From NCBI GenBank assembly GCA_038046085.1, contig JBBSWW010000003.1, positions 1-63,168 of the forward strand: 63,168 nt of DNA. Reading direction: 5' to 3'. This document shows positions 1 to 63,168 of this stretch, in pieces. The position numbers and the translations under genes were made by a program. A model generated the notes under the pieces. That model ran no database searches. It saw nothing but the letters and a program-made list of their open reading frames with translations, and had not been told where the DNA came from. How positions within the stretch are numbered: the stretch's first letter is position 1; every line of letters begins with the position of its first letter. This DNA is from Nanobdellota archaeon (GTDB taxonomy: Archaea; Nanobdellota; Nanobdellia; SCGC-AAA011-G17; GW2011-AR18).

Positions 1-167
1 TCCATGAAATACATATAGAAGGAGTATTTATTAAGGTTTTTGTATTATTATTTCAATGCTTTTTGGCTTCATTAATTTTTGCCTGTGTTTTTAGAATTTG
101 CTTTATCTCTTTTGCTGGTACCTTTTCATTTAGTTAAGTTATTAAATTTTTGTCTAATTTTTAATTT

Positions 168-812
168 ATGTCAAATGAAGAAACTTTAAGATTAAAAGTT
201 GAAGAAGCTATAGGCTTTTTAGCAGGACAATTTTATATTACAGAAGAACAACTTAAAACTTTCAGAAAACCATCATATAATGTTGCTGAGGAGATATTAT
301 TGGGAGTAGAAGGAGAGAAATCAGGACCACTAGTAGGAAAATATTCTTTCAAAGAAGCAAGATTCACTCTACCAACAAGATCATTAGAAGATTCTAAAAC
401 TATAGGACATGAAGCATCGCATTACATACATTATGAGTTAAATAAAGAATTAGTCGATAAAGTATGTAATACCAGAACACCTAATAGGTTATATTGGTGG
501 GGATGGGAATTAATAGAACTAGTAGCAGAATACGGAGGACTATTATACGGTCAGCATAAAGGAGTAGAATACAAACAATTTAGTGAAGGTATGATATCAG
601 ATGATATCCCTGGAATGAATGCACAATTATACTTAATAGTATCACAAAGAGGATATGAAAGAGCAGACCAAGCAATAAAAAAACATGGAAATAGTTTATT
701 ACCAAGACTAGCAAGAATGACAATAGAAGAATCAGAAAAATTAGGAAGAATACTACCAATAACATTCTATGAAAGAAAAATAATTCCATTAATAGATAGA
801 ATGAGAAGATAA
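168..812 (+). CDS. hypothetical protein with HExxH-like motif (possible metallopeptidase)
   Basis: 214-aa ATG ORF with host-like A-ending codons. It contains GHEASHYIH (HEASH = HExxH). No other family signature recognised. Confidence 0.5.
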   Translation: MSNEETLRLKVEEAIGFLAGQFYITEEQLKTFRKPSYNVAEEILLGVEGEKSGPLVGKYSFKEARFTLPTRSLEDSKTIGHEASHYIHYELNKELVDKVCNTRTPNRLYWWGWELIELVAEYGGLLYGQHKGVEYKQFSEGMISDDIPGMNAQLYLIVSQRGYERADQAIKKHGNSLLPRLARMTIEESEKLGRILPITFYERKIIPLIDRMRR

Positions 813-832
813 TAAAACAAATTTCTATTAAT

Positions 833-1234
833 CTAAATGTATCCATCATTAATCAAGTCATTAATAAATTTATCAAAAGATGGAGCAAGATTATATTTTT
901 TAGATTCAAAATCTTCTCTTGACATCCATTCCATTTTCTCTATTTCTGAAGATGGAACAAAAATGCCTGCGTATCTTACAAAATACAACTCAAGACGTAA
1001 AGGATTATCTGAGTGCGCGGCTTTATCTATATTGTAATTATTATAGTGAGTAAAAGACTTTAATTCTACATTGCCTTCTTCTCTTAATTCTCTTCGAAGA
1101 CATGCTTCAGTAGATTCTCCAGGTTCATATTTACCCCCAGGCTGAATCCAAAAGGGCTTCTTTTTAGGTTTAACAATAAGAAGTTTTTGATCTTCAATAC
1201 ATATAGCACCTGCTTTGATTATCAAATCTCCCAT
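833..1234 (-). CDS. NUDIX hydrolase (MutT-like)
   Basis: Nudix box GGKYEPGESTEACLRRELREEGNVEL matches GX5EX7REUXEEXGU. Size is 133 aa. Confidence 0.85.
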   Translation of the reverse strand: MGDLIIKAGAICIEDQKLLIVKPKKKPFWIQPGGKYEPGESTEACLRRELREEGNVELKSFTHYNNYNIDKAAHSDNPLRLELYFVRYAGIFVPSSEIEKMEWMSREDFESKKYNLAPSFDKFINDLINDGYI

Positions 1235-1328
1235 CTGTTCTTATTAAACTTTTTAAATATAAGCATTTCTTCACTTGAAAAGTTCTTTCAAAAAACACAG
1301 AATTACCACTAACTTAGGCTACATAATC

Positions 1329-1379
1329 TTTATAAAGTCTTGAATTAATCATAATTTAGATATAAACTTACTAGGAGGT
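1329..1379 (+). promoter_or_regulatory. TATA-like box plus Shine-Dalgarno for the zinc-ribbon gene
   Basis: TTTATAAA lies at 1329..1336. GGAGGT lies at 1374..1379, 9 nt before the ATG at 1389. Confidence 0.45.
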
Positions 1380-1388
1380 AAGAGTAGA

Positions 1389-1574
1389 ATGGGATTTAGA
1401 GAAGGCGGAAGATCAAACGGCGGTGGCCGTAGCTTTGATAGAGGTCCTAGAGAGATGCACGATGCTACATGTAGTGAATGCGGAACTCAGACAAAAGTAC
1501 CTTTCAAGCCAAAAGAAGGAAGACCAGTATATTGTAAAGATTGCTACATGAAGAAAAAAGATTCTTCAGAGTAA
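1389..1574 (+). CDS. small RGG-rich zinc-ribbon protein (CxxC-x17-CxxC domain)
   Basis: CSEC-17 residues-CKDC arrangement. The N-terminus is Gly/Arg-rich (GGRSNGGGRSFDRGPRE). It is preceded by a strong SD. Confidence 0.75.
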   Translation: MGFREGGRSNGGGRSFDRGPREMHDATCSECGTQTKVPFKPKEGRPVYCKDCYMKKKDSSE

Positions 1575-1607
1575 TAATATAATAACTTATACTTACAGAA
1601 TTCTTAA

Positions 1608-1629
1608 TTTATTTTTATTTTTTTATTTT
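1608..1629 (+). terminator. oligo-T tract downstream of the zinc-ribbon gene
   Basis: tttatttttatttttttatttt, consistent with archaeal oligo-T termination. AT-rich background makes this weak. Confidence 0.3.
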
Positions 1630-1667
1630 AAAAACATTAATAAAGTTCTAATACTTAGTTTTATATT

Positions 1668-1886
1668 ATGTGGGATCATAGTACATTAGTTTATGCAATA
1701 CTCCTTGAACAGGTTGTTGGTTCAAGAGATACAGGATGTTTTGGTAGTTTCGATACTAAATTAGATTTTAATACTTATACAATAAATGACAAGTATAGTG
1801 CACAGTCAAAAAGTGTAATTGTGAAAGTAGAGAGTTTTTATGATTCATCTACTGGAGAACCACTAATCAGAGTTTCTGATATATAG
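1668..1886 (+). CDS. hypothetical small protein
   Basis: 72-aa ORF with no motif recognised. Coding status uncertain. Confidence 0.3.
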   Translation: MWDHSTLVYAILLEQVVGSRDTGCFGSFDTKLDFNTYTINDKYSAQSKSVIVKVESFYDSSTGEPLIRVSDI

Positions 1887-1946
1887 TATATACTATTTCT
1901 TTATATAATAATTATTCTAAAATATTATCATGGAGAGTGGTTATAA

Positions 1947-2744
1947 ATGAAAAATGTAATTTTAAGTCTAATATTAATAATATTCTTAATGGGATGCACA
2001 GCAAACCAGCAAAGTGCTTCTACACAAGATGGAAGAGCAGTATTTGCAATAACAGATGCTGCGGCAGATATGAAAACAGTAACAAGTGTAAAAGTTACAG
2101 TAGATAGTGTGAAAATCCATAGCGAGACAGATGGATGGATAGATGTAACTAATACAAAACAAGAATATGATCTATTAAAATTAAAAGCAGAAGATAAACA
2201 GGCATTATTAGCAGATGCACAATTAAAAGAGGGGAACTATAATCAGCTAAGACTGGATATATCAAAAGTCATAGTAACTGACAGTACAGGAGACCATGAA
2301 GCAAAATTACCATCTGGAGAGCTAAAGATAAATGGAGAATTAACAGTAAAAGCAAACACAACATCAACAGCAACATTTGATTTTATACTAGATGAATCAT
2401 TACATATGACTGGAAATGGAAAATACATACTAGCACCAGTAATACAACTAGAAACAAGAGAGGATGCTGAAGTAAATGTAAATGATGATAATAAAGTAGA
2501 GATAAAATCTGGAAAAGTAAAAACAAATGTAAAAGTTGGAATGGATGTTAAAGGGGATGTAGGAATAGGGTTGGGAATATCTAAAGATGAGATTATAGAT
2601 ATTGATGCTGTTGGAGGATTAAAATTAGGATTGGGAGGTAACAAAGAAAAATCTAATGAAGCAAAAGCTGAATCTCAAACTTCAGTAAATGTTGATGATA
2701 AATTAGAAATAGACAGTTCATTAGAAACAGGAGTTACTGCTTAA
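1947..2744 (+). CDS. lipoprotein, DUF4382-like
   Basis: Signal peptide ends in lipobox LMGC. The body (VDSVKIH...EYDLLKL...GNYNQLRL...LPSGELKI) resembles the DUF4382 family from memory. Confidence 0.65.
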   Translation: MKNVILSLILIIFLMGCTANQQSASTQDGRAVFAITDAAADMKTVTSVKVTVDSVKIHSETDGWIDVTNTKQEYDLLKLKAEDKQALLADAQLKEGNYNQLRLDISKVIVTDSTGDHEAKLPSGELKINGELTVKANTTSTATFDFILDESLHMTGNGKYILAPVIQLETREDAEVNVNDDNKVEIKSGKVKTNVKVGMDVKGDVGIGLGISKDEIIDIDAVGGLKLGLGGNKEKSNEAKAESQTSVNVDDKLEIDSSLETGVTA

Positions 2745-2929
2745 TTTTTTATTTTTTTGTAATCTCTATCTGAATATTTAATACCATTCATTGTATCTCT
2801 AACACAACTTAGTAATCTTTCTCTATACATCTCTCCTGCTAAAACTCTTAATCTTTTAGCTTGAGCAATATCAAGAGGTTCATGTGATATTTTTAATCCT
2901 TCATATTTTAAAGTATCTTCAATTGTCAT
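2741..2929 (-). CDS. hypothetical small protein
   Basis: 62-aa ORF with no motif. Its stop overlaps the 1947..2744 stop region. Confidence 0.35.
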   Translation of the reverse strand: MTIEDTLKYEGLKISHEPLDIAQAKRLRVLAGEMYRERLLSCVRDTMNGIKYSDRDYKKIKN

Positions 2930-2953
2930 AATTATTCCTTAAAATTATAATAT

Positions 2954-3661
2954 TTAAATCTTCCTAACAAAGACTAAAAAAACAGTGTGTCCAAGCATCT
3001 GGTTCTTTGGACGAACTCTTAGATTATCAACAGTCCACTCTCTTTCTAATACTTCACAAACTTTCCATAAATAAAAACTAATATCTAGATGCTTAACAAA
3101 TTCCATAACCTGAGTAATAGTAGGAAGATAACAGACAATAAAACCACCAGATTTCAAAGAATCTTTAGTATGAGGAATAACTTTCCAAGGTTCTAATAAA
3201 TCTAAATGAATCAAGTCTAAATCTTTTTCATCAATACCAGAATAAATATCCTGATTCTTAATATTAACATTTAATTTAAGATTTTCAATGTTAGATTTAG
3301 CAAGATTAAAAAAATCAGGTTTAACTTCATATGATGTAACATTACAACCAACTCTAGCAAAATAAGAAGCAGTATTACCACAACCAGAACCAGCATCAAC
3401 AACATTCGAACCAACACCTAAACCTGTAGTTGTAATAATTAAACCAATATCCTTGTAATGCGCAATAGCAGGACCTCTCTTAATTTCATGAATATTATCA
3501 ATAAAAGAAGAATTAAAAACTATGAAATCCTTATCCATATTAGATTTTACAATACCTGGCTTAATATCAGATTCTTTTAAAATACCAAGATGAGAATGAA
3601 AGTCTCCCTTCTTATAATAATGAACATCTCCATTAGGATCAATAATAATCTTAGTTACCAT
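2954..3661 (-). CDS. trmI: tRNA (adenine-N1)-methyltransferase TrmI/GCD14 family
   Basis: EIKRGPAIAHYKDIGLI followed by SAM motif VVDAGSGCGNTAS. There is an N-terminal small beta domain. Size is 235 aa. Confidence 0.75.
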   Translation of the reverse strand: MVTKIIIDPNGDVHYYKKGDFHSHLGILKESDIKPGIVKSNMDKDFIVFNSSFIDNIHEIKRGPAIAHYKDIGLIITTTGLGVGSNVVDAGSGCGNTASYFARVGCNVTSYEVKPDFFNLAKSNIENLKLNVNIKNQDIYSGIDEKDLDLIHLDLLEPWKVIPHTKDSLKSGGFIVCYLPTITQVMEFVKHLDISFYLWKVCEVLEREWTVDNLRVRPKNQMLGHTVFLVFVRKI

Positions 3662-3692
3662 AATAAATAGTTAAGAATAAAGTTTTATAAGA

Positions 3693-4511
3693 CTAACTAA
3701 TTCTTTTTTCACCAATCTTATGTTCAATACCATCACGAGCCCAATGCCAAGGTCTTTCACGAACCAAATGATTACATTTAACAGAATTATCACAATAAAT
3801 CTTTAAGTTAAGTTTTTCAATAACATCCTTACAGAAAATAACATCATCAAAACCGCCATCTAAATTTTCTCTAAAACCTAATCTTTCTAAAATAGATTTG
3901 TGAATAAGTATACAACCAGTACCACACATCTTAATTTCTATAATATTATCATTATTAACTTCTTCTTCAGTTAATTGTCTACGAATACGAGAAAAATTAA
4001 AATTTTCTTTAACTAAAACATTATAAAACTGAGGATTCCTAACCTTAATATTCTCTAAATTATTTAAAATCTCATTTTGTTGTTGTTCAGAAAACCAACC
4101 ATAAACAACCGGAAGCTTTTTTTCAATACCATTATGCATAAAATAACTATAATAAACACCAGTAATAACTTCTTTATTATCAGAAACTAACTTCCTTAAA
4201 GCATCTTTAGATAATAAAACATCCTGATCAACATCAAAAAAATAATCATAACCATCATCAAGAACTTTTTTAACCATTAAATTACGGCAATAAACCATAC
4301 GCTTCTTAATACTAGAAAACTGAGAACCATCACGAATCATATTAATTTTATCCTTATATTTATTATAAAACTCATCAGAGTCAGAATTATCAATCAATAA
4401 AATATCAAAATTAGGATAATCCAATTCCTTCAAGCTCTGAATAAAAGCATCAGTAGAGTATTCATGATTCTTAGAAACAGGACCACCAACCAAAACTTTA
4501 GGAAATTCCAT
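3693..4511 (-). CDS. glycosyltransferase family 2-like
   Basis: DYPNFDILLIDNSDSDEF, a GT-A DxD-type N-terminal region. I moved the start to the ATG at 4511 (MEFPKVLVGG), which has a TATA-like ttttataata upstream. The ORF-track start at 4565 would overlap the upstream gene. Confidence 0.6.
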   Translation of the reverse strand: MEFPKVLVGGPVSKNHEYSTDAFIQSLKELDYPNFDILLIDNSDSDEFYNKYKDKINMIRDGSQFSSIKKRMVYCRNLMVKKVLDDGYDYFFDVDQDVLLSKDALRKLVSDNKEVITGVYYSYFMHNGIEKKLPVVYGWFSEQQQNEILNNLENIKVRNPQFYNVLVKENFNFSRIRRQLTEEEVNNDNIIEIKMCGTGCILIHKSILERLGFRENLDGGFDDVIFCKDVIEKLNLKIYCDNSVKCNHLVRERPWHWARDGIEHKIGEKRIS

Positions 4512-4548
4512 AACTATTGAATTAATTAATATTATAAAAAACCTTTTA

Positions 4549-5694
4549 TTATAAACCAGACTCAACTAAAAACAAGTCAGTATTTTTAGCACCCATATAA
4601 TCAGTTTCGTAAATAATATACTTACCATCACTAGAAAATTGAGCATTAGGCTGGGAATGAGTGTTACTATCATAACTATTATCATGAGAAACTAAAATGT
4701 ATTTATCATTAGAGTCAAGTTTCATAATAATAATCTTATTCTTATATATAGAATCTATAGGGAGATAGCCAGGATGGACAGTAATCAAGAAAGTATTACC
4801 ATCAGGATGCCATGCACCATGACCTTGATAAGGACTAATATCCTTCAATATATTGCCATATAAATCAATAATATAACCTTCAGATGCACACAAAATTTTA
4901 TCTTTATTAGGATTAATATCATAATGAGAACATTCAACTGGAATTCTTCTAATTTCATTAGTGTTAATGTCTAAAACTAAAGGCTTGTTAAAATCTCCAT
5001 GGAAATCCCTATCTTTACCTCTTGTTAAAAATAAAATCTCATGATCATTAATCCATACAGGATGATCAAGATAAAAAATATTTTTTTCATCAGTAATAAA
5101 CAATTTCCTATAACCAGAACCATTAGAATTTATCAAAGAGAGAGCCTTATGATGGTCATTAAACTTAGTGCTTTCCTCAATAAATACAAAACTAGAACCA
5201 GAAGGATTATAACGAATAAAAGACATAAAATTTCTAATAGGAACATAAATAATCTTTTCTTTAAAGCTAGTAATATTAACAAAATGAATCTTTCCAGTAG
5301 TAGTGTAAACAACTTTATTATCATTAGACCATGAAGGAGACCACCCCCAAGACCTATCCTTAGAGATTAAATTAATCTTACCATTAAACATATTCATAAC
5401 ATAAATCCCAGACTTACCATCAATCCTATCAGATTTAAAAATAAACATAGAATCATCAGGACTGAAATGTTTAGGCTCCTGGTAAAAAATATTATCATTA
5501 AATCTATTAGAGGTTAATTGAGTAATATGTGTCTTTTTATAAGATAAACCCTGAAAAATTCTCTCAGATTTGAAAGATAGGTTATCACTAATTAACATTC
5601 CAGTAATATCTAAAATATTGTTTTTGTTAAGAAAAGACAATGATACTAAAATCAAAGAAATCACTATTAAGATACTTACTAAACCTCTTTTCAT
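4549..5694 (-). CDS. membrane-anchored PD40/TolB-like beta-propeller protein
   Basis: Repeated PD40-like units: FSPDDSMFIF, WSPSWSNDNKVVY, YNPSGSSFVF, WHPDGNTFLI, FSSDGKYIIY. I chose the ATG at 5694 (MKRGLVSILIVISLILV signal/TM). The ORF-track start at 5796 is a TTG extension. Confidence 0.7.
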   Translation of the reverse strand: MKRGLVSILIVISLILVSLSFLNKNNILDITGMLISDNLSFKSERIFQGLSYKKTHITQLTSNRFNDNIFYQEPKHFSPDDSMFIFKSDRIDGKSGIYVMNMFNGKINLISKDRSWGWSPSWSNDNKVVYTTTGKIHFVNITSFKEKIIYVPIRNFMSFIRYNPSGSSFVFIEESTKFNDHHKALSLINSNGSGYRKLFITDEKNIFYLDHPVWINDHEILFLTRGKDRDFHGDFNKPLVLDINTNEIRRIPVECSHYDINPNKDKILCASEGYIIDLYGNILKDISPYQGHGAWHPDGNTFLITVHPGYLPIDSIYKNKIIIMKLDSNDKYILVSHDNSYDSNTHSQPNAQFSSDGKYIIYETDYMGAKNTDLFLVESGL

Positions 5695-5822
5695 AAGTAA
5701 TTTATTGATATAAACAGTATAAATATTTATCTTTAGGTTTATTTTGGAGTTAATGATATAATAACGATAACTTTTTCTAAAAACTAATAAATTCAAGCTA
5801 ATGCATACTATTAGAAGATGAA

Positions 5823-5956
5823 TGCGGAGAACAGGATTCGAACCTGCGAAGGCACTAAGCCAATAGATATCTCAACAATCATTATAATTGCCAGATAAAA
5901 GGTTTTCACCTGCGGCCTCTTGAGTCTATTCCGTTTGGCCGCTCCGGAATCTCCGC
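5823..5956 (-). tRNA. tRNA-Leu(CAA) with a 50-nt intron, CCA not encoded
   Basis: Acceptor stem GCGGAGA/TCTCCGC. Anticodon stem ATAGA/TCTAT with loop CTCAAGA. Long variable arm TGGCTTAGTGCC. T-arm GCAGGTTCGAATCCTGT. Discriminator A. Confidence 0.85.
5869..5918 (-). other. tRNA intron at canonical 37/38 position
   Basis: 50 nt lie between anticodon-loop G37 and A38. Intron 3' part UUGAG pairs with CUCAA of the anticodon loop and leaves a 3-nt AUA bulge (bulge-helix-bulge-like). The boundary is ambiguous by 1 nt. Confidence 0.7.
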
Positions 5957-5982
5957 ATCTGATAAAAAGTAATTAAAAATTA

Positions 5983-5991
5983 TTTATAAAA
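5983..5991 (-). promoter_or_regulatory. TATA box for tRNA-Leu
   Basis: On the minus strand, TTTTATAAA ends about 26 nt upstream of tRNA position 1. Confidence 0.5.
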
Positions 5992-6064
5992 GTTTTCTTT
6001 TAAAAAATATAATACTATCGTATGACCGACATACTTATAAATCAATAAACTTACTATAGATTCA

Positions 6065-6742
6065 ATGAAAAATTCTGTTATAGAACTCAAAGATGTTTGG
6101 AAAATCTATGAGATGGGTGAGACAAAAGTAGAGGCTTTAAGAGGACTTACTTTAGATATAAGAAAAGGAGAATTTGTAGCAGTACAGGGACCATCAGGAT
6201 CAGGAAAATCTACTACTTTTAATATGATAGGATGTCTTGACTTACCAACAAAAGGAAAAATATTCTTAGATGGACTTGATATAGCAAAACTGACAGAAAA
6301 TGAATTAGCACAGATAAGAGGAAAGAAGATAGGATTCATATTCCAGACTTTTAATTTAATGCCAAGCATAACAACATTAGATAATGTAACACTACCATTA
6401 ATATTCCAGGGAAACTTAAACAAAGAAAGTATACATAAGGCAAAAGAATTATTAATAAAAGTAGGATTAGGACATAGGATGGGACACAAACCAAACCAAT
6501 TATCTGGAGGAGAACGTCAGAGAGTTGCAATAGCAAGAGCATTAATAAATGATCCAGAAGTAATCCTAGCAGATGAACCAACAGGAAACTTAGATACAAA
6601 AAACGGAGAATTAATAATGAATATGCTAGGAGAATTAAATAAAAAAGAGAAAAAGACAATAGTATTAGTAACACATGAAAAAATAGTATCATCACATGCT
6701 AATAGAGTTATAAAAATAAGAGATGGGAGAGTGGAAAAATGA
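6065..6742 (+). CDS. ABC transporter ATP-binding protein (MacB/LolD type)
   Basis: Walker A GPSGSGKST, signature LSGGERQRVAIARAL, Walker B ILADEPTGNLD. Confidence 0.9.
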   Translation: MKNSVIELKDVWKIYEMGETKVEALRGLTLDIRKGEFVAVQGPSGSGKSTTFNMIGCLDLPTKGKIFLDGLDIAKLTENELAQIRGKKIGFIFQTFNLMPSITTLDNVTLPLIFQGNLNKESIHKAKELLIKVGLGHRMGHKPNQLSGGERQRVAIARALINDPEVILADEPTGNLDTKNGELIMNMLGELNKKEKKTIVLVTHEKIVSSHANRVIKIRDGRVEK

Positions 6743-8070
6743 AAAAAAGTCTATTAATAAGTATAGCATTAATGTTAATATTATTAGTAAGCTTAGTAGA
6801 TGCAAGAGTAACAGTAATATCAAAAGGAGAGGATATAAAGATAGACTTGATAAAATTTGATCCATCACCAGTAACACCAGGATCAGAGACAGAGGTAGAG
6901 TTTGAGATAACAAACCTAAGAAAAGAGACATTACCAAATTCTAATATAAAATTAGTAACAAAATTCCCATTAGAACCAGTAAAAACTGATGTTGATATAC
7001 CGGCAATAAAACCTGGAGAGAGTGTACAGTTCAGTTTCAGGTTCAAGACAAATAAAGATGCATTGGCAGGAGATTATCCAGTATCAGTACAGTTCTATTC
7101 ACCTGGATTAGAATCATTAACAAGCGAACCATTCTCAGTTCCTGTCATATTAAGAAGCAGAGCATTATCAGGAATTGGTTTTACAATAACACCTGAGATA
7201 ATAAGTCCTGGTGAGAAAGCAAATGTAAAAATAGATTTCCAGAACACAGAATTATCATCATTAGAAGATGTAGTAGTAAAACTAGATCTAAGCAATACAA
7301 CATTACCATTCGCACCAATACAGAGTGGTACAGAACAGACAATAAAGACAATAAGTCCTGGAAGTTCAGCATCATTAAATTTTGGATTGATAGTGTTTCC
7401 AGATGCAGCATCAAATGTATATAGAGTTCCTGTACAGGTAACTTATTATGATTCAACTGGAACAAAATTCACGAAAAATGAGGTAATAGGAATAGTTGTA
7501 GGAGCAAAACCAAAATATCAATTAGATCTTGAAGAGAGCACAGTATACCAGAAAGGAAAAAGTGGAAAAGTTGTATTAAGCCTATCAAACATAGGACCAA
7601 CAGACATGAAATTCACAAGCTTAACATTATCAAACTCTGAAAACTATGATGTAATCTCAAAATCAAGAGTATATGTAGGAAACTTAAAACCAGATGATTT
7701 CGAGACAGCTGAATTCAATATCTATGTAAAAAGTCCTGGAACATTAAAAGTCAATATAGAGTATAAGGATACTTTTAATAATGATTATTCTGAAACAAGA
7801 GAATTGACATTACCAGTATATGACAATAATCTGATAAACAAATATGGACTGATAACTACAGAAAGTAATGGACAAATTGTTACATTTATATTACTATTAT
7901 TCGTTATTGTTATTATAATAGGATGGGTAAAGACAAGAAGCCTATTAGAAGGAATAAAATACGCTTTCTCAACAATATTTGGAATGATAATAAAATTCCT
8001 TAAACAGTTTACCCCAACAAATATAAAAAAGAACTGGAAGACATTCAAAGAATTTGTAAAAAGACAATGA
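6739..8070 (+). CDS. S-layer-like/CARDB-type beta-sandwich surface protein with C-terminal TM anchor
   Basis: Signal peptide, then repeated roughly 100-aa beta-rich units (PGSETEVEFEITN, PGEKANVKIDFQN, GKVVLSLSNIG), then C-terminal TM IVTFILLLFVIVIIIGWV. ATGA overlaps with both neighbours. Confidence 0.65.
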   Translation: MKKSLLISIALMLILLVSLVDARVTVISKGEDIKIDLIKFDPSPVTPGSETEVEFEITNLRKETLPNSNIKLVTKFPLEPVKTDVDIPAIKPGESVQFSFRFKTNKDALAGDYPVSVQFYSPGLESLTSEPFSVPVILRSRALSGIGFTITPEIISPGEKANVKIDFQNTELSSLEDVVVKLDLSNTTLPFAPIQSGTEQTIKTISPGSSASLNFGLIVFPDAASNVYRVPVQVTYYDSTGTKFTKNEVIGIVVGAKPKYQLDLEESTVYQKGKSGKVVLSLSNIGPTDMKFTSLTLSNSENYDVISKSRVYVGNLKPDDFETAEFNIYVKSPGTLKVNIEYKDTFNNDYSETRELTLPVYDNNLINKYGLITTESNGQIVTFILLLFVIVIIIGWVKTRSLLEGIKYAFSTIFGMIIKFLKQFTPTNIKKNWKTFKEFVKRQ

Positions 8071-9275
8071 TAAAACATTATTTTTTTATTTCTTTAAAAA
8101 GTTTATCACACAGAAAACTAAGATCAAGCTTGACAATATTGGGAATAGTAATAGGAATAATGTCAATAGTAGCATTACTTACTATATCATCAAGTTTGAA
8201 AAGTTCAATAGAAGATCAGTTTAGTAAAATAGGAGCTACAAGACTGTATGTATTTCCTAAAAGTAATGCCGGATTTGTGCCAACACAAGGATTAGAGAAA
8301 AAAGATGGAGAAACATTAGAGAGGTTAAGCGAATTTAAGTGGGTAACGCCATATCTAATGCAGAGTTCAAGTGTAGAATTTAATAGTGAAGTAAAAAAAA
8401 TCAGTGTATTAGCAACACCAACAGATCAGTTAGAAGAGAGATGGAAGGATTTAGATTTTAAAGTAGATAAAGGAAGATTATTTACAGATAATGATGGGTA
8501 TTCAGCAATAATAGGAAAAAGAGTAGAAGATGATGTATTCAAGAAGGATATAAGAATAAATGATAATATAATAATAGAAGGGAAAAAATTTAGAGTAATA
8601 GGAATATTAACAGAGTTTGGAAATCCTGATGATGATAATAGAATCTATGTGCCAATAGAAACAGCAAGAATTGCTTTTAATAAACCAACACAACTATCAA
8701 TGATAGAACTTGTAGTAAAACCTGGAGTAGATATACCAGCAGCAGCAAAAAAAGTTGAGAATACATTATTAAAATCTAAAGGAGAAAAATTATCAGCATC
8801 AAAGAAAAATCAACTAAGTTTTGAAGTAATAACACCAGAACAGTTACTAGGACAATTAAATAATGTTTTGTTGATAATACAACTAGTACTAGTAAGTATA
8901 GCAGCAGTATCATTAGTTGTTGGAGTTGTTGGAATAATGAATTCAATGTATACATCAGTATTAGAGAGAACGAGAGATATAGGGGTAATGAAGTCTGTAG
9001 GTGCTAAAAGAAGTGATATATTAAAAGTATTTTTGATAGAAGCAGGAATCATAGGATTAATAGGTGGAGTAGTTGGTGTAATAATTGGAGTAGCACTAGC
9101 TAAATTAGTTGGGAGTGCTGCAGCTGAATCTGGATTTTCATTCTTAAAAATAAAAATAGATTACTTTGTAATGTTATTATGTATAATATTTTCAATGTTA
9201 TTTGCAATGTTCTCAGGATATTTGCCAGCAAAAAGAGCTTCTAAAATGGAACCAGTGGAGGCATTAAGAGGATGA
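8067..9275 (+). CDS. ABC transporter permease (MacB/FtsX family)
   Basis: N-terminal TM, large periplasmic-type domain and C-terminal FtsX region (GIMNSMYTSVLERTRDIGVMKSVGAKRSDI). Confidence 0.85.
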   Translation: MIKHYFFISLKSLSHRKLRSSLTILGIVIGIMSIVALLTISSSLKSSIEDQFSKIGATRLYVFPKSNAGFVPTQGLEKKDGETLERLSEFKWVTPYLMQSSSVEFNSEVKKISVLATPTDQLEERWKDLDFKVDKGRLFTDNDGYSAIIGKRVEDDVFKKDIRINDNIIIEGKKFRVIGILTEFGNPDDDNRIYVPIETARIAFNKPTQLSMIELVVKPGVDIPAAAKKVENTLLKSKGEKLSASKKNQLSFEVITPEQLLGQLNNVLLIIQLVLVSIAAVSLVVGVVGIMNSMYTSVLERTRDIGVMKSVGAKRSDILKVFLIEAGIIGLIGGVVGVIIGVALAKLVGSAAAESGFSFLKIKIDYFVMLLCIIFSMLFAMFSGYLPAKRASKMEPVEALRG

Positions 9276-10465
9276 AGATAATAAAAGATTATTATAAACT
9301 AATAGAGAGCAATTTCAGGAATAAAAAACTGAGATCATTCTTGACAACATTAGGAATAATAATAGGGGTAGCATTAATAATAATCTTAATCTCATTAGGT
9401 CAGGGAATGCAGAATGCAATAAGCTACCAGTTCAATAAAATAGGAATAAAATCAATAAGAGTAGTAGCAGGAGATCTAAATGGTCCACCAAATGCGGCAT
9501 TTGGATTAAATAAAGATTTACAAGAACACATAGAAAGAGTAAGAGGTGTAGATTATGTAAACCCAGTAATAATAAATGATGGTATAATGACATTTGATAG
9601 TGAAGGAGCATTAGTAAGCGTATTTGGATATGATACAAAATTATCAGAAAAAGGATTTGCAGATACAGATGTAAAACTAGAAACAGGAAGATTCTTCACA
9701 CCAGGAGATAAAGACTCAATAATAATAGGAAATAATATCGCAATTAAATTATATAATAAAAAAATAAGAATAAAGAATAGTGTAGAAATAAATGGAAGAA
9801 AATTCAGAGTAATAGGAATATTTGAAAAAACAGGAACAGATGTAGATAATAATGTTTACATGCCATTAGATGTATCAAGAGAATTATTTGGTAATTCAGA
9901 CATAGTAAATGTATTCATAGTACAGATAAAAGATGGAATAAATATAGATGAAACTGCAAAAGGAATAGACAGAGAATTATTCAGGGTATTAAAAAACAAA
10001 GATGCGTATAAAGTCTTTACACCAGCACAATTAGTAAGTTATATACAAGACATATTAGGAGCAATTTCTGTATTTTTAACAGCAATAGCAGGAATATCAT
10101 TAATAGTAGGTGCAGTTGGAATAATGAATTCAATGTATACATCAGTATTAGAGAGAACAAGAGAGATAGGAGTAATGAAAGCAGTAGGAGCAAGAAGAAG
10201 AGATATATTACTATTATTTTTATTTGAAGCTGGATTAATAGGATTAGTAGGAGGAATAATAGGGATAGTAATTGGGATCATTGTTTCTTATGGAATAGGA
10301 TACTTATTATCTGGATTAGGATATGAACTAGTAAGGATAAGTGTCAGTATTAACTTAATATTAGGAGCATTATTGTTTAGTTTTATAGTAGGATTAATCT
10401 CAGGAGTATTACCAGCTTATAGAGGGAGTAGGATGCAGGCTGTAGAAGCATTAAGATATGAATAA
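9272..10465 (+). CDS. ABC transporter permease (MacB/FtsX family), paralog
   Basis: Same architecture as 8067..9275 (GIMNSMYTSVLERTREIGVMKAVGARRRDI). 4-nt overlap with the upstream gene. Confidence 0.85.
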   Translation: MKIIKDYYKLIESNFRNKKLRSFLTTLGIIIGVALIIILISLGQGMQNAISYQFNKIGIKSIRVVAGDLNGPPNAAFGLNKDLQEHIERVRGVDYVNPVIINDGIMTFDSEGALVSVFGYDTKLSEKGFADTDVKLETGRFFTPGDKDSIIIGNNIAIKLYNKKIRIKNSVEINGRKFRVIGIFEKTGTDVDNNVYMPLDVSRELFGNSDIVNVFIVQIKDGINIDETAKGIDRELFRVLKNKDAYKVFTPAQLVSYIQDILGAISVFLTAIAGISLIVGAVGIMNSMYTSVLERTREIGVMKAVGARRRDILLLFLFEAGLIGLVGGIIGIVIGIIVSYGIGYLLSGLGYELVRISVSINLILGALLFSFIVGLISGVLPAYRGSRMQAVEALRYE

Positions 10466-10496
10466 GCTTTTAAATTAATATCTGGATAAAATAATT

Positions 10497-11426
10497 ATGA
10501 AATACTTACTATTCTTAAATAAATTTGAATTAGATGTGAATGTATTAAAAAACAAGTTAAAAAATAAAGTAAATAATTTTACAGAAAGTGAAGGAAGATT
10601 AGTCATAGAATCAGATCAAGATATAAGTGAAGAACTAAAACAATTACATGAAGTAAAAAAATATTATATAATAAGCACAGAATGGAAAGACTTAGATTTC
10701 AAAAGACTAAAAGGAGATGCATTAAGAACAATAAAAAATTATAAAACATACATCATAGAAACTAAATTCATAGATAAAATGCCCATATCAGCAAAATCAG
10801 TATATAAACAGATAAATCCATACTTAAAATATGAAGGAATAACTGTAGATGAGAATAATCCAGAAGTTGTATTATATGTAGAATTTAAAAAAGAAAACGA
10901 TAAAAGGTACTATAGAGTATGTTATAATGAAAGACAGAAAATGGAAAAAATAAAACCAATAGAAATGGAATATAAAAACTTCTATGTAGTATTAGAAGAA
11001 CCAAGAATAGTAGAAGAGATAAGTGATTTCTTAAGATTATGCTGGATATTCAAGATGCCATTATACATAATAACAAAAAAACAAAATGAAGTAGAAAATG
11101 TGTTAAAAAAAGCAAAAGAGATAACAAAAGGAATAGTATATGAAGAAATGATAATAAAATACATACCATACTTATCAAAAGATTATATAAAAGTAGGATT
11201 TACAAAACACGCAACACAAAATGAGAAAGAACTAGTAAAATTCTTTGATAAAAATGATGAAGAAAAAATAATGCTAGTATTCGGAAATGATACATATGGA
11301 TTAAGCCAGGAAGTAAGAGATGATTTAGATCATTGCTTTAGATTAACACCAGAACTAAATAAACCATTAAAAGCTAATCAAGCATTAAGTTATGTATTAG
11401 GAATATTTACAGGAAGAAAAATTTAA
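10497..11426 (+). CDS. SPOUT-class (TrmH/SpoU-like) RNA methyltransferase with N-terminal THUMP-like extension
   Basis: C-terminal knot motifs LVFGNDTYGLSQEV and LNKPLKANQALSYVLGIF. The N-terminal 150 aa are of alpha/beta type. The THUMP assignment is inference. Confidence 0.6.
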   Translation: MKYLLFLNKFELDVNVLKNKLKNKVNNFTESEGRLVIESDQDISEELKQLHEVKKYYIISTEWKDLDFKRLKGDALRTIKNYKTYIIETKFIDKMPISAKSVYKQINPYLKYEGITVDENNPEVVLYVEFKKENDKRYYRVCYNERQKMEKIKPIEMEYKNFYVVLEEPRIVEEISDFLRLCWIFKMPLYIITKKQNEVENVLKKAKEITKGIVYEEMIIKYIPYLSKDYIKVGFTKHATQNEKELVKFFDKNDEEKIMLVFGNDTYGLSQEVRDDLDHCFRLTPELNKPLKANQALSYVLGIFTGRKI

Positions 11427-12259
11427 TCCTTAGAAATTCTTTTTCTTTTAACACTCTCAGATTGATCAAGATAATTTTCATTAGAAGTTATAGTTTTTCC
11501 TATCTCTTTTTCAGCTTCTTTTCTAGCATTTCCTGCAACTTTTCCACCTCTAATGGCTTTATCTTTACAATCATCAAAACCTTCAGCGTTCTCATTTTTT
11601 GTTATTTCGGTTGTAACTCTCTCACCTAACATTGTAAATATCAACTCTAAATCATTCATATGATCTCTAAGATTTTCTTTATTTAAATTCTTGAAACTTT
11701 TGTATTCTTCAACTGTTTTACCAAAAGTAGCTTTAGATATTTCATTAGTCAATATTGCAAATTCTACATCTTCTTTAACATCATGTTTTTTCCATTCATC
11801 TGTCAATTCTTGCCTAACTGCTATTCCACGAACTCTTTTCTCAATCCAATCATCAGAATAACCTTTAAGCCTGTATAACTCTTTCATTCTTTGTTGAGCG
11901 AGTTCTGGATCTGCAATTTCTTTAACTCTTTCATAACCGACCTGAGCAAGCCATAATTTGAAAGGTTCTGCTTTAGGGGATGTTATAGACTGAACTATAC
12001 GAAACGCTCCTTTTGTATTAGTACAATTCATATTTTGTTTACCACCAGAAGTATCAATAGGAAGGGTAGTGGCAATTTGCCCCCATCCTTTGGAAAGTTC
12101 TTCATCACGTCTTCTCATATCTTTAAGATAACCTTTAGGATCTTTAGAATCAATTAATACAAAAATAATATCCTCTATAACAAACCACCACTCATTATTA
12201 TGCCAAGTTTTCCTAATATTCTTACCTTCAAAAACTGAAATAGCATTATTCGAGTCCAT
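11423..12259 (-). CDS. Bro-N domain / DinD-like DNA-binding protein (phage antirepressor-type)
   Basis: N-terminus FEGKNIRKTWHNNEWWFVIEDI is Bro-N-like. The C-terminal half resembles E. coli DinD (LIFTMLGERVTTEI...GGKVAGNARKEAEKEIG). Mixed codon usage. Confidence 0.65.
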   Translation of the reverse strand: MDSNNAISVFEGKNIRKTWHNNEWWFVIEDIIFVLIDSKDPKGYLKDMRRRDEELSKGWGQIATTLPIDTSGGKQNMNCTNTKGAFRIVQSITSPKAEPFKLWLAQVGYERVKEIADPELAQQRMKELYRLKGYSDDWIEKRVRGIAVRQELTDEWKKHDVKEDVEFAILTNEISKATFGKTVEEYKSFKNLNKENLRDHMNDLELIFTMLGERVTTEITKNENAEGFDDCKDKAIRGGKVAGNARKEAEKEIGKTITSNENYLDQSESVKRKRISKD

Positions 12260-12364
12260 AAAATATAATAGAATTTATAATATATAAACCTGGCGAGTGT
12301 CTATGTCGTGTCCAGTGGAAAGAAGCTATTTTAAAGCATTTCCACAAGAAATTTTTTATAAAAA

Positions 12365-14137
12365 TTATTTCTTAACAACATCTAATTTCATATGAATATC
12401 TTTCAAGAACTCTGGAGTCCAATCCTGAGGAGAACTATCCATAGGATTTTCTGCAGATTTATTCTTAGGGAAAGCAATGACTTCACGGATATCATCAACA
12501 CCATTAAGCAAAGCACAGAATCTGTCAAAACCTAAAGCAAGACCACCATGAACTGGGGCTGAGTATTTGAAAGCATTAAGTAAAAAGTCAAACTTCTTTT
12601 CAGCTTCTTCATAAGTAAGACCAAGAACTTTAAGAGTCCTAATTTGAACATCTTTCTTATGAATCCTGATAGAACCTCCACCTAATTCAACTCCGTTAAG
12701 AACAACATCATAAGCTTTAGCACGAACTCTATAAGGATCTTTTTCTAAGTATTCAACATCTTCGTTCATAGGAGAGGTGAAAATATGATGACGAGCCTGC
12801 CATGAATTAGAATCTTCATTAAATTCAAATAATGGGAAATCAACAACCCAGCAGAACCTGAAATCATCTTTCTTCATCAAATTTAATTTTTTACCAATGT
12901 GAAGTCTTACTTGACCAAGACCAGTACAAGCTTTTTCAAATTCATCAGCAGCAAACAATAATAGATCTCCATCTTTAGAATTTGTAGATTTAATCAATTC
13001 CTTTTGAATATCATCAGAGATATACTTAACAATAGAACTCTCTAATTTATTACCTGCTATAACTTTAGCCCAAGCTAAACCTGGAAGTTTGTATAATTTA
13101 GCAACAGTAATAAGTTCTTCAATATCAGTCCTAGAGAATTTACCACAACCTGTAGCATTCAAACAATAAACAGAACCATATTTCTTATTCAAGACATTAG
13201 TGAAAACAGAGAAACTTGATTTCTTAACAATATCACTAACATTAACAAATTCTAAACCGAATCTTAAATCAGGCTTATCAGAACCATACTTAGACATAGC
13301 TTCATGGAAAGTAAGTCTCTGGAAAGGAGTTTTAATATCCTTATTAAGAACTTTCTTGAAAACATTCTTTATAAGACCTTCAACAATATTCTGGATATCT
13401 TCCTGTTCGATGAAAGACATCTCAAGATCAATTTGAGTAAACTCTGGTTGACGGTCAGCTCTTAAATCTTCATCTCTTAAACAACGAGCTAACTGGAAGT
13501 AACGATCACAACCAGCAACCATCAATAACTGCTTATACATTTGAGGAGATTCAGGAAGAGCATAAAACTTACCAGGATGAACTCTTGAAGGAACTTTGAA
13601 AACTCTAGCACCACCAGGAGTAGTCTTTACGAACATTGGGGTTTCTATTTCCATAAAATCTTGAGATGAAAGATATTCACGAGCAGCTTGAGCAGCTTTA
13701 TGTCTATTAAATAATCTATTCTGCATGACAGGACGTCTTAAATCCAAGTACCTATATTGTAATCTTAATTCTTCATTAATTTCAGCTCTATCATCAATCT
13801 CAAAAGGTGGAACTTCAGATTCGTTAATAATATTCAATGACTTACAATCAACTTCTATCTCACCAGTAACAATATGTTTATTCTCCATACCTTTTGGTCT
13901 AGTTCTTATTGAACCTGTAACCTGAATACACCATTCTCTTCTTAGCTTATCAGCATCAGGCATTTTGGTAGGATCTAATACTATTTGAGTAATACCATAT
14001 CTATCACGTAAATCTATAAAGATAATACCACCATGATCTCTCCTAGAAGCGACCCAACCACAAAGAATAGTTCCTTTCTCAATATCTTTAGAAGTTAGTT
14101 CCCCGCATGTGTGTGTTCTAAAACTAGTTTTTGACAT
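12365..14137 (-). CDS. aspS: aspartyl-tRNA synthetase, bacterial type with GAD insertion
   Basis: 590 aa. RTHTCGELT...CGWV..RRDHGGIIFIDLRDRYG, class II motif 2 FRDEDLRADRQPEFTQIDLEMSF, motif 3 GGLALGFDR, and an insertion of roughly 130 aa (PGLAWAKV...). Confidence 0.95.
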   Translation of the reverse strand: MSKTSFRTHTCGELTSKDIEKGTILCGWVASRRDHGGIIFIDLRDRYGITQIVLDPTKMPDADKLRREWCIQVTGSIRTRPKGMENKHIVTGEIEVDCKSLNIINESEVPPFEIDDRAEINEELRLQYRYLDLRRPVMQNRLFNRHKAAQAAREYLSSQDFMEIETPMFVKTTPGGARVFKVPSRVHPGKFYALPESPQMYKQLLMVAGCDRYFQLARCLRDEDLRADRQPEFTQIDLEMSFIEQEDIQNIVEGLIKNVFKKVLNKDIKTPFQRLTFHEAMSKYGSDKPDLRFGLEFVNVSDIVKKSSFSVFTNVLNKKYGSVYCLNATGCGKFSRTDIEELITVAKLYKLPGLAWAKVIAGNKLESSIVKYISDDIQKELIKSTNSKDGDLLLFAADEFEKACTGLGQVRLHIGKKLNLMKKDDFRFCWVVDFPLFEFNEDSNSWQARHHIFTSPMNEDVEYLEKDPYRVRAKAYDVVLNGVELGGGSIRIHKKDVQIRTLKVLGLTYEEAEKKFDFLLNAFKYSAPVHGGLALGFDRFCALLNGVDDIREVIAFPKNKSAENPMDSSPQDWTPEFLKDIHMKLDVVKK

Positions 14138-14244
14138 AAAAATAACGTTCTTAAAGAATTTATAAGGTTTATTGTTGGTTGTTTTTGTAAAATAATATAT
14201 TAATTGATAATAATTCTTAAATACTCAAAATTATTTGAGATAAT

Positions 14245-14778
14245 ATGAATAATATAGAATTTGAGATAAGAAGTTTTATTTCAAAAGATAAATACAATGA
14301 ATTAATAGAATTTTTCAAGAACAATGCAGAATTTTTGAATGAAGATTATCAAGAAACATATTACTTTGATACAAAAGAAGACCTAAGAATACAGAAAAAC
14401 AATTACTTCTCTAAAATCTGGATGAAGAAAGGAAAAATGCATGATGAACAAAGAGAAGAAATAGAAATAAAGTTTGAAAAAGAGGATTTTGAAAAACTAG
14501 AAAAAATGTTTACAAGCATAGGAATAAATGTAAATATAAAATGGTTCAGAACAAGACATAATTACAAATGGGATGATATAGTAGTATCAATAGATTATAC
14601 AAGAGGATATGGATATATAATAGAATTAGAAAAAATGAGCACAGAAGAGAATAAAACTAAAGTTTTAGAGGAATTAAAAAAACATTTCGAGATGTTAAAA
14701 ATACCATTAACTTCTAAAGAAGAATTTGACAACCAATTCAAGAATTATAAAGAGAACTGGAAGACATTAACTGCCTAG
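14245..14778 (+). CDS. CYTH domain protein (CyaB-like class IV cyclase / triphosphatase fold)
   Basis: IEFEIRSF (ExExK-type start), QETYYFD, DLRIQK, REEIEIKF, WFRTRHNYKW, SIDYTRGYGYIIELE. Confidence 0.7.
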   Translation: MNNIEFEIRSFISKDKYNELIEFFKNNAEFLNEDYQETYYFDTKEDLRIQKNNYFSKIWMKKGKMHDEQREEIEIKFEKEDFEKLEKMFTSIGINVNIKWFRTRHNYKWDDIVVSIDYTRGYGYIIELEKMSTEENKTKVLEELKKHFEMLKIPLTSKEEFDNQFKNYKENWKTLTA

Positions 14779-14812
14779 ATATACTTTTAAATATTTCCAA
14801 ATTTTACTTATC

Positions 14813-15400
14813 ATGGAAGATATACTATTTATTGTACATCCTTATACTTATAGAATTGATAATGATGGAGATGCAGCAATAACAGATCAATCTTCTGAAA
14901 TGGATTTTAAAATTGATTTACTTACAAAACAATTTTTTGAAAATAAAAATAGGGTTATAGTCTCATTTACTCATCATATTTTTAGTGAAATGTCTTTATT
15001 TGCCTTTTGTGAGGCATATGGCTTTATTTATGAGGATAATTTAGAGAAAATACTTATTCCAACAACTGGTGTTCCTTTAGGTACTAATAAACCTTTAAAT
15101 GTTGATGATGAAACATGGGCTAATTTAAGAATGGTTTATACTACAGAAGAAAAATTAAAAGATCTAGTCCCTTTTCATAGAGATGCTTATTTTATTGGTG
15201 GAATGTTGGAAGCTTGTGTTAGTAACTTTGCCATTTATTGGGATAAAAATCATAGAACCCAAAATAATAACTTGTTTTATATTCCTGAACTTTGTGTTTC
15301 ACAGAATGTTGAAGCTAGAATAAGGGCTGAAGATATTTTAAAGGAAAGAGATATTTTAGCATTGACATACGAAGAAGCAATGGAAAGACTAGCTAGATAA
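14813..15400 (+). CDS. hypothetical protein
   Basis: 195-aa ORF. FIGGMLEACV faintly recalls the isochorismatase-like G..T..CV motif. Codon usage (ATT/ACT/GGT/CCT) is opposite to other + strand genes. Confidence 0.5.
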   Translation: MEDILFIVHPYTYRIDNDGDAAITDQSSEMDFKIDLLTKQFFENKNRVIVSFTHHIFSEMSLFAFCEAYGFIYEDNLEKILIPTTGVPLGTNKPLNVDDETWANLRMVYTTEEKLKDLVPFHRDAYFIGGMLEACVSNFAIYWDKNHRTQNNNLFYIPELCVSQNVEARIRAEDILKERDILALTYEEAMERLAR

Positions 15401-15646
15401 CTTCTTTCTATAAGAAGAAAACCAATAATGAGAGTAAGCAGTATAACCTTCTAGTTCAAACATTATCACTTTATTACTTCCAATATAAGCATCTTTGATT
15501 TTCTTGACTGTATATTCTTTATTTGGAACTAATGGGTTAGATATAACTTTAGATAAACTCCTTATCTCCCAGGAATCTCTTACTTTAATTCTATCACCTT
15601 TAGAGATATTCAATGCATCCTCTAATCTTAATGATTTTTCTTCCAT
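15389..15646 (-). CDS. hypothetical small protein
   Basis: 85-aa ORF with no motif. Confidence 0.4.
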   Translation of the reverse strand: MEEKSLRLEDALNISKGDRIKVRDSWEIRSLSKVISNPLVPNKEYTVKKIKDAYIGSNKVIMFELEGYTAYSHYWFSSYRKKLSS

Positions 15647-15733
15647 AAAATCTACTATGAAACAGAATTAAAGAATCTTGAGAGGAAAAAACCGTAAAAA
15701 TCTTTATAAACATCGGAAATCCATAATAACTTA

Positions 15734-17083
15734 ATGGAAACTTTCTTGAAATATGCAGAAAAAAAGGGTTGTAATTATATAGAACTAAAAGAGTATTCTG
15801 GAAACAGGACAAGCATACAATTAGAGAATGAGAAAATAAAAGAATTATCAAAAGGAAATGCATTAATGTATGCAGCAAGAGTGATTTACAAGAACAAAGA
15901 GGGATTAGCTTATTCTAATAAGGAAAATTATAAAGAATTAATAGACAATGCAATAAAATTAGCTCATAAGAACAATAAGATAATAACAATAGATAAACTA
16001 CCAAAATTAAAAAAAGCAGTAAAGACAAAATTAAAGATAAATCCAGAAGATATAGACTTAGAAGAGAAGAAAAAAGATGTCATGAAACTAGATCTAAGAA
16101 AAGACTATAAGAAAATAAATTCATTAAGAGTAAATTATAGTGATAATAACAGAAAACTAAAGATAATTACTTCTGAAGGAAGAGAACTAACATGGAATGA
16201 TAATGTTGTAGGAATAGTATCAGTAGCATATGCAAAAGAGGGAAACAGACTAGAACAATTCTATAAATCAAAAATAAAACATCAAGGATACGAACTATTC
16301 AGGAAAGAGGCAACTGAACTAGTAAATAATTCAATGGAAATGGCAGAAAAGATGTTACAGTCTAAATTAGCTAAAGGAGGAAATTATCCAGTAATAATTG
16401 ATCAAGCATTAGGTGGAGTTTTTAGTCATGAAGCAGTAGGACATGGATGCGAGGCAGACAATGTATTACAAGGATCAACAGTAATGAATGAAAAGATAGG
16501 AAAACTAATAGCAAGTACTTCTGTAAATATAATAGATGATGGAAGTCTAGCAGATGGATATGGGTGGATAGCATTTGATGATGAAGGAGTTGAGGGACAG
16601 AAGACATATCTGATAAGAAACGGATTCTTAGAAGGGTATCTACATACAAGAGAGACAGCATCATTATTAAAAATGAAACCAACAGGAAATGGGAGAGCAG
16701 AGAGTCTAGGACATAGAGCAATACCAAGAATGACAAACACATATTTTGATAATGGAGATTCAAATTTCAATGAGATGTTGGGAAAAATAAAAGACGGATA
16801 TTACCTAAAAGGATCATCTGGCGGACAGGTAAACCCATCATCAGGAGAGTTCTTATTCAATGCACAATACGGATACAGAGTAGAGAACGGAGAAATAAAA
16901 GAACTAGTTAAGAATGTATCATTGACAGGAAATATATTAACAACATTAAAGAATATAAGTCTAGTAGGAAAAGATTTAGAATTCTCACAAGGAGTATGCG
17001 GAAAAGATGGACAGCATGCACCAGTAGGAGATGGAGCACCACATATAAAAATCGATAAAGCAAGATTAGGCGGGCAAGAATGA
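15734..17083 (+). CDS. tldD: TldD family metalloprotease
   Basis: HEAVGHGCEAD motif. 449 aa. Followed by a PmbA paralog with a 4-nt overlap. Confidence 0.85.
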   Translation: METFLKYAEKKGCNYIELKEYSGNRTSIQLENEKIKELSKGNALMYAARVIYKNKEGLAYSNKENYKELIDNAIKLAHKNNKIITIDKLPKLKKAVKTKLKINPEDIDLEEKKKDVMKLDLRKDYKKINSLRVNYSDNNRKLKIITSEGRELTWNDNVVGIVSVAYAKEGNRLEQFYKSKIKHQGYELFRKEATELVNNSMEMAEKMLQSKLAKGGNYPVIIDQALGGVFSHEAVGHGCEADNVLQGSTVMNEKIGKLIASTSVNIIDDGSLADGYGWIAFDDEGVEGQKTYLIRNGFLEGYLHTRETASLLKMKPTGNGRAESLGHRAIPRMTNTYFDNGDSNFNEMLGKIKDGYYLKGSSGGQVNPSSGEFLFNAQYGYRVENGEIKELVKNVSLTGNILTTLKNISLVGKDLEFSQGVCGKDGQHAPVGDGAPHIKIDKARLGGQE

Positions 17084-18381
17084 TAGAGAAAGTTGAGAGT
17101 TATATAAAGAAAAAAGGGATAGAAGAGTATGAAGTATTCTATGAAAGTTCAGAAAAGACAAGAGTGATATTACAAAGAGATAATATAGATTTCTTAAGCA
17201 AAGGATATGTAGATGGAATAGGAATAAGAGTATGCATAGACAAGAAACTAGGATTCAGCAGCACAATAGATCTAAAGAATTATGAGAAATGCGTAGATGA
17301 AGCAATAAAGATAGCTAAATTGAATAATAAAGATGAAAAATTCGTGAAATTCAATGATACAAAAATAAAATCAAAAAATAAAATCTTCTATGATAAGAAA
17401 TTAATGAGTAAAGATATAGAATACATGAATAAATATATCAAGGATTATATGAAAATAGTAAAAGATACAGATAAAGAGATAAAATTAAACGGAGGAGGAT
17501 TTGAGAAATCAACAAGAACTAAAAAGATAATAAACTCTGAAGGAATAAACCTAGAGAGCACTAATTGCAATAATACATTCTGGTGTGAACTAATGAAATC
17601 AAAAGAGAATACATTAGGATTTGGAGAGATGGAAAAAACATTACTGAAACCAGAAAAAGCAAAAGAACATATAAAAAGATTGTTAGAGTGCGAGAATAAA
17701 AATACGCCAGAAACACAAAATATAAACTTGGTATTACATCCAGAAGCATTCTCAGAATTATTAGGAGAGATATTCCTAGATGCAATAGATGCAGAAAGTG
17801 TGCAGTCAAAAAAATCAATATTACAGGATAAACTTAATAAGAAAATATTCCATAAAGATATAACAATAATAGATGACTCATTATCTAAAAACTTGATATT
17901 TTCAAGAGAATTCGATGATGAAGGAACAGCATCAAGAAAAACATCATTAGTAGAAAAAGGAGTATTGAAGAATTTCTTATATGATACATATCATGCAAAC
18001 ATAGATAAAGTAAAATCAACATCAAGTGCTTCAAGATCATATTCAAGCACACCATCAATATCTACAACAAATGTATTAATGAAAACTGGAAATAAAACAG
18101 AAGAAAAAATATTAAATTCTGTTGATAAATTAATATATGTAAAAAATCTAATAGGAACACATACAGTAGACAGCACAACAGGAGATTTCAGTTTGGGAGT
18201 AATGGAAGGGCATATCTATGAAAAAGGAGAGATGAAATATGCTGTAAAAGATACAATGATAGCAGGAAATTTCTATAAAATGATGAATGATATAATATCA
18301 ATAGGGAATAAACAGATACATACAGGAGGAACATATTTCCCAATAGTCTTATTAGGAAAAGTAAAAATGATAGGAAAGTAA
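17080..18381 (+). CDS. pmbA: PmbA/TldE family protein
   Basis: 433-aa paralog of TldD lacking the HExxxH motif, translationally coupled to tldD. C-terminal GDFSLGV...G motif. Confidence 0.8.
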   Translation: MIEKVESYIKKKGIEEYEVFYESSEKTRVILQRDNIDFLSKGYVDGIGIRVCIDKKLGFSSTIDLKNYEKCVDEAIKIAKLNNKDEKFVKFNDTKIKSKNKIFYDKKLMSKDIEYMNKYIKDYMKIVKDTDKEIKLNGGGFEKSTRTKKIINSEGINLESTNCNNTFWCELMKSKENTLGFGEMEKTLLKPEKAKEHIKRLLECENKNTPETQNINLVLHPEAFSELLGEIFLDAIDAESVQSKKSILQDKLNKKIFHKDITIIDDSLSKNLIFSREFDDEGTASRKTSLVEKGVLKNFLYDTYHANIDKVKSTSSASRSYSSTPSISTTNVLMKTGNKTEEKILNSVDKLIYVKNLIGTHTVDSTTGDFSLGVMEGHIYEKGEMKYAVKDTMIAGNFYKMMNDIISIGNKQIHTGGTYFPIVLLGKVKMIGK

Positions 18382-18413
18382 AGTTTTATTAACAGAATTT
18401 ATTTCTAAAGTTT

Positions 18414-18941
18414 ATGGATCTAAGTAAATGGAAGAAAATAGAAGAAAGACCGGTATATGAAGGATACCAGAAAATCTATGTTAAAAAATTTGAGATGCCA
18501 GATGGAAAGATAGGAGAATTTGAGGTAAGAAAATCAAAAGACAGTATAGGTATATTAGCAATAACAAAAGATAATCATGTAATAATCGCAAGAGAATTTA
18601 GAGTAGGAGTTGAAAAAGTATTAGATGAACTACCAACAGGAATAATGGATGGAAAAGAGGAACCAATAGAAGCAGCAAAAAGAGAATTATTAGAAGAGAC
18701 AGGATATACAGGAGAATTTGAATTTGTAACAAAATTCCCAAGATCACCATACGTAACTGGATATACATACTGCTTTGTTGCTAAAAACTGTGTAAAGATA
18801 AAAGAACCAGAAAATGGAGATAAAGAATACATAGAAGTAGTATTAAAACCATTAGAACAATTCAGAAAAGAACTAAGACAACCAAACAATACAATGGTAT
18901 TAACAGCATACTTAGGATTAGATTATTTAGGATTATTGTAA
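18414..18941 (+). CDS. NUDIX hydrolase (ADP-ribose pyrophosphatase-like)
   Basis: Nudix box GIMDGKEEPIEAAKRELLEETGY. Confidence 0.85.
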   Translation: MDLSKWKKIEERPVYEGYQKIYVKKFEMPDGKIGEFEVRKSKDSIGILAITKDNHVIIAREFRVGVEKVLDELPTGIMDGKEEPIEAAKRELLEETGYTGEFEFVTKFPRSPYVTGYTYCFVAKNCVKIKEPENGDKEYIEVVLKPLEQFRKELRQPNNTMVLTAYLGLDYLGLL

Positions 18942-18946
18942 AATTT

Positions 18947-19315
18947 TTATTTATTTACTAATAATGTTCTACTTATGTCTTCTATAATAATAAAATTTCT
19001 GTTTTCTGTGTCTATACTTCCCTTTATTGTTACAACTTCTTTTGAATCTGAAAGTTGTTTTAATAGATCATTTGCTTCATGATTACGAGTTAATAAATAA
19101 CCTTCTACTGAAACTTCTTCATGATAAAGCTTCATACAATATCCTACTATTTCTCTTATTTTATAATCTTCTCGTTTTCTGTCAGTATAATCTATTTGTG
19201 CTCTAAAAATTAAACCCTCACCGTATGTGTCACCATTTTGCTGAATTATTCTTGCAATATCTTCTAATGTTATCTTTTTATATTTATCAAATTCAGGATA
19301 AAAATTCATTGCCAT
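18947..19315 (-). CDS. hypothetical protein
   Basis: 122-aa ORF with no motif. A-ending codons despite being on the minus strand. Confidence 0.45.
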   Translation of the reverse strand: MAMNFYPEFDKYKKITLEDIARIIQQNGDTYGEGLIFRAQIDYTDRKREDYKIREIVGYCMKLYHEEVSVEGYLLTRNHEANDLLKQLSDSKEVVTIKGSIDTENRNFIIIEDISRTLLVNK

Positions 19316-19396
19316 ATATTATGTAAACTCAAAAAGTTTATTAAACTATCTTCTCTTATCTTATTAATACTTATATATTCAGATTATTGTAAAAGT

Positions 19397-19804
19397 TTAT
19401 TCTTTGTTCATCAATGATCTACAAAGAGAATCTACACTTTCATTATTACAATGTTCTATATATAATGGCTTGTCAAGTTCAAAGTAAGATGCTCTTAATG
19501 GCTGATATTGTGAATCAAAAAATGTCTTAATAAAAATAATTCCCTGTCTAGTTTCACTATTTGCGAAACAAAGTCTAGTAGATTCATAAGTTGTATCTTT
19601 TTCAGCTGATCTATAATCATAATATTCACATTGCATCAATGGTAAGCCTGGTCTGTTTAAATTTTCTCTACTTACAAATGCATTATTACGTTCAGGATGT
19701 GTTCTCTTATAAAGTTGAATAGTTGTTATGCTTGATATTAAACCAGTTCCAATAGATATTCCTAGAACTATTCCTAAATTTCTTATTGATTTTTTTAAAT
19801 CCAT
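19397..19804 (-). CDS. hypothetical membrane-anchored Cys-containing protein
   Basis: N-terminal TM LGIVLGISIGTGLISSITTI. Five Cys in the ectodomain. Confidence 0.45.
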   Translation of the reverse strand: MDLKKSIRNLGIVLGISIGTGLISSITTIQLYKRTHPERNNAFVSRENLNRPGLPLMQCEYYDYRSAEKDTTYESTRLCFANSETRQGIIFIKTFFDSQYQPLRASYFELDKPLYIEHCNNESVDSLCRSLMNKE

Positions 19805-19857
19805 AATTTTTTTATTATAAAAAAGTTTAAAAGCTTGACTAACAAGAAAATAATATC

Positions 19858-20196
19858 ATGAAGCAGGCAATAATCATACGTAAAGACTTGAAATTACCAA
19901 CAGGAAAAGCAGTATCTCAAGGAGCGCACGCAGCAGTAGAAGCTGTATTAAGAAGTGATAAAGATAAAGTCAAATCCTGGAGAGAGAGTGGAATGCCAAA
20001 AATAGTCTTGAAAGTAAATGATCTAAAAGAATTACAGAAATATAACCAGATAGCAAAAGACAATGGGTTAGTAACTGCTTTAATAACAGATGCAGGAAGG
20101 ACAACAGTAGAACCAGGAACAGTAACATGTCTAGCAATAGGGCCAGATAAAGAAGAAAAGATAGATAGAGTAATAAAAGAATTAAAATTATACTAA
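19858..20196 (+). CDS. pth2: peptidyl-tRNA hydrolase, archaeal type
   Basis: 112 aa. KQAIIIRKDLKLPTGKAVSQGAHAAV...PKIVLKV...ITDAGRTTVEPGTVTCLAIGP. Confidence 0.9.
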   Translation: MKQAIIIRKDLKLPTGKAVSQGAHAAVEAVLRSDKDKVKSWRESGMPKIVLKVNDLKELQKYNQIAKDNGLVTALITDAGRTTVEPGTVTCLAIGPDKEEKIDRVIKELKLY

Positions 20197-20243
20197 AATT
20201 CTTTAAAAAATAGTTTTATAAAACTTTTCTTATATATCATTAA

Positions 20244-20603
20244 ATGGCAAATAATACAGTACGTAATTTATTTGATGAGTGCTTAGCTAAATCAAATGCA
20301 GGATATGTATCCACACAAGGAAATACTACAACCGCAGATATTAGGCTGGGCAGTAATAATCTTAGAATATTGTATTCAAATGATGAATCATCTGAAAATC
20401 TTAAAGCAGAATTATATAATCATGAAGGAGAATTGGTACATGATTTATCGCTTTCCTGTTCATATAATAGGGCTGTAATGACAGAGGATTGCTATTTTAC
20501 ACCTACTTTTAAATCAATGTCACATATAAAAAATTTAAGGTCTAATTTCATAAGAGCTTTAGAACAAATACTATCGACAGAACAAATTTCTATGCTTTCT
20601 TAG
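20244..20603 (+). CDS. hypothetical protein
   Basis: 119-aa ORF with no motif. Confidence 0.4.
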   Translation: MANNTVRNLFDECLAKSNAGYVSTQGNTTTADIRLGSNNLRILYSNDESSENLKAELYNHEGELVHDLSLSCSYNRAVMTEDCYFTPTFKSMSHIKNLRSNFIRALEQILSTEQISMLS

Positions 20604-21207
20604 CAAAGACTTCAATCCAATCGTTTTCTTCGTCATTAGATTCAGTTGATTCAATAATAACAAAACCATTACTTATTAATAAATCATTCAATTCTTTTTT
20701 CTGGTAGAAAGCATAAAACCTAGGAGAATTGTCATATCTCTCTTTCTCAATAATCTGTTCACTATCACCCTTCTTGACAGCAATATATAAAATCCCATCT
20801 TTCTTCAATGCTTTAGAGAAATTCTTTATGAGTTTAGGAGCTTCAGATTTAGGAATATCAGCAAGAGTAGCCATACACCATATACCAACAAATTCATCAT
20901 CAGAAGACATCTCTAAAAGATTTCCTTTAATAGTATCAACATTTAGTTTCTTAGCTTCTTCAATCATACCATCAGAGAAATCAACTGGGATAACATCTAA
21001 ACCCTCTTCTTTAAGATAGTTTGAGTCTCTACCTGAACCAGATCCCGCATCTAATATTTTTCCTTTTTCAGGAAGCAATGATATAAAATTATTTAACTGG
21101 AACTGCATAATCTTTGATGAAGTATAGTCTGCATAAATCTTAGAAAACTTATTATAAGTCTGAATGGCTAATTGAATCTTATCCTTTGCAGAGAGTTCAT
21201 TATCCAT
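20590..21207 (-). CDS. class I SAM-dependent methyltransferase
   Basis: Motif I ILDAGSGSGRDSNYL followed by an acidic loop (VIPVDFSD). Confidence 0.75.
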   Translation of the reverse strand: MDNELSAKDKIQLAIQTYNKFSKIYADYTSSKIMQFQLNNFISLLPEKGKILDAGSGSGRDSNYLKEEGLDVIPVDFSDGMIEEAKKLNVDTIKGNLLEMSSDDEFVGIWCMATLADIPKSEAPKLIKNFSKALKKDGILYIAVKKGDSEQIIEKERYDNSPRFYAFYQKKELNDLLISNGFVIIESTESNDEENDWIEVFAKKA

Positions 21208-21321
21208 TGTCTATTTTTTAGTAACAACAATATTTAAGCTTTTTGATGTTATAGATCAAATTCTTCAATAAAAATTAATTTTACAGCAAGATTTATTAAT
21301 ATATTAATTTAAAATTCTAAT

Positions 21322-22392
21322 ATGCAGATAAAAGAAGAGGTGCGTGAGATAGTTTCAAATCTAGATATAAGAGATATTGCCTTCTTATTAGAGTGTTCTT
21401 TGAAAATAACAAAACAGAAAATGGCAAATAATATGGCACAGGAAGCTATAAACTGCTTGAAAAATTATGATCATTTCACAGACTTAATACTAGAATTCTA
21501 TTTATTACAGAATAAAAATCTAAGATGTGCTGCAATATCTGGAGTAGATAATGAGACAAGAAATGTATACATAGGAAGAAGAATAATTAGGGGATCAATA
21601 ATAGCACAGTCATTCATAAACAATAAGATAATATTCCATACAGAAGCAGAAAAAGAACCCTCAAGAAGAGGTGAATTCATAACAGTAAACAGGATAAAAT
21701 CATCACTAATAATACCTATAGAGCGATTAGGAGTGATAACAATAAACAGGTTTGACAAGAAAAAATTCAACTTACATCATATAAAATTCATAAAACTATT
21801 CATAGATGTAATAAAATCATCATTAGAATTAGCAATAGACAATGAGAAAAACTTTAATGCAGCAATAAGAGACCAATTAACTGGATTATATAACCACGGA
21901 TATTTTGCATTTGAATTAAAGAAATATATAGAGAATGCAAGAAGAGCAAACCACAATATAAGCCTGATAATGATAGATGTAGATTATTTCAAAAAATACA
22001 ATGATCAGAACGGGCATCCAAAAGGTGATGAGTTATTAATAAAATTAGGAAAGATATTAAGAGTCAATACAAGGTCAGCAGATATAGTTGCTAGATATGG
22101 AGGAGAGGAGTTTGCTGTTGTATTACATAATGCAAAATTAAAAGATGCAGTAAATAAGGCTGAACTATTAAGAAAAGCAGTATCAGAATATAAATTCTAT
22201 AATGAAGAAAGCCAGCCGGATAAGGATTTAACAATAAGCTTAGGAGTATCAAGTTTCCCAGACAATGCAGACAATGCTGAAGATCTAGTCATAAGAGCAG
22301 ATAAGGCATTATATTACAGCAAAAACAATGGAAAGAACAAAGTAACATCCTACAATAAAGTAAGTCATAAACTCTCAATAATATCACAATAA
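21322..22392 (+). CDS. GAF-like sensor + GGDEF diguanylate cyclase
   Basis: RDQLTGLYNHGYF, IMIDVDYFKKYND, active site RYGGEEF, I-site RSAD five residues upstream, and ADKALYYSKNNGKNKV. The N-terminal 170 aa are GAF-like. Confidence 0.85.
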   Translation: MQIKEEVREIVSNLDIRDIAFLLECSLKITKQKMANNMAQEAINCLKNYDHFTDLILEFYLLQNKNLRCAAISGVDNETRNVYIGRRIIRGSIIAQSFINNKIIFHTEAEKEPSRRGEFITVNRIKSSLIIPIERLGVITINRFDKKKFNLHHIKFIKLFIDVIKSSLELAIDNEKNFNAAIRDQLTGLYNHGYFAFELKKYIENARRANHNISLIMIDVDYFKKYNDQNGHPKGDELLIKLGKILRVNTRSADIVARYGGEEFAVVLHNAKLKDAVNKAELLRKAVSEYKFYNEESQPDKDLTISLGVSSFPDNADNAEDLVIRADKALYYSKNNGKNKVTSYNKVSHKLSIISQ

Positions 22393-23510
22393 TGCTTCCA
22401 AGAATATTTATTTTTTAATTTCTTAATATTATCAGAGAATTCTTTCTTCTTATCATTTTTATATAATCTTATAACAGCATCAGCCAAAGCTTTAGGATCT
22501 TTAGAATGAACAACAAAACCAGTCTTATTGTTTTCAACAAGTTCAGGAAGACCACCAACATCAGTACAAATTACAGGAGTGTTGAAATTATAAGATATTT
22601 GAATAGGACCAGACTGAGTAGCAGATGTATAAGGGAGAACTAAAACATCTGATCTAGCGAAATATTCACCAACAGAGTCATTAGGAACATAACTGTCTAT
22701 TACTTCAATATTCTTTTCAAGACCTAATCTTTTTATCTCATCAAAATAGAACTTCCTATTATTCCTTGATTTACCTGTCAAAAATTTAGTTAAAAACTTA
22801 TTAATAAAACCATTATTCTCCCAGAATTCACCAACAATCAATAATTTAATATCAATCTTTTTAATAATCATAGGCATAGCTTTAATCAAATAAATCAAGC
22901 CCTTATATTCCCTTATATAACCAAAGAAAAGAATCTTTTTATTATATCTGGATGTGAACTTAGAATTACTCTTAAACATATCATAAACAGGGTGAAAACT
23001 TAAAATAGTCTTTTTATCTTTATTAATCTTTAAAGAATCCTCAAAATCTTTATTAGAATGGACAATAAAGTATTCTACATTTTTAAAAAAAGCTTTTCTT
23101 AAAATATTATCTAAAAAAGTACCCTCATGCTGAAGAACATTATGAGCAATACAAACAATCTTTGACTTAGTCTTGATCAAATGTGAAATGGTAGTATAAA
23201 TCGGAGAAACAATAGGAGATAACCATGTAAAAATAACAATATCTGGATTCATATTATTAATAATCTTAGCAGCTTTAAACCAAGAAAAAGGATTATAGAA
23301 ATCAAGCAAGAAATCTTTATTTTCCTTAATCAAATGTTCGTCTTTTTTCTCAATAGGATCAATTGGATAGATAATCTTAGGATATTGTCTTTTCCAGCTA
23401 ATAACTTTAACTTCATTATTTTTAACTAATTCATTAACAAGACTAGAATTGAAATGAGACAAACCACCCTTATAAGGAGGAACTGGACCTATGACAACAA
23501 TCTTCTTCAT
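22365..23510 (-). CDS. glycosyltransferase family 4 (GT-B)
   Basis: VGGLPELVENNKTGFVV (EX7E-type region). 381 aa. Confidence 0.8.
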   Translation of the reverse strand: MKKIVVIGPVPPYKGGLSHFNSSLVNELVKNNEVKVISWKRQYPKIIYPIDPIEKKDEHLIKENKDFLLDFYNPFSWFKAAKIINNMNPDIVIFTWLSPIVSPIYTTISHLIKTKSKIVCIAHNVLQHEGTFLDNILRKAFFKNVEYFIVHSNKDFEDSLKINKDKKTILSFHPVYDMFKSNSKFTSRYNKKILFFGYIREYKGLIYLIKAMPMIIKKIDIKLLIVGEFWENNGFINKFLTKFLTGKSRNNRKFYFDEIKRLGLEKNIEVIDSYVPNDSVGEYFARSDVLVLPYTSATQSGPIQISYNFNTPVICTDVGGLPELVENNKTGFVVHSKDPKALADAVIRLYKNDKKKEFSDNIKKLKNKYSWKHYCDIIESL

Positions 23511-23546
23511 GATATTAAATTATGATAAACATTTAAATACCTTATT

Positions 23547-25088
23547 ATGAAGAAAAGATTAATGGATATAAATACAGATACGGCATTAAAGAACATAGCA
23601 AAAGGAGCAAGCCTTGCATTTGCTGGAATAATAATCTCAAAAATACTTGGATATTCATACAGGATAATAGTAGCAAGGCTAGGACCGGCAGATTATGGAC
23701 AGTTATCAATAGCACTAGCAATATTCAATTTTTTTGGGATAATAGCAATACTAGGATTAACACAGGGAATACAAAGATATGTCCCATATTATAATGCCAG
23801 AAAAGAATATGGAAAAGCAAGAGGAATAGTATTGTATAGTCTTAAATTATCATTCATAACAGGATTATTAATAGGAATACTATTATTCTTATTCTCAGAT
23901 TATATAGCAATAAACTACTTCCATGAAGAAAAATTATCAATATTAATAAAACTAGTGGCATTCATAATACCAATAGATGTAATCAGAAATATATTCCTTA
24001 ACCTATGCAAATCATATAATTATATAATACCAGAAATATATGCGAGAAATTTCGCTGAAAACTTTGTAAAAGTAATATTAACACTAGTCTTCTTATTATT
24101 AGGATATGGATTATTAGGAGCAACATTTGCATACATCTCAGCAATAACAATAAGTTGCATAATATCATATTATCTTGCAAGAAAATTATACAATTACAGA
24201 AAAGATGTAAAACCAGAATATGATAAAAAAATATGGCTCAATTATTCAATACCATTACTAATAAACCATTTCTTATTATTAATAATGTTATGGACTGATA
24301 CGTTCTTATTAGGATATTTCAAAACAAGCACAGATGTAGGAATCTATAATGCCGCAGCACCAACAGCACAACTAATCTATATATTCCCGGCTGCACTACT
24401 AAGCCTATTCCTTCCAGTACTAAGCAACTTATATTCAAAAAATGAAAAAAAATCATTCAACACATGCTATTCAACAGTCACAAAATGGATATTCATAATA
24501 AACATGTTATTCTTATTAGGACTTGTAGTATTTTCTAAACAAATAATAACATTATTGTTCGGAGCAGAGTATTATACAGGATATCTAGCATTAATAATAT
24601 TATCAGTATGCTATTTTGTCTATCATCTAAGCCTTACATCAAATAATATCATGATGATATATGAAAGAACAAAAACAGTATTCCTAATATCATTAATCGG
24701 AGCAGTACTTAATGTGATATTAAATTATTACCTAATACCAACATATAGTTATACAGGAGCAGCAATATCAACAGGAATATCAGTATTAGTAATGGGAATA
24801 ATAAACTTCATAGTAGCATATAAAATAACAAAATATAATCCAATAAACAAAAAATACATAAAAATCTTATTAATAACAATACTATTATTCATAGCATCAT
24901 ATTACATAAGCAATATAATACAATATAATTATTTACTTGTTGCATTAGTCTCATTATCAACATTCATAATATATACACTGTTGTTATTAGCATTTAAAGT
25001 ATTTAACGATGAAGACATAAAGATATTAAGATATATAGAAAAAGGATTTGTAAATAAAATAATAAAAATACTTAAGAAATTTATTTAG
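23547..25088 (+). CDS. polysaccharide flippase (Wzx/MOP family)
   Basis: 513 aa with about 12-14 hydrophobic segments. Polysacc_synt-like N-terminus (KGASLAFAGIIISKILGYSYRIIVARLGPADYG). Located in the GT cluster. Confidence 0.7.
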   Translation: MKKRLMDINTDTALKNIAKGASLAFAGIIISKILGYSYRIIVARLGPADYGQLSIALAIFNFFGIIAILGLTQGIQRYVPYYNARKEYGKARGIVLYSLKLSFITGLLIGILLFLFSDYIAINYFHEEKLSILIKLVAFIIPIDVIRNIFLNLCKSYNYIIPEIYARNFAENFVKVILTLVFLLLGYGLLGATFAYISAITISCIISYYLARKLYNYRKDVKPEYDKKIWLNYSIPLLINHFLLLIMLWTDTFLLGYFKTSTDVGIYNAAAPTAQLIYIFPAALLSLFLPVLSNLYSKNEKKSFNTCYSTVTKWIFIINMLFLLGLVVFSKQIITLLFGAEYYTGYLALIILSVCYFVYHLSLTSNNIMMIYERTKTVFLISLIGAVLNVILNYYLIPTYSYTGAAISTGISVLVMGIINFIVAYKITKYNPINKKYIKILLITILLFIASYYISNIIQYNYLLVALVSLSTFIIYTLLLLAFKVFNDEDIKILRYIEKGFVNKIIKILKKFI

Positions 25089-25899
25089 ACTTTTTAATCA
25101 AAAAACTCCAGTCAGAAGCCATAAATGAAGGCAATCTTTCTGCAAGATAACAATCAAACTTCTGTAAAGGTTTGTACTTGGAATAAATTCTTGAGATGAT
25201 ATAAACACCTAAAAGGAAATAAGTATTCTTATGCTTAACAATCTTAAAATTATTATTTTTTAATAACTTCTTAAAAGACCTCATTGTGAAAAATTGTTCA
25301 TGAATAGCACCTTCATTATGAGTGTTCAAAGTATCAATACCATAACTACTGAAACAATCCTGCTCCTGAGAAGTTTTTTTAAGTTTCCATTTAAGATTAC
25401 GAGCTTTCTCATATAATCCAATACCTTTAAGGAACTTACCGAAATAAGCATATGGCTTAAGACTTAATTCAGTAGGACCATAACCATTAGGAATTGTAAT
25501 TATCAACAACCCATCATCTTTCAATAATCTTTGAATACTTGAGACTAACTTTTCAGGATGTTTAAGATGTTCCAAAACTTCAGGAGAAACAATAACATCA
25601 TATTTTTCTTTAATATTAATATCATGAGCATTAGCAACCTTAAATTTACAATTCTTGAATTTATTTTTTTTATTAGCATAATCAACAGAAGCTTTATCAA
25701 TATCAATACCTAAGACATTATAACCATTAGATGCTATCTGAAGAGAGATATTACCAACACCACAACCAACATCAAGGATCTTCAATTTCCTATTAGGATG
25801 AGCTTTCTGGAAATCCTCAACAGCAGAAAGAATAAAATTAAGTTTATTAACATAATGAACCATAATCTTCTGTAAAATAGAATAATCAATCTTAGCCAT
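25081..25899 (-). CDS. class I SAM-dependent methyltransferase
   Basis: Motif I ILDVGCGVGNISLQIA, then GIDID and SPEVLEHL. Confidence 0.75.
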   Translation of the reverse strand: MAKIDYSILQKIMVHYVNKLNFILSAVEDFQKAHPNRKLKILDVGCGVGNISLQIASNGYNVLGIDIDKASVDYANKKNKFKNCKFKVANAHDINIKEKYDVIVSPEVLEHLKHPEKLVSSIQRLLKDDGLLIITIPNGYGPTELSLKPYAYFGKFLKGIGLYEKARNLKWKLKKTSQEQDCFSSYGIDTLNTHNEGAIHEQFFTMRSFKKLLKNNNFKIVKHKNTYFLLGVYIISRIYSKYKPLQKFDCYLAERLPSFMASDWSFLIKKSK

Positions 25900-25933
25900 A
25901 AAAAGTGGATTAAATAACTAATTATAAAACTTA

Positions 25934-26158
25934 CTACTCTGTATCATTAATAACAATAGCATTAACAGGACAGGATTTTTCAGCTTCCTTAGCCTTAACA
26001 GAAAGCTCAGAATCAATAGGAATAAAATCCTTATCATGATTAACAACCTTTAACTCACCATCAATCTCAACGAATTCCCATTTCTCAGGACAGGCAGAAA
26101 CACAAGCACCGCAAGCAATACAAGTAGACTCATCATGTGAAATCTTCAATTCTTTCAT
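25934..26158 (-). CDS. small ferredoxin (single Fe-S cluster type)
   Basis: CIACGACVSACP ... CPVNAI. 74 aa. Confidence 0.8.
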   Translation of the reverse strand: MKELKISHDESTCIACGACVSACPEKWEFVEIDGELKVVNHDKDFIPIDSELSVKAKEAEKSCPVNAIVINDTE

Positions 26159-26172
26159 AAGATAATATTAAT

Positions 26173-26874
26173 TTAATTCTTTATATCATTTTCTAATATG
26201 TCGTTTTGTAAGATATTCTTCTCAGGAACGCCGATATTCAATAAAAAATTATTAACAGCTGAAATCATGTCATTAGGACCACATATACAGAATATACTAT
26301 CTTTATCTTTTATTACATCCTTAATATAAGACTCATCAATTTTTTTATTATAACCATTCCACAAAGAATCAGCAGTAACAACATAATTATTTTTTAATTT
26401 ACCAATACTAAAAGCAAAATTATCCAATTCTACTTTGAAAGCTAAATCATCCATCTTATCAACAGAATAAATAAGATTTAATTCTACATCAGCACGATTC
26501 TGCATAATCTGCCTAATCAAAGAAATGAATTTAGTTATACCAGTGCCTATTGCTATCAGAGTGAAAGATTTAATGTTATTATAACTAAGAGGCAGACCAT
26601 AAGGTCCTGAAATTGTAATATCATCACCTTCTTTCAGATTATTAAATAAATATTCAGATAACTTATCATCAGGAGATGATTTAATCATAATCTCAATAAG
26701 AGTAGCAGCTTCAGGAGGTGTTGTAACATAGAAATGCCTAGTTTCGTCTTTAATTTTAAGAGCAATAGCCTGACCAGGAATAAAATCAATCTTACCATAA
26801 GGAATCATCCTAATCAACCTGATATTTTTTGATACAAATTCAGTCTCAAGAACAGAAGCAGTAATATTTTCCAT
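26173..26874 (-). CDS. ferredoxin-NADP reductase-like FAD/NAD(P) oxidoreductase
   Basis: RHFYVT (RxYS/T FAD motif), IAIGTGITKF (NAD(P) motif), CGPNDM. I took the ATG at 26874; the track start at 26886 is TTG. Confidence 0.75.
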   Translation of the reverse strand: MENITASVLETEFVSKNIRLIRMIPYGKIDFIPGQAIALKIKDETRHFYVTTPPEAATLIEIMIKSSPDDKLSEYLFNNLKEGDDITISGPYGLPLSYNNIKSFTLIAIGTGITKFISLIRQIMQNRADVELNLIYSVDKMDDLAFKVELDNFAFSIGKLKNNYVVTADSLWNGYNKKIDESYIKDVIKDKDSIFCICGPNDMISAVNNFLLNIGVPEKNILQNDILENDIKN

Positions 26875-26987
26875 AAAAAGAAGCAAAATCCAATACTTAA
26901 AAAGTTTGTGATGATATATTACATAATTCTGAAAATTTACAGTTTTTAATCGTTAACTTTAAATATGGACTAAATTTATATAAATTA

Positions 26988-28559
26988 ATGAGTAAACCTA
27001 TAGCACTAGTACAGGTAAGCAATCCTGAAGATATGAGAATAGCTCCACTAGCGCACTTGTTTGTTGGAGGTGCGTTAAAAAGAGAGGGATATGAACCTAA
27101 AGTATTCCATATAAATTCTGAAAATTTAAATAAAGCAGTAAAAGATATACTAAGCATAGATCCAATGTTTGTAGGATTTTCTGTAATAACAGGAAACCAG
27201 ACAAGGGAATCAGCAAATCTATCAAGGATGTTAAAGAAAGAAAAACCTGAACTACCAATAATATGGGGAGGGGTACATCCATCATTATTACCAAAAGAGA
27301 CAGTAAAAGAGGATTATATAGACTATGTAGTAAATGGAGAGGGAGATAGTATAATCATAGACATAGCAAGAATGTTCGAAGGAAAGACAAGAGCAGAAGA
27401 TATACTTGGATTATGCTATAAAAGAAATGGGATACCAATATTAAACGGTCCAAGACCATTAATAGAAGACTTAGACCAGCTAGATTTAGACTTTGATTTA
27501 ATAGATGTAGAATCACATTTAGAACATGAATGGAATAATAAAAGAGTATTAGGATTCATAACAAGCAGAGGATGCCCATTTAATTGTGGATTCTGCTTTA
27601 ACCAGAGATTCAACCAGAGAAGATGGAGAGCACAGTCAGACAAGAAAGTAATAGAAAAAGTAAGTTACCTAAAAGATAAATACGGAATAGATGGAATAAA
27701 ATTCTATGATGACCTATTATTCTCAAATCCACAAAGAGCAGTAAGATTACTAGAAGCAATAAACTTACCATGGTATGGAGAGGTAAGAGTAGGAATGTTA
27801 CATGATGATCTAGTAAAGAAATTAGTCTCTACACAATGCAGGGAATTATTATTAGGACTAGAATCAGGATCAGACAGGATGTTAAAGTTAATGAACAAAC
27901 TACAGACAGTAGAACAGATAAAAAGAGGGATAAAAGCATTAACAAAAGCTCCTGACTTAAAACCAGTAGGATCATTCATAATGGGAATGCCAACAGAGAG
28001 CAAAGAAGAAACATTCCAGACAGTAGATTTAGCATTAGAACTAAGTGAGATACATCCAAGAATGAGATTCAGCTTTGGATTCTATTTACCATATCCTGGA
28101 GCTGATTTATACGAACTTGCATTAAAGATGGGATTTGTACCGCCAGTAAAAACAGAAGACTGGGATAGCTTAGACAGATGGGCAAATAAACTAGAATTAA
28201 AATGGCTAGACTGGACACATGATTCAGAATATTTCAGGAAAATAAGAGATTACTTTAATTTATTACCATTAAGAGATGTAAAATTACCAATAATATCAAA
28301 GATACCTGAAAAAAGACTTAGAGAAAGAGACTTCAGCCATATAAGAGAGCTAGAAATACTTAGTAACTTACAAAAAAAATATTCACACAAAAATAATATG
28401 TTCAGCAAAGTAGTATTGAAATCACTACCATACATCAGATCAAAAAGATTACCAAAAGATGTACAGATAAACCAGATACCAGTAATAAACAATAATGTCA
28501 ATACAGTACCTATAGGAAATGGAAAAGAACAGGTAATATCAGGAATATCAGTCAAGTAA
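26988..28559 (+). CDS. B12-binding-domain radical SAM enzyme
   Basis: N-terminal cobalamin-binding-like domain, then SRGCPFNCGFC (Cx3Cx2C). 523 aa. Confidence 0.85.
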   Translation: MSKPIALVQVSNPEDMRIAPLAHLFVGGALKREGYEPKVFHINSENLNKAVKDILSIDPMFVGFSVITGNQTRESANLSRMLKKEKPELPIIWGGVHPSLLPKETVKEDYIDYVVNGEGDSIIIDIARMFEGKTRAEDILGLCYKRNGIPILNGPRPLIEDLDQLDLDFDLIDVESHLEHEWNNKRVLGFITSRGCPFNCGFCFNQRFNQRRWRAQSDKKVIEKVSYLKDKYGIDGIKFYDDLLFSNPQRAVRLLEAINLPWYGEVRVGMLHDDLVKKLVSTQCRELLLGLESGSDRMLKLMNKLQTVEQIKRGIKALTKAPDLKPVGSFIMGMPTESKEETFQTVDLALELSEIHPRMRFSFGFYLPYPGADLYELALKMGFVPPVKTEDWDSLDRWANKLELKWLDWTHDSEYFRKIRDYFNLLPLRDVKLPIISKIPEKRLRERDFSHIRELEILSNLQKKYSHKNNMFSKVVLKSLPYIRSKRLPKDVQINQIPVINNNVNTVPIGNGKEQVISGISVK

Positions 28560-28594
28560 AAACTTTTATATAAAACCTAAAACCTATTTCTAGA

Positions 28595-29581
28595 ATGAAA
28601 ACAATATTCCTAAACAATGCACCACACCCATCACATGGAATATGGGCAAATTCAATAAACTCAATATTCATAGATGACAGAGTAAAAGAATACAGAGTAA
28701 AAAATCTATCAAGACTTACAAAATCATTAGAAACAGTATTCAAGATACCAAAAGATGCTGAATTCGTATTATGTGAGAGCGCATCGCAACTTCTTACAGG
28801 AATATTATGGAAGATAAATCACAGGAATAAGAAATTAGGACTGATAGTATCAGACCCAAAATATTATCATATGTGGAAAATGACATCAATGAAGAAAAAA
28901 TTATACATCTGGATGTTAAAAAAAGTTGATATCTTCATATGCAGCTCACAACTAATGAAAGATTATTTACCAGAAGAGTGCAGAAAAAGAGCTTTTGTTG
29001 TACCTCCAGCATTCAATAGAGAGGATTATAAAAAAATTAGAGGCAACATTAATAGTAAGAACATAATATTCACAGCAAGAATATGTCTAGAGAAAGGGGT
29101 TGATCACTTAGTTGATGTATTTTTAAAAGTAAAAGAGAAACATAAAGAATCTAAATTGTATTTAATGGGAGCAAGCTCTTACATACCAGGACAGGGAAAT
29201 TTAAGAGAACAATTAGAATCAAGAAAATTAAAAAACATAATATTCACAGGACATGTAGATACAAAACCATACTTAAAAAAATGTTCAATATATGTCAATT
29301 TAGCATGGATAGAACCAGCATCAGTATCAGTAATACAGGCAATGTGCACAGGAATAGTACCAATAGTAAATAAAAATGTGGGGAACAAAACCTATGTAGA
29401 AATGATAGATAAAGAACTAGTAGTCAATAGTGATGAACAGGCAGAAAGAATGATATTAAAACTATGGAAAAACAAGAAATTACTTGAAAGATATTCTAAA
29501 AGAGCTATAGAAGTAAGCAAAACATATCCAGATGAGAAAGAGAGTATAAGATTATTCAGAGAAGCAATAAAAACATTATAA
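28595..29581 (+). CDS. glycosyltransferase family 4-like (GT-B)
   Basis: EKGVDHLVDVF...KLYLMGA...EPASVSVIQAMCTGIVPIV pattern. 328 aa. Confidence 0.7.
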   Translation: MKTIFLNNAPHPSHGIWANSINSIFIDDRVKEYRVKNLSRLTKSLETVFKIPKDAEFVLCESASQLLTGILWKINHRNKKLGLIVSDPKYYHMWKMTSMKKKLYIWMLKKVDIFICSSQLMKDYLPEECRKRAFVVPPAFNREDYKKIRGNINSKNIIFTARICLEKGVDHLVDVFLKVKEKHKESKLYLMGASSYIPGQGNLREQLESRKLKNIIFTGHVDTKPYLKKCSIYVNLAWIEPASVSVIQAMCTGIVPIVNKNVGNKTYVEMIDKELVVNSDEQAERMILKLWKNKKLLERYSKRAIEVSKTYPDEKESIRLFREAIKTL

Positions 29582-29860
29582 AGGTTCACAAAACATATCA
29601 TCAATTATTTTTTCAGATCTTTGTTCTACAGGACCATAAAATAAACCATCCAACCTTTTTTCTGATGTTACACTTACTGCTCTATCATATTCTTCATTTT
29701 TAATGTATATAGAGTCCATTGATTGTTTTATTTCTGGATCATATCCTCTCTTGAATTTTATATTTGCACCTGTTAATCTTTCTATTAAAGCACTATCATG
29801 AATATCAATAAAGCCTGAGTTATCTACCATAGCAAATTTCTTGTAACCCATTCTTTCCAT
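29576..29860 (-). CDS. hypothetical small protein
   Basis: 94-aa ORF with no motif. Confidence 0.4.
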   Translation of the reverse strand: MERMGYKKFAMVDNSGFIDIHDSALIERLTGANIKFKRGYDPEIKQSMDSIYIKNEEYDRAVSVTSEKRLDGLFYGPVEQRSEKIIDDMFCEPL

Positions 29861-29940
29861 CTAATGATGTTTTTATTGGTTCTACCATAATACTCACTAT
29901 ATCTGAAGATTTATAAGTTTAACTAAATAAAAAAATAAAA

Positions 29941-31332
29941 TTAAATGGAACTTCTCTTTGATCCAAGACCAACATGTCCTGAACGAGCAGCAACCATCCT
30001 ACCAAAAGATGTATACTTAGCAACAGCTGAAGGAAGGACAATATTAGGAGTCAACTTACCCTCAATCCTGTAACTAATCACTTTTTCTTCTCCTCTCTTA
30101 ATATTATGCACATCCCATACCATAACAGAACCATCAGGAACTGCCTTGATATGATCAGGTCTCATGCTGACAAACTGAGCAGGAGCTTTAATTGTGCTGG
30201 GAACTCTATCTATTATCCTAACATTATTAACAGACATGTTGCCTCTATTTTTAATATTAATAACAACTTTCATGACATGGACATTACCACCTTCATGAGT
30301 GTGCATACCTAAGACTTTCTTGCTGATAACTATAGAGTTTTTCATCCTGAAAACATAGACAAAAGCAGCTGCTAAAATTATCAATATAAGTATTAATGTA
30401 GGCCATCTATAATTAACTTTATAACCGACAACCTTGCTCTCACCTGGAAGCAACTGATAATTCCAGTAGACACGATATACACCATCAACTTTCTCAATCT
30501 TAGAAGCATCAGGATTAAAACTAGAAAGCTTATATGCAATATAATCAAAATCCTTAGTATAAGCCTGATTAACAACACTATTACCATTATTCCTTAGGTT
30601 AACAGTCTCACCACTAACAAGGAAAGAGCTATCATCCTCAATCAATTCCTTAACATCAGTATATTCGCCAACAGTATAAGTGAAAGGCTTATCCAACATC
30701 AAATTATTATCAAGTGATATCTTCACACTTAATTGATAATTATCTTTCAAAGTATTTTCTGGAATCCTAAGAGGTAATTCTATCTCCCTTTGTTCCATCT
30801 TACTAAGACTTAGTTTCTGAGATATTTCAAAGTGAGGGCTCTTAATCACTAAATCCATATTATCAAGAGCAACATTACGAGTATTCTTAACTTTCAATCT
30901 AACTAAAGTAGTCCTTTTAGGATCAACAACTGGAAGTGAGATAAATTCTGCAGAAACTATTTTCTTATAATCCAAAACATTAGCTATAATCAATCTTTCA
31001 ATCCTAGTAGCGCTGTTAACAAAAACACCTAATTTAACACCATAAGTACCAGGAGGAAGCTTTCCTAAAGGAGCAAAAGATAAAGTAACATCTTTCTTCT
31101 CACCAGATCTTAAAGTAATAGTCTGAGTCTCAGGAGTCATACTCCAACTAGGTTCCAAAGACCTTATTGATACTGATACAGAACTTTCTTCATTATTGTT
31201 AAGATGCAAAAGATAAGAAACACTATCACCAGGAAGTGCTTCATTCTGTATAGGCTCATATTCAGCCTGTAAAGCGGAAACTGCGGCTAGACTCAATAGA
31301 AATATTACTAAAATTATTAGACCCCTTTTCAT
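29941..31332 (-). CDS. surface protein: signal peptide, beta-sandwich repeats, internal TM, DUF11-like C-terminal domain
   Basis: I chose the ATG at 31332 (MKRGLIILVIFLLSLAAVSA). TM PTLILILIILAAAFVYVF lies about 120 aa before the C-terminus. The 98-aa track extension is low-complexity and overlaps the divergent gene. Confidence 0.65.
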   Translation of the reverse strand: MKRGLIILVIFLLSLAAVSALQAEYEPIQNEALPGDSVSYLLHLNNNEESSVSVSIRSLEPSWSMTPETQTITLRSGEKKDVTLSFAPLGKLPPGTYGVKLGVFVNSATRIERLIIANVLDYKKIVSAEFISLPVVDPKRTTLVRLKVKNTRNVALDNMDLVIKSPHFEISQKLSLSKMEQREIELPLRIPENTLKDNYQLSVKISLDNNLMLDKPFTYTVGEYTDVKELIEDDSSFLVSGETVNLRNNGNSVVNQAYTKDFDYIAYKLSSFNPDASKIEKVDGVYRVYWNYQLLPGESKVVGYKVNYRWPTLILILIILAAAFVYVFRMKNSIVISKKVLGMHTHEGGNVHVMKVVINIKNRGNMSVNNVRIIDRVPSTIKAPAQFVSMRPDHIKAVPDGSVMVWDVHNIKRGEEKVISYRIEGKLTPNIVLPSAVAKYTSFGRMVAARSGHVGLGSKRSSI

Positions 31333-31448
31333 TTTATATAGATAATCAAATAACAGATATATAAACATTTCTACATTGAAAATCCTCTTCGTGAAAGTGA
31401 TAAATATATAGAAAATGATATAAATATTCCATTTAATAATAAATAAAA

Positions 31449-31946
31449 GTGGAAAAAATATTAATTGCTGGAATAGATCCTGGAACTGTAAGTGGTTATG
31501 CAATAATAGATATTGATGGAAATCTAGTATCAATAGGTTCTGAGAGAGAATTAACAACAGGAGACTTAATATTAAAGATAACAAAATATGGAAAAATATT
31601 TGCAATAGGGAGCGATGTATATCCATGTCCTAATCTAACTAATAAGATAGCAACAAGAATAGGAGCTAAAGTAATAAGTCCAGACCATGATCTAAAGTAT
31701 TTAGAGAAAATAAAAATAGTTGATACTTATTTAAAAAATCAGAAAAAAAGAATAGAGATAACAAACAAACATGAAAAAGATGCACTAGCAGCAGCATTAT
31801 ACGGGTTAAAAAGAATAAATGGGTTATTAAAAAAAATAGATGACCATCTAAAAGAACATGATAAATTATATCTTAAAGAACAAGTAAAAAGAAGAGTCTT
31901 AGTAGATAATGTACCAATAGTTGAAGCTTTGAGAGAACTATCTTAA
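31449..31946 (+). CDS. DUF460/COG2433-like RNase H-fold nuclease
   Basis: GTG start. IAGIDPGTVSGYAIIDIDGNLV resembles a RuvC/YqgF-like first strand. Family assignment from memory. Confidence 0.55.
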   Translation: MEKILIAGIDPGTVSGYAIIDIDGNLVSIGSERELTTGDLILKITKYGKIFAIGSDVYPCPNLTNKIATRIGAKVISPDHDLKYLEKIKIVDTYLKNQKKRIEITNKHEKDALAAALYGLKRINGLLKKIDDHLKEHDKLYLKEQVKRRVLVDNVPIVEALRELS

Positions 31947-32512
31947 TCATTATTTTTAATGTATCCTTTCCATTGACAAATAAAGAATAGGGTAATTATT
32001 ATACTTCCTATTAATAAAAATAAATCAATAGCGAATAATACTTCATTTGATGAATGTTTATTTATGCCCATTGTAAATAAATTTATTATAATTATAATAT
32101 AAAAAATTAATAATGCAAATATTAAAGATCTTAGGACTATTATTCCTTTAAGTTGTGTGTCTTCATTTGTTATACTATGTGCCTTATAATTAAACTTATA
32201 ATCTTCTTCTATATCTTTACAAATTTTATATTTTAAACACTTTTTCTTATTAGCTCTTTCTATCAACATCGTAAAATATATAACTATTAGAATGCCTATT
32301 ATTGATAATAAAAGTTTTGCTATAATCTCATCAAATATTATTGTTTCTGTTTTTTCTAATACTATTTTATTTAATATAATAATTGATAAACCTAATCCCA
32401 CAGAGATTAATGTCCATACCATTGTATTATAATGTTCAGCGGAATTTTGTGCTGTTTCATACTCTAATATAGCTATTTCAATATTTTTGTAATTCTTATT
32501 TTTCTTTATCAT
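31943..32512 (-). CDS. hypothetical integral membrane protein
   Basis: 189 aa with four hydrophobic segments. ATA-rich codon usage is atypical for the minus strand. Confidence 0.5.
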   Translation of the reverse strand: MIKKNKNYKNIEIAILEYETAQNSAEHYNTMVWTLISVGLGLSIIILNKIVLEKTETIIFDEIIAKLLLSIIGILIVIYFTMLIERANKKKCLKYKICKDIEEDYKFNYKAHSITNEDTQLKGIIVLRSLIFALLIFYIIIIINLFTMGINKHSSNEVLFAIDLFLLIGSIIITLFFICQWKGYIKNND

Positions 32513-32516
32513 TTTA

Positions 32517-33053
32517 TTATCTTAACCTAATAGGCTTATCTTTAGTTAAATCATAGACTTTAGAAGGTTTATTGTTTAAAGTACCACCTTCAACAATCAA
32601 ATCAACTTTATTTCTAATATCAGAAGAAATCTGAGAGGTGTCAGTAATTGGAGGCTCACCAGAAACATTAACACTAGTTGTAACAAAAGGAATAGGCAAT
32701 CTTTTAGTAAAACTCTTATTAGGAATACGAACACCAACAGTATCAGAATCATTATTGACTTCTTTACTGATAGCTTTCTTATTTTTAAGTCTAAGAATAA
32801 GAGTATATTTGCCTGGAAGTTTTTTAAGATAAAAATTAATCATCTTATTAGTAAAACAATTATCTTTAATCCATTTCTTATCAACAATGACAGAGAGAGG
32901 CTTAGAAGAATCTCTTTTCTTAATATCCTTAATTTTTTTGACTAAATTATCATCTAAAGCGTAACATCCAATACCCTAGATAGTATCTGTAGGATAGATA
33001 ATTACTTTGTTTTTAAAATTTGAGGTTACCATTAATAACTCCTGACATTTCAT
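32517..33053 (-). pseudogene. tsaC: tsaC/sua5 (YrdC-domain threonylcarbamoyl-AMP synthase) interrupted by in-frame TAG
   Basis: Minus-frame translation reads MKCQELLMVTSNFKNKVIIYPTDTI*GIGCYALDDNLVKKIKDIKKRDSSKPLSVIVD..., continuing into ORF 32517..32843 (VGVRIPN...TTSVNVSGEPP). TAG at 32976..32978 replaces the Tyr of the PTDTxYGxG motif. The start (33053 or 33032) is uncertain. Confidence 0.7.
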
Positions 33054-33945
33054 TAACTTTAGGATGAATCTCAATTTTCTCATTATCCCAAGTTTTTATC
33101 CTATTCTTTAAATCCTCTAAGTTCCTATTGAATTTATCTTTATTTTTTGCAAATATCATTCCATTAATGTCACATGTAAGAAGATAAAACTTTAATTTTC
33201 TAACTAAATTATTATTTTTAATATTCTCTATATAATTTACAAACATTTCATTACCAAAATCAGGCATATAAACAAGATCATAATCAGGATCACCTATGCC
33301 AACATCACCGAAGTCTATAATCCCAGAAACTTTATTCTTTTTATCAATGAAAACGTGATCTATACTAAGATCTGAATGCAATAATGATGGTTTATATTTA
33401 AAATTAAGTTCATTATTGAAGTATTCCTTAAATATCTGCTCAACTTTTTTAATTTCTTCTTTACTTAATCTAGGAAATATCTTTTTTCTTGCATTAATCA
33501 ATAATTTCTTAAAATGTTCTCTAAAATCTGTAATCTTAACACCACATTCTGTTGCTGATTCTATAGGAAAACTCTGTAACTCTCTTAAAAATTTAATAAC
33601 TTCATAAAATATTACCCTCTTTTCTTCTTCTGATAATTTTTTAAATATCTCCTTATCAAGTTCTTTGCCTTTAACTGGCTCGTATATCATGAAACTTTTA
33701 TTTTTGTATTTCCCTGAATAAATTACTTTAGGAATCTTTATACTAATATATTTTTCAAGTTTAGGAAGCAAAAGTGATTCTATATGATTTATTGATCTTT
33801 TATGCTTAGGATATCTCAATAAATATTTTTTATTAATAAAGTATGTGTCATTATCACAACCTGAAGCAAAATACTTTATTTCTTTAACTTTTAAATCTGG
33901 AAAGTTCTTCTTAATTGCATCTTTAACTTCATTAATATTAGGCAT
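33013..33945 (-). CDS. aminoglycoside-phosphotransferase-like (APH/ePK-like) kinase
   Basis: HSDLSIDHVFID catalytic loop and IIDFGDVGIGDPDYD. Confidence 0.7.
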   Translation of the reverse strand: MPNINEVKDAIKKNFPDLKVKEIKYFASGCDNDTYFINKKYLLRYPKHKRSINHIESLLLPKLEKYISIKIPKVIYSGKYKNKSFMIYEPVKGKELDKEIFKKLSEEEKRVIFYEVIKFLRELQSFPIESATECGVKITDFREHFKKLLINARKKIFPRLSKEEIKKVEQIFKEYFNNELNFKYKPSLLHSDLSIDHVFIDKKNKVSGIIDFGDVGIGDPDYDLVYMPDFGNEMFVNYIENIKNNNLVRKLKFYLLTCDINGMIFAKNKDKFNRNLEDLKNRIKTWDNEKIEIHPKVNEMSGVINGNLKF

Positions 33946-33976
33946 TAAGTAAACTATTAATTAAAACTTTAAATAA

Positions 33977-36031
33977 CTATCTAATAACCTTGCTAATATG
34001 ATTATCTTTCCTGATCTTAATGACATTATCTACAAAAGATTCTACTTTGTTCTCATGGCTTACAATAATAATCTGCCTCATCTTCAATTCTTTGATAATA
34101 TCCCTAATCTTATCTAACTGCTCTTCACTGAAACCATCAGTAGGTTCATCTAAAATAATTAAGTCTTTAGTATTAATAGAATTGCTTATATTATTAATAA
34201 CTTGGTTTAAAGCTAGTCTGTAAGCTAAAGCGCAAGAAGTCTTTTCTCCTCCTGAAAGATTTTCGTATTCAATATCATGAGAGTTCTGTTCAATAATAGG
34301 GGTAAATTCCTCGTCTAATCTAACTTTAAGAATAGATTCATCAATAAGCATAGAGAACCATTTCTGGAAAAGATCACTAAAATCAGAATGTAATTTAGAC
34401 ATAGTCTTCTTCTCAATAATATCAATAACATTAATGAAGAAAGAGTCAAGCCAGTCACATAATTTAATGTAATAATCTAACTTAGAACTTGCTTTTTCCT
34501 TATTTTCTATTTCAGATTTTAATAAGACTAATTCTTTCTCAATAAAATCTTTATCTTTATTATTAATAACAATAGATAATTCTAGTTTCTTCTGAGAATC
34601 TAATAATTGTTCAAGAAGTTTTTTGTTAATCAGGTAATTATTCTCCAATTCCTTATTTGATTCAATATCATTCTGAATAATCAATCTTTTATCATTAAGC
34701 TCTTTAATAATAAAGTCTAAGTCTTCATTCTCTTTTTTTAATTTATTTAAAGACTCTTTCTTAGATTCTAAATCCTTAATCCTTATCTTATTAATCTCAA
34801 AATCTCTTTCTTTATTCTTAAAATCTTGAATTAGGATTTTAATTTCTTTAATCTTTAAAACAAATTCTGATTCTTTAATTAGAAAATCTTTAATATCAAT
34901 ATCTAATCTCAATAAACTTTCATCTTCCCTAGAGATAACACCATTCTTGTAATCAACAGAGACTACTTGTTTGCATAAAGGACAATTATCCAACTTAGTT
35001 ATCTGATTCTTAATATCAATACTAGAAACTTTTTTAGTCCTCAAAGAAGAAATATTATTATTAACAATCTTAAGCTCCTTATCCATATCATCAACATTTT
35101 TTTCATTATCAATGATATTCTGTTTAACATCTTCAAAGTTTATTTCCTTAATATTGCTGGAGATATCTATAATCTGCTTCTCTAACTGAGATAATTGCAA
35201 AATATTCTTATTTTTAATATCCTCTTTACTCTTTATATTAAACTTGATAAGTTCAAAATCCTTCTTAATATCATTCAATCTCTTAATACTATTCTCGAAT
35301 TCAACTATCTTATCTTTATTCATTACTAATTCAGAGTTCAATAACAATAATTTTTCATTAAGCAATAAAATGTTTCCATAAATATTAGATAATTTTAATT
35401 CTTTTTCTTTAAACAATAACTTTTTAGGTTCAAGATCTGAGACAAAAAGTGATAAATCCTTTTTCTTCTGCTTAGCCTCTGTTAATATAATCTTTGAGTT
35501 CTCTTTAATCCTTTTATATTTATCAATATTGAAAACTTTCCTTAGAGTTTCTAAACGATATTCTTTCTCACCTAATAAAATAAGTTTCATTTCCTCTTGA
35601 GGAGTATAGACAGTATAACGATAAGTCAGAGATTTCTTAGACAAGGAATCCAGAGGATAGTTAAGAAGCTGAGTAACTCTTTGTTTAAGTTCAACAGGAG
35701 TCAGTTGCTGAGTAACATCATTAATCGATAAGAAACCAGAATCCTGAGTTATACCATTAACAGACCTTTTCAAAGTCCTCTTAACAGAAAAAACATTATT
35801 ATCAATATTAAAATCAAGAATTACATAACCATCATCAGAACCATTCCTCAATAAAGCATTACCAGATAATTCACCACGTTTAATACCGAATAAAGCAAAC
35901 TCAATAGATAAAAGAATAGTTGATTTACCTGAACCAATATCACCTGAAAGCATAATAGTACCTTCAGGAAACTTTATCTCTTCATCAGAATAACTCCTGA
36001 TATTCTTTATCTTAATTCTTTTAATAATCAT
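33977..36031 (-). CDS. rad50: Rad50 (SMC-like DSB-repair ATPase)
   Basis: Walker A GDIGSGKST, long coiled coil with CPLC zinc hook, signature LSGGEKT, Walker B LIILDEPTDGF. Confidence 0.85.
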   Translation of the reverse strand: MIIKRIKIKNIRSYSDEEIKFPEGTIMLSGDIGSGKSTILLSIEFALFGIKRGELSGNALLRNGSDDGYVILDFNIDNNVFSVKRTLKRSVNGITQDSGFLSINDVTQQLTPVELKQRVTQLLNYPLDSLSKKSLTYRYTVYTPQEEMKLILLGEKEYRLETLRKVFNIDKYKRIKENSKIILTEAKQKKKDLSLFVSDLEPKKLLFKEKELKLSNIYGNILLLNEKLLLLNSELVMNKDKIVEFENSIKRLNDIKKDFELIKFNIKSKEDIKNKNILQLSQLEKQIIDISSNIKEINFEDVKQNIIDNEKNVDDMDKELKIVNNNISSLRTKKVSSIDIKNQITKLDNCPLCKQVVSVDYKNGVISREDESLLRLDIDIKDFLIKESEFVLKIKEIKILIQDFKNKERDFEINKIRIKDLESKKESLNKLKKENEDLDFIIKELNDKRLIIQNDIESNKELENNYLINKKLLEQLLDSQKKLELSIVINNKDKDFIEKELVLLKSEIENKEKASSKLDYYIKLCDWLDSFFINVIDIIEKKTMSKLHSDFSDLFQKWFSMLIDESILKVRLDEEFTPIIEQNSHDIEYENLSGGEKTSCALAYRLALNQVINNISNSINTKDLIILDEPTDGFSEEQLDKIRDIIKELKMRQIIIVSHENKVESFVDNVIKIRKDNHISKVIR

Positions 36032-37203
36032 AGTTCAATAATGGAAGAAACCTCCTTAATTATCCTAGATTCAAAATCAACATTTTTTTCACCATCAAAT
36101 TTTTCCTTATCTAATGATCTCATAATATTCATAATCTTAGATTCTTCAATAAATGACTGAGATTTATGATCCTTTACAATAGAGACTTCAATATCATCAA
36201 TATTTCTGTTATCAGCTTTGATTTCCTGGAAATCTTTAGTCACTAATTTAGAGGTATTTTTCAAAACAAAATAAGCTTTAGATAAAGACTCAGTAATATA
36301 CTTAAAATTAATATCAGAAACTTTACCAGATTTCAAACAACCTTCAATCCTTATAGTAACAATCTTATTATCAAAATCAATGACTTTAGACAAAATATCA
36401 TTTTCAACATCCTTAGGAGTCATATTTTCAGCATCAATAAAATGAGAAACAACATCAACAACTTTCAGAGGGATATGCCTTGATGAAATATTATTATTTT
36501 CTACATCAACAATAAAAAAACCGCCATGCCTTAATTTTTCTAATTCCTGAAAATTATTAGGGTATAAAGGTCCAGGATAACTCATCATACCATAATTCTC
36601 ATGATATTTTGAATATACAAAATGAGGATGACCGCCAGCATAGTAATTAAAGCCTTTAGGAAGAATAGAAATAGATTCAGATTCAATCTTCTCAAAACTA
36701 TAATCCTTAAGCTCCTCCAAAAGAGTATGGAACAAGAAAATCTTGAAACCAGGCTCACTCTCTAAATTAGACTTATCAAGATTAGCATAATCATAAGTCT
36801 CAAGACCACCTTTCCTACCAAACATTCCTGCTAATTTAACACCGGTTCTATCAACTGTAAAATCTAATTTATTATTATTAAATTTCATCACATTATGAAC
36901 TAAACCAGCATTCTCAAGAACATCAAGCATAGTCTTACCAGAAGCAGAGAAATCATGAGAACCAGGAATTATATAGATAGGAATATCAAAATCTTTTAAT
37001 CTATTTAAAATCTTAGCAGTAGACTTAAGGATATCAATAGATGGAAGAGCTGTATCAAACAAATCACCAGCAATCAAAACAAAACCAACATGTTCCTTAA
37101 TACAGATATCAGCAGCTAATTCAAAACTTTTAAGGTTAATATCCCTCAAAGAATCCTCCCTCCAGCCTCCAATATGACAATCAGAAAAGTGTGCAAACTT
37201 CAT
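36028..37203 (-). CDS. mre11: Mre11 (DSB-repair nuclease)
   Basis: Phosphoesterase motifs HFSDCHIG, AGDLFD, GSHD, GGHPH. 4-nt overlap with rad50. Confidence 0.85.
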   Translation of the reverse strand: MKFAHFSDCHIGGWREDSLRDINLKSFELAADICIKEHVGFVLIAGDLFDTALPSIDILKSTAKILNRLKDFDIPIYIIPGSHDFSASGKTMLDVLENAGLVHNVMKFNNNKLDFTVDRTGVKLAGMFGRKGGLETYDYANLDKSNLESEPGFKIFLFHTLLEELKDYSFEKIESESISILPKGFNYYAGGHPHFVYSKYHENYGMMSYPGPLYPNNFQELEKLRHGGFFIVDVENNNISSRHIPLKVVDVVSHFIDAENMTPKDVENDILSKVIDFDNKIVTIRIEGCLKSGKVSDINFKYITESLSKAYFVLKNTSKLVTKDFQEIKADNRNIDDIEVSIVKDHKSQSFIEESKIMNIMRSLDKEKFDGEKNVDFESRIIKEVSSIIEL

Positions 37204-37268
37204 AGTAAAATAAGAATCACTCTATTATTTTTATAGTTAATTATGATAAAACATCTATTTTTTACAAA

Positions 37269-47347: not shown

Positions 47348-47947
47348 ATGATATTAGATGTCCCATTCTATCCAGGAAAGAAGTATTATTGTGCTCAAGA
47401 TTGTGCTTTAATGGTTTTGAAATATTACTATCCAGAAAAAGAGTTTGATATTGAAGAAATTTCTAAAAAATCAGTAAAACATGAAGAATATGGAACTATG
47501 ACAATAGGATTATCTAAAGCATTAAAAGAATATAGATTAAGTGTTGAGTTTAATTATAAAACTGGAGAAGAAATGAGTGAAAAAGATAAAAAAGAATTCT
47601 TAGAAAAATATGAAGAATTCTTAAATAAAGAAAAAGATATAAGAAAAGAGGCAGAAAAAATAGGAGTAAAAATAAAAGAGAAAGATTTTACATTAAATGA
47701 ATTAAAGAAAGCAATAGATGATAATAAAGTAATTATTAGTTTAATAAATTGGAATGTATTATCTAAAAAAGAAGGATATCAAGGACATTTTGTAGTAATA
47801 ACAGGATATGATGAAAAATATGTCTATAGCCATAATCCAGGACCAAACTATCCTGAGAAAAACATGAATATCACTATAGAAATGATGGAAAAAGCAAGAA
47901 GTTATCTTGGAACAAATAAAGAAACAATTATTATATCTAAACCTTAA
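47348..47947 (+). CDS. C39-like papain-fold peptidase domain protein
   Basis: YYCAQDCALMVLKYY (Cys region) and GHFVVITGYD (His region), separated by a Lys/Glu-rich insert. Confidence 0.5.
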   Translation: MILDVPFYPGKKYYCAQDCALMVLKYYYPEKEFDIEEISKKSVKHEEYGTMTIGLSKALKEYRLSVEFNYKTGEEMSEKDKKEFLEKYEEFLNKEKDIRKEAEKIGVKIKEKDFTLNELKKAIDDNKVIISLINWNVLSKKEGYQGHFVVITGYDEKYVYSHNPGPNYPEKNMNITIEMMEKARSYLGTNKETIIISKP

Positions 47948-47986
47948 TAAGAAAAACTTATAACTGAGTAATATAATTTCTAAAGT

Positions 47987-49162
47987 ATGTTTGAAACAAT
48001 ATTAAAAGAGATAAAGCCAACAAAAAAAGAGGAACAAGAATTAAATTCTAAAGTTGAAATATTCTTAAAAACATTAAATAGTAATCTAAAAGAAGGAAAG
48101 ATAGTTGTTGGAGGAAGTTTTGCAAAAGGAACCTGGCTAAGAGGACAACATGATCTAGATATATTTGTACAATATCCAAATGAAGATAAAATATCTGATA
48201 AACTTGAAAATGCTATAAAGAAAAGCTTTAGAAAATATGAAAGAATACATGGATCAAGAGATTATTTCATAATAGAATTTGAAAAAATGATATTTGAGGT
48301 AATACCAGTATTAAAAATAAAAAACTCAATAGAAGCAAAAAATATAACTGATATAAGCCCGTTACATGTAGAATGGGTAAATAAAAACTTAACAGACAAA
48401 ATGAAAGATGATGTAAGAATAGCCAAACATTTTTCTAAAGCTAATAAATTCTACGGAGCTGAGACATTCATCAAAGGATTACATGGATATGTACTAGAGA
48501 TACTAATATATCATTACGGATCATTCCTGAATATGGTAAAAAATGTCTCTAAATGGAGAAAAAACATGCTAATAAATTTTGGAAAAAATGAATTCTATTC
48601 AGCACAACAATTCCCATTAACCTTAATAGATCCTGTAAATCCAAAAAGAAATGCTACAGCATCATTATCAGAGGAAAAACTAGAATTATTTATAAAAATC
48701 TGCAAAGAATTCAATAAAAATAAATCATTAAAATATTTCAAAGAGAAAGAAATAAATGAAAATAAATATAATCTAATAATAGAAGCTGAAGCATTAGAAG
48801 GATCAAGAGATGTAGCAGGAACAAAAATACTGAAAGCACATGAACATATAAAATATAAATTAACAAATGATGGATATGAAATAAAAAATATAGAATTTGA
48901 ATTCAAAGATAGAGGAAAATTATATTATAATCTAAAAAATAAAACATTACCAAAATATAAAAAACATTATGGTCCACCAATAACAATGATTGAAGGATTA
49001 GAAAATTTCAAGAAAAAGTATGGAAAATACAAGATTGAAAACGGAAAATCATATGTAATCTTAATCAATAAGAACAATAAATTAGAAGAATATGTTAAAA
49101 AAATAATAAAAGATGAAGAAGTGAAAAACAGAGTAAAGAAAATAAAGATATTAAACGTGTAA
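47987..49162 (+). CDS. cca: CCA-adding enzyme (class I tRNA nucleotidyltransferase)
   Basis: GGSFAKGTWLRGQHDLDIFV nucleotidyltransferase motif. Archaeal layout, 391 aa. Confidence 0.85.
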   Translation: MFETILKEIKPTKKEEQELNSKVEIFLKTLNSNLKEGKIVVGGSFAKGTWLRGQHDLDIFVQYPNEDKISDKLENAIKKSFRKYERIHGSRDYFIIEFEKMIFEVIPVLKIKNSIEAKNITDISPLHVEWVNKNLTDKMKDDVRIAKHFSKANKFYGAETFIKGLHGYVLEILIYHYGSFLNMVKNVSKWRKNMLINFGKNEFYSAQQFPLTLIDPVNPKRNATASLSEEKLELFIKICKEFNKNKSLKYFKEKEINENKYNLIIEAEALEGSRDVAGTKILKAHEHIKYKLTNDGYEIKNIEFEFKDRGKLYYNLKNKTLPKYKKHYGPPITMIEGLENFKKKYGKYKIENGKSYVILINKNNKLEEYVKKIIKDEEVKNRVKKIKILNV

Positions 49163-49822
49163 AACCTGTCTTGTCGCCATAATCATCCTATCTATATAAT
49201 TCTCAAAAAGAGATTTCCTTTCATATAAACTTCCAGAGATGTAACTTTCAAGATTAGGACATTCTATAGTATTAACTGATGAATCAACTAATTCTTGGTA
49301 TCTTGGAAAGATATAATTCCTAATGTCTGTAATAAAAACAACAGCAAGTTCACGGCATAATTTTTCTATCTCAAGTTTGATTGCTTTCTTATTATCACTT
49401 AAATTTATATTTTGAACTATCAATCTGTCACCTCTAAACATACGTTCTAAGTCTCTATTTGCATATGGGATTAACATATTATTTTTCATCTTTGAAAATA
49501 TATCCTTTATATTTCTGTCATTATATCTAGCAATCTTATTATAAACATCATTATTGAAACGTACAGCAATACCAGTCCTTCCATACTTATTTCTTATAAG
49601 TTCACAAAGATTAATAATTTTTATTTCTAAATCCTTAATACCATTCTTCTTTCTTTCCCTAACCATAACAATCAAGTTCCTAAAATTTAAAAGAAGTTCA
49701 CGAATCTCAGATGAACTCTTAAGAGAATCCAATTCTTCAAGAACATTAATAATTCTGGTAGTTCCTTCTATATCAATACCGATAAATCTTATTACATCAC
49801 CATCTTTTAGTAGTTTTAGCAT
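49151..49822 (-). CDS. hypothetical protein co-oriented with pepF
   Basis: 223-aa ORF starting 1 nt after the pepF stop. No motif. Confidence 0.5.
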   Translation of the reverse strand: MLKLLKDGDVIRFIGIDIEGTTRIINVLEELDSLKSSSEIRELLLNFRNLIVMVRERKKNGIKDLEIKIINLCELIRNKYGRTGIAVRFNNDVYNKIARYNDRNIKDIFSKMKNNMLIPYANRDLERMFRGDRLIVQNINLSDNKKAIKLEIEKLCRELAVVFITDIRNYIFPRYQELVDSSVNTIECPNLESYISGSLYERKSLFENYIDRMIMATRQVLHV

Positions 49823-49823
49823 T

Positions 49824-51599
49824 TTATTTAGTCAATACTTCAAGTTCATCAATCATACTATTAATAACAACAAAGCCCTGATCCCAAAACTTTTCAGATT
49901 CTAAGTCAATGTTTAATTCTTTACAGATCTCAGAAGGTTTCTTAGAACCACCATAAGATAAGAACTTAATATATTTAGGAACAAAAGACTTACCTTCTTT
50001 CTTATACATCTGATATAAAGCTAAAGTTAACAGATTACCGAAACTATAAGCGTAACAATAGAAAGGGGTTGCGAAAATATGGGGGATATAAGACCATTCT
50101 AGACTAAAGTTATCACTCACATCCATAGAGTCTCCAAACATCTCTTTAAGATTTTTAGAATAAATCTCAGAAATCTTGTCTATATTTGCACCTTCATCAA
50201 CTGCTTTATGCGCTTCCATTTCAAATAAAATAAAAAATGCTTGTCTAAGGACTGTAGCATATATATCGTCTAATTTAGAGGCTAAAAGTGCTTGCTTGTT
50301 TTTATTATTATCTTCTTTTTCTAAAAGCTTATCAGATAAAATCATCTCTCCAAAAACAGAAGCAGTCTCTGCAAGTATTAAAGGAGGGTGAGACAATAAA
50401 GTTGGAACATTATGAGTCAATAAATCATGAACTCCATGTCCTAATTCATGAGCTAAAGTACTAACGTCCCTCTCTTTTCCTGTAAAACTTATAAAAACAT
50501 AAGGGGTAATCTCAGGATGAATATCATAACAATAAGCTCCCCCTTTCTTTGAATCAGAGACTAAAGAGTGTATGTGTTCTTCATCTATTATCTTTGAAGC
50601 TAATTTTGCCATATCAGGAGAGAATTCATTATAACATGATAGAACCATCTTGACAGCTTCATCATATGAAATATTTTTTTCTTTAACTGTAATAGGAGCA
50701 TAAATATCATATCTTGTTAATTTTTTCATACCTAAAAGTTTAGCTTTTAATCTGAAATACCTATGAAAAACTTTACTATTCTTTTTAACAGAATTAAGCA
50801 TAGCATTAACTGCTTTATCACTAATATTATTACTTAAGTTTCTAGGCGAGATATAACTTTTATAATCTCTTAATTTCAAAGATTCATTTTTCCAGTCAGT
50901 AAGAATTGCCTTATATATTTCACCTATAACATCTTTATTATCTGCATATTTCTTAAGCAAAGCATCATATGAACTTTTTCTTTCTTCTGCTTTTGGGCTT
51001 CTAATGTATTTTGATAATTCACTATAATTCATCTTCTTTAATTTACCATCAACTTCGAATTCATAGACGAAACTTGTTGTAATCATATTATACAGATTAT
51101 TAAGAACAGATGAACCAGTTATGTCTTTGATATTAATTACCTTTTCCTCTTTTTCAGATAGAGTGTGAGGTTTCTGCAATCTTAATTTTTCAAAATAATA
51201 TTTATAATCTTTAGATTCTTTAATAATTCTATCAGCATTATTATCATCTAATTGCTTGAACCATAAACTGAAAAATATAATCCTATTAGAGACATCTGCT
51301 CCTAACTGACTAATCTTATTCTGCAAAGTTCTTGCATCCTGAGACTTTGTATCAGTAGAGAACCACATATATGAATAAGCACCAAGTCTTGAACAAATTT
51401 TTTCAACTTCCTCAATATCCTTTATTATCTGTAAAACTTTCTCAGAACTAATATTATTAGTTAATTTACTTTTAGAAGATTCAACTTTTTTTACTTTACT
51501 ATCTAGATCAGCAAGAACAGAATCAAACTCCTTACCTTCGTGAGATTTCAATAAATCCTTAAGATTCCATGAAGATTCCTTATACACTATTTTTTGCAT
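49824..51599 (-). CDS. pepF: oligoendopeptidase F (M3B)
   Basis: HELGHGVH zinc motif. 591 aa. Confidence 0.85.
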   Translation of the reverse strand: MQKIVYKESSWNLKDLLKSHEGKEFDSVLADLDSKVKKVESSKSKLTNNISSEKVLQIIKDIEEVEKICSRLGAYSYMWFSTDTKSQDARTLQNKISQLGADVSNRIIFFSLWFKQLDDNNADRIIKESKDYKYYFEKLRLQKPHTLSEKEEKVINIKDITGSSVLNNLYNMITTSFVYEFEVDGKLKKMNYSELSKYIRSPKAEERKSSYDALLKKYADNKDVIGEIYKAILTDWKNESLKLRDYKSYISPRNLSNNISDKAVNAMLNSVKKNSKVFHRYFRLKAKLLGMKKLTRYDIYAPITVKEKNISYDEAVKMVLSCYNEFSPDMAKLASKIIDEEHIHSLVSDSKKGGAYCYDIHPEITPYVFISFTGKERDVSTLAHELGHGVHDLLTHNVPTLLSHPPLILAETASVFGEMILSDKLLEKEDNNKNKQALLASKLDDIYATVLRQAFFILFEMEAHKAVDEGANIDKISEIYSKNLKEMFGDSMDVSDNFSLEWSYIPHIFATPFYCYAYSFGNLLTLALYQMYKKEGKSFVPKYIKFLSYGGSKKPSEICKELNIDLESEKFWDQGFVVINSMIDELEVLTK

Positions 51600-51638
51600 A
51601 TCATTAAAGAAATAATTTTAATTATAAAGTTTATGGAT

Positions 51639-51911
51639 TTACTTCTTAACATAAACTGCTACATGATTGCCTGAATTTAATTCCTTTCCTGAAGAATCAT
51701 AAGCTTGTTCTAATCTTACTTCTGAATAGAGTTTTTGATATTCATCTCTAACTTTTTAACTATGAGGTATTATCTCTGTCCTATTTCCAGCGCCACTGAT
51801 TCCTGGAAAACCTTGAGCAAGTTCATGATCTGCCACCGAAACATTTCTCAAAAATTTAAATCCTTCTTCAGATAATCTCTTGTCCAATGAAGCTTTTGTA
51901 TCTTTATCCAT
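51639..51911 (-). pseudogene. 90-codon reading frame interrupted by in-frame TAA (or a 51-aa ORF plus remnant)
   Basis: MDKDTKASLDKRLSEEGFKFLRNVSVADHELAQGFPGISGAGNRTEIIPHS*KVRDEYQKLYSEVRLEQAYDSSGKELNSGNHVAVYVKK*. TAA at 51756..51758. Confidence 0.35.
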
Positions 51912-51978
51912 ATTTTTTAAGAGTTATTAAACTTTAAAAGATTTATTATTATATAATATGCTGTAATAAAGTATAAAT

Positions 51979-52428
51979 ATGAGAAAATACTTTAATTTTA
52001 TAATGGGAAAAATAGATGCTAAGTTTCTTGTAAGAAGAGAAGAATTAAGTGATTTTATTGAACAAAATAACATTCCAACTGAAGAACAAATATCATTATT
52101 TATAGCTACAGCAATGTATTTTCAAGATAAAGGAGTTGTTAATGGAGAAAATTATTTATGGGTTTATGAATCAAGAGATGGATCTGAATTAGTTTTAGCA
52201 AATGCTGATGGAAAGCTTGCAAGACATATGGGCGAGGCAATGGGATTTGTAGGTCATAAAAATGATGCTTTAGATCCTAAAGATGAGAGATTAAGATTTC
52301 ATAGATATGAAAGAATACAGATAAAATATAATGAACGTCATTTAATAACATATGATCAAATCTATAGGTATAATCGTACACTTGGAGAAAGAACATCTTT
52401 ATTAAAACTTCAACCAAAACATTTATAA
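51979..52428 (+). CDS. hypothetical protein
   Basis: 149-aa ORF with no motif. Confidence 0.45.
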   Translation: MRKYFNFIMGKIDAKFLVRREELSDFIEQNNIPTEEQISLFIATAMYFQDKGVVNGENYLWVYESRDGSELVLANADGKLARHMGEAMGFVGHKNDALDPKDERLRFHRYERIQIKYNERHLITYDQIYRYNRTLGERTSLLKLQPKHL

Positions 52429-52454
52429 AGTTCCAGACTTGTAAAATATTAAAG

Positions 52455-53135
52455 ATGAATATTCTTGAAGAGGTAAGTGATAAGAAAATGTTTGACAAAT
52501 CAATGTTAAAAACAACTGGAACAACAACTCTAGGTATGGTCTGTAAAGATGGAATAGTAATAGCTGCAGATAGAAAAATGACATTAGGTGGGCAGATTGT
52601 TTCTAGTAAAAAGTTTGAGAAAGCAATAATATTATCAGATGATATAGCAATAACAATAGCAGGATTAGTATCAGATGCACAATTATTAGTAAGATTAATC
52701 AAAGCACAGATAAAATTAGATGAACTGAAGAAAGGAAAAAAATTAAAAATAAGAGAAGTAGCAAACATGTTAGCAAATCTAGTATATGCTAATGTAAGAA
52801 AATATTCAACAATCCAAGGAATAACAGGATTCTTATTAGGCGGAAAAGACCATGAAGGATTCTATTTATATGAGATGGGAATGGATGGATCATTAACAAA
52901 ATTCGATGATTATGTAACAGATGGATCAGGAATGTTATTTGCAACAGGAGTATTAGAAGCAAATTACAAAGAAGATATGACAATAGAAGAGGGAGTTAAA
53001 TTAGCCATAAAAGCAGTAACAGCTTCAATGCAGAGAGATACAGCATCCGGAGCAGGAATGGATGTTATAACTATAACAAAGGAAGGAACTAAGAGAGTAT
53101 TTTCAAAACAATTAGATAATAAATTTGTAGCTTAG
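52455..53135 (+). CDS. psmB: proteasome subunit beta
   Basis: Propeptide then TTTLGMVCKDGIVIAADRK (Thr1). GSG region TDGSGMLFA. Confidence 0.9.
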   Translation: MNILEEVSDKKMFDKSMLKTTGTTTLGMVCKDGIVIAADRKMTLGGQIVSSKKFEKAIILSDDIAITIAGLVSDAQLLVRLIKAQIKLDELKKGKKLKIREVANMLANLVYANVRKYSTIQGITGFLLGGKDHEGFYLYEMGMDGSLTKFDDYVTDGSGMLFATGVLEANYKEDMTIEEGVKLAIKAVTASMQRDTASGAGMDVITITKEGTKRVFSKQLDNKFVA

Positions 53136-53167
53136 GGATATAGATTTTATTTTCTTATATTAAAAAA

Positions 53168-56100
53168 ATGGTAAAGATAATTGACGAAGTAAACAAGTAT
53201 TTGCCGCAAGATGCGAATATAACAGAGACAGTATTTGAGGGAGCAAACATAGTCCTCTATACAAAGAACAAGAAATTCTTATTAGACAATCAAGGAGTAA
53301 TAAAACAGATAGTTGACAATATAAAGAAACGTGTAGAGTTAAGAGCAGATCCATCAATAGTACTGGACATAGAGGATACTAAGGAATTAATCAAGAAAAC
53401 AATATCAGCAGAGGCAGGAGAGACAGAGATAATATTTGATGTTTCAAGATCAAGAGTAATAATAGAGGCAGAAAAACCAGGAATAGCAATAGGAAAAGGT
53501 GGAGATGTATTAAAAGAGATAAAAGCAAAGACTTTCTGGACACCAATAGTAAGAAGAATACCACCAATAAGATCACAATTATTAGAGAACATAAGACAGG
53601 TATTATATGATCATTCAGAATACAGAAAAAAATTCCTTAACAAAGTAGGAAAGAGAATCTATGAAGGGTGGACAAAAACTAAAAGAGATGAATGGATAAG
53701 ATTAACTTGTCTTGGAAGTGCAAGAGAGGTAGGAAGAAGCTGTTTCTTAATACAGACACCAGAATCAACAATAATGTTAGACTGTGGATTTAATGTAGCA
53801 GCACCAAGAGAGTTTGCATTCCCATATTTAGATGTTCCAGAATTCAATATACAAGAATTAGATGCAGTAATATTAAGCCATCCACATATTGATCATTGCG
53901 GAACATTACCTTACTTATACAAAATGGGATACAGAGGACCTGTTTATTGCACAGCACCAACAAGAGATGTAGCAGCATTATTATGTCTAGATATGAGTGA
54001 TATAGCAATGAAAGAGGGAAATGATCCATTATATGATACAGGAGATGTAAAAGAGATGGTGAAACATACTATCTGCTTAGATTATGGAGAGGTAGCTGAT
54101 ATAACACCAGATATGAGATTAACATTGTACAATGCAGGACATAACCTAGGAAGTGCTATGGTACACCTGCATATAGGAAATGGATTACACAATTTCTTGT
54201 ATTCATTAGATGCAAGCACTAAAATTACATTAATAGATCCAGAAAATAATACACAATTTATTGGAATAGGAGACTTTATAGATAAACAATTTGAGGAAAA
54301 AAATGGGTTAATAATAGATAATGGGTTTGTACAAGAAAAAGCAAATACAAAAGGATATGCTACAATTGCTTTTAATAAAAAAACATTAAAAAATGAAATA
54401 GTAAATATAACAAGTTTTGTAAGACATCCAATAAATGAAGAATTATATGAAATAAAAACAGAGAGTGGAAGATCAGTAAAAGTTACAAAATCACATAGTT
54501 TATTTACAGCAAAAGATGGAAAAATACTTCCTGCAGAAGTCTCAAAATTAAAAACTGGAGATTTCATAGTAGGATCAAAAAAAATACCATCATTAAATGT
54601 TAATGAACCTATAATAGATTTAATGCCTTATTCAAAAGAACTAAGAATAAAAATCGAAGATGATGCATACATAAATAATCTTATAATCAAACATGAAGCT
54701 GAATTTTCTAAATTAGAAAACAATGATAAATTAATAGTTAAAAGTGTGTTGTTTGATTATTATAAAGGTAATTATATAAAAGATATAAGAAATAAATATA
54801 AAATACACCCAAGAAGGATAAATAGAATCTTTAAACAATTAGGATTAAAAACTCATCCAAGAGTAAAGGATTCATTGCCTGATAAAGTAAGAATAACAAA
54901 GGACTTTGCAAGATTCTTAGGATATTATATCTCAGAAGGATGGCCAAATACTAAAGACCAAACAGTAGCTGTATCAAATACTAATAAAGAAATACTAGAA
55001 GATTGTTATAACATAATAAAAAAAGAATTCGGAATTGAAGGAGATCTTAGATATCAAGATGATGTTGTATTATTTACTTCTAAACAATTAAAATCATTGT
55101 TAAGTAATGTATTAAAATGTGGAAAAGATGCTTACACAAAAAGAATACCTAAAGAGTTATTATTAACAAATAGAGATGTGCAATCAGACTTGTTATATGG
55201 TCTATTTTCAGGAGATGGTGGGATAAGAGTAAGAGAAAAAGGAAGAGAGATAAACTATGCTAGTAAATCAAAAGGTCTAATAGAGGATATTAATTTTATA
55301 TTACTACAATTTGGAATAGTACCAACAATAGAATTTAATAAGACTTCAGAAATGAATAATCTGCATATTTATAATAAAGAAAAAATTGCTGAATTCTTGA
55401 GTGAAATAAATATAAATAACTCACAGAACACACAGTTAGTAGAGTCATTACTATCATTAAAACAAAATAAGGCAAGTTTTGATATGAGAATACCAATAAG
55501 TGCACTATCACAAACCATACAAAATGATATTTCAAAAACACCATGGCAAAATGCAGAAAGCTGTGGTATACAAAAATTAGAAAATGAAAATTTAACAGAA
55601 GATGACTTAAAGTTAATAAATTCTGATCTGATGTTTGATAAAATAAAATCTATTAAACAAGTAGAATCTACAGGAAAATATGTATATGACCTAAGAGTAG
55701 ATGGATATGAAAATTTCTTAGGCGGAGATGGATTCTTATTTATGCATAATACAGGAGATTTCAATTATGAGACATCTAATTTGTTAAGTTCTTCAGAATC
55801 AAAATTCCCAAGAGTGGAATCAGTAATGATGGAATCAACATACGGAACAAAACAAGATAATAGTCCATCAAGAAAAGAGAGCGAAGATGATTTAATAAGA
55901 ATAATAAATGAGACAGCAACAGCTGGAGGAAAGGTATTGATGCCAGTATTAGGAGTTGGAAGATCACAAGAGTGCATGCTGATATTAGAGAGAGCAATGG
56001 AAGAGAAGAAAATACCGCAGATGCCAATATATGTGCAGGGAATGGTATGGGATGTTACTGCGTTACATACAGCATATCCAGACTTCTTAAGCAACAGAGT

Positions 56101-56620
56101 AAAGAAAGGAATATTCCAACGTGATCATAATCCATTTTTAAGTCCAATATTCAAGAAAGTAATATCACAAAAAGAGATGGCAGAAATCAAAGAGGGAAAA
56201 GGACCATACGTAGTAATGGCAACATCAGGAATGTTACAAGGAGGACCATCACTAGAATACTTGAAAGCATTTGCTGAGAATCCTAAAAATTGTGTAGTGT
56301 TAACATCATATCAAGGTGTTGGTAGTATTGGAAGAAGATTACAGGATGGAGAGAAAGAATTGACTTTTACTTATGGCGGATCTAAAAGAATGGAAACAAT
56401 CAAGATTAATTTGCCAATATATACATTATCAGGATTTTCAGGACATAGTAACTTTAAACAATTAGTATCATGGGTAAAGAATATAGAACCAAAACCTAAA
56501 AAGTTCATTACAATACATGGAGATTATTCAAGATGCATAGAATTAGCTTCAGTAATATACCAACAGAACAGAGTAGAGACAGTAGCTCCTAAGAATCTAG
56601 AGACAATAAGATTGAGATAA
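53168..56620 (+). CDS. aCPSF1: aCPSF1 (KH-KH-metallo-beta-lactamase-beta-CASP RNase) carrying an intein
   Basis: KH GxxG GIAIGKGGDV, SHPHIDHCG, AGHNLGSAMVHLHIGNGLHNFLY | intein | TGDFNYE, ESTYG, GHS, HGD. The host part is 634 aa. Confidence 0.9.
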   Translation: MVKIIDEVNKYLPQDANITETVFEGANIVLYTKNKKFLLDNQGVIKQIVDNIKKRVELRADPSIVLDIEDTKELIKKTISAEAGETEIIFDVSRSRVIIEAEKPGIAIGKGGDVLKEIKAKTFWTPIVRRIPPIRSQLLENIRQVLYDHSEYRKKFLNKVGKRIYEGWTKTKRDEWIRLTCLGSAREVGRSCFLIQTPESTIMLDCGFNVAAPREFAFPYLDVPEFNIQELDAVILSHPHIDHCGTLPYLYKMGYRGPVYCTAPTRDVAALLCLDMSDIAMKEGNDPLYDTGDVKEMVKHTICLDYGEVADITPDMRLTLYNAGHNLGSAMVHLHIGNGLHNFLYSLDASTKITLIDPENNTQFIGIGDFIDKQFEEKNGLIIDNGFVQEKANTKGYATIAFNKKTLKNEIVNITSFVRHPINEELYEIKTESGRSVKVTKSHSLFTAKDGKILPAEVSKLKTGDFIVGSKKIPSLNVNEPIIDLMPYSKELRIKIEDDAYINNLIIKHEAEFSKLENNDKLIVKSVLFDYYKGNYIKDIRNKYKIHPRRINRIFKQLGLKTHPRVKDSLPDKVRITKDFARFLGYYISEGWPNTKDQTVAVSNTNKEILEDCYNIIKKEFGIEGDLRYQDDVVLFTSKQLKSLLSNVLKCGKDAYTKRIPKELLLTNRDVQSDLLYGLFSGDGGIRVREKGREINYASKSKGLIEDINFILLQFGIVPTIEFNKTSEMNNLHIYNKEKIAEFLSEININNSQNTQLVESLLSLKQNKASFDMRIPISALSQTIQNDISKTPWQNAESCGIQKLENENLTEDDLKLINSDLMFDKIKSIKQVESTGKYVYDLRVDGYENFLGGDGFLFMHNTGDFNYETSNLLSSSESKFPRVESVMMESTYGTKQDNSPSRKESEDDLIRIINETATAGGKVLMPVLGVGRSQECMLILERAMEEKKIPQMPIYVQGMVWDVTALHTAYPDFLSNRVKKGIFQRDHNPFLSPIFKKVISQKEMAEIKEGKGPYVVMATSGMLQGGPSLEYLKAFAENPKNCVVLTSYQGVGSIGRRLQDGEKELTFTYGGSKRMETIKINLPIYTLSGFSGHSNFKQLVSWVKNIEPKPKKFITIHGDYSRCIELASVIYQQNRVETVAPKNLETIRLR
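54203..55750 (+). mobile_element. 516-aa intein with LAGLIDADG homing endonuclease domain
   Basis: Starts SLDASTKITL (Ser1). Block B VKVTKSHSL. LAGLIDADG motifs FLGYYISEGW and LLYGLFSGDGG. Ends VYDLRVDGYENFLGGDGFLFMHN, followed by Thr+1. Confidence 0.85.
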
Positions 56621-56702
56621 GTCTCTAGTGTTTATACTACCCTGAATATAATATTCTTTTTAGAAAACTTAAAAAGGAAACACACTCTGTAATTAGATGT
56701 TC

Positions 56703-57362
56703 TTATTTAAACTTTCCATCGCCTAAATTTTGATATACTTCTGTTGTTCTTGTATATGCATCTATTTTATCATCTATATTGTGAAAAACTTTGAAAGCAA
56801 GGAATTGTGCTGAATATACATCATATAATTTTCTTGCTGTTGATTCATCAACTTCAGCTGGATTAAATTCTAGTTTTCCATCTCTATTTTTTATTTTAAT
56901 ATTAGTATTATTTTGATTATCCTGAATATCCAGCTGTAGTTCTCCAATTCTGTACCAAATAATAATGCTTGATTCATCAGTTATTGAATTATTAGCTCCA
57001 TTTCTAATCATTAATAGCTGATATATACCCAAACCACTAATGTTTTTAACCTCAAAATTGTAGTCTGTCCTTCTTTCTCCTTCTTTCTCCTTTAGGTTTG
57101 TCTTATATTGAAAACCTACTTTGTTAGCAAGGTTATGATAAACTCTTTGTTCTGCAATTTCACTTGCTCTAGAAAAAAGCTCCGGAATATCTAATCCTCT
57201 ATTGTGATTTGTAGTTAAATGGAAATCTACTAAGCTTATAGATGCGTTCTTTCTATAAAGCTCCTCTACTTTTTCCTCTATACTTCTAGCTGTTAAAAAA
57301 TATGATGCTAATCCGCCTAAAATTGCTCCTAAGCCTGCAACAATTACTGTTTTTCTTTCCAT
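56703..57362 (-). CDS. hypothetical membrane-anchored protein
   Basis: N-terminal TM TVIVAGLGAILGGLASYFL. 219 aa. Confidence 0.5.
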   Translation of the reverse strand: MERKTVIVAGLGAILGGLASYFLTARSIEEKVEELYRKNASISLVDFHLTTNHNRGLDIPELFSRASEIAEQRVYHNLANKVGFQYKTNLKEKEGERRTDYNFEVKNISGLGIYQLLMIRNGANNSITDESSIIIWYRIGELQLDIQDNQNNTNIKIKNRDGKLEFNPAEVDESTARKLYDVYSAQFLAFKVFHNIDDKIDAYTRTTEVYQNLGDGKFK

Positions 57363-57603
57363 AATAAATTACTATAATGAATAGTCTTTTAAATTTAACT
57401 ACTGGATAGTTTAGAGAAAATTTAGAGGAAGAATTGTATTGTATTATTAATGTCTGTTAAATCCTAGGAAGTTTTCCAACGTTAATCTTGTTTTGGTCAT
57501 TAAACTTGTTTTATTGTAATATAATCAATCCCTATTAATAATCTCTTCAACAGAACCGTGGGCTTAGAGAAATCCTTAAAAGTGTTATTAACACTAGAAT
57601 TAT

Positions 57604-58974
57604 ATGTTTTTATTGACTAAAAAGAGCAAGATATTAAGAGAAGTGGAGAAAGTCAAATATTGTATAACTTCTTTAAACTATTTTTATTGTGAAATAAGTA
57701 ACTCTGAACGTAAAGAATCCCCTGAGGAACTATATCTCTATCTTGATAGAACTATTGGATCATTAGAGAATATTATGTGGAATCTATTTTTAGAAGATAA
57801 TCTCTTGAAAGCAAATATTGGGGTAGAAATCAATGAAACTAATTGTAATGATTCATTTCATAATGAACAAATAGTTACATTAATGGATACTCTAAATAGA
57901 ACTCGAAATTTATCAATGATATTAATAAGAAATGAATTAACAAGAGATGTTATAGAAAACATTAAATCAATAATTAATGGCATAATAAAAGATTTAGAAG
58001 CAGGACTTGGAGGACATAATTCTTACTTTAACGGATTGATGATAAATCTTTCTAAAATAAAAGTGCCAAGAAGAAAAGGTAAAATAATATTTGCAGCAGC
58101 AACAGCATTAGCAATAGTATCAGCAGGCTTGACATATAATTATAGAACGTCTAATAGTACAGAAACTGTAACTGTAGTTCAAAAAAGAATATCTGACATT
58201 AAAGGATTGCAAAAATTTTTAGATCTTTATGAAGATGGTAAATTGAACGCAATAACAAAAACAGCAATAAGGATATTCAAAGGTTTATATGAAAATGAAT
58301 TAAAAGGAAAAGTTAAACTAAGTGATAAAATATTTAATGGTGAAATTGATGAAACATTATATGAAGCAGTTAATGATCTAGTGAAACAAGGAATAAATAA
58401 AATAGAAGCAAGATTTTATGGTGTAGATATTGATGGTAAAACAATAATTGTATATGTGCCAAAAATAAAAAGTCAAACAATAGAAAGAAAACTCCTTATA
58501 AGATCTGAACCTAATTACCATGAAATTGATAGTGCTCAAAGCCTAAAAATAATAAGAATGTTAAAAAATGATTATCTATTAATAGACATAATAAAACAAC
58601 TAAAAAACTATTTTAGTGATGATTATGATTTAGCAAAAGCAATAATGGTTTTTACAAACGAAACAATAATGCAAAAAGAGGGGATTTTAGAACTTGACCC
58701 GTTAAGAACATTATATAAAAGAGAAGGAAGTTGCACTGAAGGTAGTGAATTATTTGCAGCATTAAGTATAACAGCTGGATTCAAGGATGTATACTTGCAA
58801 GACAGATCTGATATAAGGGCAACACCTGAAATATCGCCTAAGCAAATACATCTGTTTGTAGTAATAAAGATACGTAATAGAGAATATTTTTATGATGGCG
58901 GAAATAATGAATTATTACAAAAATCAATACATGAAAATAGAATGCCAATATTAGGAAAAAGAATAAAAATCTAA
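57604..58974 (+). CDS. single-pass membrane protein with transglutaminase-like cysteine protease core
   Basis: TM IIFAAATALAIVSAGLTY. C-terminal KREGSCTEGSELFAALSITAGF, later IHLFVVIK and D, resembling the TGase-core Cys/His/Asp order. Confidence 0.45.
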   Translation: MFLLTKKSKILREVEKVKYCITSLNYFYCEISNSERKESPEELYLYLDRTIGSLENIMWNLFLEDNLLKANIGVEINETNCNDSFHNEQIVTLMDTLNRTRNLSMILIRNELTRDVIENIKSIINGIIKDLEAGLGGHNSYFNGLMINLSKIKVPRRKGKIIFAAATALAIVSAGLTYNYRTSNSTETVTVVQKRISDIKGLQKFLDLYEDGKLNAITKTAIRIFKGLYENELKGKVKLSDKIFNGEIDETLYEAVNDLVKQGINKIEARFYGVDIDGKTIIVYVPKIKSQTIERKLLIRSEPNYHEIDSAQSLKIIRMLKNDYLLIDIIKQLKNYFSDDYDLAKAIMVFTNETIMQKEGILELDPLRTLYKREGSCTEGSELFAALSITAGFKDVYLQDRSDIRATPEISPKQIHLFVVIKIRNREYFYDGGNNELLQKSIHENRMPILGKRIKI

Positions 58975-59073
58975 TTTAATACTAGTTAACTATTGTTAAA
59001 ATTATTATGATTAAAATAATCCTATTAAGAAGTGAATATATAATCTTATAAATAAAAGAATTCATTAATAACT

Positions 59074-59439
59074 ATGCAGCATGAAGTTAGATTATATGTT
59101 CTAGAGAAAAATAATGTCATCAACGGTGATAGAAGATATAAACATATTTTTGGATTCTATGATGGAGAGTGTGAAAAATTATTAGAAGCTGGAAATTTTG
59201 ATGGATACAAAGTTGTTTATAGAAATAGGACAACAAGCCAGAGATCATTATTTGCAATAGTAAAAGAGGCAGTAGATGTGTCAAATACTAAAGGAATATT
59301 AGATACTGAGGTTCTGGATTATATATTAGGAAATGAGAATACAGAAGAAATGCTTGTTGGAACAATAGTAAAATTAGATGAGTTAAAAGATTCTACAGTA
59401 GCATATTATAATCTTGGAGATACAAACGCTACATTATAA
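59074..59439 (+). CDS. hypothetical protein
   Basis: 121-aa ORF with no motif. Confidence 0.4.
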   Translation: MQHEVRLYVLEKNNVINGDRRYKHIFGFYDGECEKLLEAGNFDGYKVVYRNRTTSQRSLFAIVKEAVDVSNTKGILDTEVLDYILGNENTEEMLVGTIVKLDELKDSTVAYYNLGDTNATL

Positions 59440-59443
59440 AAAA

Positions 59444-59731
59444 TTAAAATTTACTACCAGAAAATATCTTGGACATGGTATCTGACATATCAACATAAGG
59501 ACTTAATCTTCCGCCACCAGCTGTATTACCTGTGTTATTAGCCTGAGGCTGTGGAGCTGATTGTTGAACTTGTGGCTGAGTAACCTGAGGTCTAGGAGCA
59601 GCAGTCTGAACTGAATTGTTTGAACTTGAATTTTTTTCTCTCTTATTAACCAAATCCTGTAAAGCAGAAATCAATTTTTTAAGATCATCAAGAGACTCTT
59701 TTTCTGTATTAAAACTAATTTTCACATCCAT
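59444..59731 (-). CDS. hypothetical small protein with Gln/Pro-rich linker
   Basis: 95 aa. APRPQVTQPQVQQSAPQPQ low-complexity centre. Confidence 0.4.
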   Translation of the reverse strand: MDVKISFNTEKESLDDLKKLISALQDLVNKREKNSSSNNSVQTAAPRPQVTQPQVQQSAPQPQANNTGNTAGGGRLSPYVDMSDTMSKIFSGSKF

Positions 59732-59796
59732 TTTTCAACTGAGTGGAAGAGTCTATTTAAATGTTTTTTGTTTGCCCTCTAAACAAACCCTAAATA

Positions 59797-61272
59797 CTAA
59801 TTAAAACCACTTTTGCTAAGATGACTTAATGATTCTGATAAAATATTATAATTAGGTTCATATTTTTTATAATATTCAACGAATCTTTCTTCAATAATCT
59901 TCAAAGAAATTATAGCATTAGACATAGTAGCATCTTTAATCTCATTATTGTTAATCCTAACAGCCTGTTCATAGATCTCTAAAGCCCTTAAAATAGATGA
60001 ATTGAGATACGCTAGTTCATATCTATCATAATCAATAATCTTAACATCTGAATGTTCATTAAAACTATCCCAATGCTTCTTTATTATCTCTCTTTTTTGT
60101 CCATAATCAAGGAATAAGTGCTGATCTAAAAGATTTGTATCATCAAAAACAATAGGTGATTTACGTTCTCCTTCAGTATCAAGAATAATAACACGATTCA
60201 TCTCATCTAATTTAAAATTTCTAGAATGAGCATCCTTATTATAAACCCTGATAATTCCTTCTAAACTATTAAGAGCTGGTTCTAAACTATACATGAGAGG
60301 ATCAACAAAACTTGAAGGATATAATCTAGAGATCCTTTCACGAATACTCTTAGAGATATCACGCTCAACAAAATCACCTTTAACTCTAGCATGTAATAAA
60401 CCAAGAATATCAGCAATCCTGTAAAAATCATTTACAGATACATCATTTAATTTAATCCTTTGTTCAAGAGTATTACCAGAAGCCTGTTCCATGACATAAT
60501 AAGTTTCATTATTAAATTCAATACTCCCAATAGGATTAACAGTAGAACAATCATTCCTTAATGAAATAATAGAACCAATCTGTTCAGCCATAGAAATTTC
60601 CTTAGCTAATCCATCAGATGACTGACTTTTGTAAATAATCTCAGAACCTAATAATGGATCCTCAATTGTAAAAACAGAGTTCTTATTACCTGTAATTTTA
60701 TTAACAGAACTACTTTCTAAAGCTTTTTTAGCAGCTTCTAATTTTTTCTTCCTAGAAATATCCTTATTCCCATACATAGAGTATAATCTTCCGACAAGAT
60801 ATGAGAAAGAGAAAGAATCAGCAGTAGGAAAGTTATGATAAAATGGATCCTTACAACTAGAATCAATACCATCAAGCAGTGCAAGATTAATAATATCCTT
60901 TTCTTCTTTTATTTTCTTATTAATAATACTTTTACACTTTAAATAAATAGATTTTATATTACCAAAGAAACTTAGTTTATTTTTTGTCCTAAGATCCTGA
61001 ATATTCTCTTCAAAAATATTAAAAGCTTTCCTGTAACATTGATAAGCAGATCTTTTATCATGACCATAATAAGAATCGCCTAAAGACAGAGTACGTTCTA
61101 TCTCATCACCAACATTTTCACTTAAACCAATCAATCTTTTCTTAACTTCAATGGACTTTTTATTATTTCTAGTCAATGAATAAAATAACTTTAATAAAGA
61201 GAATCTTATATATTTAGAATCAGAAGGACTATCTTGTTCCTTAACAATATCATCGAGACATGACAATGGCAT
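59797..61272 (-). CDS. protein-kinase-like fold protein with helical N-terminal domain
   Basis: IIYKSQ...KEISMAEQIG, YYVMEQASGNTL, NKDAHSRNFKLD (DxHxxN-like), VIILDTEG. Host-like T-ending codons. Confidence 0.45.
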   Translation of the reverse strand: MPLSCLDDIVKEQDSPSDSKYIRFSLLKLFYSLTRNNKKSIEVKKRLIGLSENVGDEIERTLSLGDSYYGHDKRSAYQCYRKAFNIFEENIQDLRTKNKLSFFGNIKSIYLKCKSIINKKIKEEKDIINLALLDGIDSSCKDPFYHNFPTADSFSFSYLVGRLYSMYGNKDISRKKKLEAAKKALESSSVNKITGNKNSVFTIEDPLLGSEIIYKSQSSDGLAKEISMAEQIGSIISLRNDCSTVNPIGSIEFNNETYYVMEQASGNTLEQRIKLNDVSVNDFYRIADILGLLHARVKGDFVERDISKSIRERISRLYPSSFVDPLMYSLEPALNSLEGIIRVYNKDAHSRNFKLDEMNRVIILDTEGERKSPIVFDDTNLLDQHLFLDYGQKREIIKKHWDSFNEHSDVKIIDYDRYELAYLNSSILRALEIYEQAVRINNNEIKDATMSNAIISLKIIEERFVEYYKKYEPNYNILSESLSHLSKSGFN

Positions 61273-61361
61273 TTGTTAATTAAAAATATATACTTAATAA
61301 ATATTTATACAGTAAAAATAGATAGTTTTTTAATATAAAAAATCACTAAAAACCTGAGAAG

Positions 61362-63168
61362 ATGATAAAAAAAGAGTACCTGGTCATAGTTAGTTTGCTA
61401 ATCCTATTTTTATTACTACCAAAAAATGCAATTGCTGATTTTCCAGACTGTTTAGGTGATACAACAAACGGAATATGGACCATAAGCAATACACAGACAA
61501 TAACTTCAAATCAGGTATGTTATAATATCACAATAAAAGCAGGAGGAAAACTAAGAGTGCAGAATGGTGCTATCACCTCATCAATAAACATAACTGTTGG
61601 AAACTTATCTGTGGAAAGTGGCGGAGAAATAAATACTACAGGATTTGGATATATTGGAAGCTCTACAACAGCAACAGGACCTGGAGCTGGAATAAGCAGG
61701 CGTGCTGGAGGGAGTTACGGAGGGAGGGGTGGTGCAAAACAAGAGACAAACATTGGAAATGTATACGGAAATCCATTAAGACCAACAGATCTGGGAAGCG
61801 GAGGATCGGGAAGCGGAACAACTTCAGGTTCTGGTGGTGGTGGAGCTATACTCATAAATGTAACACAGAACTTTATACTTAATGGAACGGTTGTAGCTAA
61901 TGGAAACAGTACATCTACTAATTCTAATCTTGGAGGCGGTTCTGGAGGATCAATATTAGTTTATACATATAATCTTTCAGGACTTGGGAATTTTACAACA
62001 TTAGGAGGTAAAAGTGGATCTGGTGGTGGAGGAGGAGGTGGTGGTGGAGGAAGAATAGCAGTATACTATAATTATTCAACATTAAACTTTTCAAGATCAA
62101 GTGCCGAGGGTTCAAAAGATGATACAACATATCAAGGAAGTACTGGAACATTAATAACAATAGATGTTGTCAATAATAATGCTACAATATATGGATGGAA
62201 CTGGAACAGCAGTGTAGATTTAAGCACATTCAGTAATGTAACATTCGTATCAGCAAACACAACAATAGATAATAATGATATAATAAGAATAGACAACAAC
62301 TTTCAATTCGACGGACAATCATATTTTAACTGCAGAACAAACATAAGTAAACAGATTATATTATCTGAGATAGGAACAGGAAACATCAGTTCTTATCTAT
62401 CTAATTTTAGAAATGAATGTGGAATGACAAATGTTACTATAAATACTAGCAATCCTCTATTAATTTCTGGAAATACTTTACTAAATTTTAGTAGTATTAA
62501 TTTTGATAATTCAAGTGTTGATGTCGCTATATCAAATTCAAAAATATTCTCAAACTTTAATTTCACATTAAGAAACATAACAATAGATGTAAACTCAATA
62601 ATAAACGCAACAGGAAAAGGATATTCAGGAGGAATAAGCACAGGAACAGGACCAGGAGGACCTACAAGAGGATCAAGCGGAGCAACACACGGCGGAAGAG
62701 GAATGACAGTAAGCGGAACAAACAATGATATCAACGTATACGGAAATGCGTTAAATCCTATAAATCTTGGAAGTGGCGGGAGTGGTGCAGGATCAACAAG
62801 AGGCGGAAGAGGAGGAGGATTCATATATATAAATTCAACAAATAAACTAACACTTGATGCAACATTAAGCACCGATGGCACGCAAGCTTTCGGTGGATTA
62901 ACAACAGCTGGCGGCGGTACTGGTGGATCAATACTATTATATGCATACAATATAACAGGAACAGGAAACTTCAGTGCAATAGGTGGTGAGGGTTTCAATG
63001 TCATCTCTTCAGGAGGAAGAATAGCAGTATACTATAATCATACAACAATAAACTTTTCAAAATCTAGTGTGGAAGGCACAAAACTTTCAATAAGTGGAAC
63101 ATTGCCTTTAATCCCTGCTACTGGTACTTTTATTGCTGTAGATCAGCGTTTCAATAATGCTACAATAC
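61362..63168 (+). CDS. giant secreted Gly-rich beta-helix-like repeat surface protein (5' partial, runs off the window)
   Basis: I translated 602 codons from the ATG at 61362 and found no stop. Signal peptide LVIVSLLILFLLLPKNAIA. It is absent from the ORF track because no stop lies in the window. Confidence 0.75.
   Translation, partial: MIKKEYLVIVSLLILFLLLPKNAIADFPDCLGDTTNGIWTISNTQTITSNQVCYNITIKAGGKLRVQNGAITSSINITVGNLSVESGGEINTTGFGYIGSSTTATGPGAGISRRAGGSYGGRGGAKQETNIGNVYGNPLRPTDLGSGGSGSGTTSGSGGGGAILINVTQNFILNGTVVANGNSTSTNSNLGGGSGGSILVYTYNLSGLGNFTTLGGKSGSGGGGGGGGGGRIAVYYNYSTLNFSRSSAEGSKDDTTYQGSTGTLITIDVVNNNATIYGWNWNSSVDLSTFSNVTFVSANTTIDNNDIIRIDNNFQFDGQSYFNCRTNISKQIILSEIGTGNISSYLSNFRNECGMTNVTINTSNPLLISGNTLLNFSSINFDNSSVDVAISNSKIFSNFNFTLRNITIDVNSIINATGKGYSGGISTGTGPGGPTRGSSGATHGGRGMTVSGTNNDINVYGNALNPINLGSGGSGAGSTRGGRGGGFIYINSTNKLTLDATLSTDGTQAFGGLTTAGGGTGGSILLYAYNITGTGNFSAIGGEGFNVISSGGRIAVYYNHTTINFSKSSVEGTKLSISGTLPLIPATGTFIAVDQRFNNATI
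61621..63168 (+). repeat. tandem ~966-nt (322-aa) coding repeat units
   Basis: aagaatagcagtatactataat recurs at 62051 and 63017. The protein units GxGY..G...GPG...NVYGN.L.P..LGSGGSG...GGSIL.Y.YN..G.GNF...GG...GGRIAVYYN.(S/T)T(L/I)NFS.SS.EG align. Confidence 0.8.
62022..62051 (+). repeat. (GGN)10 poly-Gly tract
   Basis: ggt ggt gga gga gga ggt ggt ggt gga gga. Confidence 0.9.

What the first reader, a model, noticed from the sequence alone, without database searches (positions are those of the whole stretch)
1..63168. Synonymous codon choice is locked to the DNA strand across the entire window
Reading conserved genes codon by codon shows two opposite patterns.

Plus-strand genes use A/C-ending codons (ATA, GGA, ACA, GTA, CCA, TCA, TTC, AAC). 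Example: 6739..8070 has about eleven ATA before its first ATT. The same holds for 6065..10465, 15734..18941, 21322..22392, and psmB/aCPSF1 exteins.

Minus-strand genes use T/G-ending codons (ATT, GGT, ACT, GTT, CCT, TCT, CTT, AAG, TTG). Example: in trmI 2954..3661 I count 23 ATT versus 1 ATA. The same holds for aspS, rad50, GT 3693..4511, GT 22365..23510 and 59797..61272.

Both patterns place A and C on the + DNA strand at third positions. The bias therefore belongs to the strand, not the gene. I see no polarity switch in 63 kb.

This is the replication-strand codon effect known from Borrelia-type bacteria. It is unusually strong here, in a genome that otherwise reads as archaeal.

Inference: the window lies within one replichore, and the minus strand has the G+T-rich, leading-like composition.
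Basis: partly seen in the sequence, partly recalled or inferred. Interest (0 to 1): 0.6.

Follow-up and report, generated by a model that had tools for sequence, protein, structure and literature searches.

The report
Chromosome-wide one-sided A/T strand bias
In this tiny groundwater archaeon, whether a gene uses A-ending or T-ending synonymous codons depends on which DNA strand it lies on; in closed genomes of relatives the same strand stays A-rich right round the chromosome, which two-directional replication from one origin should not produce.

Summary
In the window, plus-strand genes have a four-fold-site A/T skew of +0.48 and minus-strand genes -0.41 in gene sense (p about 1e-9). The plus DNA strand is therefore A-rich whichever way a gene points.

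- **DNA-level effect.** The same DNA context gives the same A/(A+T) whether it is read as sense or antisense.
- **Genome-wide.** It holds in all 40 contigs of this 0.8-Mb, 29% GC Woesearchaeota (DPANN) genome, with no gene-orientation bias.
The bias is essentially A versus T. Bulk GC skew is 0.00, and at four-fold sites G goes with A, so the minus strand is not G+T-rich.
- **Relatives.** 20 of 31 sampled relatives show a strand-locked skew.
- **No flip at the origin.** The polarity does not reverse at the conserved, canonical cdc6-linked origin.
- **Whole chromosomes.** One fully read closed chromosome and the sampled windows of two near-complete contigs keep a single polarity. CP066683.1 as a whole has GC skew -0.106 and AT skew +0.058, about 5-10 times anything tabulated for archaea.

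My best reading is a replication-linked mutational asymmetry in chromosomes that behave as one replichore. This is not proven: the read-depth test could not be run, and the window's own genome is not closed.

The parts
1..63168 (.). Single-polarity domain. The plus strand is A-rich at unconstrained sites. The domain is part of contig C3 (100.6 kb), which is uniform throughout.
   Evidence: Bulk AT skew +0.119 and GC skew 0.002. Four-fold A/T skew on the plus strand is +0.56 for plus genes and +0.50 for minus genes (counts). 10-kb bins range from +0.40 to +0.80.
6739..8070 (+). Example plus-strand gene using the A-ending codon dialect.
   Evidence: 34 ATA versus 4 ATT, with 12 ATA before the first ATT. 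Four-fold AT skew +0.63.
2954..3661 (-).
   Evidence: 23 ATT versus 1 ATA. Gene-sense four-fold AT skew -0.65.
12365..14137 (-). Bacterial-type aspartyl-tRNA synthetase on the minus strand. It has been fully converted to the T-ending dialect.
   Evidence: Gene-sense four-fold AT skew -0.67. Homologues are 75% identical in Woesearchaeota and 46-50% in Firmicutes.
53168..56620 (+). aCPSF1 gene with an intein at 54203-55750. Both extein and intein carry the strand polarity.
   Evidence: Extein four-fold A 173 / T 36 (skew 0.66). Intein A 101 / T 36 (skew 0.47).
41749..43229 (+). Two adjacent genes that lack the polarity: a Fic/DOC protein and an ORFan. They are probably recent arrivals or a recent inversion.
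   Evidence: Four-fold AT skew -0.01 and -0.38 on the plus strand. Pfam Fic, E = 5.8e-18.
18947..19804 (-). Two small minus-strand ORFans that do not follow the polarity.
   Evidence: Plus-strand AT3 skew -0.17 and -0.05. No Pfam family.
31943..32512 (-). Minus-strand ORFan with reversed polarity.
   Evidence: Gene-sense four-fold AT skew +0.44. No Pfam family.
56703..57362 (-). Minus-strand ORFan with reversed polarity.
   Evidence: Gene-sense four-fold AT skew +0.31. No Pfam family.

Best explanation
The two codon 'dialects' are the visible face of a genome-wide mutational asymmetry between the two DNA strands of a Woesearchaeota (DPANN) chromosome.

**Shown**
- At sites free to vary, one strand sits at about A 0.66, T 0.25, G 0.05, C 0.04, and the other strand at the mirror image.
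- This holds whichever way a gene points.
- The effect scales with how free a site is to change.

**Shown in relatives**
- The polarity does not reverse at the conserved Orc1/Cdc6-linked origin.
- One fully read closed chromosome and the sampled windows of two near-complete contigs keep a single polarity throughout.

**Inferred**
- The asymmetry is tied to replication. These chromosomes behave as a single replichore: they are copied always, or nearly always, in one direction.
- One strand is therefore permanently in the more exposed or more error-prone role.

**Inferred more weakly**
- In this genome the signature is loss of both purines to T on the T-rich strand.
- That is what insertion of A opposite unrepaired abasic or oxidised purines would leave.
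- It fits the apparent lack of ExoIII- and EndoIV-type AP endonucleases here and in the one equally skewed family member.
For: **Strand-locked, not gene-locked**
- Window statistics.
- Genome pooled: genes whose sense strand is the A-rich strand have four-fold A 0.672 / T 0.237. The other class has A 0.263 / T 0.645. Gene numbers are 405 versus 453, so there is no orientation bias.

**DNA-level**
- For each dinucleotide context on the A-rich strand, A/(A+T) is the same whether the site is read as sense or antisense. Examples: C_A 0.76/0.79, G_A 0.90/0.89, T_C 0.67/0.67.

**Graded by constraint**
- Strand-locked AT skew is about 0.45 at four-fold sites, 0.28 at all third positions, 0.08 in intergenic DNA, 0.05 at position 1 and 0.02 at position 2.
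- Intergenic DNA is visibly constrained: GC is 0.17-0.26 there, against 0.09 at four-fold sites.

**Genome-wide**
- Every contig over 4 kb has one dominant polarity.
- All six informative 55-nt end-overlap joins keep the polarity.
- Exceptions in the window are ORFans and a Fic gene.

**Relatives**
- 20 of 31 loci from different genomes have a strand-locked skew of at least 0.15. 26 bacterial control loci have a median of 0.03.

**Origin**
- cdc6, PolD DP1 and PolD DP2 are linked, as in Euryarchaeota.
- The origin has inverted ORB elements flanking an AT-rich unwinding element and is conserved across the family.
- Polarity is nevertheless continuous across it in G044, G147, G001, G062, G075, G148, G109, G087 and G149.
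- In this genome the one gene left of the origin has 24 A / 6 T.

**Whole chromosomes**
- CP066683.1 (736,802 bp, read in full): 395 plus and 395 minus genes. 59 of 60 bin values share one sign, and 590 of 693 genes have A>T. The longest opposite run is 6 genes. Whole-strand AT skew is 0.058 and GC skew -0.106.
- JANQNC010000001.1 (1.30-Mb MEGAHIT contig): 10 of 10 windows share one sign in both gene orientations.
- CAYITG010000001.1 (756-kb SPAdes contig): 20 of 20 windows share one sign.

**Repair genes**
- G000 and G044 have neither PF03372 nor a stand-alone PF01261 protein.
- The weaker-skew family members G109, G087, G062 and G075 have PF03372.
Against: - No direct replication data exist.
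- The window's own genome is 40 unoriented contigs and 82% complete. Its global polarity pattern cannot be read.
- Left of its origin only one 90-aa gene is available.
- The origin has the canonical inverted-ORB architecture, which normally loads two helicases and fires both ways.
- Some relatives show a step or weak sign change near cdc6. G081 goes from -0.12 to -0.40, and G035 from +0.2 to about -0.05. G307 is weak. A conventional two-fork component therefore exists in the group.
- Intergenic skew is five times weaker than four-fold skew. I explain this by constraint but have not proved it.
- The repair-gene correlation rests on two genomes. It fails outside the family: G147 has EndoIV and skew 0.45, and G154 lacks EndoIV and has none.
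- G044's G/C skew has the opposite sign to this genome's, so one mutational signature does not fit all.
Confidence: 0.5

Rival explanations
1. This is the first reader's model: ordinary bidirectional replication from one origin. The chromosome has two replichores of opposite polarity, and the window simply lies inside one of them.
For: - This is the standard cause of strand-locked codon usage.
- The origin next to cdc6 looks canonical.
- Contigs of both polarities exist, although contig orientation is arbitrary.
- G035, and weakly G307, change sign near cdc6.
- A DPANN genome (Forterrea) with a bacterial-type cumulative GC skew is published (PMC5905446).
Against: - No family member flips at the origin.
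- In this genome the gene left of the origin keeps the polarity, 24 A / 6 T.
- No contig of 0.8 Mb holds a clean switch.
- Closed chromosome CP066683.1 has none, and the sampled windows of the two near-complete contigs show none.
Confidence: 0.2
2. The chromosome-wide polarity comes from another process that always exposes the same strand as single-stranded DNA. Candidates are a strand-displacement or rolling-circle-like replication mode (as in mitochondria, plasmids and some viruses), or regular transfer of one defined strand between cells.
For: - The pattern is single polarity over the whole replicon with violation of Chargaff's second rule, as in mitochondrial DNA.
- The four-fold skew magnitude is in the mitochondrial range.
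- In G081 the skew is largest just after cdc6 and smallest just before it. This resembles a time-spent-single-stranded gradient.
Against: - No gradient is seen in the fully read CP066683.1.
- The genomes carry a normal archaeal replisome: Orc1/Cdc6, PolD, PolB and a canonical origin.
- No nickase or Rep gene was looked for.
- No cellular chromosome of 0.7-1.3 Mb is known to replicate this way.
Confidence: 0.15
3. The pattern reflects selection on codons or mRNA: translational selection, tRNA supply, or purine loading of transcripts.
For: A small gene-locked component exists. G3 exceeds C3 in gene sense in both orientations (gene-locked GC3 +0.16).
Against: - The A/T choice has opposite sign in gene sense for the two orientations, and the same sign on the DNA.
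- Identical DNA contexts give identical composition in sense and antisense.
- Intergenic DNA of every type carries the same sign.
Confidence: 0.03
4. The pattern is an artefact of assembly, binning, gene calling or contig orientation.
For: The genomes are metagenome-assembled. CP066683.1 contains one 100-N gap.
Against: - The same pattern appears in three long sequences from three projects and three assembly routes: curated, MEGAHIT and SPAdes.
- It also appears in about 20 further MAGs.
- Bulk AT skew, which needs no gene calls, has the same sign in 20 of the 21 3-kb bins.
- Bacterial control loci run through the same script give gene-locked patterns, not strand-locked ones.
Confidence: 0.02

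Closest known systems
Strand-specific codon usage from replication-associated mutation bias in bacteria (Borrelia burgdorferi and Treponema from general knowledge; Lawsonia, PMC2671203; Chlamydia, PMC2089121)
   Same: - The DNA strand a gene lies on sets its synonymous codon choice.
- The bias spills into amino-acid composition. Here, between the two gene classes, Thr is x1.31, Ser x0.74 and Phe x0.79.
   Different: - In those bacteria the skew is mainly G versus C plus T versus A (a G+T-rich leading strand). It reverses at origin and terminus, and it comes with a strong excess of leading-strand genes.
- Here it is almost purely A versus T (bulk GC skew 0.00).
- Genes are evenly split between strands.
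- In relatives the polarity does not reverse at the origin or anywhere else.
Heavy/light-strand asymmetry of animal mitochondrial DNA; extreme-skew Galdieria mitochondrial genomes discussed with unidirectional replication (PMC4316638, PMC7487498; titles and abstracts only)
   Same: - One polarity covers the whole replicon.
- Chargaff's second rule is violated for the whole replicon.
- Four-fold-site skews are of about 0.5.
   Different: - Those are organelle genomes of tens of kilobases, with a special replication mode and mostly one coding strand.
- Here the replicons are cellular chromosomes of 0.7-1.3 Mb.
- They have a canonical Orc1/Cdc6 origin, PolB and PolD, and balanced gene orientation.
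Archaeal GC skew that switches at Orc1/Cdc6 origins (Pyrococcus; DPANN 'Forterrea', PMC5905446; survey in bioRxiv 10.1101/2023.11.15.567178)
   Same: - An archaeal chromosome with a cdc6-linked origin with ORB repeats.
- A measurable strand asymmetry.
   Different: - Published archaeal skews are weak (mean SkewI 0.27) and bipolar. The survey proposes they come from gene orientation rather than mutation.
- Here the skew sits at synonymous sites, is independent of gene orientation, is far stronger, and is not bipolar in relatives.
Monotonic cumulative skew read as unidirectional replication in plasmids and huge phages (PMC7162821; search listing only, not opened)
   Same: One polarity along the whole replicon, taken as a sign of one-way replication.
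   Different: Those are mobile elements and viruses. I found no report of this pattern for the main chromosome of a cellular organism.

Membership tests
Replication-associated strand asymmetry of a bidirectionally replicated chromosome (two replichores) | Skew at synonymous sites follows the DNA strand, not gene orientation | tested here: met
Replication-associated strand asymmetry of a bidirectionally replicated chromosome (two replichores) | Polarity reverses at the replication origin | tested here: not met
   - Polarity is continuous across the conserved cdc6 origin in nine relatives.
- In this genome only one gene lies left of the origin, and it keeps the polarity (24 A / 6 T).
Replication-associated strand asymmetry of a bidirectionally replicated chromosome (two replichores) | Two domains of opposite polarity cover the chromosome, so the whole-strand skew is near zero | tested here: not met
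   - Not met in the relatives CP066683.1, JANQNC010000001.1 and CAYITG010000001.1.
- Not decidable for the window's own 40-contig genome.
Replication-associated strand asymmetry of a bidirectionally replicated chromosome (two replichores) | One strand is G+T-rich (classically the leading strand) | tested here: not met
   Bulk GC skew is 0.000 genome-wide. At four-fold sites the T-rich strand is C-rich.
Replication-associated strand asymmetry of a bidirectionally replicated chromosome (two replichores) | Excess of genes on the leading strand | tested here: not met
   - 405 versus 453 genes in this genome.
- 395 versus 395 in CP066683.1.
- Only the ribosomal-protein operon is consistently on the A-rich strand, 5 of 5.
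Single-polarity replicon asymmetry (unidirectional, strand-displacement or rolling-circle replicons: mitochondrial DNA, plasmids, some phages) | One polarity around the whole replicon | tested here: inconclusive
   - Met in one fully read chromosome and in the sampled windows of two near-complete relative contigs.
- The window's own genome cannot be ordered or oriented.
- All six informative contig joins keep the polarity.
Single-polarity replicon asymmetry (unidirectional, strand-displacement or rolling-circle replicons: mitochondrial DNA, plasmids, some phages) | Whole-replicon violation of Chargaff's second parity rule | tested here: met
   - CP066683.1: A 267,315 / T 237,883 and G 103,480 / C 128,024 on one strand.
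- The 49 archaeal chromosomes tabulated in PMC2780954 are at about 0.013 or less in the part of the table I read.
- This genome, oriented by polarity, has AT skew 0.118.
Single-polarity replicon asymmetry (unidirectional, strand-displacement or rolling-circle replicons: mitochondrial DNA, plasmids, some phages) | Skew magnitude graded with distance from the origin (time spent single-stranded) | tested here: inconclusive
   - No origin-anchored gradient in CP066683.1.
- G081 shows a step or gradient anchored at cdc6.
Single-polarity replicon asymmetry (unidirectional, strand-displacement or rolling-circle replicons: mitochondrial DNA, plasmids, some phages) | Direct evidence of one-way fork movement (read-depth sawtooth, 2-D gels, Okazaki mapping) | not testable with these tools
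Single-polarity replicon asymmetry (unidirectional, strand-displacement or rolling-circle replicons: mitochondrial DNA, plasmids, some phages) | Dedicated initiator (Rep nickase or protein-priming polymerase) | not tested
   Only Orc1/Cdc6, PolD and PolB were looked for, and all are present.

The most novel reading that the evidence does not exclude
Many Woesearchaeales and related Nanoarchaeia replicate their whole chromosome in one direction, or by a mode that always exposes the same strand, despite having a canonical Orc1/Cdc6 origin. They would be the first cellular organisms whose main chromosome has a single replichore and breaks Chargaff's second parity rule as a whole. In the extreme lineages, which include this genome, loss of abasic-site repair has pushed neutral sites to about a 2.6:1 A:T ratio. 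The proteome is then written in two codon dialects.
Probability: 0.4. Interest if true: 0.9.

Novelty: new variant of a known kind. Interest (0 to 1): 0.8.

Why it matters
- **A counter-example to current views on archaeal skew.** Strand skews in archaea are regarded as weak. A recent survey attributes them to gene orientation rather than mutation (bioRxiv 10.1101/2023.11.15.567178). Here gene orientation is balanced and the signal sits at synonymous sites, so it must be mutational. It is as strong as in mitochondria.
- **A testable question about replication.** If the single polarity of the relatives' chromosomes reflects one-way replication, it shows how a eukaryote-like replisome can run a circular chromosome in uncultivated DPANN archaea. 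Existing metagenomes could test this through read-depth profiles.
- **Consequences for genome curation.** Cumulative-skew checks used to validate closed MAGs assume a peak-and-trough shape. They would wrongly flag these genomes.
- **Consequences for phylogeny and codon analysis.** Strand-dependent codon and amino-acid composition can mislead phylogenies and codon-based expression or HGT predictors in this group.

Tried and rejected
- **Population SNV spectrum and read-depth profile.** Neither analysis was possible.
- **tRNA inventory.** I wanted to see how translation serves two codon dialects. ARAGORN finds only 5 tRNAs in the genome and none in the window. Rfam finds a 134-nt intron-bearing tRNA, so I abandoned the inventory.
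- **Regex scan for ORB motifs and their orientation.** Too crude. I replaced it with a family alignment.
- **Repair and polymerase gene content against skew strength.**
  - PolB is in all 11 genomes tested.
  - UDG (PF03167) is absent from 10 of 11 regardless of skew.
  - HhH-GPD presence is patchy.
  - Only the AP-endonuclease absence in G000 and G044 is suggestive.
- **Naming the leading strand.**
  - SSU rRNA orientation is mixed.
  - Orthologue strand class is 65-67% conserved against three relatives.
  - That concordance is no longer significant once operon-like units are collapsed.
  - Core genes are slightly enriched on the A-rich strand (p = 0.02).
- **Apparent sign switches at cdc6 in G065 and G122.** These turned out to be a gene-locked bias combined with divergent gene orientation.
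- **Flanking-base context as the reason for the weak intergenic skew.** Rejected: A/T-flanked four-fold sites still show A/(A+T) of 0.69-0.78.

Full report
**1. The observation**

The window is C3:1-63168 of a 40-contig, 801,723-bp, 29% GC assembly. I called genes as the longest non-overlapping ORFs and counted every codon.

Four-fold-site A/T skew in gene sense:

| Gene set | n | Mean skew | Direction |
|---|---|---|---|
| Plus-strand genes | 30 | +0.48 | 27 of 30 have A>T |
| Minus-strand genes | 32 | -0.41 | 26 of 32 have T>A |

Mann-Whitney p = 1.3e-9 and r = 0.79.

- Pooled four-fold counts are A 2191 / T 622 for plus genes and A 676 / T 2026 for minus genes.
- Ile codons are ATA 738 / ATT 97 in plus genes, against 249 / 640 in minus genes.
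- Bulk AT skew, which needs no gene calls, is positive in 20 of 21 3-kb bins whatever the local gene orientation.
- No switch occurs in the window or in the rest of the 100.6-kb contig.

**2. It is a property of the DNA, not of translation**

- For each dinucleotide context on the A-rich strand, A/(A+T) at four-fold sites is the same whether the site is read as sense or antisense. Examples are C_A 0.76/0.79, G_A 0.90/0.89 and T_C 0.67/0.67.
- The strand-locked AT component falls with constraint. It is about 0.45 at four-fold sites, 0.28 at all third positions, 0.08 in intergenic DNA, 0.05 at position 1 and 0.02 at position 2.
- The intergenic sign is the same for convergent, divergent and tandem spacers.
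- Intergenic DNA has GC 0.17-0.26, against 0.09 at four-fold sites. It is therefore clearly not neutral, which is my explanation for its weaker skew.
- Proteins are affected too. Between the two gene classes Thr is x1.31, Ser x0.74 and Phe x0.79.

**3. It is genome-wide**

- Every contig over 4 kb has one dominant polarity. Short islands interrupt it in C14, C15, C20, C26, C32 and C37.
- Genes whose sense strand is the A-rich strand (405 genes) have four-fold A 0.672, T 0.237, G 0.051, C 0.040.
- The other class (453 genes) has A 0.263, T 0.645, G 0.035, C 0.057.
- With contigs oriented by polarity, the genome has A 312,622 / T 246,690 (skew 0.118) and GC skew 0.000.
- Seven pairs of contig ends overlap by 55 nt. 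All six informative joins keep the polarity.

**4.

- The asymmetry is A versus T.
- In two-fold codons, T depletion raises C/(C+T) and A excess lowers G/(A+G) on the A-rich strand.
- At four-fold sites G goes with A, and there is no bulk GC skew.
- The minus strand is therefore T-rich, not G+T-rich.

**5. Organism and relatives**

- The aspS gene places the genome in Woesearchaeota.
- Across 31 loci from different relatives, 20 have a strand-locked four-fold AT skew of at least 0.15, and 6 have at least 0.3.
- 26 bacterial control loci through the same script give a median of 0.03, plus a gene-locked pattern.
- This genome (about 0.5) and its family member G044 (0.49) are at the top of the range.

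**6. The origin**

- The genome has one good Orc1/Cdc6 gene, at C31:751-1959. It is followed by PolD DP1 and DP2.
- The 473-bp spacer upstream aligns across the family. In order it contains:
  - an inverted ORB, whose reverse complement reads GTCCAnnGGAAAcAAAGGT;
  - two mini-ORBs, TTTCnTATGGAA;
  - a 95-97% AT unwinding element;
  - two forward ORBs, TTCCAnnGGAAATnnnGGTGT.
- This is a canonical archaeal origin.
- Even so, the four-fold polarity is the same on both sides, for both gene orientations, in G044, G147, G001, G062, G075, G148, G109, G087 and G149.
- In this genome the single gene left of the origin has 24 A / 6 T on the top strand, like the rest of C31.

**7. Whole chromosomes**

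| Handle | Record | Length | Sampling | Result |
|---|---|---|---|---|
| G001 | CP066683.1 (labelled 'chromosome') | 736,802 bp | read completely | single polarity |
| G159 | JANQNC010000001.1 (one MEGAHIT contig, 100% complete) | 1,301,350 bp | 10 windows | positive in 10 of 10, both orientations |
| G081:C1 | CAYITG010000001.1 (SPAdes contig) | 755,958 bp | 20 windows | negative in 20 of 20 |
| G065, G154, G174 | closed | - | sampled | no strand-locked skew |
| G035, G307 | - | - | sampled | partial or weak sign change near cdc6 |

Details for CP066683.1:
- It has 395 plus and 395 minus genes.
- Plus-strand four-fold AT skew is +0.14 for plus genes and +0.25 for minus genes. GC skew is -0.24 and -0.12.
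- 59 of 60 25-kb bin values share one sign, and 590 of 693 genes have A>T.
- The longest opposite run is 6 genes.
- The whole strand has A 267,315 / T 237,883 and G 103,480 / C 128,024.

In G081 the skew is strongest just after cdc6 and weakest just before it.

The group therefore spans no skew, partly bipolar skew and single-polarity skew.

**8. Literature**

- A table of 49 archaeal chromosomes gives whole-strand skews of about 0.013 or less in the rows I read (PMC2780954).
- A 2023 survey finds archaeal skews weak and proposes they come from gene orientation, not mutation.
- One DPANN genome with a bacterial-type bipolar GC skew is published.
- Searches combining Woesearchaeota, Nanoarchaeota or DPANN with skew, unidirectional replication or parity-rule exceptions found no description of this pattern.
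- The paper that produced the NC_groundwater genomes does not mention skew.
- The library is not complete, so prior description elsewhere cannot be excluded.

**9. Which strand leads?**

This is unresolved.
- The ribosomal-protein L3 operon has its sense strand on the A-rich strand in 5 of 5 genomes.
- Conserved genes are slightly enriched on the A-rich strand (p = 0.02).
- SSU rRNA orientation is mixed.
- There is no overall gene-strand bias.
- Where a step exists at cdc6 (G081, G035), the strand that would lead away from the origin is the more T-rich one.

**10. Mutational signature (inference)**

- In a genome this AT-rich, transitions cannot change the purine-to-pyrimidine ratio at a site class.
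- An A:T ratio of about 2.6:1 therefore needs asymmetric transversions.
- In this genome the T-rich strand is also poorer in G than in C. Both purines are lost to T on that strand.
- That is the expected footprint of inserting A opposite abasic or oxidised purines on the more exposed strand.
- G000 and G044 lack both ExoIII-type and stand-alone EndoIV-type AP endonucleases. Four family members with weaker skew have ExoIII.
- This is a lead from two genomes, not a result. G044's G/C skew also has the opposite sign to this genome's.

**11. Exceptions in the window**

- The genes that do not follow the polarity are ORFans and a Fic/DOC gene. Recent arrival or inversion would explain this.
- The aCPSF1 intein carries the polarity somewhat less strongly than its extein (0.47 versus 0.66).

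**12. Verdict**

- The Borrelia analogy is right in kind.
- The replichore and leading-strand inferences are not supported.
- The best-supported reading is a replication-linked mutational asymmetry in chromosomes that behave as a single replichore.
- The decisive read-depth test could not be run here.

Noticed in passing
G000 contig C31:278-750 (outside the window): A conserved, canonical-looking replication origin lies upstream of orc1/cdc6, which is linked to PolD DP1 and DP2. It comprises an inverted ORB, two mini-ORBs, a 95-97% AT unwinding element and two forward ORBs. It aligns across eight family genomes.
   Followed up: yes
window 5823-5956 (-): The only tRNA in the window is 134 nt long, so it carries an intron; Rfam scores it at 38 bits. 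ARAGORN finds none in the window and only 5 in the whole 0.8-Mb genome. Most tRNA genes here must be intron-bearing or otherwise non-canonical.
   Followed up: partly
window 12365-14137 (-): The AspRS is of bacterial type. Outside Woesearchaeota (63-75% identity) the best matches are Firmicutes/Clostridia at 46-50% over the full length. This suggests an old transfer from bacteria, and the gene is now fully converted to the local strand dialect.
   Followed up: no
window 41749-43229 (+): A Fic/DOC-family gene and a neighbouring ORFan lack the strand polarity of everything around them. This looks like a recent acquisition or inversion.
   Followed up: partly
whole genome, intergenic DNA: Strand-locked AT skew in intergenic DNA is only 0.08, against about 0.45 at four-fold sites. 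This holds for every spacer type and length class. Flanking-base context does not explain it. I attribute it to constraint (intergenic GC is 2-3 times that of four-fold sites), but this is not proven.
   Followed up: partly
G000 and G044 (same family), whole genomes: Neither genome has an ExoIII-type (PF03372) or stand-alone EndoIV-type (PF01261) AP endonuclease. Family-4/5-type UDG (PF03167) is missing from 10 of 11 Nanoarchaeia genomes tested.
   Followed up: partly
G000 contigs C32 and C29 (joined by a 55-nt overlap): This is the only clean-looking polarity change in the assembly. About 1.7 kb with a reverse-transcriptase-like gene pair is A-rich on top. It is followed by a cytosine-methyltransferase-like gene and about 7 kb that is T-rich on top. 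This is probably a mobile or defence island rather than a replication landmark.
   Followed up: no
G000 contig C31:7521-12533: The PolD large subunit ORF is 1671 aa, several hundred residues longer than usual. It probably carries an intein.
   Followed up: no
G000 contig C39:6933-7955: A second, divergent Orc1/Cdc6 paralogue (357 aa, 35% identity to the main one). A similar paralogue occurs in about ten relatives. There is no polarity change around it.
   Followed up: no
G000 contig ends: Seven pairs of contig ends share exact 55-nt overlaps, left over from the assembly graph. One of them joins the left end of the window's contig C3 to C33. These overlaps could be used to scaffold the genome.
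   Followed up: partly
PolB genes of 11 genomes: The family-B polymerases of the three most skewed genomes (G000, G044, G147) are shorter (758-773 aa) and score much lower against PF00136 (123-141 bits). Most others are 810-848 aa and score 200-256 bits. They may belong to a different PolB subfamily.
   Followed up: no

Follow-up and report, generated by a model that had tools for sequence, protein, structure and literature searches.

Described diguanylate cyclases and GGDEF proteins in archaea

Diguanylate cyclases are almost exclusively bacterial, and c-di-GMP has gone undetected in any archaeon (Braun et al. 2023, PMC10249747). Galperin et al. 2018 recorded one archaeal GGDEF protein, from Methanocella arvoryzae, and questioned others as contamination (PMC5847659); the same doubt was raised by Galperin and Chou for HD-GYP in archaeal metagenome-assembled genomes (MAGs) (bioRxiv 10.1101/2021.11.05.467447), and GGDEF proteins, in the words of Romling 2022, "need to be confirmed in archaeal contigs" (PMC10086821). 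Unvalidated counts from metagenome surveys put the share of archaeal MAGs with c-di-GMP genes at a few percent (PMC12781772). The premise of the original prediction, that c-di-GMP enzymes are essentially a bacterial trait, agrees with this literature (PMC10249747, PMC5847659, PMC10086821). Searching the literature on archaeal, DPANN and Woesearchaeota diguanylate cyclases, we found no description of the GAF-GGDEF family reported here. The archaeal GGDEF protein highlighted so far, and the sole one from a complete genome, is RCIX2274 of M. arvoryzae (CAJ37382; PMC5847659; bioRxiv 10.1101/2021.11.05.467447). It is a lone ORF of a euryarchaeal methanogen and not a conserved family, and its REC-PAS-PocR-GGDEF-HD-GYP architecture is wholly unlike the GAF-GGDEF arrangement of our protein.

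Several bacterial enzymes are close as well. Our full-length structure model is matched best by Dcsbis (4zmu), a GAF-GGDEF enzyme, and by the phytochrome-diguanylate cyclase 5llw. Among the matches similar to our protein in length, Dcsbis (PA2771 of Pseudomonas aeruginosa) ranks first, with 353 aligned columns on a target of 341 residues (E 3e-18), and it has the same domain order and a similar size; it is bacterial, however, with 20% identity to our protein and TM-scores of 0.44-0.46, because the orientation of the domains differs. Lcd1 of Leptospira interrogans, a cAMP-activated cyclase, shares the two-domain GAF-GGDEF architecture, and its cAMP-bound GAF domain (5w10) gives the best TM-score to our N-terminal model (0.72), yet with 17-18% identity; Lcd1 too is bacterial, and the likeness is one of architecture and fold. 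PleD of Caulobacter and WspR of Pseudomonas have the same catalytic, guanine-binding and RxxD residues as our protein, at the same spacing, and the isolated WspR GGDEF domain superposes on our model with an rmsd of 2.3-2.4 Å. They differ from it in their input domains, which are REC receivers in PleD and WspR and GAF in our protein, and the secondary I-site residue R390 of PleD is not kept (L282).

A GAF-GGDEF gene on an archaeal contig

The window, that is, the whole stretch of 63,168 nt analyzed here, carries at 21322-22392 (plus strand) a complete gene for a GAF-GGDEF protein of 356 aa, as given in the ORF list. The protein is an exact match to GenBank MEK6947702.1 / MEK6955176.1, and its full-length AF2 model has a mean pLDDT of 89.4. 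GenBank already names it, correctly, a (GAF sensor-containing) diguanylate cyclase; the kind of protein is ordinary, and what is unexpected is the domain of life in which it is found.

The contig is archaeal, of the DPANN (Woesearchaeota/Nanoarchaeota in NCBI naming), and the archaeal gene context that had been claimed for the GGDEF gene stands. PTH2, the archaeal/eukaryotic-type peptidyl-tRNA hydrolase, lies at 19858-20196 (plus strand; PF01981, 133.9 bits) as an archaeal marker 1.1 kb 5' of the GGDEF gene. The window also encodes PAC2, Kae1, a class-I CCA-adding enzyme, a 20S proteasome subunit, DUF460 and the archaeal termination factor FttA/aCPSF1, which has a KH domain and is interrupted by a LAGLIDADG intein, so that archaea-specific genes flank the GGDEF gene on both sides. 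Rfam identified a tRNA-Leu(CAA) whose anticodon loop is interrupted by an insertion of 53 nt, which makes it an intron-bearing tRNA, although ARAGORN reported no tRNA in the window. The GC content of the window is uniform at 25-34%, and NCBI labels the sources of the identical protein, of a member of its 90% cluster and of the orthologues as Nanoarchaeota, Woesearchaeota and archaeon GW2011_AR18. A contig that is chimeric or bacterial is not what we found. The host is a tiny groundwater archaeon of the DPANN/Woesearchaeota type, and a short RNase J is encoded in the window as well.

The GGDEF gene and a divergently oriented gene for a SAM-dependent methyltransferase (TehB/Methyltransf_23 type by Pfam; 20590-21207, minus strand) have in common an AT-rich intergenic stretch of 114 nt (21208-21321). 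We presume this stretch to be the promoter region, with the putative element TTTATTAATATATTAA located 10-25 nt 5' of the ATG, bearing in mind that TATA-like strings carry no significance in a genome of 29% GC.

The GGDEF domain and its conserved residues

The catalytic domain (residues 181-343; 21862-22350, plus strand) was assigned by profile searches, by alignment to PleD and WspR and by structural superposition. PF00990 matched residues 181-340 over all of its model positions (1-161 of 161) with 162.9 bits, widely passing the cut-off of 23.8, and TIGR00254 scored 177.7 bits against a cut-off of 37.4; by these sequence profiles the scores are far above chance expectation. PF00990 was likewise matched by all 24 family members. 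The AF2 model superposes on the GGDEF domains of WspR, DosC, SadC and a Marinobacter protein with rmsd values of 2.2-3.0 Å over about 164 residues, and the domain therefore has the GGDEF fold. The signature read from the translation is complete, as originally reported, with DQLTGLYN (21871-21894), DVDYFKKYND (21976-22005), which includes D219 and N227, and RYGGEEF at the expected places, all on the plus strand.

The domain aligns without gaps to PleD (1w25/2wb4) and WspR, residue n of our protein corresponding to residue n+108 of PleD. D219, N227 and D236 (codon 22027-22029, plus strand) align with PleD D327, N335 and D344; we take the first of these positions to be the Mg2+ ligand and the other two to serve in guanine recognition. 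K334 aligns with PleD K442, and K338 with R446, a conservative change; both positions presumably bind phosphate. The GGEEF A-site (residues 260-264; 22099-22113, plus strand), with R258-Y259 just before it, corresponds to PleD 368-372, and R258 to R366. In an alignment of 24 orthologues, D219, N227, D236, R251, D254, R258, GGEEF (24/24) and K334 are invariant and K338 is nearly so, and the description of the catalytic site as intact is thereby borne out.

R251 and D254 align with PleD R359 and D362, positions that we take to form the I-site. They belong to the RSAD motif (22072-22083, plus strand), the putative primary inhibitory site, and the plus-strand stretch from there to the end of the A-site (22072-22113) translates as RSADIVARYGGEEF, in which RSAD is followed by IVARY and then by GGEEF. 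This is the canonical RxxD with the five-residue spacing of PleD, just as it had been described. The secondary I-site arginine is without a counterpart, PleD R390 aligning to L282, and an invariant R284 stands two residues further on. Such a secondary arginine is not universal among diguanylate cyclases with an I-site.

These residues bear on whether the protein might bind nucleotides and not be a c-di-GMP synthase in vivo, acting as a sensor of GTP or c-di-GMP, as a scaffold or as a cyclase for another dinucleotide such as cGAMP. Many bacterial GGDEF proteins serve as receptors through their I-site, and no partner for turnover or reception of c-di-GMP was found in the neighborhood, which speaks for such a reading. 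Receptor-only GGDEF proteins, however, normally have a degenerate A-site, and here the family keeps its GGEEF, its Mg2+ ligand and both lysines for phosphate binding (K338 as a nearly invariant residue). As for cGAMP, the Hypr GGDEFs are reported to form it (Hallberg 2016, as cited in PMC10249747), Ser or Thr replacing the Asp of guanine specificity; because D236 (PleD D344) is retained in our protein, and invariant in the family, with no Ser or Thr in its place, we rejected the Hypr variant. Taken as a whole, a nucleotide-binding protein that does not make c-di-GMP seems to us improbable, and synthesis of c-di-GMP is the reading that we prefer.

A divergent GAF domain predicted at the N terminus

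The N-terminal half of the protein (residues 1-150; 21322-21771, plus strand) was modeled as three helices followed by a five-stranded divergent GAF sensor. The GAF families considered were PF01590, PF13185 and PF13492. The GAF_2 score of the 356-aa protein was 18.3 bits, under the Pfam cut-off of 28.6, and sub-threshold GAF matches were obtained in just 5-6 of the 24 family members (best E 2.3e-4); by Pfam's threshold the protein thus falls outside the GAF families. Against the PDB, the N-terminal sequence profile alone gave a marginal GAF match (E 0.13), and a search by fold was needed. Residues 1-178, modeled on the family alignment, reached a pLDDT of 91.4 and a pTM of 0.87, and with this model all of the top 50 Foldseek matches in the PDB were GAF domains (best E 1.7e-7, 3o5y).

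The N-terminal profile was also compared with 1.84 billion representative proteins. The first matches, about a dozen, were family members of about 350 aa, and the next were long proteins matched in 4-10 stretches each, with E-values down to 1.7e-18. Four of these long proteins were examined and found to have 4-14 Pfam GAF domains each; two of them are histidine kinases, and for the multi-GAF kinases 10-14 GAF repeats were confirmed. The structure model and the profile search agree in making this half of the protein a GAF domain, though a divergent one. The GAF-like N terminus of the original prediction thus holds at the level of fold and profile, but not at that of the Pfam cut-off.

Within this domain, the invariant residues E58, R68 and R116 are candidates for the lining of a ligand pocket. 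A linker helix of 32 residues (151-182; 21772-21867, plus strand), delimited by DSSP on the model, leads from the GAF to the GGDEF domain as a putative signaling helix, and N174, E175 and N177 of its DNEKN motif are invariant in the 24 sequences.

Residence and inheritance of the gene

The gene order PTH2-methyltransferase-GGDEF-GT1-flippase came out, with identical junctions, of at least six independent runs or assemblies, Hainich groundwater included, and an assembly chimera is therefore excluded. Compared with the other genes of the window, the GGDEF gene has a GC z-score of +0.29 and a GC3 z-score of +1.44. For the log-likelihood of its synonymous codons it stands at z = -0.55 (rank 16 among 57 window genes). 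All three values lie inside the distribution of the window's genes, which puts a figure on the host-like codon usage that had been noticed.

The gene could nevertheless be bacterial if the contig were chimeric, mis-binned or contaminated, as published work usually supposes where c-di-GMP genes turn up in archaeal MAGs. Reviews treat GGDEF and HD-GYP ORFs of archaeal MAGs as potential contamination (PMC5847659; bioRxiv 10.1101/2021.11.05.467447), an AspRS of bacterial type, with a GAD insertion, is encoded in the window itself, and one divergent full-length member of the family (L101) comes from a contig of 2.6 kb that was binned as Patescibacteria and has a GC content of 38.7% and flanks that match nothing. 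Contamination would, however, have to be reconciled with PTH2 only 1.1 kb away and many archaea-specific genes on both sides in a 63-kb contig, with the same junctions in at least six independent assemblies, with a composition indistinguishable from that of the neighbors and with the synteny to PTH2 being repeated at orthologous loci about 50% identical. We consider a bacterial origin of the contig effectively refuted, with hardly any probability left to it.

The family to which the protein belongs comprises about 25 proteins in Woesearchaeota/Nanoarchaeota MAGs, 37-54% identical to ours, and nine of its loci fall into about six lineages. A neighbor-joining tree of 122 GGDEF domains recovered the family as monophyletic (99/100 for the core, 63/100 with the divergent members). 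A bacterial sister group by which a donor could be named was not stable in this tree, where the bootstrap frequencies of sister groups were at most 22/100. The closest matches outside the family are bacterial, from Omnitrophota, Calditrichota, Nitrospirota and Clostridia, with 40-55% identity in the domain.

Most loci share a block upstream of the GGDEF gene, consisting of bacterial-type AspRS, peptidase M3 (PepM3), PTH2, the SAM methyltransferase and an HhH-GPD glycosylase. PTH2 lies 5' of the GGDEF gene in five loci, and the methyltransferase is the most conserved close neighbor, present in seven of the nine. Against the 90%-identical orthologue L091, on a 144-kb contig, the GGDEF gene has a dN/dS of 0.073 (0.072 for the GAF part and 0.047 for the GGDEF part), compared with 0.091 for PTH2 and 0.14 for AspRS; the gene is as constrained as PTH2 and more tightly than AspRS.

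The clearly bacterial type of the GGDEF domain, together with those nearest bacterial matches, would also fit a passenger acquired horizontally in recent times and without a role in the archaeon. A recent arrival is hard to square with a composition that is fully ameliorated, with a monophyletic and deeply diverged family, with a conserved chromosomal position and with the dN/dS of 0.073, and this explanation, largely refuted by phylogeny, synteny and dN/dS, appears to us very improbable, though by a shade less so than contamination. On the evidence of assemblies, composition, phylogeny, synteny and dN/dS, contamination, chimerism and a recent passenger are rejected: the gene belongs to the archaeon, has been passed on vertically and evolves under strong purifying selection, in line with the original prediction of a resident gene and not a fresh transfer. 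Most likely, an ancestor of the archaeal clade took it up from a bacterium in a single event, and the clade has retained it. For one GGDEF family, the locus answers cleanly, in favor of the former, whether such archaeal ORFs are real or contamination.

The downstream glycan island

On its 3' side the GGDEF gene is convergent with a gene for a GT1 glycosyltransferase, the two overlapping by 28 nt at their 3' ends. This gene opens a variable glycan-synthesis island (22365-29581), in which Pfam identified GT1, a Wzx-type flippase, a methyltransferase, a ferredoxin, an FAD/NAD oxidoreductase, a B12-radical SAM protein and a further GT1. The convergence on a glycan-synthesis cluster was correctly noted in the original prediction. 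The further suggestion, that this mirrors bacterial control of exopolysaccharides by c-di-GMP, fared less well, as two genomes only, that of the window and its 90%-identical relative L091, have the island next to the GGDEF gene.

If specific control of the neighboring cluster for glycan or exopolysaccharide were the enzyme's role, in the way that c-di-GMP acts on bacterial exopolysaccharide synthases, the convergent GT1 with its overlap, the flippase and glycan-modifying genes that follow, and the recurrence of the arrangement in L091 would be readily understood. The cluster is, however, absent 3' of the orthologue in L087, L088, L089/94/95, L097 and L090, where unrelated genes are found, and Pfam recognized in the GT1 and flippase proteins none of the known modules for c-di-GMP binding, PilZ and MshEN included. 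An analysis of conserved neighbors across the nine loci gave no candidate effector, the conserved genes being the upstream housekeeping ones only. The association with glycan genes is lineage-specific and lends weak support to functional coupling, and we regard specific control of this cluster as unlikely.

Proposed function and partners

Considering sequence, structure and constraint together, the protein is quite probably a resident and functional, cytoplasmic, GAF-regulated diguanylate cyclase of a DPANN archaeon. For its activity, dimer mechanism, ligand and downstream targets we infer the following by analogy with bacterial GAF-GGDEF enzymes. Two subunits would dimerize through their GAF domains and long linker helices, and a small ligand in the GAF pocket would shift these helices. 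The shift would bring two GGDEF half-sites face to face, each with GTP and Mg2+, and from the two GTP c-di-GMP would be formed by condensation. Once made, it may bind the RxxD I-site (R251, D254) and inhibit the enzyme allosterically. Two features of the protein and its family are counted against the cyclase reading, namely the change from PleD R390 to L282 and the divergent member binned as Patescibacteria, and so is the lack of any detection of c-di-GMP in an archaeon (PMC10249747).

No EAL, HD-GYP, PilZ or MshEN domain was detected in any scanned ORF of the 63-kb window, in agreement with the earlier remark that no EAL, HD-GYP or PilZ partner is visible there, and Rfam gave no c-di-GMP riboswitch in the window. 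In about 17 kb of additional flank, which brings the total to about 80 kb, the called genes contained no EAL, HD-GYP or PilZ. That no phosphodiesterase, receptor or riboswitch was found in window and flank is likewise counted against a functional cyclase. Since none of these was seen there, we propose non-canonical receptors and degradation: a DPANN (Woesearchaeota-type) clade may run a c-di-GMP pathway around a single GAF-regulated cyclase, with non-canonical receptors and degrading enzymes, an idea that we put forward tentatively and hold at somewhat less than even chances. Were it true, Archaea would have their first c-di-GMP system, with a possible role in the surface or attachment functions of an ultra-small and probably partner-dependent organism.

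What the locus offers at present is a cyclase that is, by its sequence, catalytically intact, and that resides in a reduced DPANN genome, where it is inherited vertically and kept under strong purifying selection. The use of c-di-GMP by archaea becomes directly testable with a defined soluble protein of 356 aa, and the locus points to receptors and phosphodiesterases of kinds yet unknown. The sole candidate for a nucleotide phosphoesterase in the additional flank is a weak match to DHHA1. Two other proteins were considered as partners and set aside as over-readings, a CYTH protein in the window (14245-14778), which could supply a cNMP ligand to the GAF domain, and a CHASE2 class-III cyclase neighboring the orthologue in L087, a possible source of cNMP; we retain both as leads only.

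A bacterial-type synthetase and a divergent relative of the GGDEF protein

Although the window comes from an archaeal genome, its aspartyl-tRNA synthetase (window 12365-14137, minus strand, 590 aa) is of bacterial type and carries a GAD insertion. In four of the family loci it shares synteny with the GGDEF gene, and it therefore looks like an ancient bacterial acquisition that has become fixed in the same neighbourhood.

We also considered a full-length GAF-GGDEF family member, about 40% identical, on L101 (534-1574, plus strand), a 2.6-kb contig binned in the Patescibacteria MAG GCA_023379505.1. The gene call for it is cut short at 258 aa. The GC content of this contig is 38.7%, versus 26-31% in the archaeal loci, and comparison of its flanks with those loci gave zero matches. 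Either this family member is mis-binned, or it hints that CPR bacteria and DPANN archaea exchange genes.

Candidate nucleotide-related genes around the GGDEF gene

Class IV adenylate cyclases and triphosphatases have the CYTH fold. A gene for a CYTH-domain protein (window 14245-14778, plus strand) lies 3-8 kb from the GGDEF gene in four loci, namely the window, its 90%-identical relative L091, and the orthologous loci L088 and L097. Speculatively, the CYTH protein is a candidate supplier of a nucleotide ligand to the GAF domain; the nearness of the two genes may simply reflect membership of the synteny block.

In the orthologous locus L087 (MAG GCA_053531355.1), the GGDEF gene is followed after about 0.4 kb by genes for a 642-aa CHASE2 class-III nucleotide cyclase and a FecR-domain protein (11472-14253, minus strand), and this cyclase represents a further second-messenger enzyme of bacterial type on an archaeal contig. 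A 199-aa protein (window 47348-47947, plus strand) matches PF09778 ('Guanylylate cyclase') with 75 bits and, besides, peptidase C39-like families; it probably has a C39-like peptidase fold and is not a cyclase. The sole candidate nucleotide-phosphoesterase seen near the GGDEF locus is encoded roughly 19 kb past the right end of the window (L100, 1-912, plus strand). This 375-aa protein matches DHHA1 weakly and might just as well be an archaeal RecJ/GAN-like nuclease.

Glycan island, possible mobile genes, a probable intron, and inteins

Within the variable surface-glycan cluster downstream of the GGDEF gene, we found genes for a B12-binding radical-SAM enzyme, a small 4Fe-4S ferredoxin and an FAD/NAD(P) oxidoreductase (window 26988-28559, plus strand, and 25934-26886, minus strand), which suggests that sugars or lipids are modified there in an unusual way, such as by methylation. 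Elsewhere, two genes that stand among housekeeping genes may be related to mobile elements or toxins: one encodes a protein with a Bro-N domain (11423-12259, minus strand), which is characteristic of phages and mobile elements, the other a member of the Fic/DOC family (41749-42705, plus strand).

ARAGORN in default mode returned zero tRNAs over the whole window; Rfam detected a tRNA-Leu(CAA) (5823-5956, minus strand, 38 bits) that has a long variable arm and whose anticodon loop contains 53 inserted nt, probably an archaeal intron. An intein containing a LAGLIDADG homing-endonuclease domain splits FttA/aCPSF1, the archaeal factor for transcription termination (53168-56620, plus strand; KH, metallo-beta-lactamase and beta-CASP domains), so that the ORF is 1150 aa long; in L088 an Lhr-type helicase carries an intein.

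Follow-up and report, generated by a model that had tools for sequence, protein, structure and literature searches.

The stretch of DNA analyzed here (the window; 63,168 nucleotides) belongs to a 100.6-kb contig of an archaeal genome that comprises 801,723 bp in 40 contigs, has a G+C content of ~29%, and is 82% complete. The nearest named relative is "archaeon GW2011_AR18" (hereafter AR18), whose proteins carry the NCBI label Candidatus Woesearchaeota. Thus, the organism is a small-genome DPANN archaeon of the Woesearchaeota type from groundwater, with a genome of ~0.8-1 Mb. On the minus strand of the window, a string of genes runs from rad50 through a gene for a phosphotransferase and tsaC to a gene for a membrane protein (Table 1). 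Compared with the sister species, the APH-type kinase gene and the membrane-protein gene have been inserted around tsaC.

Table 1. Genes and features discussed in the text, with positions in the window
Feature	Position	Strand	Remarks
DUF460 gene	31449..31946	+	Convergent; conserved right-hand synteny anchor
Multi-pass membrane protein gene	31943..32512	-	189 aa; lies 4 nt past the tsaC stop, in the same direction
tsaC	32517..33032	-	Single-domain threonylcarbamoyl-AMP synthase; 171 codons, broken at codon 19; PF01300, TIGR00057, catalytic tetrad; intact form P0002
Residual ORF of tsaC	32517..32843	-	108 codons; begins at the first downstream ATG; lacks PTDTxYG and KxR; P0010
In-frame TAG	32976..32978	-	Tyr19 to stop; base 32976 polymorphic (plus strand C = TAG, A = TAT)
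APH-family phosphotransferase gene	33013..33945	-	Upstream of tsaC, 20-nt overlap; absent at this position in the sister species
rad50	33977..36031	-	SMC-type ATPase; heads the conserved rad50-tsaC linkage; terminator TAG
kae1	46294..47298	-	tRNA threonylcarbamoyltransferase; intact; consumes the TsaC product

The minus-strand translation of tsaC reads ...VIIYPTDTI*GIGCYALDD..., in a frame that extends from an ATG at 33032-33030 to a TAA at 32517. If the stop is read through, the product matches PF01300 with an E value of 4.6e-40 (137.4 bits; cut-off 25.1) and TIGR00057 with 137 bits (cut-off 123.2) in profile searches. It is of the TsaC type, being 171 aa in length with a lone PF01300 domain and no C-terminal SUA5 domain. 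The solved structures nearest to this product are 1jcu (MTH1692) and the Sua5 catalytic domains 9d3h, 6f87, and 2eqa (E values from 5.6e-23 to 5e-14). The tetrad K38-x-R40/S120-x-N122 is present, and among the 118 closest homologs that were aligned the K, S, and N residues are found in all and the R residue in 113. The interrupted position is occupied by Tyr in every one of these 118 homologs. The reading of the minus strand thus confirms the starting observation of an in-frame TAG at the conserved Tyr of a PTDTxYGxG motif, and the stop falls on a strongly constrained site.

Placing the start of the gene at the ATG at 33032-33030 makes the TAG codon 19 of 171. This start lines up with the GTG that begins the nearest public ortholog; gene calls made on contigs carrying an intact allele likewise begin tsaC at ATG 33032. 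The start overlaps the 3' end of the upstream kinase gene (stop TAA at 33013-33015), as had been presumed, and the extent of the overlap is 20 nt. Besides the TAG, tsaC carries no other lesions, and the frame downstream is undamaged. The single-SNP background described below implies a young mutation, for which such an absence of secondary decay is expected.

Because a stop codon that differs from a sense codon by a single base might be an error carried into the MAG, with A (TAT) being the true base everywhere, the allele was sought in other data from the same environment. Ten public groundwater runs (Logan contigs) hold the tsaC stretch at 99-100% identity. Alleles were read on the assembled contigs, which give no within-sample allele frequencies. 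Runs X1, X2, X3, and X4 carry C (TAG) at 32976 and show 0 differences from the window over 1001 nt, on contigs of 4.4-13.4 kb at depths of 7-12.5. Runs X5-X10 carry A (TAT), and this base is their sole difference from the window stretch. More diverged contigs all have A at 32976. Several samples therefore do contain TAT, as an artefact would require. However, TAG is reproduced by independent assemblies in five data sets, with TAT in nine or more others, and it was assembled in no fewer than five independent runs or assemblies, which come from two studies (contigs of 4-70 kb, depths of 3.7-12.5). In a protein collection, the intact 171-aa product (P0002) is encoded on 11 contigs and the truncated 108-aa product (P0010) on eight.

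The record names identify the sampling site as the Hainich Critical Zone Exploratory, and the split between alleles tracks sample identity. TAT is found in the assemblies Hain_H51_01um R1, R2, and R3, whereas TAG is found in Hain_H52_01um R1 and R2. Well H52 taps the upper aquifer, which is anoxic and slow-flowing and has the longest water residence time, and well H51 draws on the lower aquifer, which is oxic and karstified; in January 2019, 0.1-µm fractions were collected in triplicate from both wells (PMC8672522). A later series of SRR runs holds both alleles (TAG in one run, TAT in four), and reads from 2022 at Hainich have been deposited at NCBI (PMC12960796). If the SRR runs represent this 2022 campaign, then both alleles would have lasted for approximately three years. 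Runs X4 and X8, which share one sample code, differ in their tsaC allele. Thus, the alleles may also co-occur within one sample, and the names of the ENA assemblies may overstate how cleanly the alleles are partitioned between wells.

The site contains no homopolymer or repeat. Overall, TAG/TAT at 32976 is a real polymorphism, and there is almost no chance that the TAG is an artefact. A sequencing or consensus error, which had been listed among the possible explanations, is refuted, since TAG was obtained at depths of 7-12.5 in several runs and assemblies that are independent of one another. The proposed check for a sense codon at 32976..32978 did uncover TAT, but in other samples of the population, and so it revealed a polymorphism rather than a mistake. 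The window allele lacks an uninterrupted frame spanning the whole domain, which the population does possess in its TAT allele (P0002).

The age of the TAG allele can be judged from the sequence that surrounds it. Two TAG runs and two TAT runs were compared over 60 kb of the window. Once two variable patches are set aside, position 32976 is the only one in ~44 kb at which the TAT contigs of X8 (29.6 kb) and X7 depart from the window. Run X1, which carries TAG, shows another five SNPs. The populations are thus close to clonal and have very few point differences, one of which is the nonsense change. The sister species, AR18, has TAT at this codon and the position is an invariant Tyr, so the TAG allele is the derived one. 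Relative to AR18, tsaC has a dN/dS of 0.16 at a dS of 0.41 (rad50, 0.04; DUF460, 0.07), and the gene has thus been under purifying selection since the split between the two species. In other words, a derived and presumably disabling mutation is found in a formerly constrained gene.

Some parts of the window are far more variable. SNP clusters and small indels in a hypervariable patch at 49478-53680 (dense at 51879-51931) vary between runs, in combinations that are independent of the tsaC allele. A second region, from ~11,860 to 23,000, is missing at ≥97% identity from X4 and X8, and is present to ~19 kb in X1 and to ~22.4 kb in X7. Within the population, this stretch resembles a flexible genomic island. 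Hypermutation of the type caused by diversity-generating retroelements was considered as a source of the tsaC SNP and was rejected, since the change is isolated and is not part of an adenine-biased cluster.

As predicted from the reading frame, a coding-strand T-to-G change that converts TAT to TAG, and hence Tyr19 to a stop, would end the enzyme at residue 18, before any of its catalytic elements. Function might be retained in a shortened TsaC if translation re-initiates at the ATT of codon 21 or the ATG of codon 64, and gene callers do emit both a 151-aa protein (P0004) that starts at the ATT just after the TAG and the 108-aa P0010. Both products lack the invariant PTDTxYG, though, and the 108-aa one also lacks K38-x-R40; activity is not expected from this 108-codon ORF. 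No homolog of the 118 aligned has so late a start. Synthesis of TC-AMP by Sua5 depends on the Thr-binding residue and on those of the KxR motif (PMC10321239). A functional shortened enzyme is therefore a most improbable outcome. The TAG allele is most likely null, because neither the 18-residue peptide nor the restart products carry PTDTxYG and the product from ATG 64 is also without KxR.

A full-length enzyme could still be made from the TAG allele if the codon were decoded. Programmed recoding would require that the TAG be read site-specifically or by a suppressor or Pyl-type tRNA, and the tRNA complement of this genome leaves some room for the latter. Only 14 tRNA genes are detectable at the Rfam threshold, many with introns, and a CUA tRNA could be missed among them. 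ARAGORN finds 4-5 tRNA genes, and several introns lie at non-canonical positions, such that standard tools miss most of the tRNA set. Relaxed ARAGORN thresholds returned 312 spurious "tRNAs" with kilobase introns, and this output was dropped. Neither ARAGORN at default stringency nor Rfam detected a tRNA with a CUA anticodon in this 82%-complete genome, whose 14 detectable tRNAs are rich in introns.

Other observations weigh against recoding. TAG is a common terminator, ending 127 of the 758 long ORFs in the genome (17%) and 11 of the 56 in the window; rad50, which belongs to the gene string of tsaC, is one of these. The TAG terminators that had been cited at 3693, 14776, 33977, and 53133 are all real, and the earlier argument that global recoding of TAG is unlikely was correct. 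Moreover, the codon is polymorphic with TAT and the stop is absent from all orthologs. Of the hallmarks of a recoding signal, neither a conserved stop (Tyr in 118 of 118 homologs) nor a stimulatory RNA structure (z = 0.63) is found. Programmed recoding is thus very improbable.

Leaky termination is a more serious alternative, albeit still an unlikely one. Here, the UAG at codon 19 would be read by near-cognate tRNAs (Tyr, Gln, or Lys) at a rate that is low but still high enough to supply TsaC in catalytic amounts, which would make the allele nearly neutral instead of null. Near-cognate readthrough of UAG in eukaryotes inserts Gln, Tyr, and Lys, and insertion of Tyr at tsaC codon 19 would restore the wild-type enzyme.

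A reason to entertain this possibility comes from the termination machinery. The sole aRF1 of the genome (contig C2:30140-31207, plus strand, outside the window) reads ...PGKLQVGGFSQARYARL..., with GGF in place of the universal catalytic GGQ and NIKD in place of NIKS; the YxCxxxF motif is kept. The GGF variant, which might slow termination, occurs in all four genomes of the genus. GGW is found in the sister genus g6 and GGQ in genera g10 and g13 of the same family; each genome has one aRF1. No description of a GGF variant was found in the literature searched. In many members of the family, the aRF1 (e.g., P0138, P0143, and P0162) contains an intein immediately after the third residue of the motif. 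The junctions have the form GGW|C...HN|SQQRY in this clade, whereas GGQ|C...HN|S is seen elsewhere.

A scan for split genes was carried out with a best-of-six-frames test, because a codon score computed against shifted frames only was swamped by antisense shadow ORFs. Two more in-frame stops in conserved frames were found, both of which are fixed in the four runs examined. The first is a TAG at C37:25413-25415 in a gene for a conserved hypothetical protein of 559 aa (C37:24636-26312). Eight homologs run through this site, six of them with Glu, which suggests that the stop arose by a change from GAG to TAG. The gene is accessory: none of the three congeners has it, and one further member of the family carries an intact copy. 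Conservation of this TAG in the sister species would have favored recoding, but the gene is absent there. The second is a TGA at C32:1748-1750, inside the HTH_40 domain of a reverse-transcriptase gene (RVT_1 + HTH_40). At positions 3844-4171 of this 4.2-kb contig, run X8 differs at 19 positions, 11 of which are adenines, and the locus may be a diversity-generating retroelement with its variable region. A sporadic accessory gene and a retroelement gene are typical targets of ordinary decay, and we read these two stops as a modest pseudogene load rather than as evidence for recoding.

Although the GGF motif, these additional stops, and the undamaged frame past the tsaC TAG are all compatible with leaky termination, several lines of evidence weigh against it. 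The stop is not conserved, as shown by the Tyr in 118 homologs and the TAT in the sister species, and the same codon is used to end 17% of long ORFs. Back-up stops within five codons are present in 27-43% of genes compared with ~34% expected from base composition, and so are not enriched. The 161-nt fold around the site is no better than those of shuffled sequences (z = 0.63). The other gene interrupted by TAG is a sporadic accessory gene missing from congeners, as in ordinary decay, and recency explains the undamaged downstream frame of tsaC equally well. There is no positive evidence for leaky readthrough at the tsaC TAG. A broader version of the idea holds that the entire clade with GGF or GGW aRF1 proteins terminates slowly and routinely reads through premature stops at a useful rate, in which case the tsaC TAG, the C37 TAG, and the C32 TGA would be buffered rather than null. 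We regard this version as a long shot. If it were true, then this lineage would show a tolerance of nonsense mutations that other cells lack.

The original prediction called for a search for a second tsaC/sua5 copy, and none was found; PF01300 matches the genome at the tsaC locus only, with the proviso that a divergent copy might lie on the sequence missing from this 82%-complete genome. The Kae1 protein that uses the product of TsaC is intact (252.7 bits), in agreement with its initial annotation at 46294..47298, and Bud32 is intact as well (198 bits; cut-off 125). Pcc1, a small and fast-evolving protein, was not detected in the 82%-complete genome.

A survey of 61 genomes from the same archaeal order, 36 of them of high quality, places the window in a wider context. 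Bona fide TsaC/Sua5 proteins are encoded by 21 of the 61 genomes and by ~15 of the 36 high-quality genomes, leaving ~21 of the latter (~58%) without TsaC. There are 18 genomes at least 95% complete that lack the protein, including one that consists of a single contig and one of two contigs. By contrast, Kae1 is present in 57 of the 61 genomes and in all 36 of high quality. Its motifs H-x-x-x-H, SGANTQ, and DNG are the same in relatives that lack tsaC.

The position of the gene in these genomes is informative. In five families of the order, mre11-rad50 directly precedes tsaC on the same strand. KEOPS has been reported to act in homologous recombination, and the linkage of mre11-rad50 to tsaC is unexpected in light of these reports. 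Since the rad50-tsaC linkage spans five different families, tsaC is ancestral at this locus, and its patchy distribution reflects repeated losses. In one relative that is 98% complete (G010), rad50 adjoins DUF460 and tsaC is cleanly gone, and in another at 98% completeness (G005), a gene for a DEAD-box helicase fills the tsaC slot. Such independent losses in relatives suggest that the function of TsaC is dispensable in the lineage.

Not every candidate for loss in the survey held up. An apparent in-frame TAG in the tsaC gene of G052 was rejected as a recurrence, since this TAG simply terminates an intact gene. The absence of tsaC from G001, a member of the same genus, is uninformative, since DUF460 is also missing and an assembly gap is the probable cause. 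In G010, kae1 (G010:C29:2245-3213) contains an in-frame TGA and its frame is broken at approximately residue 272, which may represent a further step of pathway decay in a relative that has lost tsaC. Separately, ORFs of ~570-600 aa in seven genomes (G006, G007, G009, G016, G025, G039, and G060) weakly match YrdC-like and Kae1-like profiles. These look like TobZ/NodU-type carbamoyltransferases rather than t6A enzymes, and their occurrence does not track the absence of tsaC.

On balance, the window probably carries a segregating null allele of tsaC, whose loss is under way in a host-dependent DPANN archaeon of the Woesearchaeota type. The mutation would have struck the single tsaC gene, and the resulting allele would be segregating in one near-clonal species population, with TAG apparently the assembled majority base in well H52 and TAT that in H51 and most other samples. 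The mutation would be tolerated because the lineage can do without a TC-AMP synthase of its own. In most genomes of the order, tsaC is already gone from the rad50-linked locus, and all appear to keep Kae1 with its active site intact, so the window may capture the beginning of a process of loss that has run to completion in relatives. The suggestion that this gene is a very recent pseudogene in a host-dependent cell is supported by the sole SNP in ~44 kb, its derived state, the lack of a second copy, and the repeated loss of the gene from the same locus in relatives.

This reading has implications for the physiology of the organism. TAG carriers reached a majority in at least one well and have apparently persisted, which points to little or no fitness cost and fits the repeated loss of tsaC in relatives. 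Carriers of the TAG allele would be fully viable, and t6A function would be either dispensable or supplied by a host. It has been reported that the only organisms without sua5/tsaC are obligate symbionts, among them DPANN ectosymbionts in which KEOPS is retained (PMC10321239). The retention of Kae1 without TsaC can be explained by the finding that archaeal KEOPS has an essential role that is independent of the level of t6A (PMC10989989).

Two observations fit gene loss less comfortably. A dN/dS of 0.16 argues that tsaC mattered in the genus until recently, and hence against the loss reading. It is also a little unexpected that the sole SNP in ~44 kb should be a nonsense change at an invariant residue, which counts against pure drift. 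A search for RNA runs that hold tsaC found none.

The loss of tsaC from DPANN symbionts and the existence of nonsense polymorphisms are each of a kind already known. The DPANN ectosymbionts Nanoarchaeum equitans and Nanobdella aerobiophila lack sua5/tsaC and have KEOPS, and the gene has gone undetected in Undinarchaeota and Huberarchaea (PMC10321239, Pichard-Kostuch et al. 2023). The archaeon studied here resembles N. equitans and N. aerobiophila in being a small-genome DPANN member that would have lost TsaC function while keeping Kae1 and Bud32, with a link to host dependence. It differs in that the loss is incomplete, consisting of a single nonsense SNP that is polymorphic between two wells. 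The Woesearchaeota-type order is not named in the text of PMC10321239 as lacking the gene, whereas here ~58% of its high-quality genomes are found without it.

The intact protein is similar to single-domain TsaC/YrdC TC-AMP synthases (TIGR00057; 1jcu, and the Sua5 structures 9d3h, 6f87, and 2eqa) in its (Y/F)PT(D/E)(T/S)xYG and KxR/SxN motifs and, judged by sequence, in its fold family. Unlike those enzymes, the window allele needs readthrough to produce the domain, and the enzyme is a predicted one, known from its sequence. There is also a parallel with reductive evolution by segregating pseudogenes in host-dependent microbes, in which a disabling point mutation strikes a gene made redundant by lifestyle and no further decay has yet set in. 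In this instance, though, the gene is among ~60 near-universal proteins, and intact and null alleles occur in a near-identical background. Near-cognate readthrough as seen at eukaryotic UAG codons could yield the wild-type Tyr at codon 19, but the tsaC stop is unconserved and has no stimulatory context.

TsaC/Sua5 is among the ~60 proteins held to be universal, and lack of it has been suggested to mark obligate symbionts (PMC10321239). The survey of the order extends the published pattern in which sua5/tsaC is absent only from obligate symbionts. What is new is that the first step of such a loss has been caught as a polymorphism structured by well in a near-identical background, that the contrast within the order has been quantified, with Kae1 always present and TsaC mostly absent in high-quality genomes, and that tsaC has a conserved linkage to rad50. 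Two neighboring aquifer wells would thus offer a natural pair of tsaC+ and tsaC- populations in the same genetic background. Whether these cells translate without t6A, or instead obtain TC-AMP, the enzyme, or the modified tRNA from a host, is a long-standing question that could thereby be tested directly in the field.

Follow-up and report, generated by a model that had tools for sequence, protein, structure and literature searches.

A probable class-1 LAGLIDADG intein in the archaeal transcription-termination factor aCPSF1/FttA

The gene for the ribonuclease aCPSF1/FttA in the 63,168-nucleotide stretch of archaeal DNA analysed here (the window) raises the question of what a 516-residue segment is doing between two metal-binding motifs of the catalytic domain. 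Nucleotides 54203-55750 very probably represent a canonical class-1 intein with a two-motif LAGLIDADG homing endonuclease, inserted in frame in an aCPSF1/FttA of the Woesearchaeota type (DPANN), and both splicing and endonuclease activity are predicted for it. The host protein is essential in M. maripaludis, where its nuclease activity is needed for termination (PMC7515710), and 95% of archaeal genomes have a single copy of the gene (PMC8653824). In P. abyssi aCPSF1, the His of motif B has a catalytic role (PMC3553952).

The interrupted aCPSF1/FttA gene

The precursor gene lies at 53168..56620 on the plus strand, comprises 1150 codons and a stop, and encodes a protein identical to NCBI MEK6947736.1, as found from the ORF list and an exact-sequence match. 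Its reading frame is unbroken across 3450 nt despite the AT-rich genome. The whole protein scores 820.5 bits against TIGR03675, the aCPSF1 equivalog model with a cut-off of 580.2, and Pfam/NCBIfam profiles recognize KH_TffA, KH_2, Lactamase_B, Beta-Casp, and RMMBL domains in it. Removal of residues 346-861 (516 aa) leaves a 634-aa protein, which is identified from its sequence and its KH-KH-MBL-beta-CASP architecture (MBL, metallo-beta-lactamase) as a full-length aCPSF1/FttA orthologue. aCPSF1/FttA is a beta-CASP ribonuclease and corresponds to arCOG00543. No second copy of aCPSF1 is present in the 63-kb window. The upstream neighbour, at 52455..53135 on the plus strand, encodes a proteasome beta subunit (Pfam Proteasome, E=4e-45), and the same gene precedes aCPSF1 in relatives (L004-L007).

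The N-extein (53168..54202, plus strand, residues 1-345) consists of two KH domains and MBL motifs 1-3, and ends in ...GLHNFLY. The C-extein (55751..56617, plus strand, 289 aa) begins with Thr+1 (55751-55753) of the TGD motif and has the motif-4 Asp at 55757-55759. The sequences HPHIDH, NAGH, TGD, ESTYG, GFSGHS, and IHGD, which are motifs 2, 3, 4, A, B, and C, respectively, were all located in the extein. When aligned to human CPSF-73, His325 of NAGH (motif 3, 54131-54142, plus strand) corresponds to His158 and Asp348 to Asp179, so that the Asp of TGD is the motif-4 residue. The first-pass annotation had placed the break at the TGD motif, and it indeed falls between Tyr345 and Thr346 of the extein, two residues ahead of this zinc-binding Asp.

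Since HIGNGLHNFLY ends at residue 345 and TGDFNYE begins at residue 862, the insert is exactly 516 aa and occupies nt 54203..55750; the earlier division of the 1150-aa ORF into a 634-aa aCPSF1 and a 516-aa insert at 54203-55750 is exact. Over its full length, and with no gap at the junction, the spliced extein aligns to the solved structures 2ycb (E=4e-199), 3af5, 2xr1, and FttA 9bct, and also aligns cleanly with intein-free orthologues. The closest relative is L006 (GCA_013331775.1), a syntenic Woesearchaeota metagenome-assembled genome (MAG) with 80-89% DNA identity to the window and 94% amino acid identity in the extein. The blastn match between the two stops at window position 54205 and resumes at 55749. 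This insertion site, called site b, is empty and scar-free in L006/P0008, where the DNA reads TTTTTGTAT directly followed by ACAGGGGAT (in a further rendering for L006, ATAGGAAACGGAGCACATAACTTTTTGTAT followed by ACAGGGGATTTCAATTATGAGACATCAAAT); in place of the site-b intein, L006 has a mini-intein after HxHxDH. Comparison with orthologues, which had been proposed as a check on the insert, and with solved structures and L006 returns a clean 516-aa insertion. The ligated junction peptide of spliced aCPSF1 is predicted to read ...GLHNFLYTGDFNYE..., also given as ...GLHNFLYTGDFNYETSNLLSSSESK, and the extein +1 position is Thr or Ser in every intein-containing and intein-free orthologue examined.

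Splicing and endonuclease domains of the insert

The insert (54203..55750, plus strand, 516 aa) has a Hint splicing domain that is split by a LAGLIDADG homing-endonuclease domain. Profile searches gave Pfam Intein_splicing at E=7e-27, TIGR01445 at E=8e-10, and TIGR01443 at E=4e-5, while Pfam PF14890 spans residues 45-516 as a split domain; judged by these matches, the intein character of the insert lies far beyond chance. Block A (SLD) opens with the putative N-terminal splicing nucleophile Ser1 (54203..54205, plus strand), which directly follows the extein Tyr and forms the start of SLDAST, residues 1-6. Block B is the TxxH motif Thr95-Lys-Ser-His98 (TKSH, 54485..54496, plus strand), in which position 95 is Thr in most homologues and Ser in P0130. 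The C-terminal splicing blocks (55679..55750, plus strand) are covered by the TIGR01443 intein_Cterm match and comprise block F (YVYDLRVDGYENF, with YVYD...ENF and Asp496) and block G (GFLFMHN, residues 510-516, ending in His515-Asn516), after which the TGD motif follows. Among 26 homologous site-b inteins, with pairwise identity down to ~32%, the residues Ser1, His98, Val494, Tyr495, Asp496, Glu503, Asn504, Phe505, His515, and Asn516 are invariant, as are Glu245 and Asp338 of the endonuclease. By every sequence feature, namely Ser1, TxxH, the block F Asp, the terminal His-Asn, and Thr+1, the insert is assigned to class 1. Ser1, the terminal HN, and Thr+1 stand exactly at its boundaries, and the motifs previously read from the DNA (SLDAST, TKSH, YISEGW, FSGDGG, HN, and Thr+1) are all there. 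The nucleophiles of the window intein (Ser1/Thr+1) are all oxygen nucleophiles.

In the endonuclease domain, LAGLIDADG motif 1 is ARFLGYYISEG (54908..54940, plus strand, residues 236-246), with the predicted catalytic Glu245 and an invariant Gly246, and motif 2 is LLYGLFSGDGG (55190..55222, plus strand, residues 330-340), with an invariant Gly337 and the predicted catalytic Asp338. Both motifs therefore keep their metal-binding acidic residue. Between them lies endonuclease block D (AYTKRIP, 55130..55150, plus strand), in which Arg314 and Pro316 are invariant in 26/26 sequences and Lys313 is invariant in alignment A3; an exception for Lys313, seen by eye, is the Bathyarchaeia sequence P0300 (TERVP). 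Pfam LAGLIDADG_3 matches the insert in two stretches (E=5e-22). All 26 complete site-b inteins that were measured are 505-516 aa long, and the endonuclease domain is deleted in none of them. A helix-turn-helix DNA-binding module at intein residues ~190-215 was considered and found unsupported, the sole match being HTH_Tnp_ISL3 at E=0.19.

The AF2 model of the intein has a pLDDT of 77.7 and a pTM of 0.73, with low confidence over residues 419-462. A Foldseek search of the PDB with this model retrieved 2cw7 (PI-PkoII) at E=4e-26 and TM 0.65, followed by 7qss, 7qst, 1dq3 (PI-PfuI, E=6e-17), and PI-SceI, and the fold matches include the Tli and Pho VMA inteins. Compared with the RadA, CDC21, and TFIIB mini-inteins, the model gives target-normalised TM values of 0.5-0.6. 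The endonuclease core matches I-DmoI and I-Tsp061I (target-normalised TM 0.63-0.70) as well as the endonuclease domains of PI-PkoII and PI-PfuI, and the secondary structure over residues 233-401 fits the alpha-beta-beta-alpha-beta-beta-alpha pseudo-dimer core. The best sequence match of phmmer in the PDB is again PI-PkoII 2cw7 (E=2e-29), and the Mja TFIIB mini-intein and VMA inteins are also found. Profiles, fold, and orthologue comparison thus all support the earlier identification of a full-length LAGLIDADG intein in the metallo-beta-lactamase domain of aCPSF1.

The gene would be translated as a 1150-aa precursor in which the intein separates motif 3 (His325) of the MBL fold from motif 4 (Asp348), and which should therefore be catalytically dead. 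Splicing would begin with an N-O acyl shift at Ser1, and the resulting ester would be attacked by Thr+1, which is the conserved Thr that the host protein itself contributes in TGD. Asn516 would then cyclise, aided by His515 and block B and F residues, and an O-N shift would restore a normal peptide bond, releasing active 634-aa aCPSF1 and the free 516-aa intein. The latter may cut DNA site-specifically in aCPSF1 alleles that have no intein, at a target that extends across ...CACAATTTCTTGTAT and, directly after the insertion point, ACAGGAGATTTCAAT..., and the intein would be copied into the cut allele when the break is repaired (homing). The essentiality of the host protein (PMC7515710) and the intact catalytic set argue for autocatalytic splicing, while the conserved endonuclease residues suggest that the homing endonuclease may still be active.

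Occupancy, descent, and competing explanations

The site-b allele occurs in >40 further public sequences of Woesearchaeota-type and Bathyarchaeia aCPSF1, at 35-100% identity; the site is filled in L001, L002, L008-L031, P0128-130, and ~24 Bathyarchaeia clusters. The identical precursor protein is found on 4 contigs and the independent contig L008 is 100% identical, so an assembly artefact is excluded. The distribution is patchy, and close relatives have an empty site. Site b is empty in all of the best 120 hits to the spliced extein of the window, from which prevalence is not readable because the window's own protein cluster is missing from the homologue lists. A related contig, L003/L012, has a 1-nt frameshift just inside the intein. 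P0001, once considered a split or rearranged gene without an N-extein, is instead explained by its contig, in which 1 nt is deleted three codons after the intein start and the N-extein stands in the adjacent frame.

At least four intein sites exist in aCPSF1, in the gene order a, d, b, and c, where b is the site occupied in the window. Site a directly follows MBL motif 2 HPHIDH (53879..53896, plus strand; insertion between 53896 and 53897); it is empty here and filled in relatives, and the blastn match of the window to L006 breaks at ~53892-53899. Site d, in GPVYC/TAPTRD (53936..53968, plus strand; between 53950 and 53951; the slashes mark junctions), is empty here and filled in L009, whose 1604-aa ORF has a 451-aa insert, SVDY...CLHN/TAPTRD (Intein_splicing 1e-24, LAGLIDADG_3 2e-12). 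Site c, in beta-CASP motif B GFSGHS (56432..56449, plus strand; between 56437 and 56438), is likewise empty here and is filled in L001, where a 1617-aa ORF has a 470-aa insert, GF/SVPY...MLHN/SGHS (Intein_splicing 2e-18, LAGLIDADG_3 2e-13). Three of the sites adjoin metal-binding or catalytic motifs and one is in a conserved loop. The inteins across the four sites measure 175-516 aa, and all four combinations of site a and site b occupancy were found in Bathyarchaeia. When the inteins of sites a, b, and c were used as phmmer queries, the aCPSF1 ORF was the only match among all six-frame ORFs of >=80 aa, so no other intein was found in the window.

Pairwise divergences of intein and extein are correlated at r=0.95, a value that is inflated because the sample falls into two clades. 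Between Woesearchaeota and Bathyarchaeia, the extein is 43% and the intein 35% identical. Recent horizontal transfer across phyla is unsupported, with intein identity never clearly above that of the extein, and frequent horizontal homing explains the co-variation no better than a long shared vertical history of intein and extein. Purifying selection acts strongly on the extein (dN/dS ~0.07 vs L006). The intein, with dN/dS ~0.11-0.18, is also under purifying selection, although these ratios are only indicative because dS is saturated (1.3-2.3).

The GC content is 25.7% in the intein and 34.3% in the extein, and the dip in the GC profile matches the intein boundaries. Relatively more ATT, ACT, CCT, and GCT codons in the intein than in the extein had been taken as a hint of foreign origin. 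The codon difference is real, but the hint fails because those codons bring the intein nearer to the window-gene average, and it is the extein that is the outlier, with a GC content above that of 50/51 window genes. Among the 51 other window ORFs (gene mean 28.8 +/- 2.9), the intein GC ranks 8th lowest, and its codon-usage distance is 0.101 compared with 0.119 +/- 0.023 for window genes.

The co-variation of identities, in which the intein is never clearly more similar between lineages, also favours an intein that still splices but has lost its mobility, its endonuclease being either inactive or without intein-free targets in the population. Such an intein would persist vertically, since it is seldom lost precisely and an imprecise deletion from an essential gene would be fatal. 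A composition fully ameliorated to the host genome agrees with this, and the Woesearchaeota site-a mini-intein has already lost its endonuclease, so such decay does occur in aCPSF1. The reading is nevertheless rather unlikely, given that Glu245, Asp338, and the Arg-x-Pro of block D are invariant in 26 alleles and Lys313 in all but one, that the endonuclease domain is retained in 26/26 complete site-b inteins, and that the whole intein is under purifying selection. Moreover, a relative at dS ~0.56 has an empty scar-free site, which points to recent gain or precise loss.

A degenerate, non-splicing insert in a pseudogene or inactive aCPSF1, with the function supplied by another genomic copy, is very improbable. 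The ORF is intact over 3450 nt with all splicing residues present and conserved, the extein is under the strong constraint given above, and dozens of homologous precursors are intact. The frameshift in L003/L012 would suit a degenerate insert, as would the fact that the visible genome amounts to 63 kb and the search for a second copy covers the window, yet aCPSF1 is usually single-copy, as cited above. A retained lineage-specific accessory domain of 516 aa, or a chimeric metagenome assembly, is effectively refuted even though the source is a MAG: the insert has significant intein and endonuclease matches in profile and structure searches, it interrupts the MBL core at a point between two metal-binding motifs, and it is missing from a 94%-identical orthologue. 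In addition, the same junctions are found again in >40 contigs and proteins that are independent of one another, come from different samples, and represent at least two phyla. The homing class-1 intein thus stays the preferred explanation.

A broader proposal takes aCPSF1/FttA to be a so far unrecognised hot-spot of inteins, having at least four sites in at least two archaeal phyla, and supposes that condition-dependent splicing of these inteins gates genome-wide transcription termination post-translationally; as a whole, this is improbable. The multiplicity of sites is observed. The regulatory gate is pure speculation by analogy: conditional splicing has been reported for RadA inteins, and splicing might gate termination because the unspliced precursor would have no functional nuclease fold.

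Significance and relation to known inteins

Full-text searches on aCPSF1/CPSF/beta-CASP/FttA, DPANN, Woesearchaeota, and Bathyarchaeota found no aCPSF1 intein in the literature, InBase and subscription journals being outside their scope. The text of the Novikova 2016 intein survey does not mention aCPSF1, and a survey of 2,060 aCPSF1 orthologues mentions no inteins or insertions (PMC8653824). According to the first-pass annotation, aCPSF1/CPSF73 is not known among classical intein hosts, and the literature searched agrees with this, but the allele is not unique: dozens of carriers are public, and the JGI pipeline labels some alleles 'predicted metal-dependent RNase/intein/homing endonuclease'. 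The intein is of the ordinary selfish-element type and already in databases, while its host and site were not found described in the literature searched. NCBI names MEK6947736.1 only "LAGLIDADG family homing endonuclease", and the termination factor is therefore invisible in the annotation of that MAG.

With this locus, the intein hosts come to include the orthologue of eukaryotic CPSF-73 that serves archaea as the general transcription-termination factor, and the preference of inteins for catalytic motifs in essential, conserved proteins is extended to an RNA-cleaving metallo-beta-lactamase enzyme. The understanding of how inteins work is unchanged. Where aCPSF1 serves as a phylogenetic marker, as has been suggested (PMC8653824), alignments would be corrupted by inteins of 175-516 aa left in place at the four sites. 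The natural alleles (sites a, d, b, and c, four a/b states, mini and full-length forms) provide a system for intein gain, loss, and interference, and also supply cysteine-free (Ser1/Thr+1) inteins whose archaeal hosts are mesophiles of groundwater and sediment.

Like the window intein, PI-PkoII (the T. kodakarensis DNA polymerase Pol-2 intein) and PI-PfuI are archaeal bifunctional inteins of ~450-540 aa, in which a Hint domain is combined with a LAGLIDADG endonuclease of two motifs, and an additional region separates the endonuclease from the N-terminal half of the splicing domain. However, identity to them is only ~20%, their hosts are family-B DNA polymerase or ribonucleotide reductase instead of aCPSF1, and residues 130-227 of the window intein, predicted to be helical, fail to align with PI-PkoII 128-270. 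The Mja/Mvu TFIIB mini-inteins (5o9j/5o9i) and the RNA polymerase A'' inteins (NF011491) also reside in archaeal transcription machinery. The N- and C-terminal splicing blocks of 5o9j are ~30% identical to those of the window intein (E=2e-26), and the intein-containing RpoA'' model is its best non-host NCBIfam match (E=7e-39). These inteins occupy other host proteins and other sites, and the solved TFIIB ones are mini-inteins without an endonuclease. The solved or characterised aCPSF1/FttA proteins (2ycb, 3af5, 2xr1, 9bct) and eukaryotic CPSF-73/INTS11 are all without an intein.

Haloarchaeal MCM/cdc21 is a multi-site intein host with four sites (PMC10643990). MCM/cdc21, archaeal PolB, RFC, and RNR resemble aCPSF1 in being essential conserved genes with alternative sites beside catalytic motifs, patchy occupancy, and a mixture of full-length and mini-inteins. 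In contrast to these hosts, which are ATPases or polymerases of DNA metabolism, aCPSF1 is an RNA-cleaving MBL/beta-CASP nuclease, and its intein carriers, unlike theirs, belong to uncultivated Woesearchaeota-type and Bathyarchaeia lineages.

The intein and its insertion site

The aCPSF1 (FttA) precursor is an 1150-aa protein encoded by one long ORF at window positions 53168-56620 on the forward strand. The whole protein matches the NCBIfam aCPSF1 equivalog profile TIGR03675 at 820.5 bits (cut-off 580.2), and its Pfam matches comprise KH_TffA, KH_2, Lactamase_B, Beta-Casp, and RMMBL. An insert of exactly 516 aa (54203-55750, forward strand) separates HIGNGLHNFLY, ending at residue 345, from TGDFNYE, starting at residue 862, and its removal leaves an extein of 634 aa. 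By itself, the insert is matched by Pfam Intein_splicing (7e-27), by LAGLIDADG_3 in two stretches (5e-22), and by TIGR01445 (intein_Nterm) and TIGR01443 (intein_Cterm). It contains Ser1-Leu-Asp in block A (intein residues 1-3), Thr95-x-x-His98 in block B (residues 95-98), the LAGLIDADG motifs ARFLGYYISEG (Glu245) and LLYGLFSGDGG (Asp338), endonuclease block D AYTKRIP (Lys313), block F YVYDLRVDGYENF (Asp496), and block G GFLFMHN (His515-Asn516), followed by Thr+1. By every testable criterion, the insert is an intein with an intein-encoded LAGLIDADG endonuclease, its splicing and DNA-cleavage activities being predicted.

The in-silico spliced extein aligns end to end, and without a gap at the junction, with solved aCPSF1/FttA structures (2ycb, E=4e-199, then 3af5, 2xr1, and 9bct). 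When the 67-aa junction segment is aligned with human CPSF-73, extein His325 corresponds to His158 (motif 3) and Asp348 to Asp179 (motif 4), which places the intein between Tyr345 and Thr346, two residues ahead of the motif-4 Asp. The +1 nucleophile is the host's own conserved Thr. The closest relative found is P0008 on contig L006 (Woesearchaeota MAG GCA_013331775.1, also archaeon GW2011_AR18), which shares synteny with the window (DNA identity 80-89%, extein identity 94%). The blastn matches between the two are interrupted at window positions 54205 and 55749, and the empty site in L006 reads AACTTTTTGTAT/ACAGGGGATTTC (slash, junction) with no scar. The first-pass annotation had described a 516-aa LAGLIDADG intein with two acidic motifs and complete blocks from Ser1 to Thr+1, cleanly inserted in an aCPSF1 ORF with a 634-aa extein; every detail is borne out by the ORF, junctions, profiles, and alignments to orthologues.

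Relatives and further insertion sites

The identical protein in NCBI is MEK6947736.1, 'MAG: LAGLIDADG family homing endonuclease [Nanoarchaeota archaeon]', and a 100% identical contig (L008) comes from a Hainich H51 groundwater metagenome. Homologous inteins at this site, termed site b, share the junction pattern N[FLIV][LIV]Y/S[LVTA]D...HN/[TS]xD. They occur in the species-representative MAGs L001 and L002 (65-67% identity), in three metagenome protein fragments, in three 50%-cluster representatives (53, 42, and 38% identity), and in 24 JGI/ENA metagenome contigs. The group at 36-38% identity belongs to Bathyarchaeia, where the intein is present in about 24 clusters (90% identity); one member is named 'archaeon RBG_16_50_20', and intein-free neighbours carry the name aCPSF1 [Ca. 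Bathyarchaeia]. Over 26 complete site-b precursors, Ser1, His98, Glu245, Gly246, Asp338, Asp496, His515, and Asn516 are invariant. The intein dN/dS among the window, L001, and L002 is roughly 0.11-0.18, with dS saturated. A related intein-bearing aCPSF1, P0001 (L003, equal to L012, around 655-665), has a 1-nt deletion three codons inside the intein (TCC TTA GA-G GAA versus TCC TTA GAx GGA), so that the gene caller has split off the N-extein; the deletion could stem from a sequencing or assembly mistake, or the gene may be a genuine pseudogene.

Inserts at four sites make aCPSF1 a multi-site intein host, and all of them pass Pfam Intein_splicing. Site a (HxHxDH/C...HN/CG) lies directly after motif 2, between window positions 53896 and 53897. 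It holds a 175-aa Cys1/Cys+1 mini-intein in the Woesearchaeota relatives P0008, P0022, P0026, P0027, and P0037, and a 443-aa LAGLIDADG intein in the Bathyarchaeia protein P0362; P0296 and P0304 (1588 aa) combine this 443-aa intein with one at site b. In the P0008 group (L006:10001-12430) site a is occupied and site b empty, the reverse of the window. Site d (GPVY, then Cys or Met, /S...HN/TAPTRD), in a conserved loop after motif 2, is filled in the 1604-aa precursor of L009:1601-6412 (JGI contig Ga0209542_10009869) by a 451-aa LAGLIDADG intein with the junctions GPVYM/SVDY...CLHN/TAPTRD, in addition to a site-b intein. Site b (Y/S...HN/T or S), two residues before the motif-4 Asp, holds inteins of 505-516 aa. 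Site c (GF/S...HN/SGHS) lies two residues before the beta-CASP motif-B His. The 1617-aa precursor of L001:4966-9819 (Woesearchaeota MAG CAYSFG010000014) has full-length LAGLIDADG inteins at sites b and c; the former is 68% identical to that of the window and has Ser at +1, and the latter (470 aa) is unrelated to it. Sites a, d, and c are unoccupied in the window. Sites a, b, and c each adjoin a motif for metal binding or catalysis; site d falls in a conserved loop.

Predicted splicing and homing, and origin

The unspliced precursor would be inactive as a nuclease because the insert parts two metal ligands of its metallo-beta-lactamase core. In M. maripaludis, aCPSF1 is an essential protein whose endonuclease activity is needed for termination in vivo (PMC7515710), and 95% of archaeal genomes have a single copy of its gene (PMC8653824). 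With no second aCPSF1 copy within the 63,168-nt window, the intein presumably must splice. By established intein chemistry, Ser1, Thr+1, TxxH, the block-F Asp, and His-Asn would support the canonical class-1 pathway, and redox control via cysteines would be unavailable since both nucleophiles are hydroxyls.

Once released, the intein is predicted to cleave intein-free alleles close to the junction, and repair would then copy the intein into them. Homing is expected because the endonuclease active site is conserved, endonuclease deletions at site b are absent, and site-b presence is patchy and scar-free. Identity in the intein tracks identity in the extein (r=0.95, a correlation to which the two-clade make-up of the sample contributes), and the intein is always slightly more diverged, which counts against frequent long-range transfer; homing, if active, would thus occur mostly within lineages.

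A foreign origin had been proposed from codon usage. Relative to the extein, the intein does favour the codons named, its GC is 25.7% versus 34.3% and its GC3 12% versus 24%, and a dip in the GC profile coincides exactly with the intein. However, these codons bring the intein nearer the genome average, so composition is no evidence of recent foreign origin, and this proposal is rejected. Against 51 other window ORFs (GC 28.8 +/- 2.9%), the intein ranks 8th lowest in GC and its codon-usage distance is 0.101 versus 0.119 +/- 0.023; the extreme is the extein, with GC above 50 of the 51 ORFs.

Annotation and comparison with known inteins

Naming MEK6947736.1 only as a homing endonuclease hides an essential termination factor in the MAG annotation. 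At window positions 5823-5956 (reverse strand), positions 1-71 of the Rfam tRNA model are matched end to end over 134 nt (38 bits, gathering 29), and an ARAGORN search of the whole 63-kb window found no tRNA; this suggests an intron-containing archaeal tRNA missed by the ARAGORN settings. The ORF at 61350-63167 (>606 aa) runs off the window end and has no Pfam match. Its counterpart in the related contigs L004-L007 is very variable in length (1143, 1490, and 1808 aa), and window 59010-63167 gives multiple internal off-diagonal blastn matches with L006:13141-19277, suggestive of a repeat-rich, rapidly changing large protein.

The open full-text literature yielded nothing relevant on aCPSF1 as an intein host or on this site, which agrees with the initial impression that aCPSF1 is not among the classical hosts. 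Inteins are unmentioned in a survey of 2,060 aCPSF1 orthologues (PMC8653824), as are lactamase, CPSF, or ribonuclease hosts in a large intein survey. The sequences have been public for years, some under the JGI label 'predicted metal-dependent RNase/intein/homing endonuclease'. As far as searched, the host and site are new to the literature, and the kind of element is already known. The aCPSF1 intein is a solid, tidy case, useful for annotation and intein ecology and mechanistically unsurprising.

A PDB sequence search with the intein returns PI-PkoII (2cw7, 2e-29), the Mja and Mvu TFIIB mini-inteins, VMA inteins, and others. The AlphaFold2 model, built from a shallow alignment of 8 sequences, has a mean pLDDT of 77.7 and a pTM of 0.73, with residues 419-462 poorly predicted. 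The segment of residues ~190-215 (window 54770-54850; KYKIHPRRINRIFKQLGLK), which follows the N-terminal splicing half and precedes the endonuclease, is helical. By eye it resembles a helix-turn-helix, but its sole profile match, HTH_Tnp_ISL3, is non-significant (E=0.19); it could serve in DNA recognition. In Foldseek against the PDB, PI-PkoII is again the top match (E=4e-26, TM 0.65); next come the Tli and Pho VMA inteins, PI-PfuI, and PI-SceI. The splicing domain is matched by mini-inteins, the endonuclease core by I-DmoI and I-Tsp061I. The modelled architecture is standard for bifunctional archaeal inteins.
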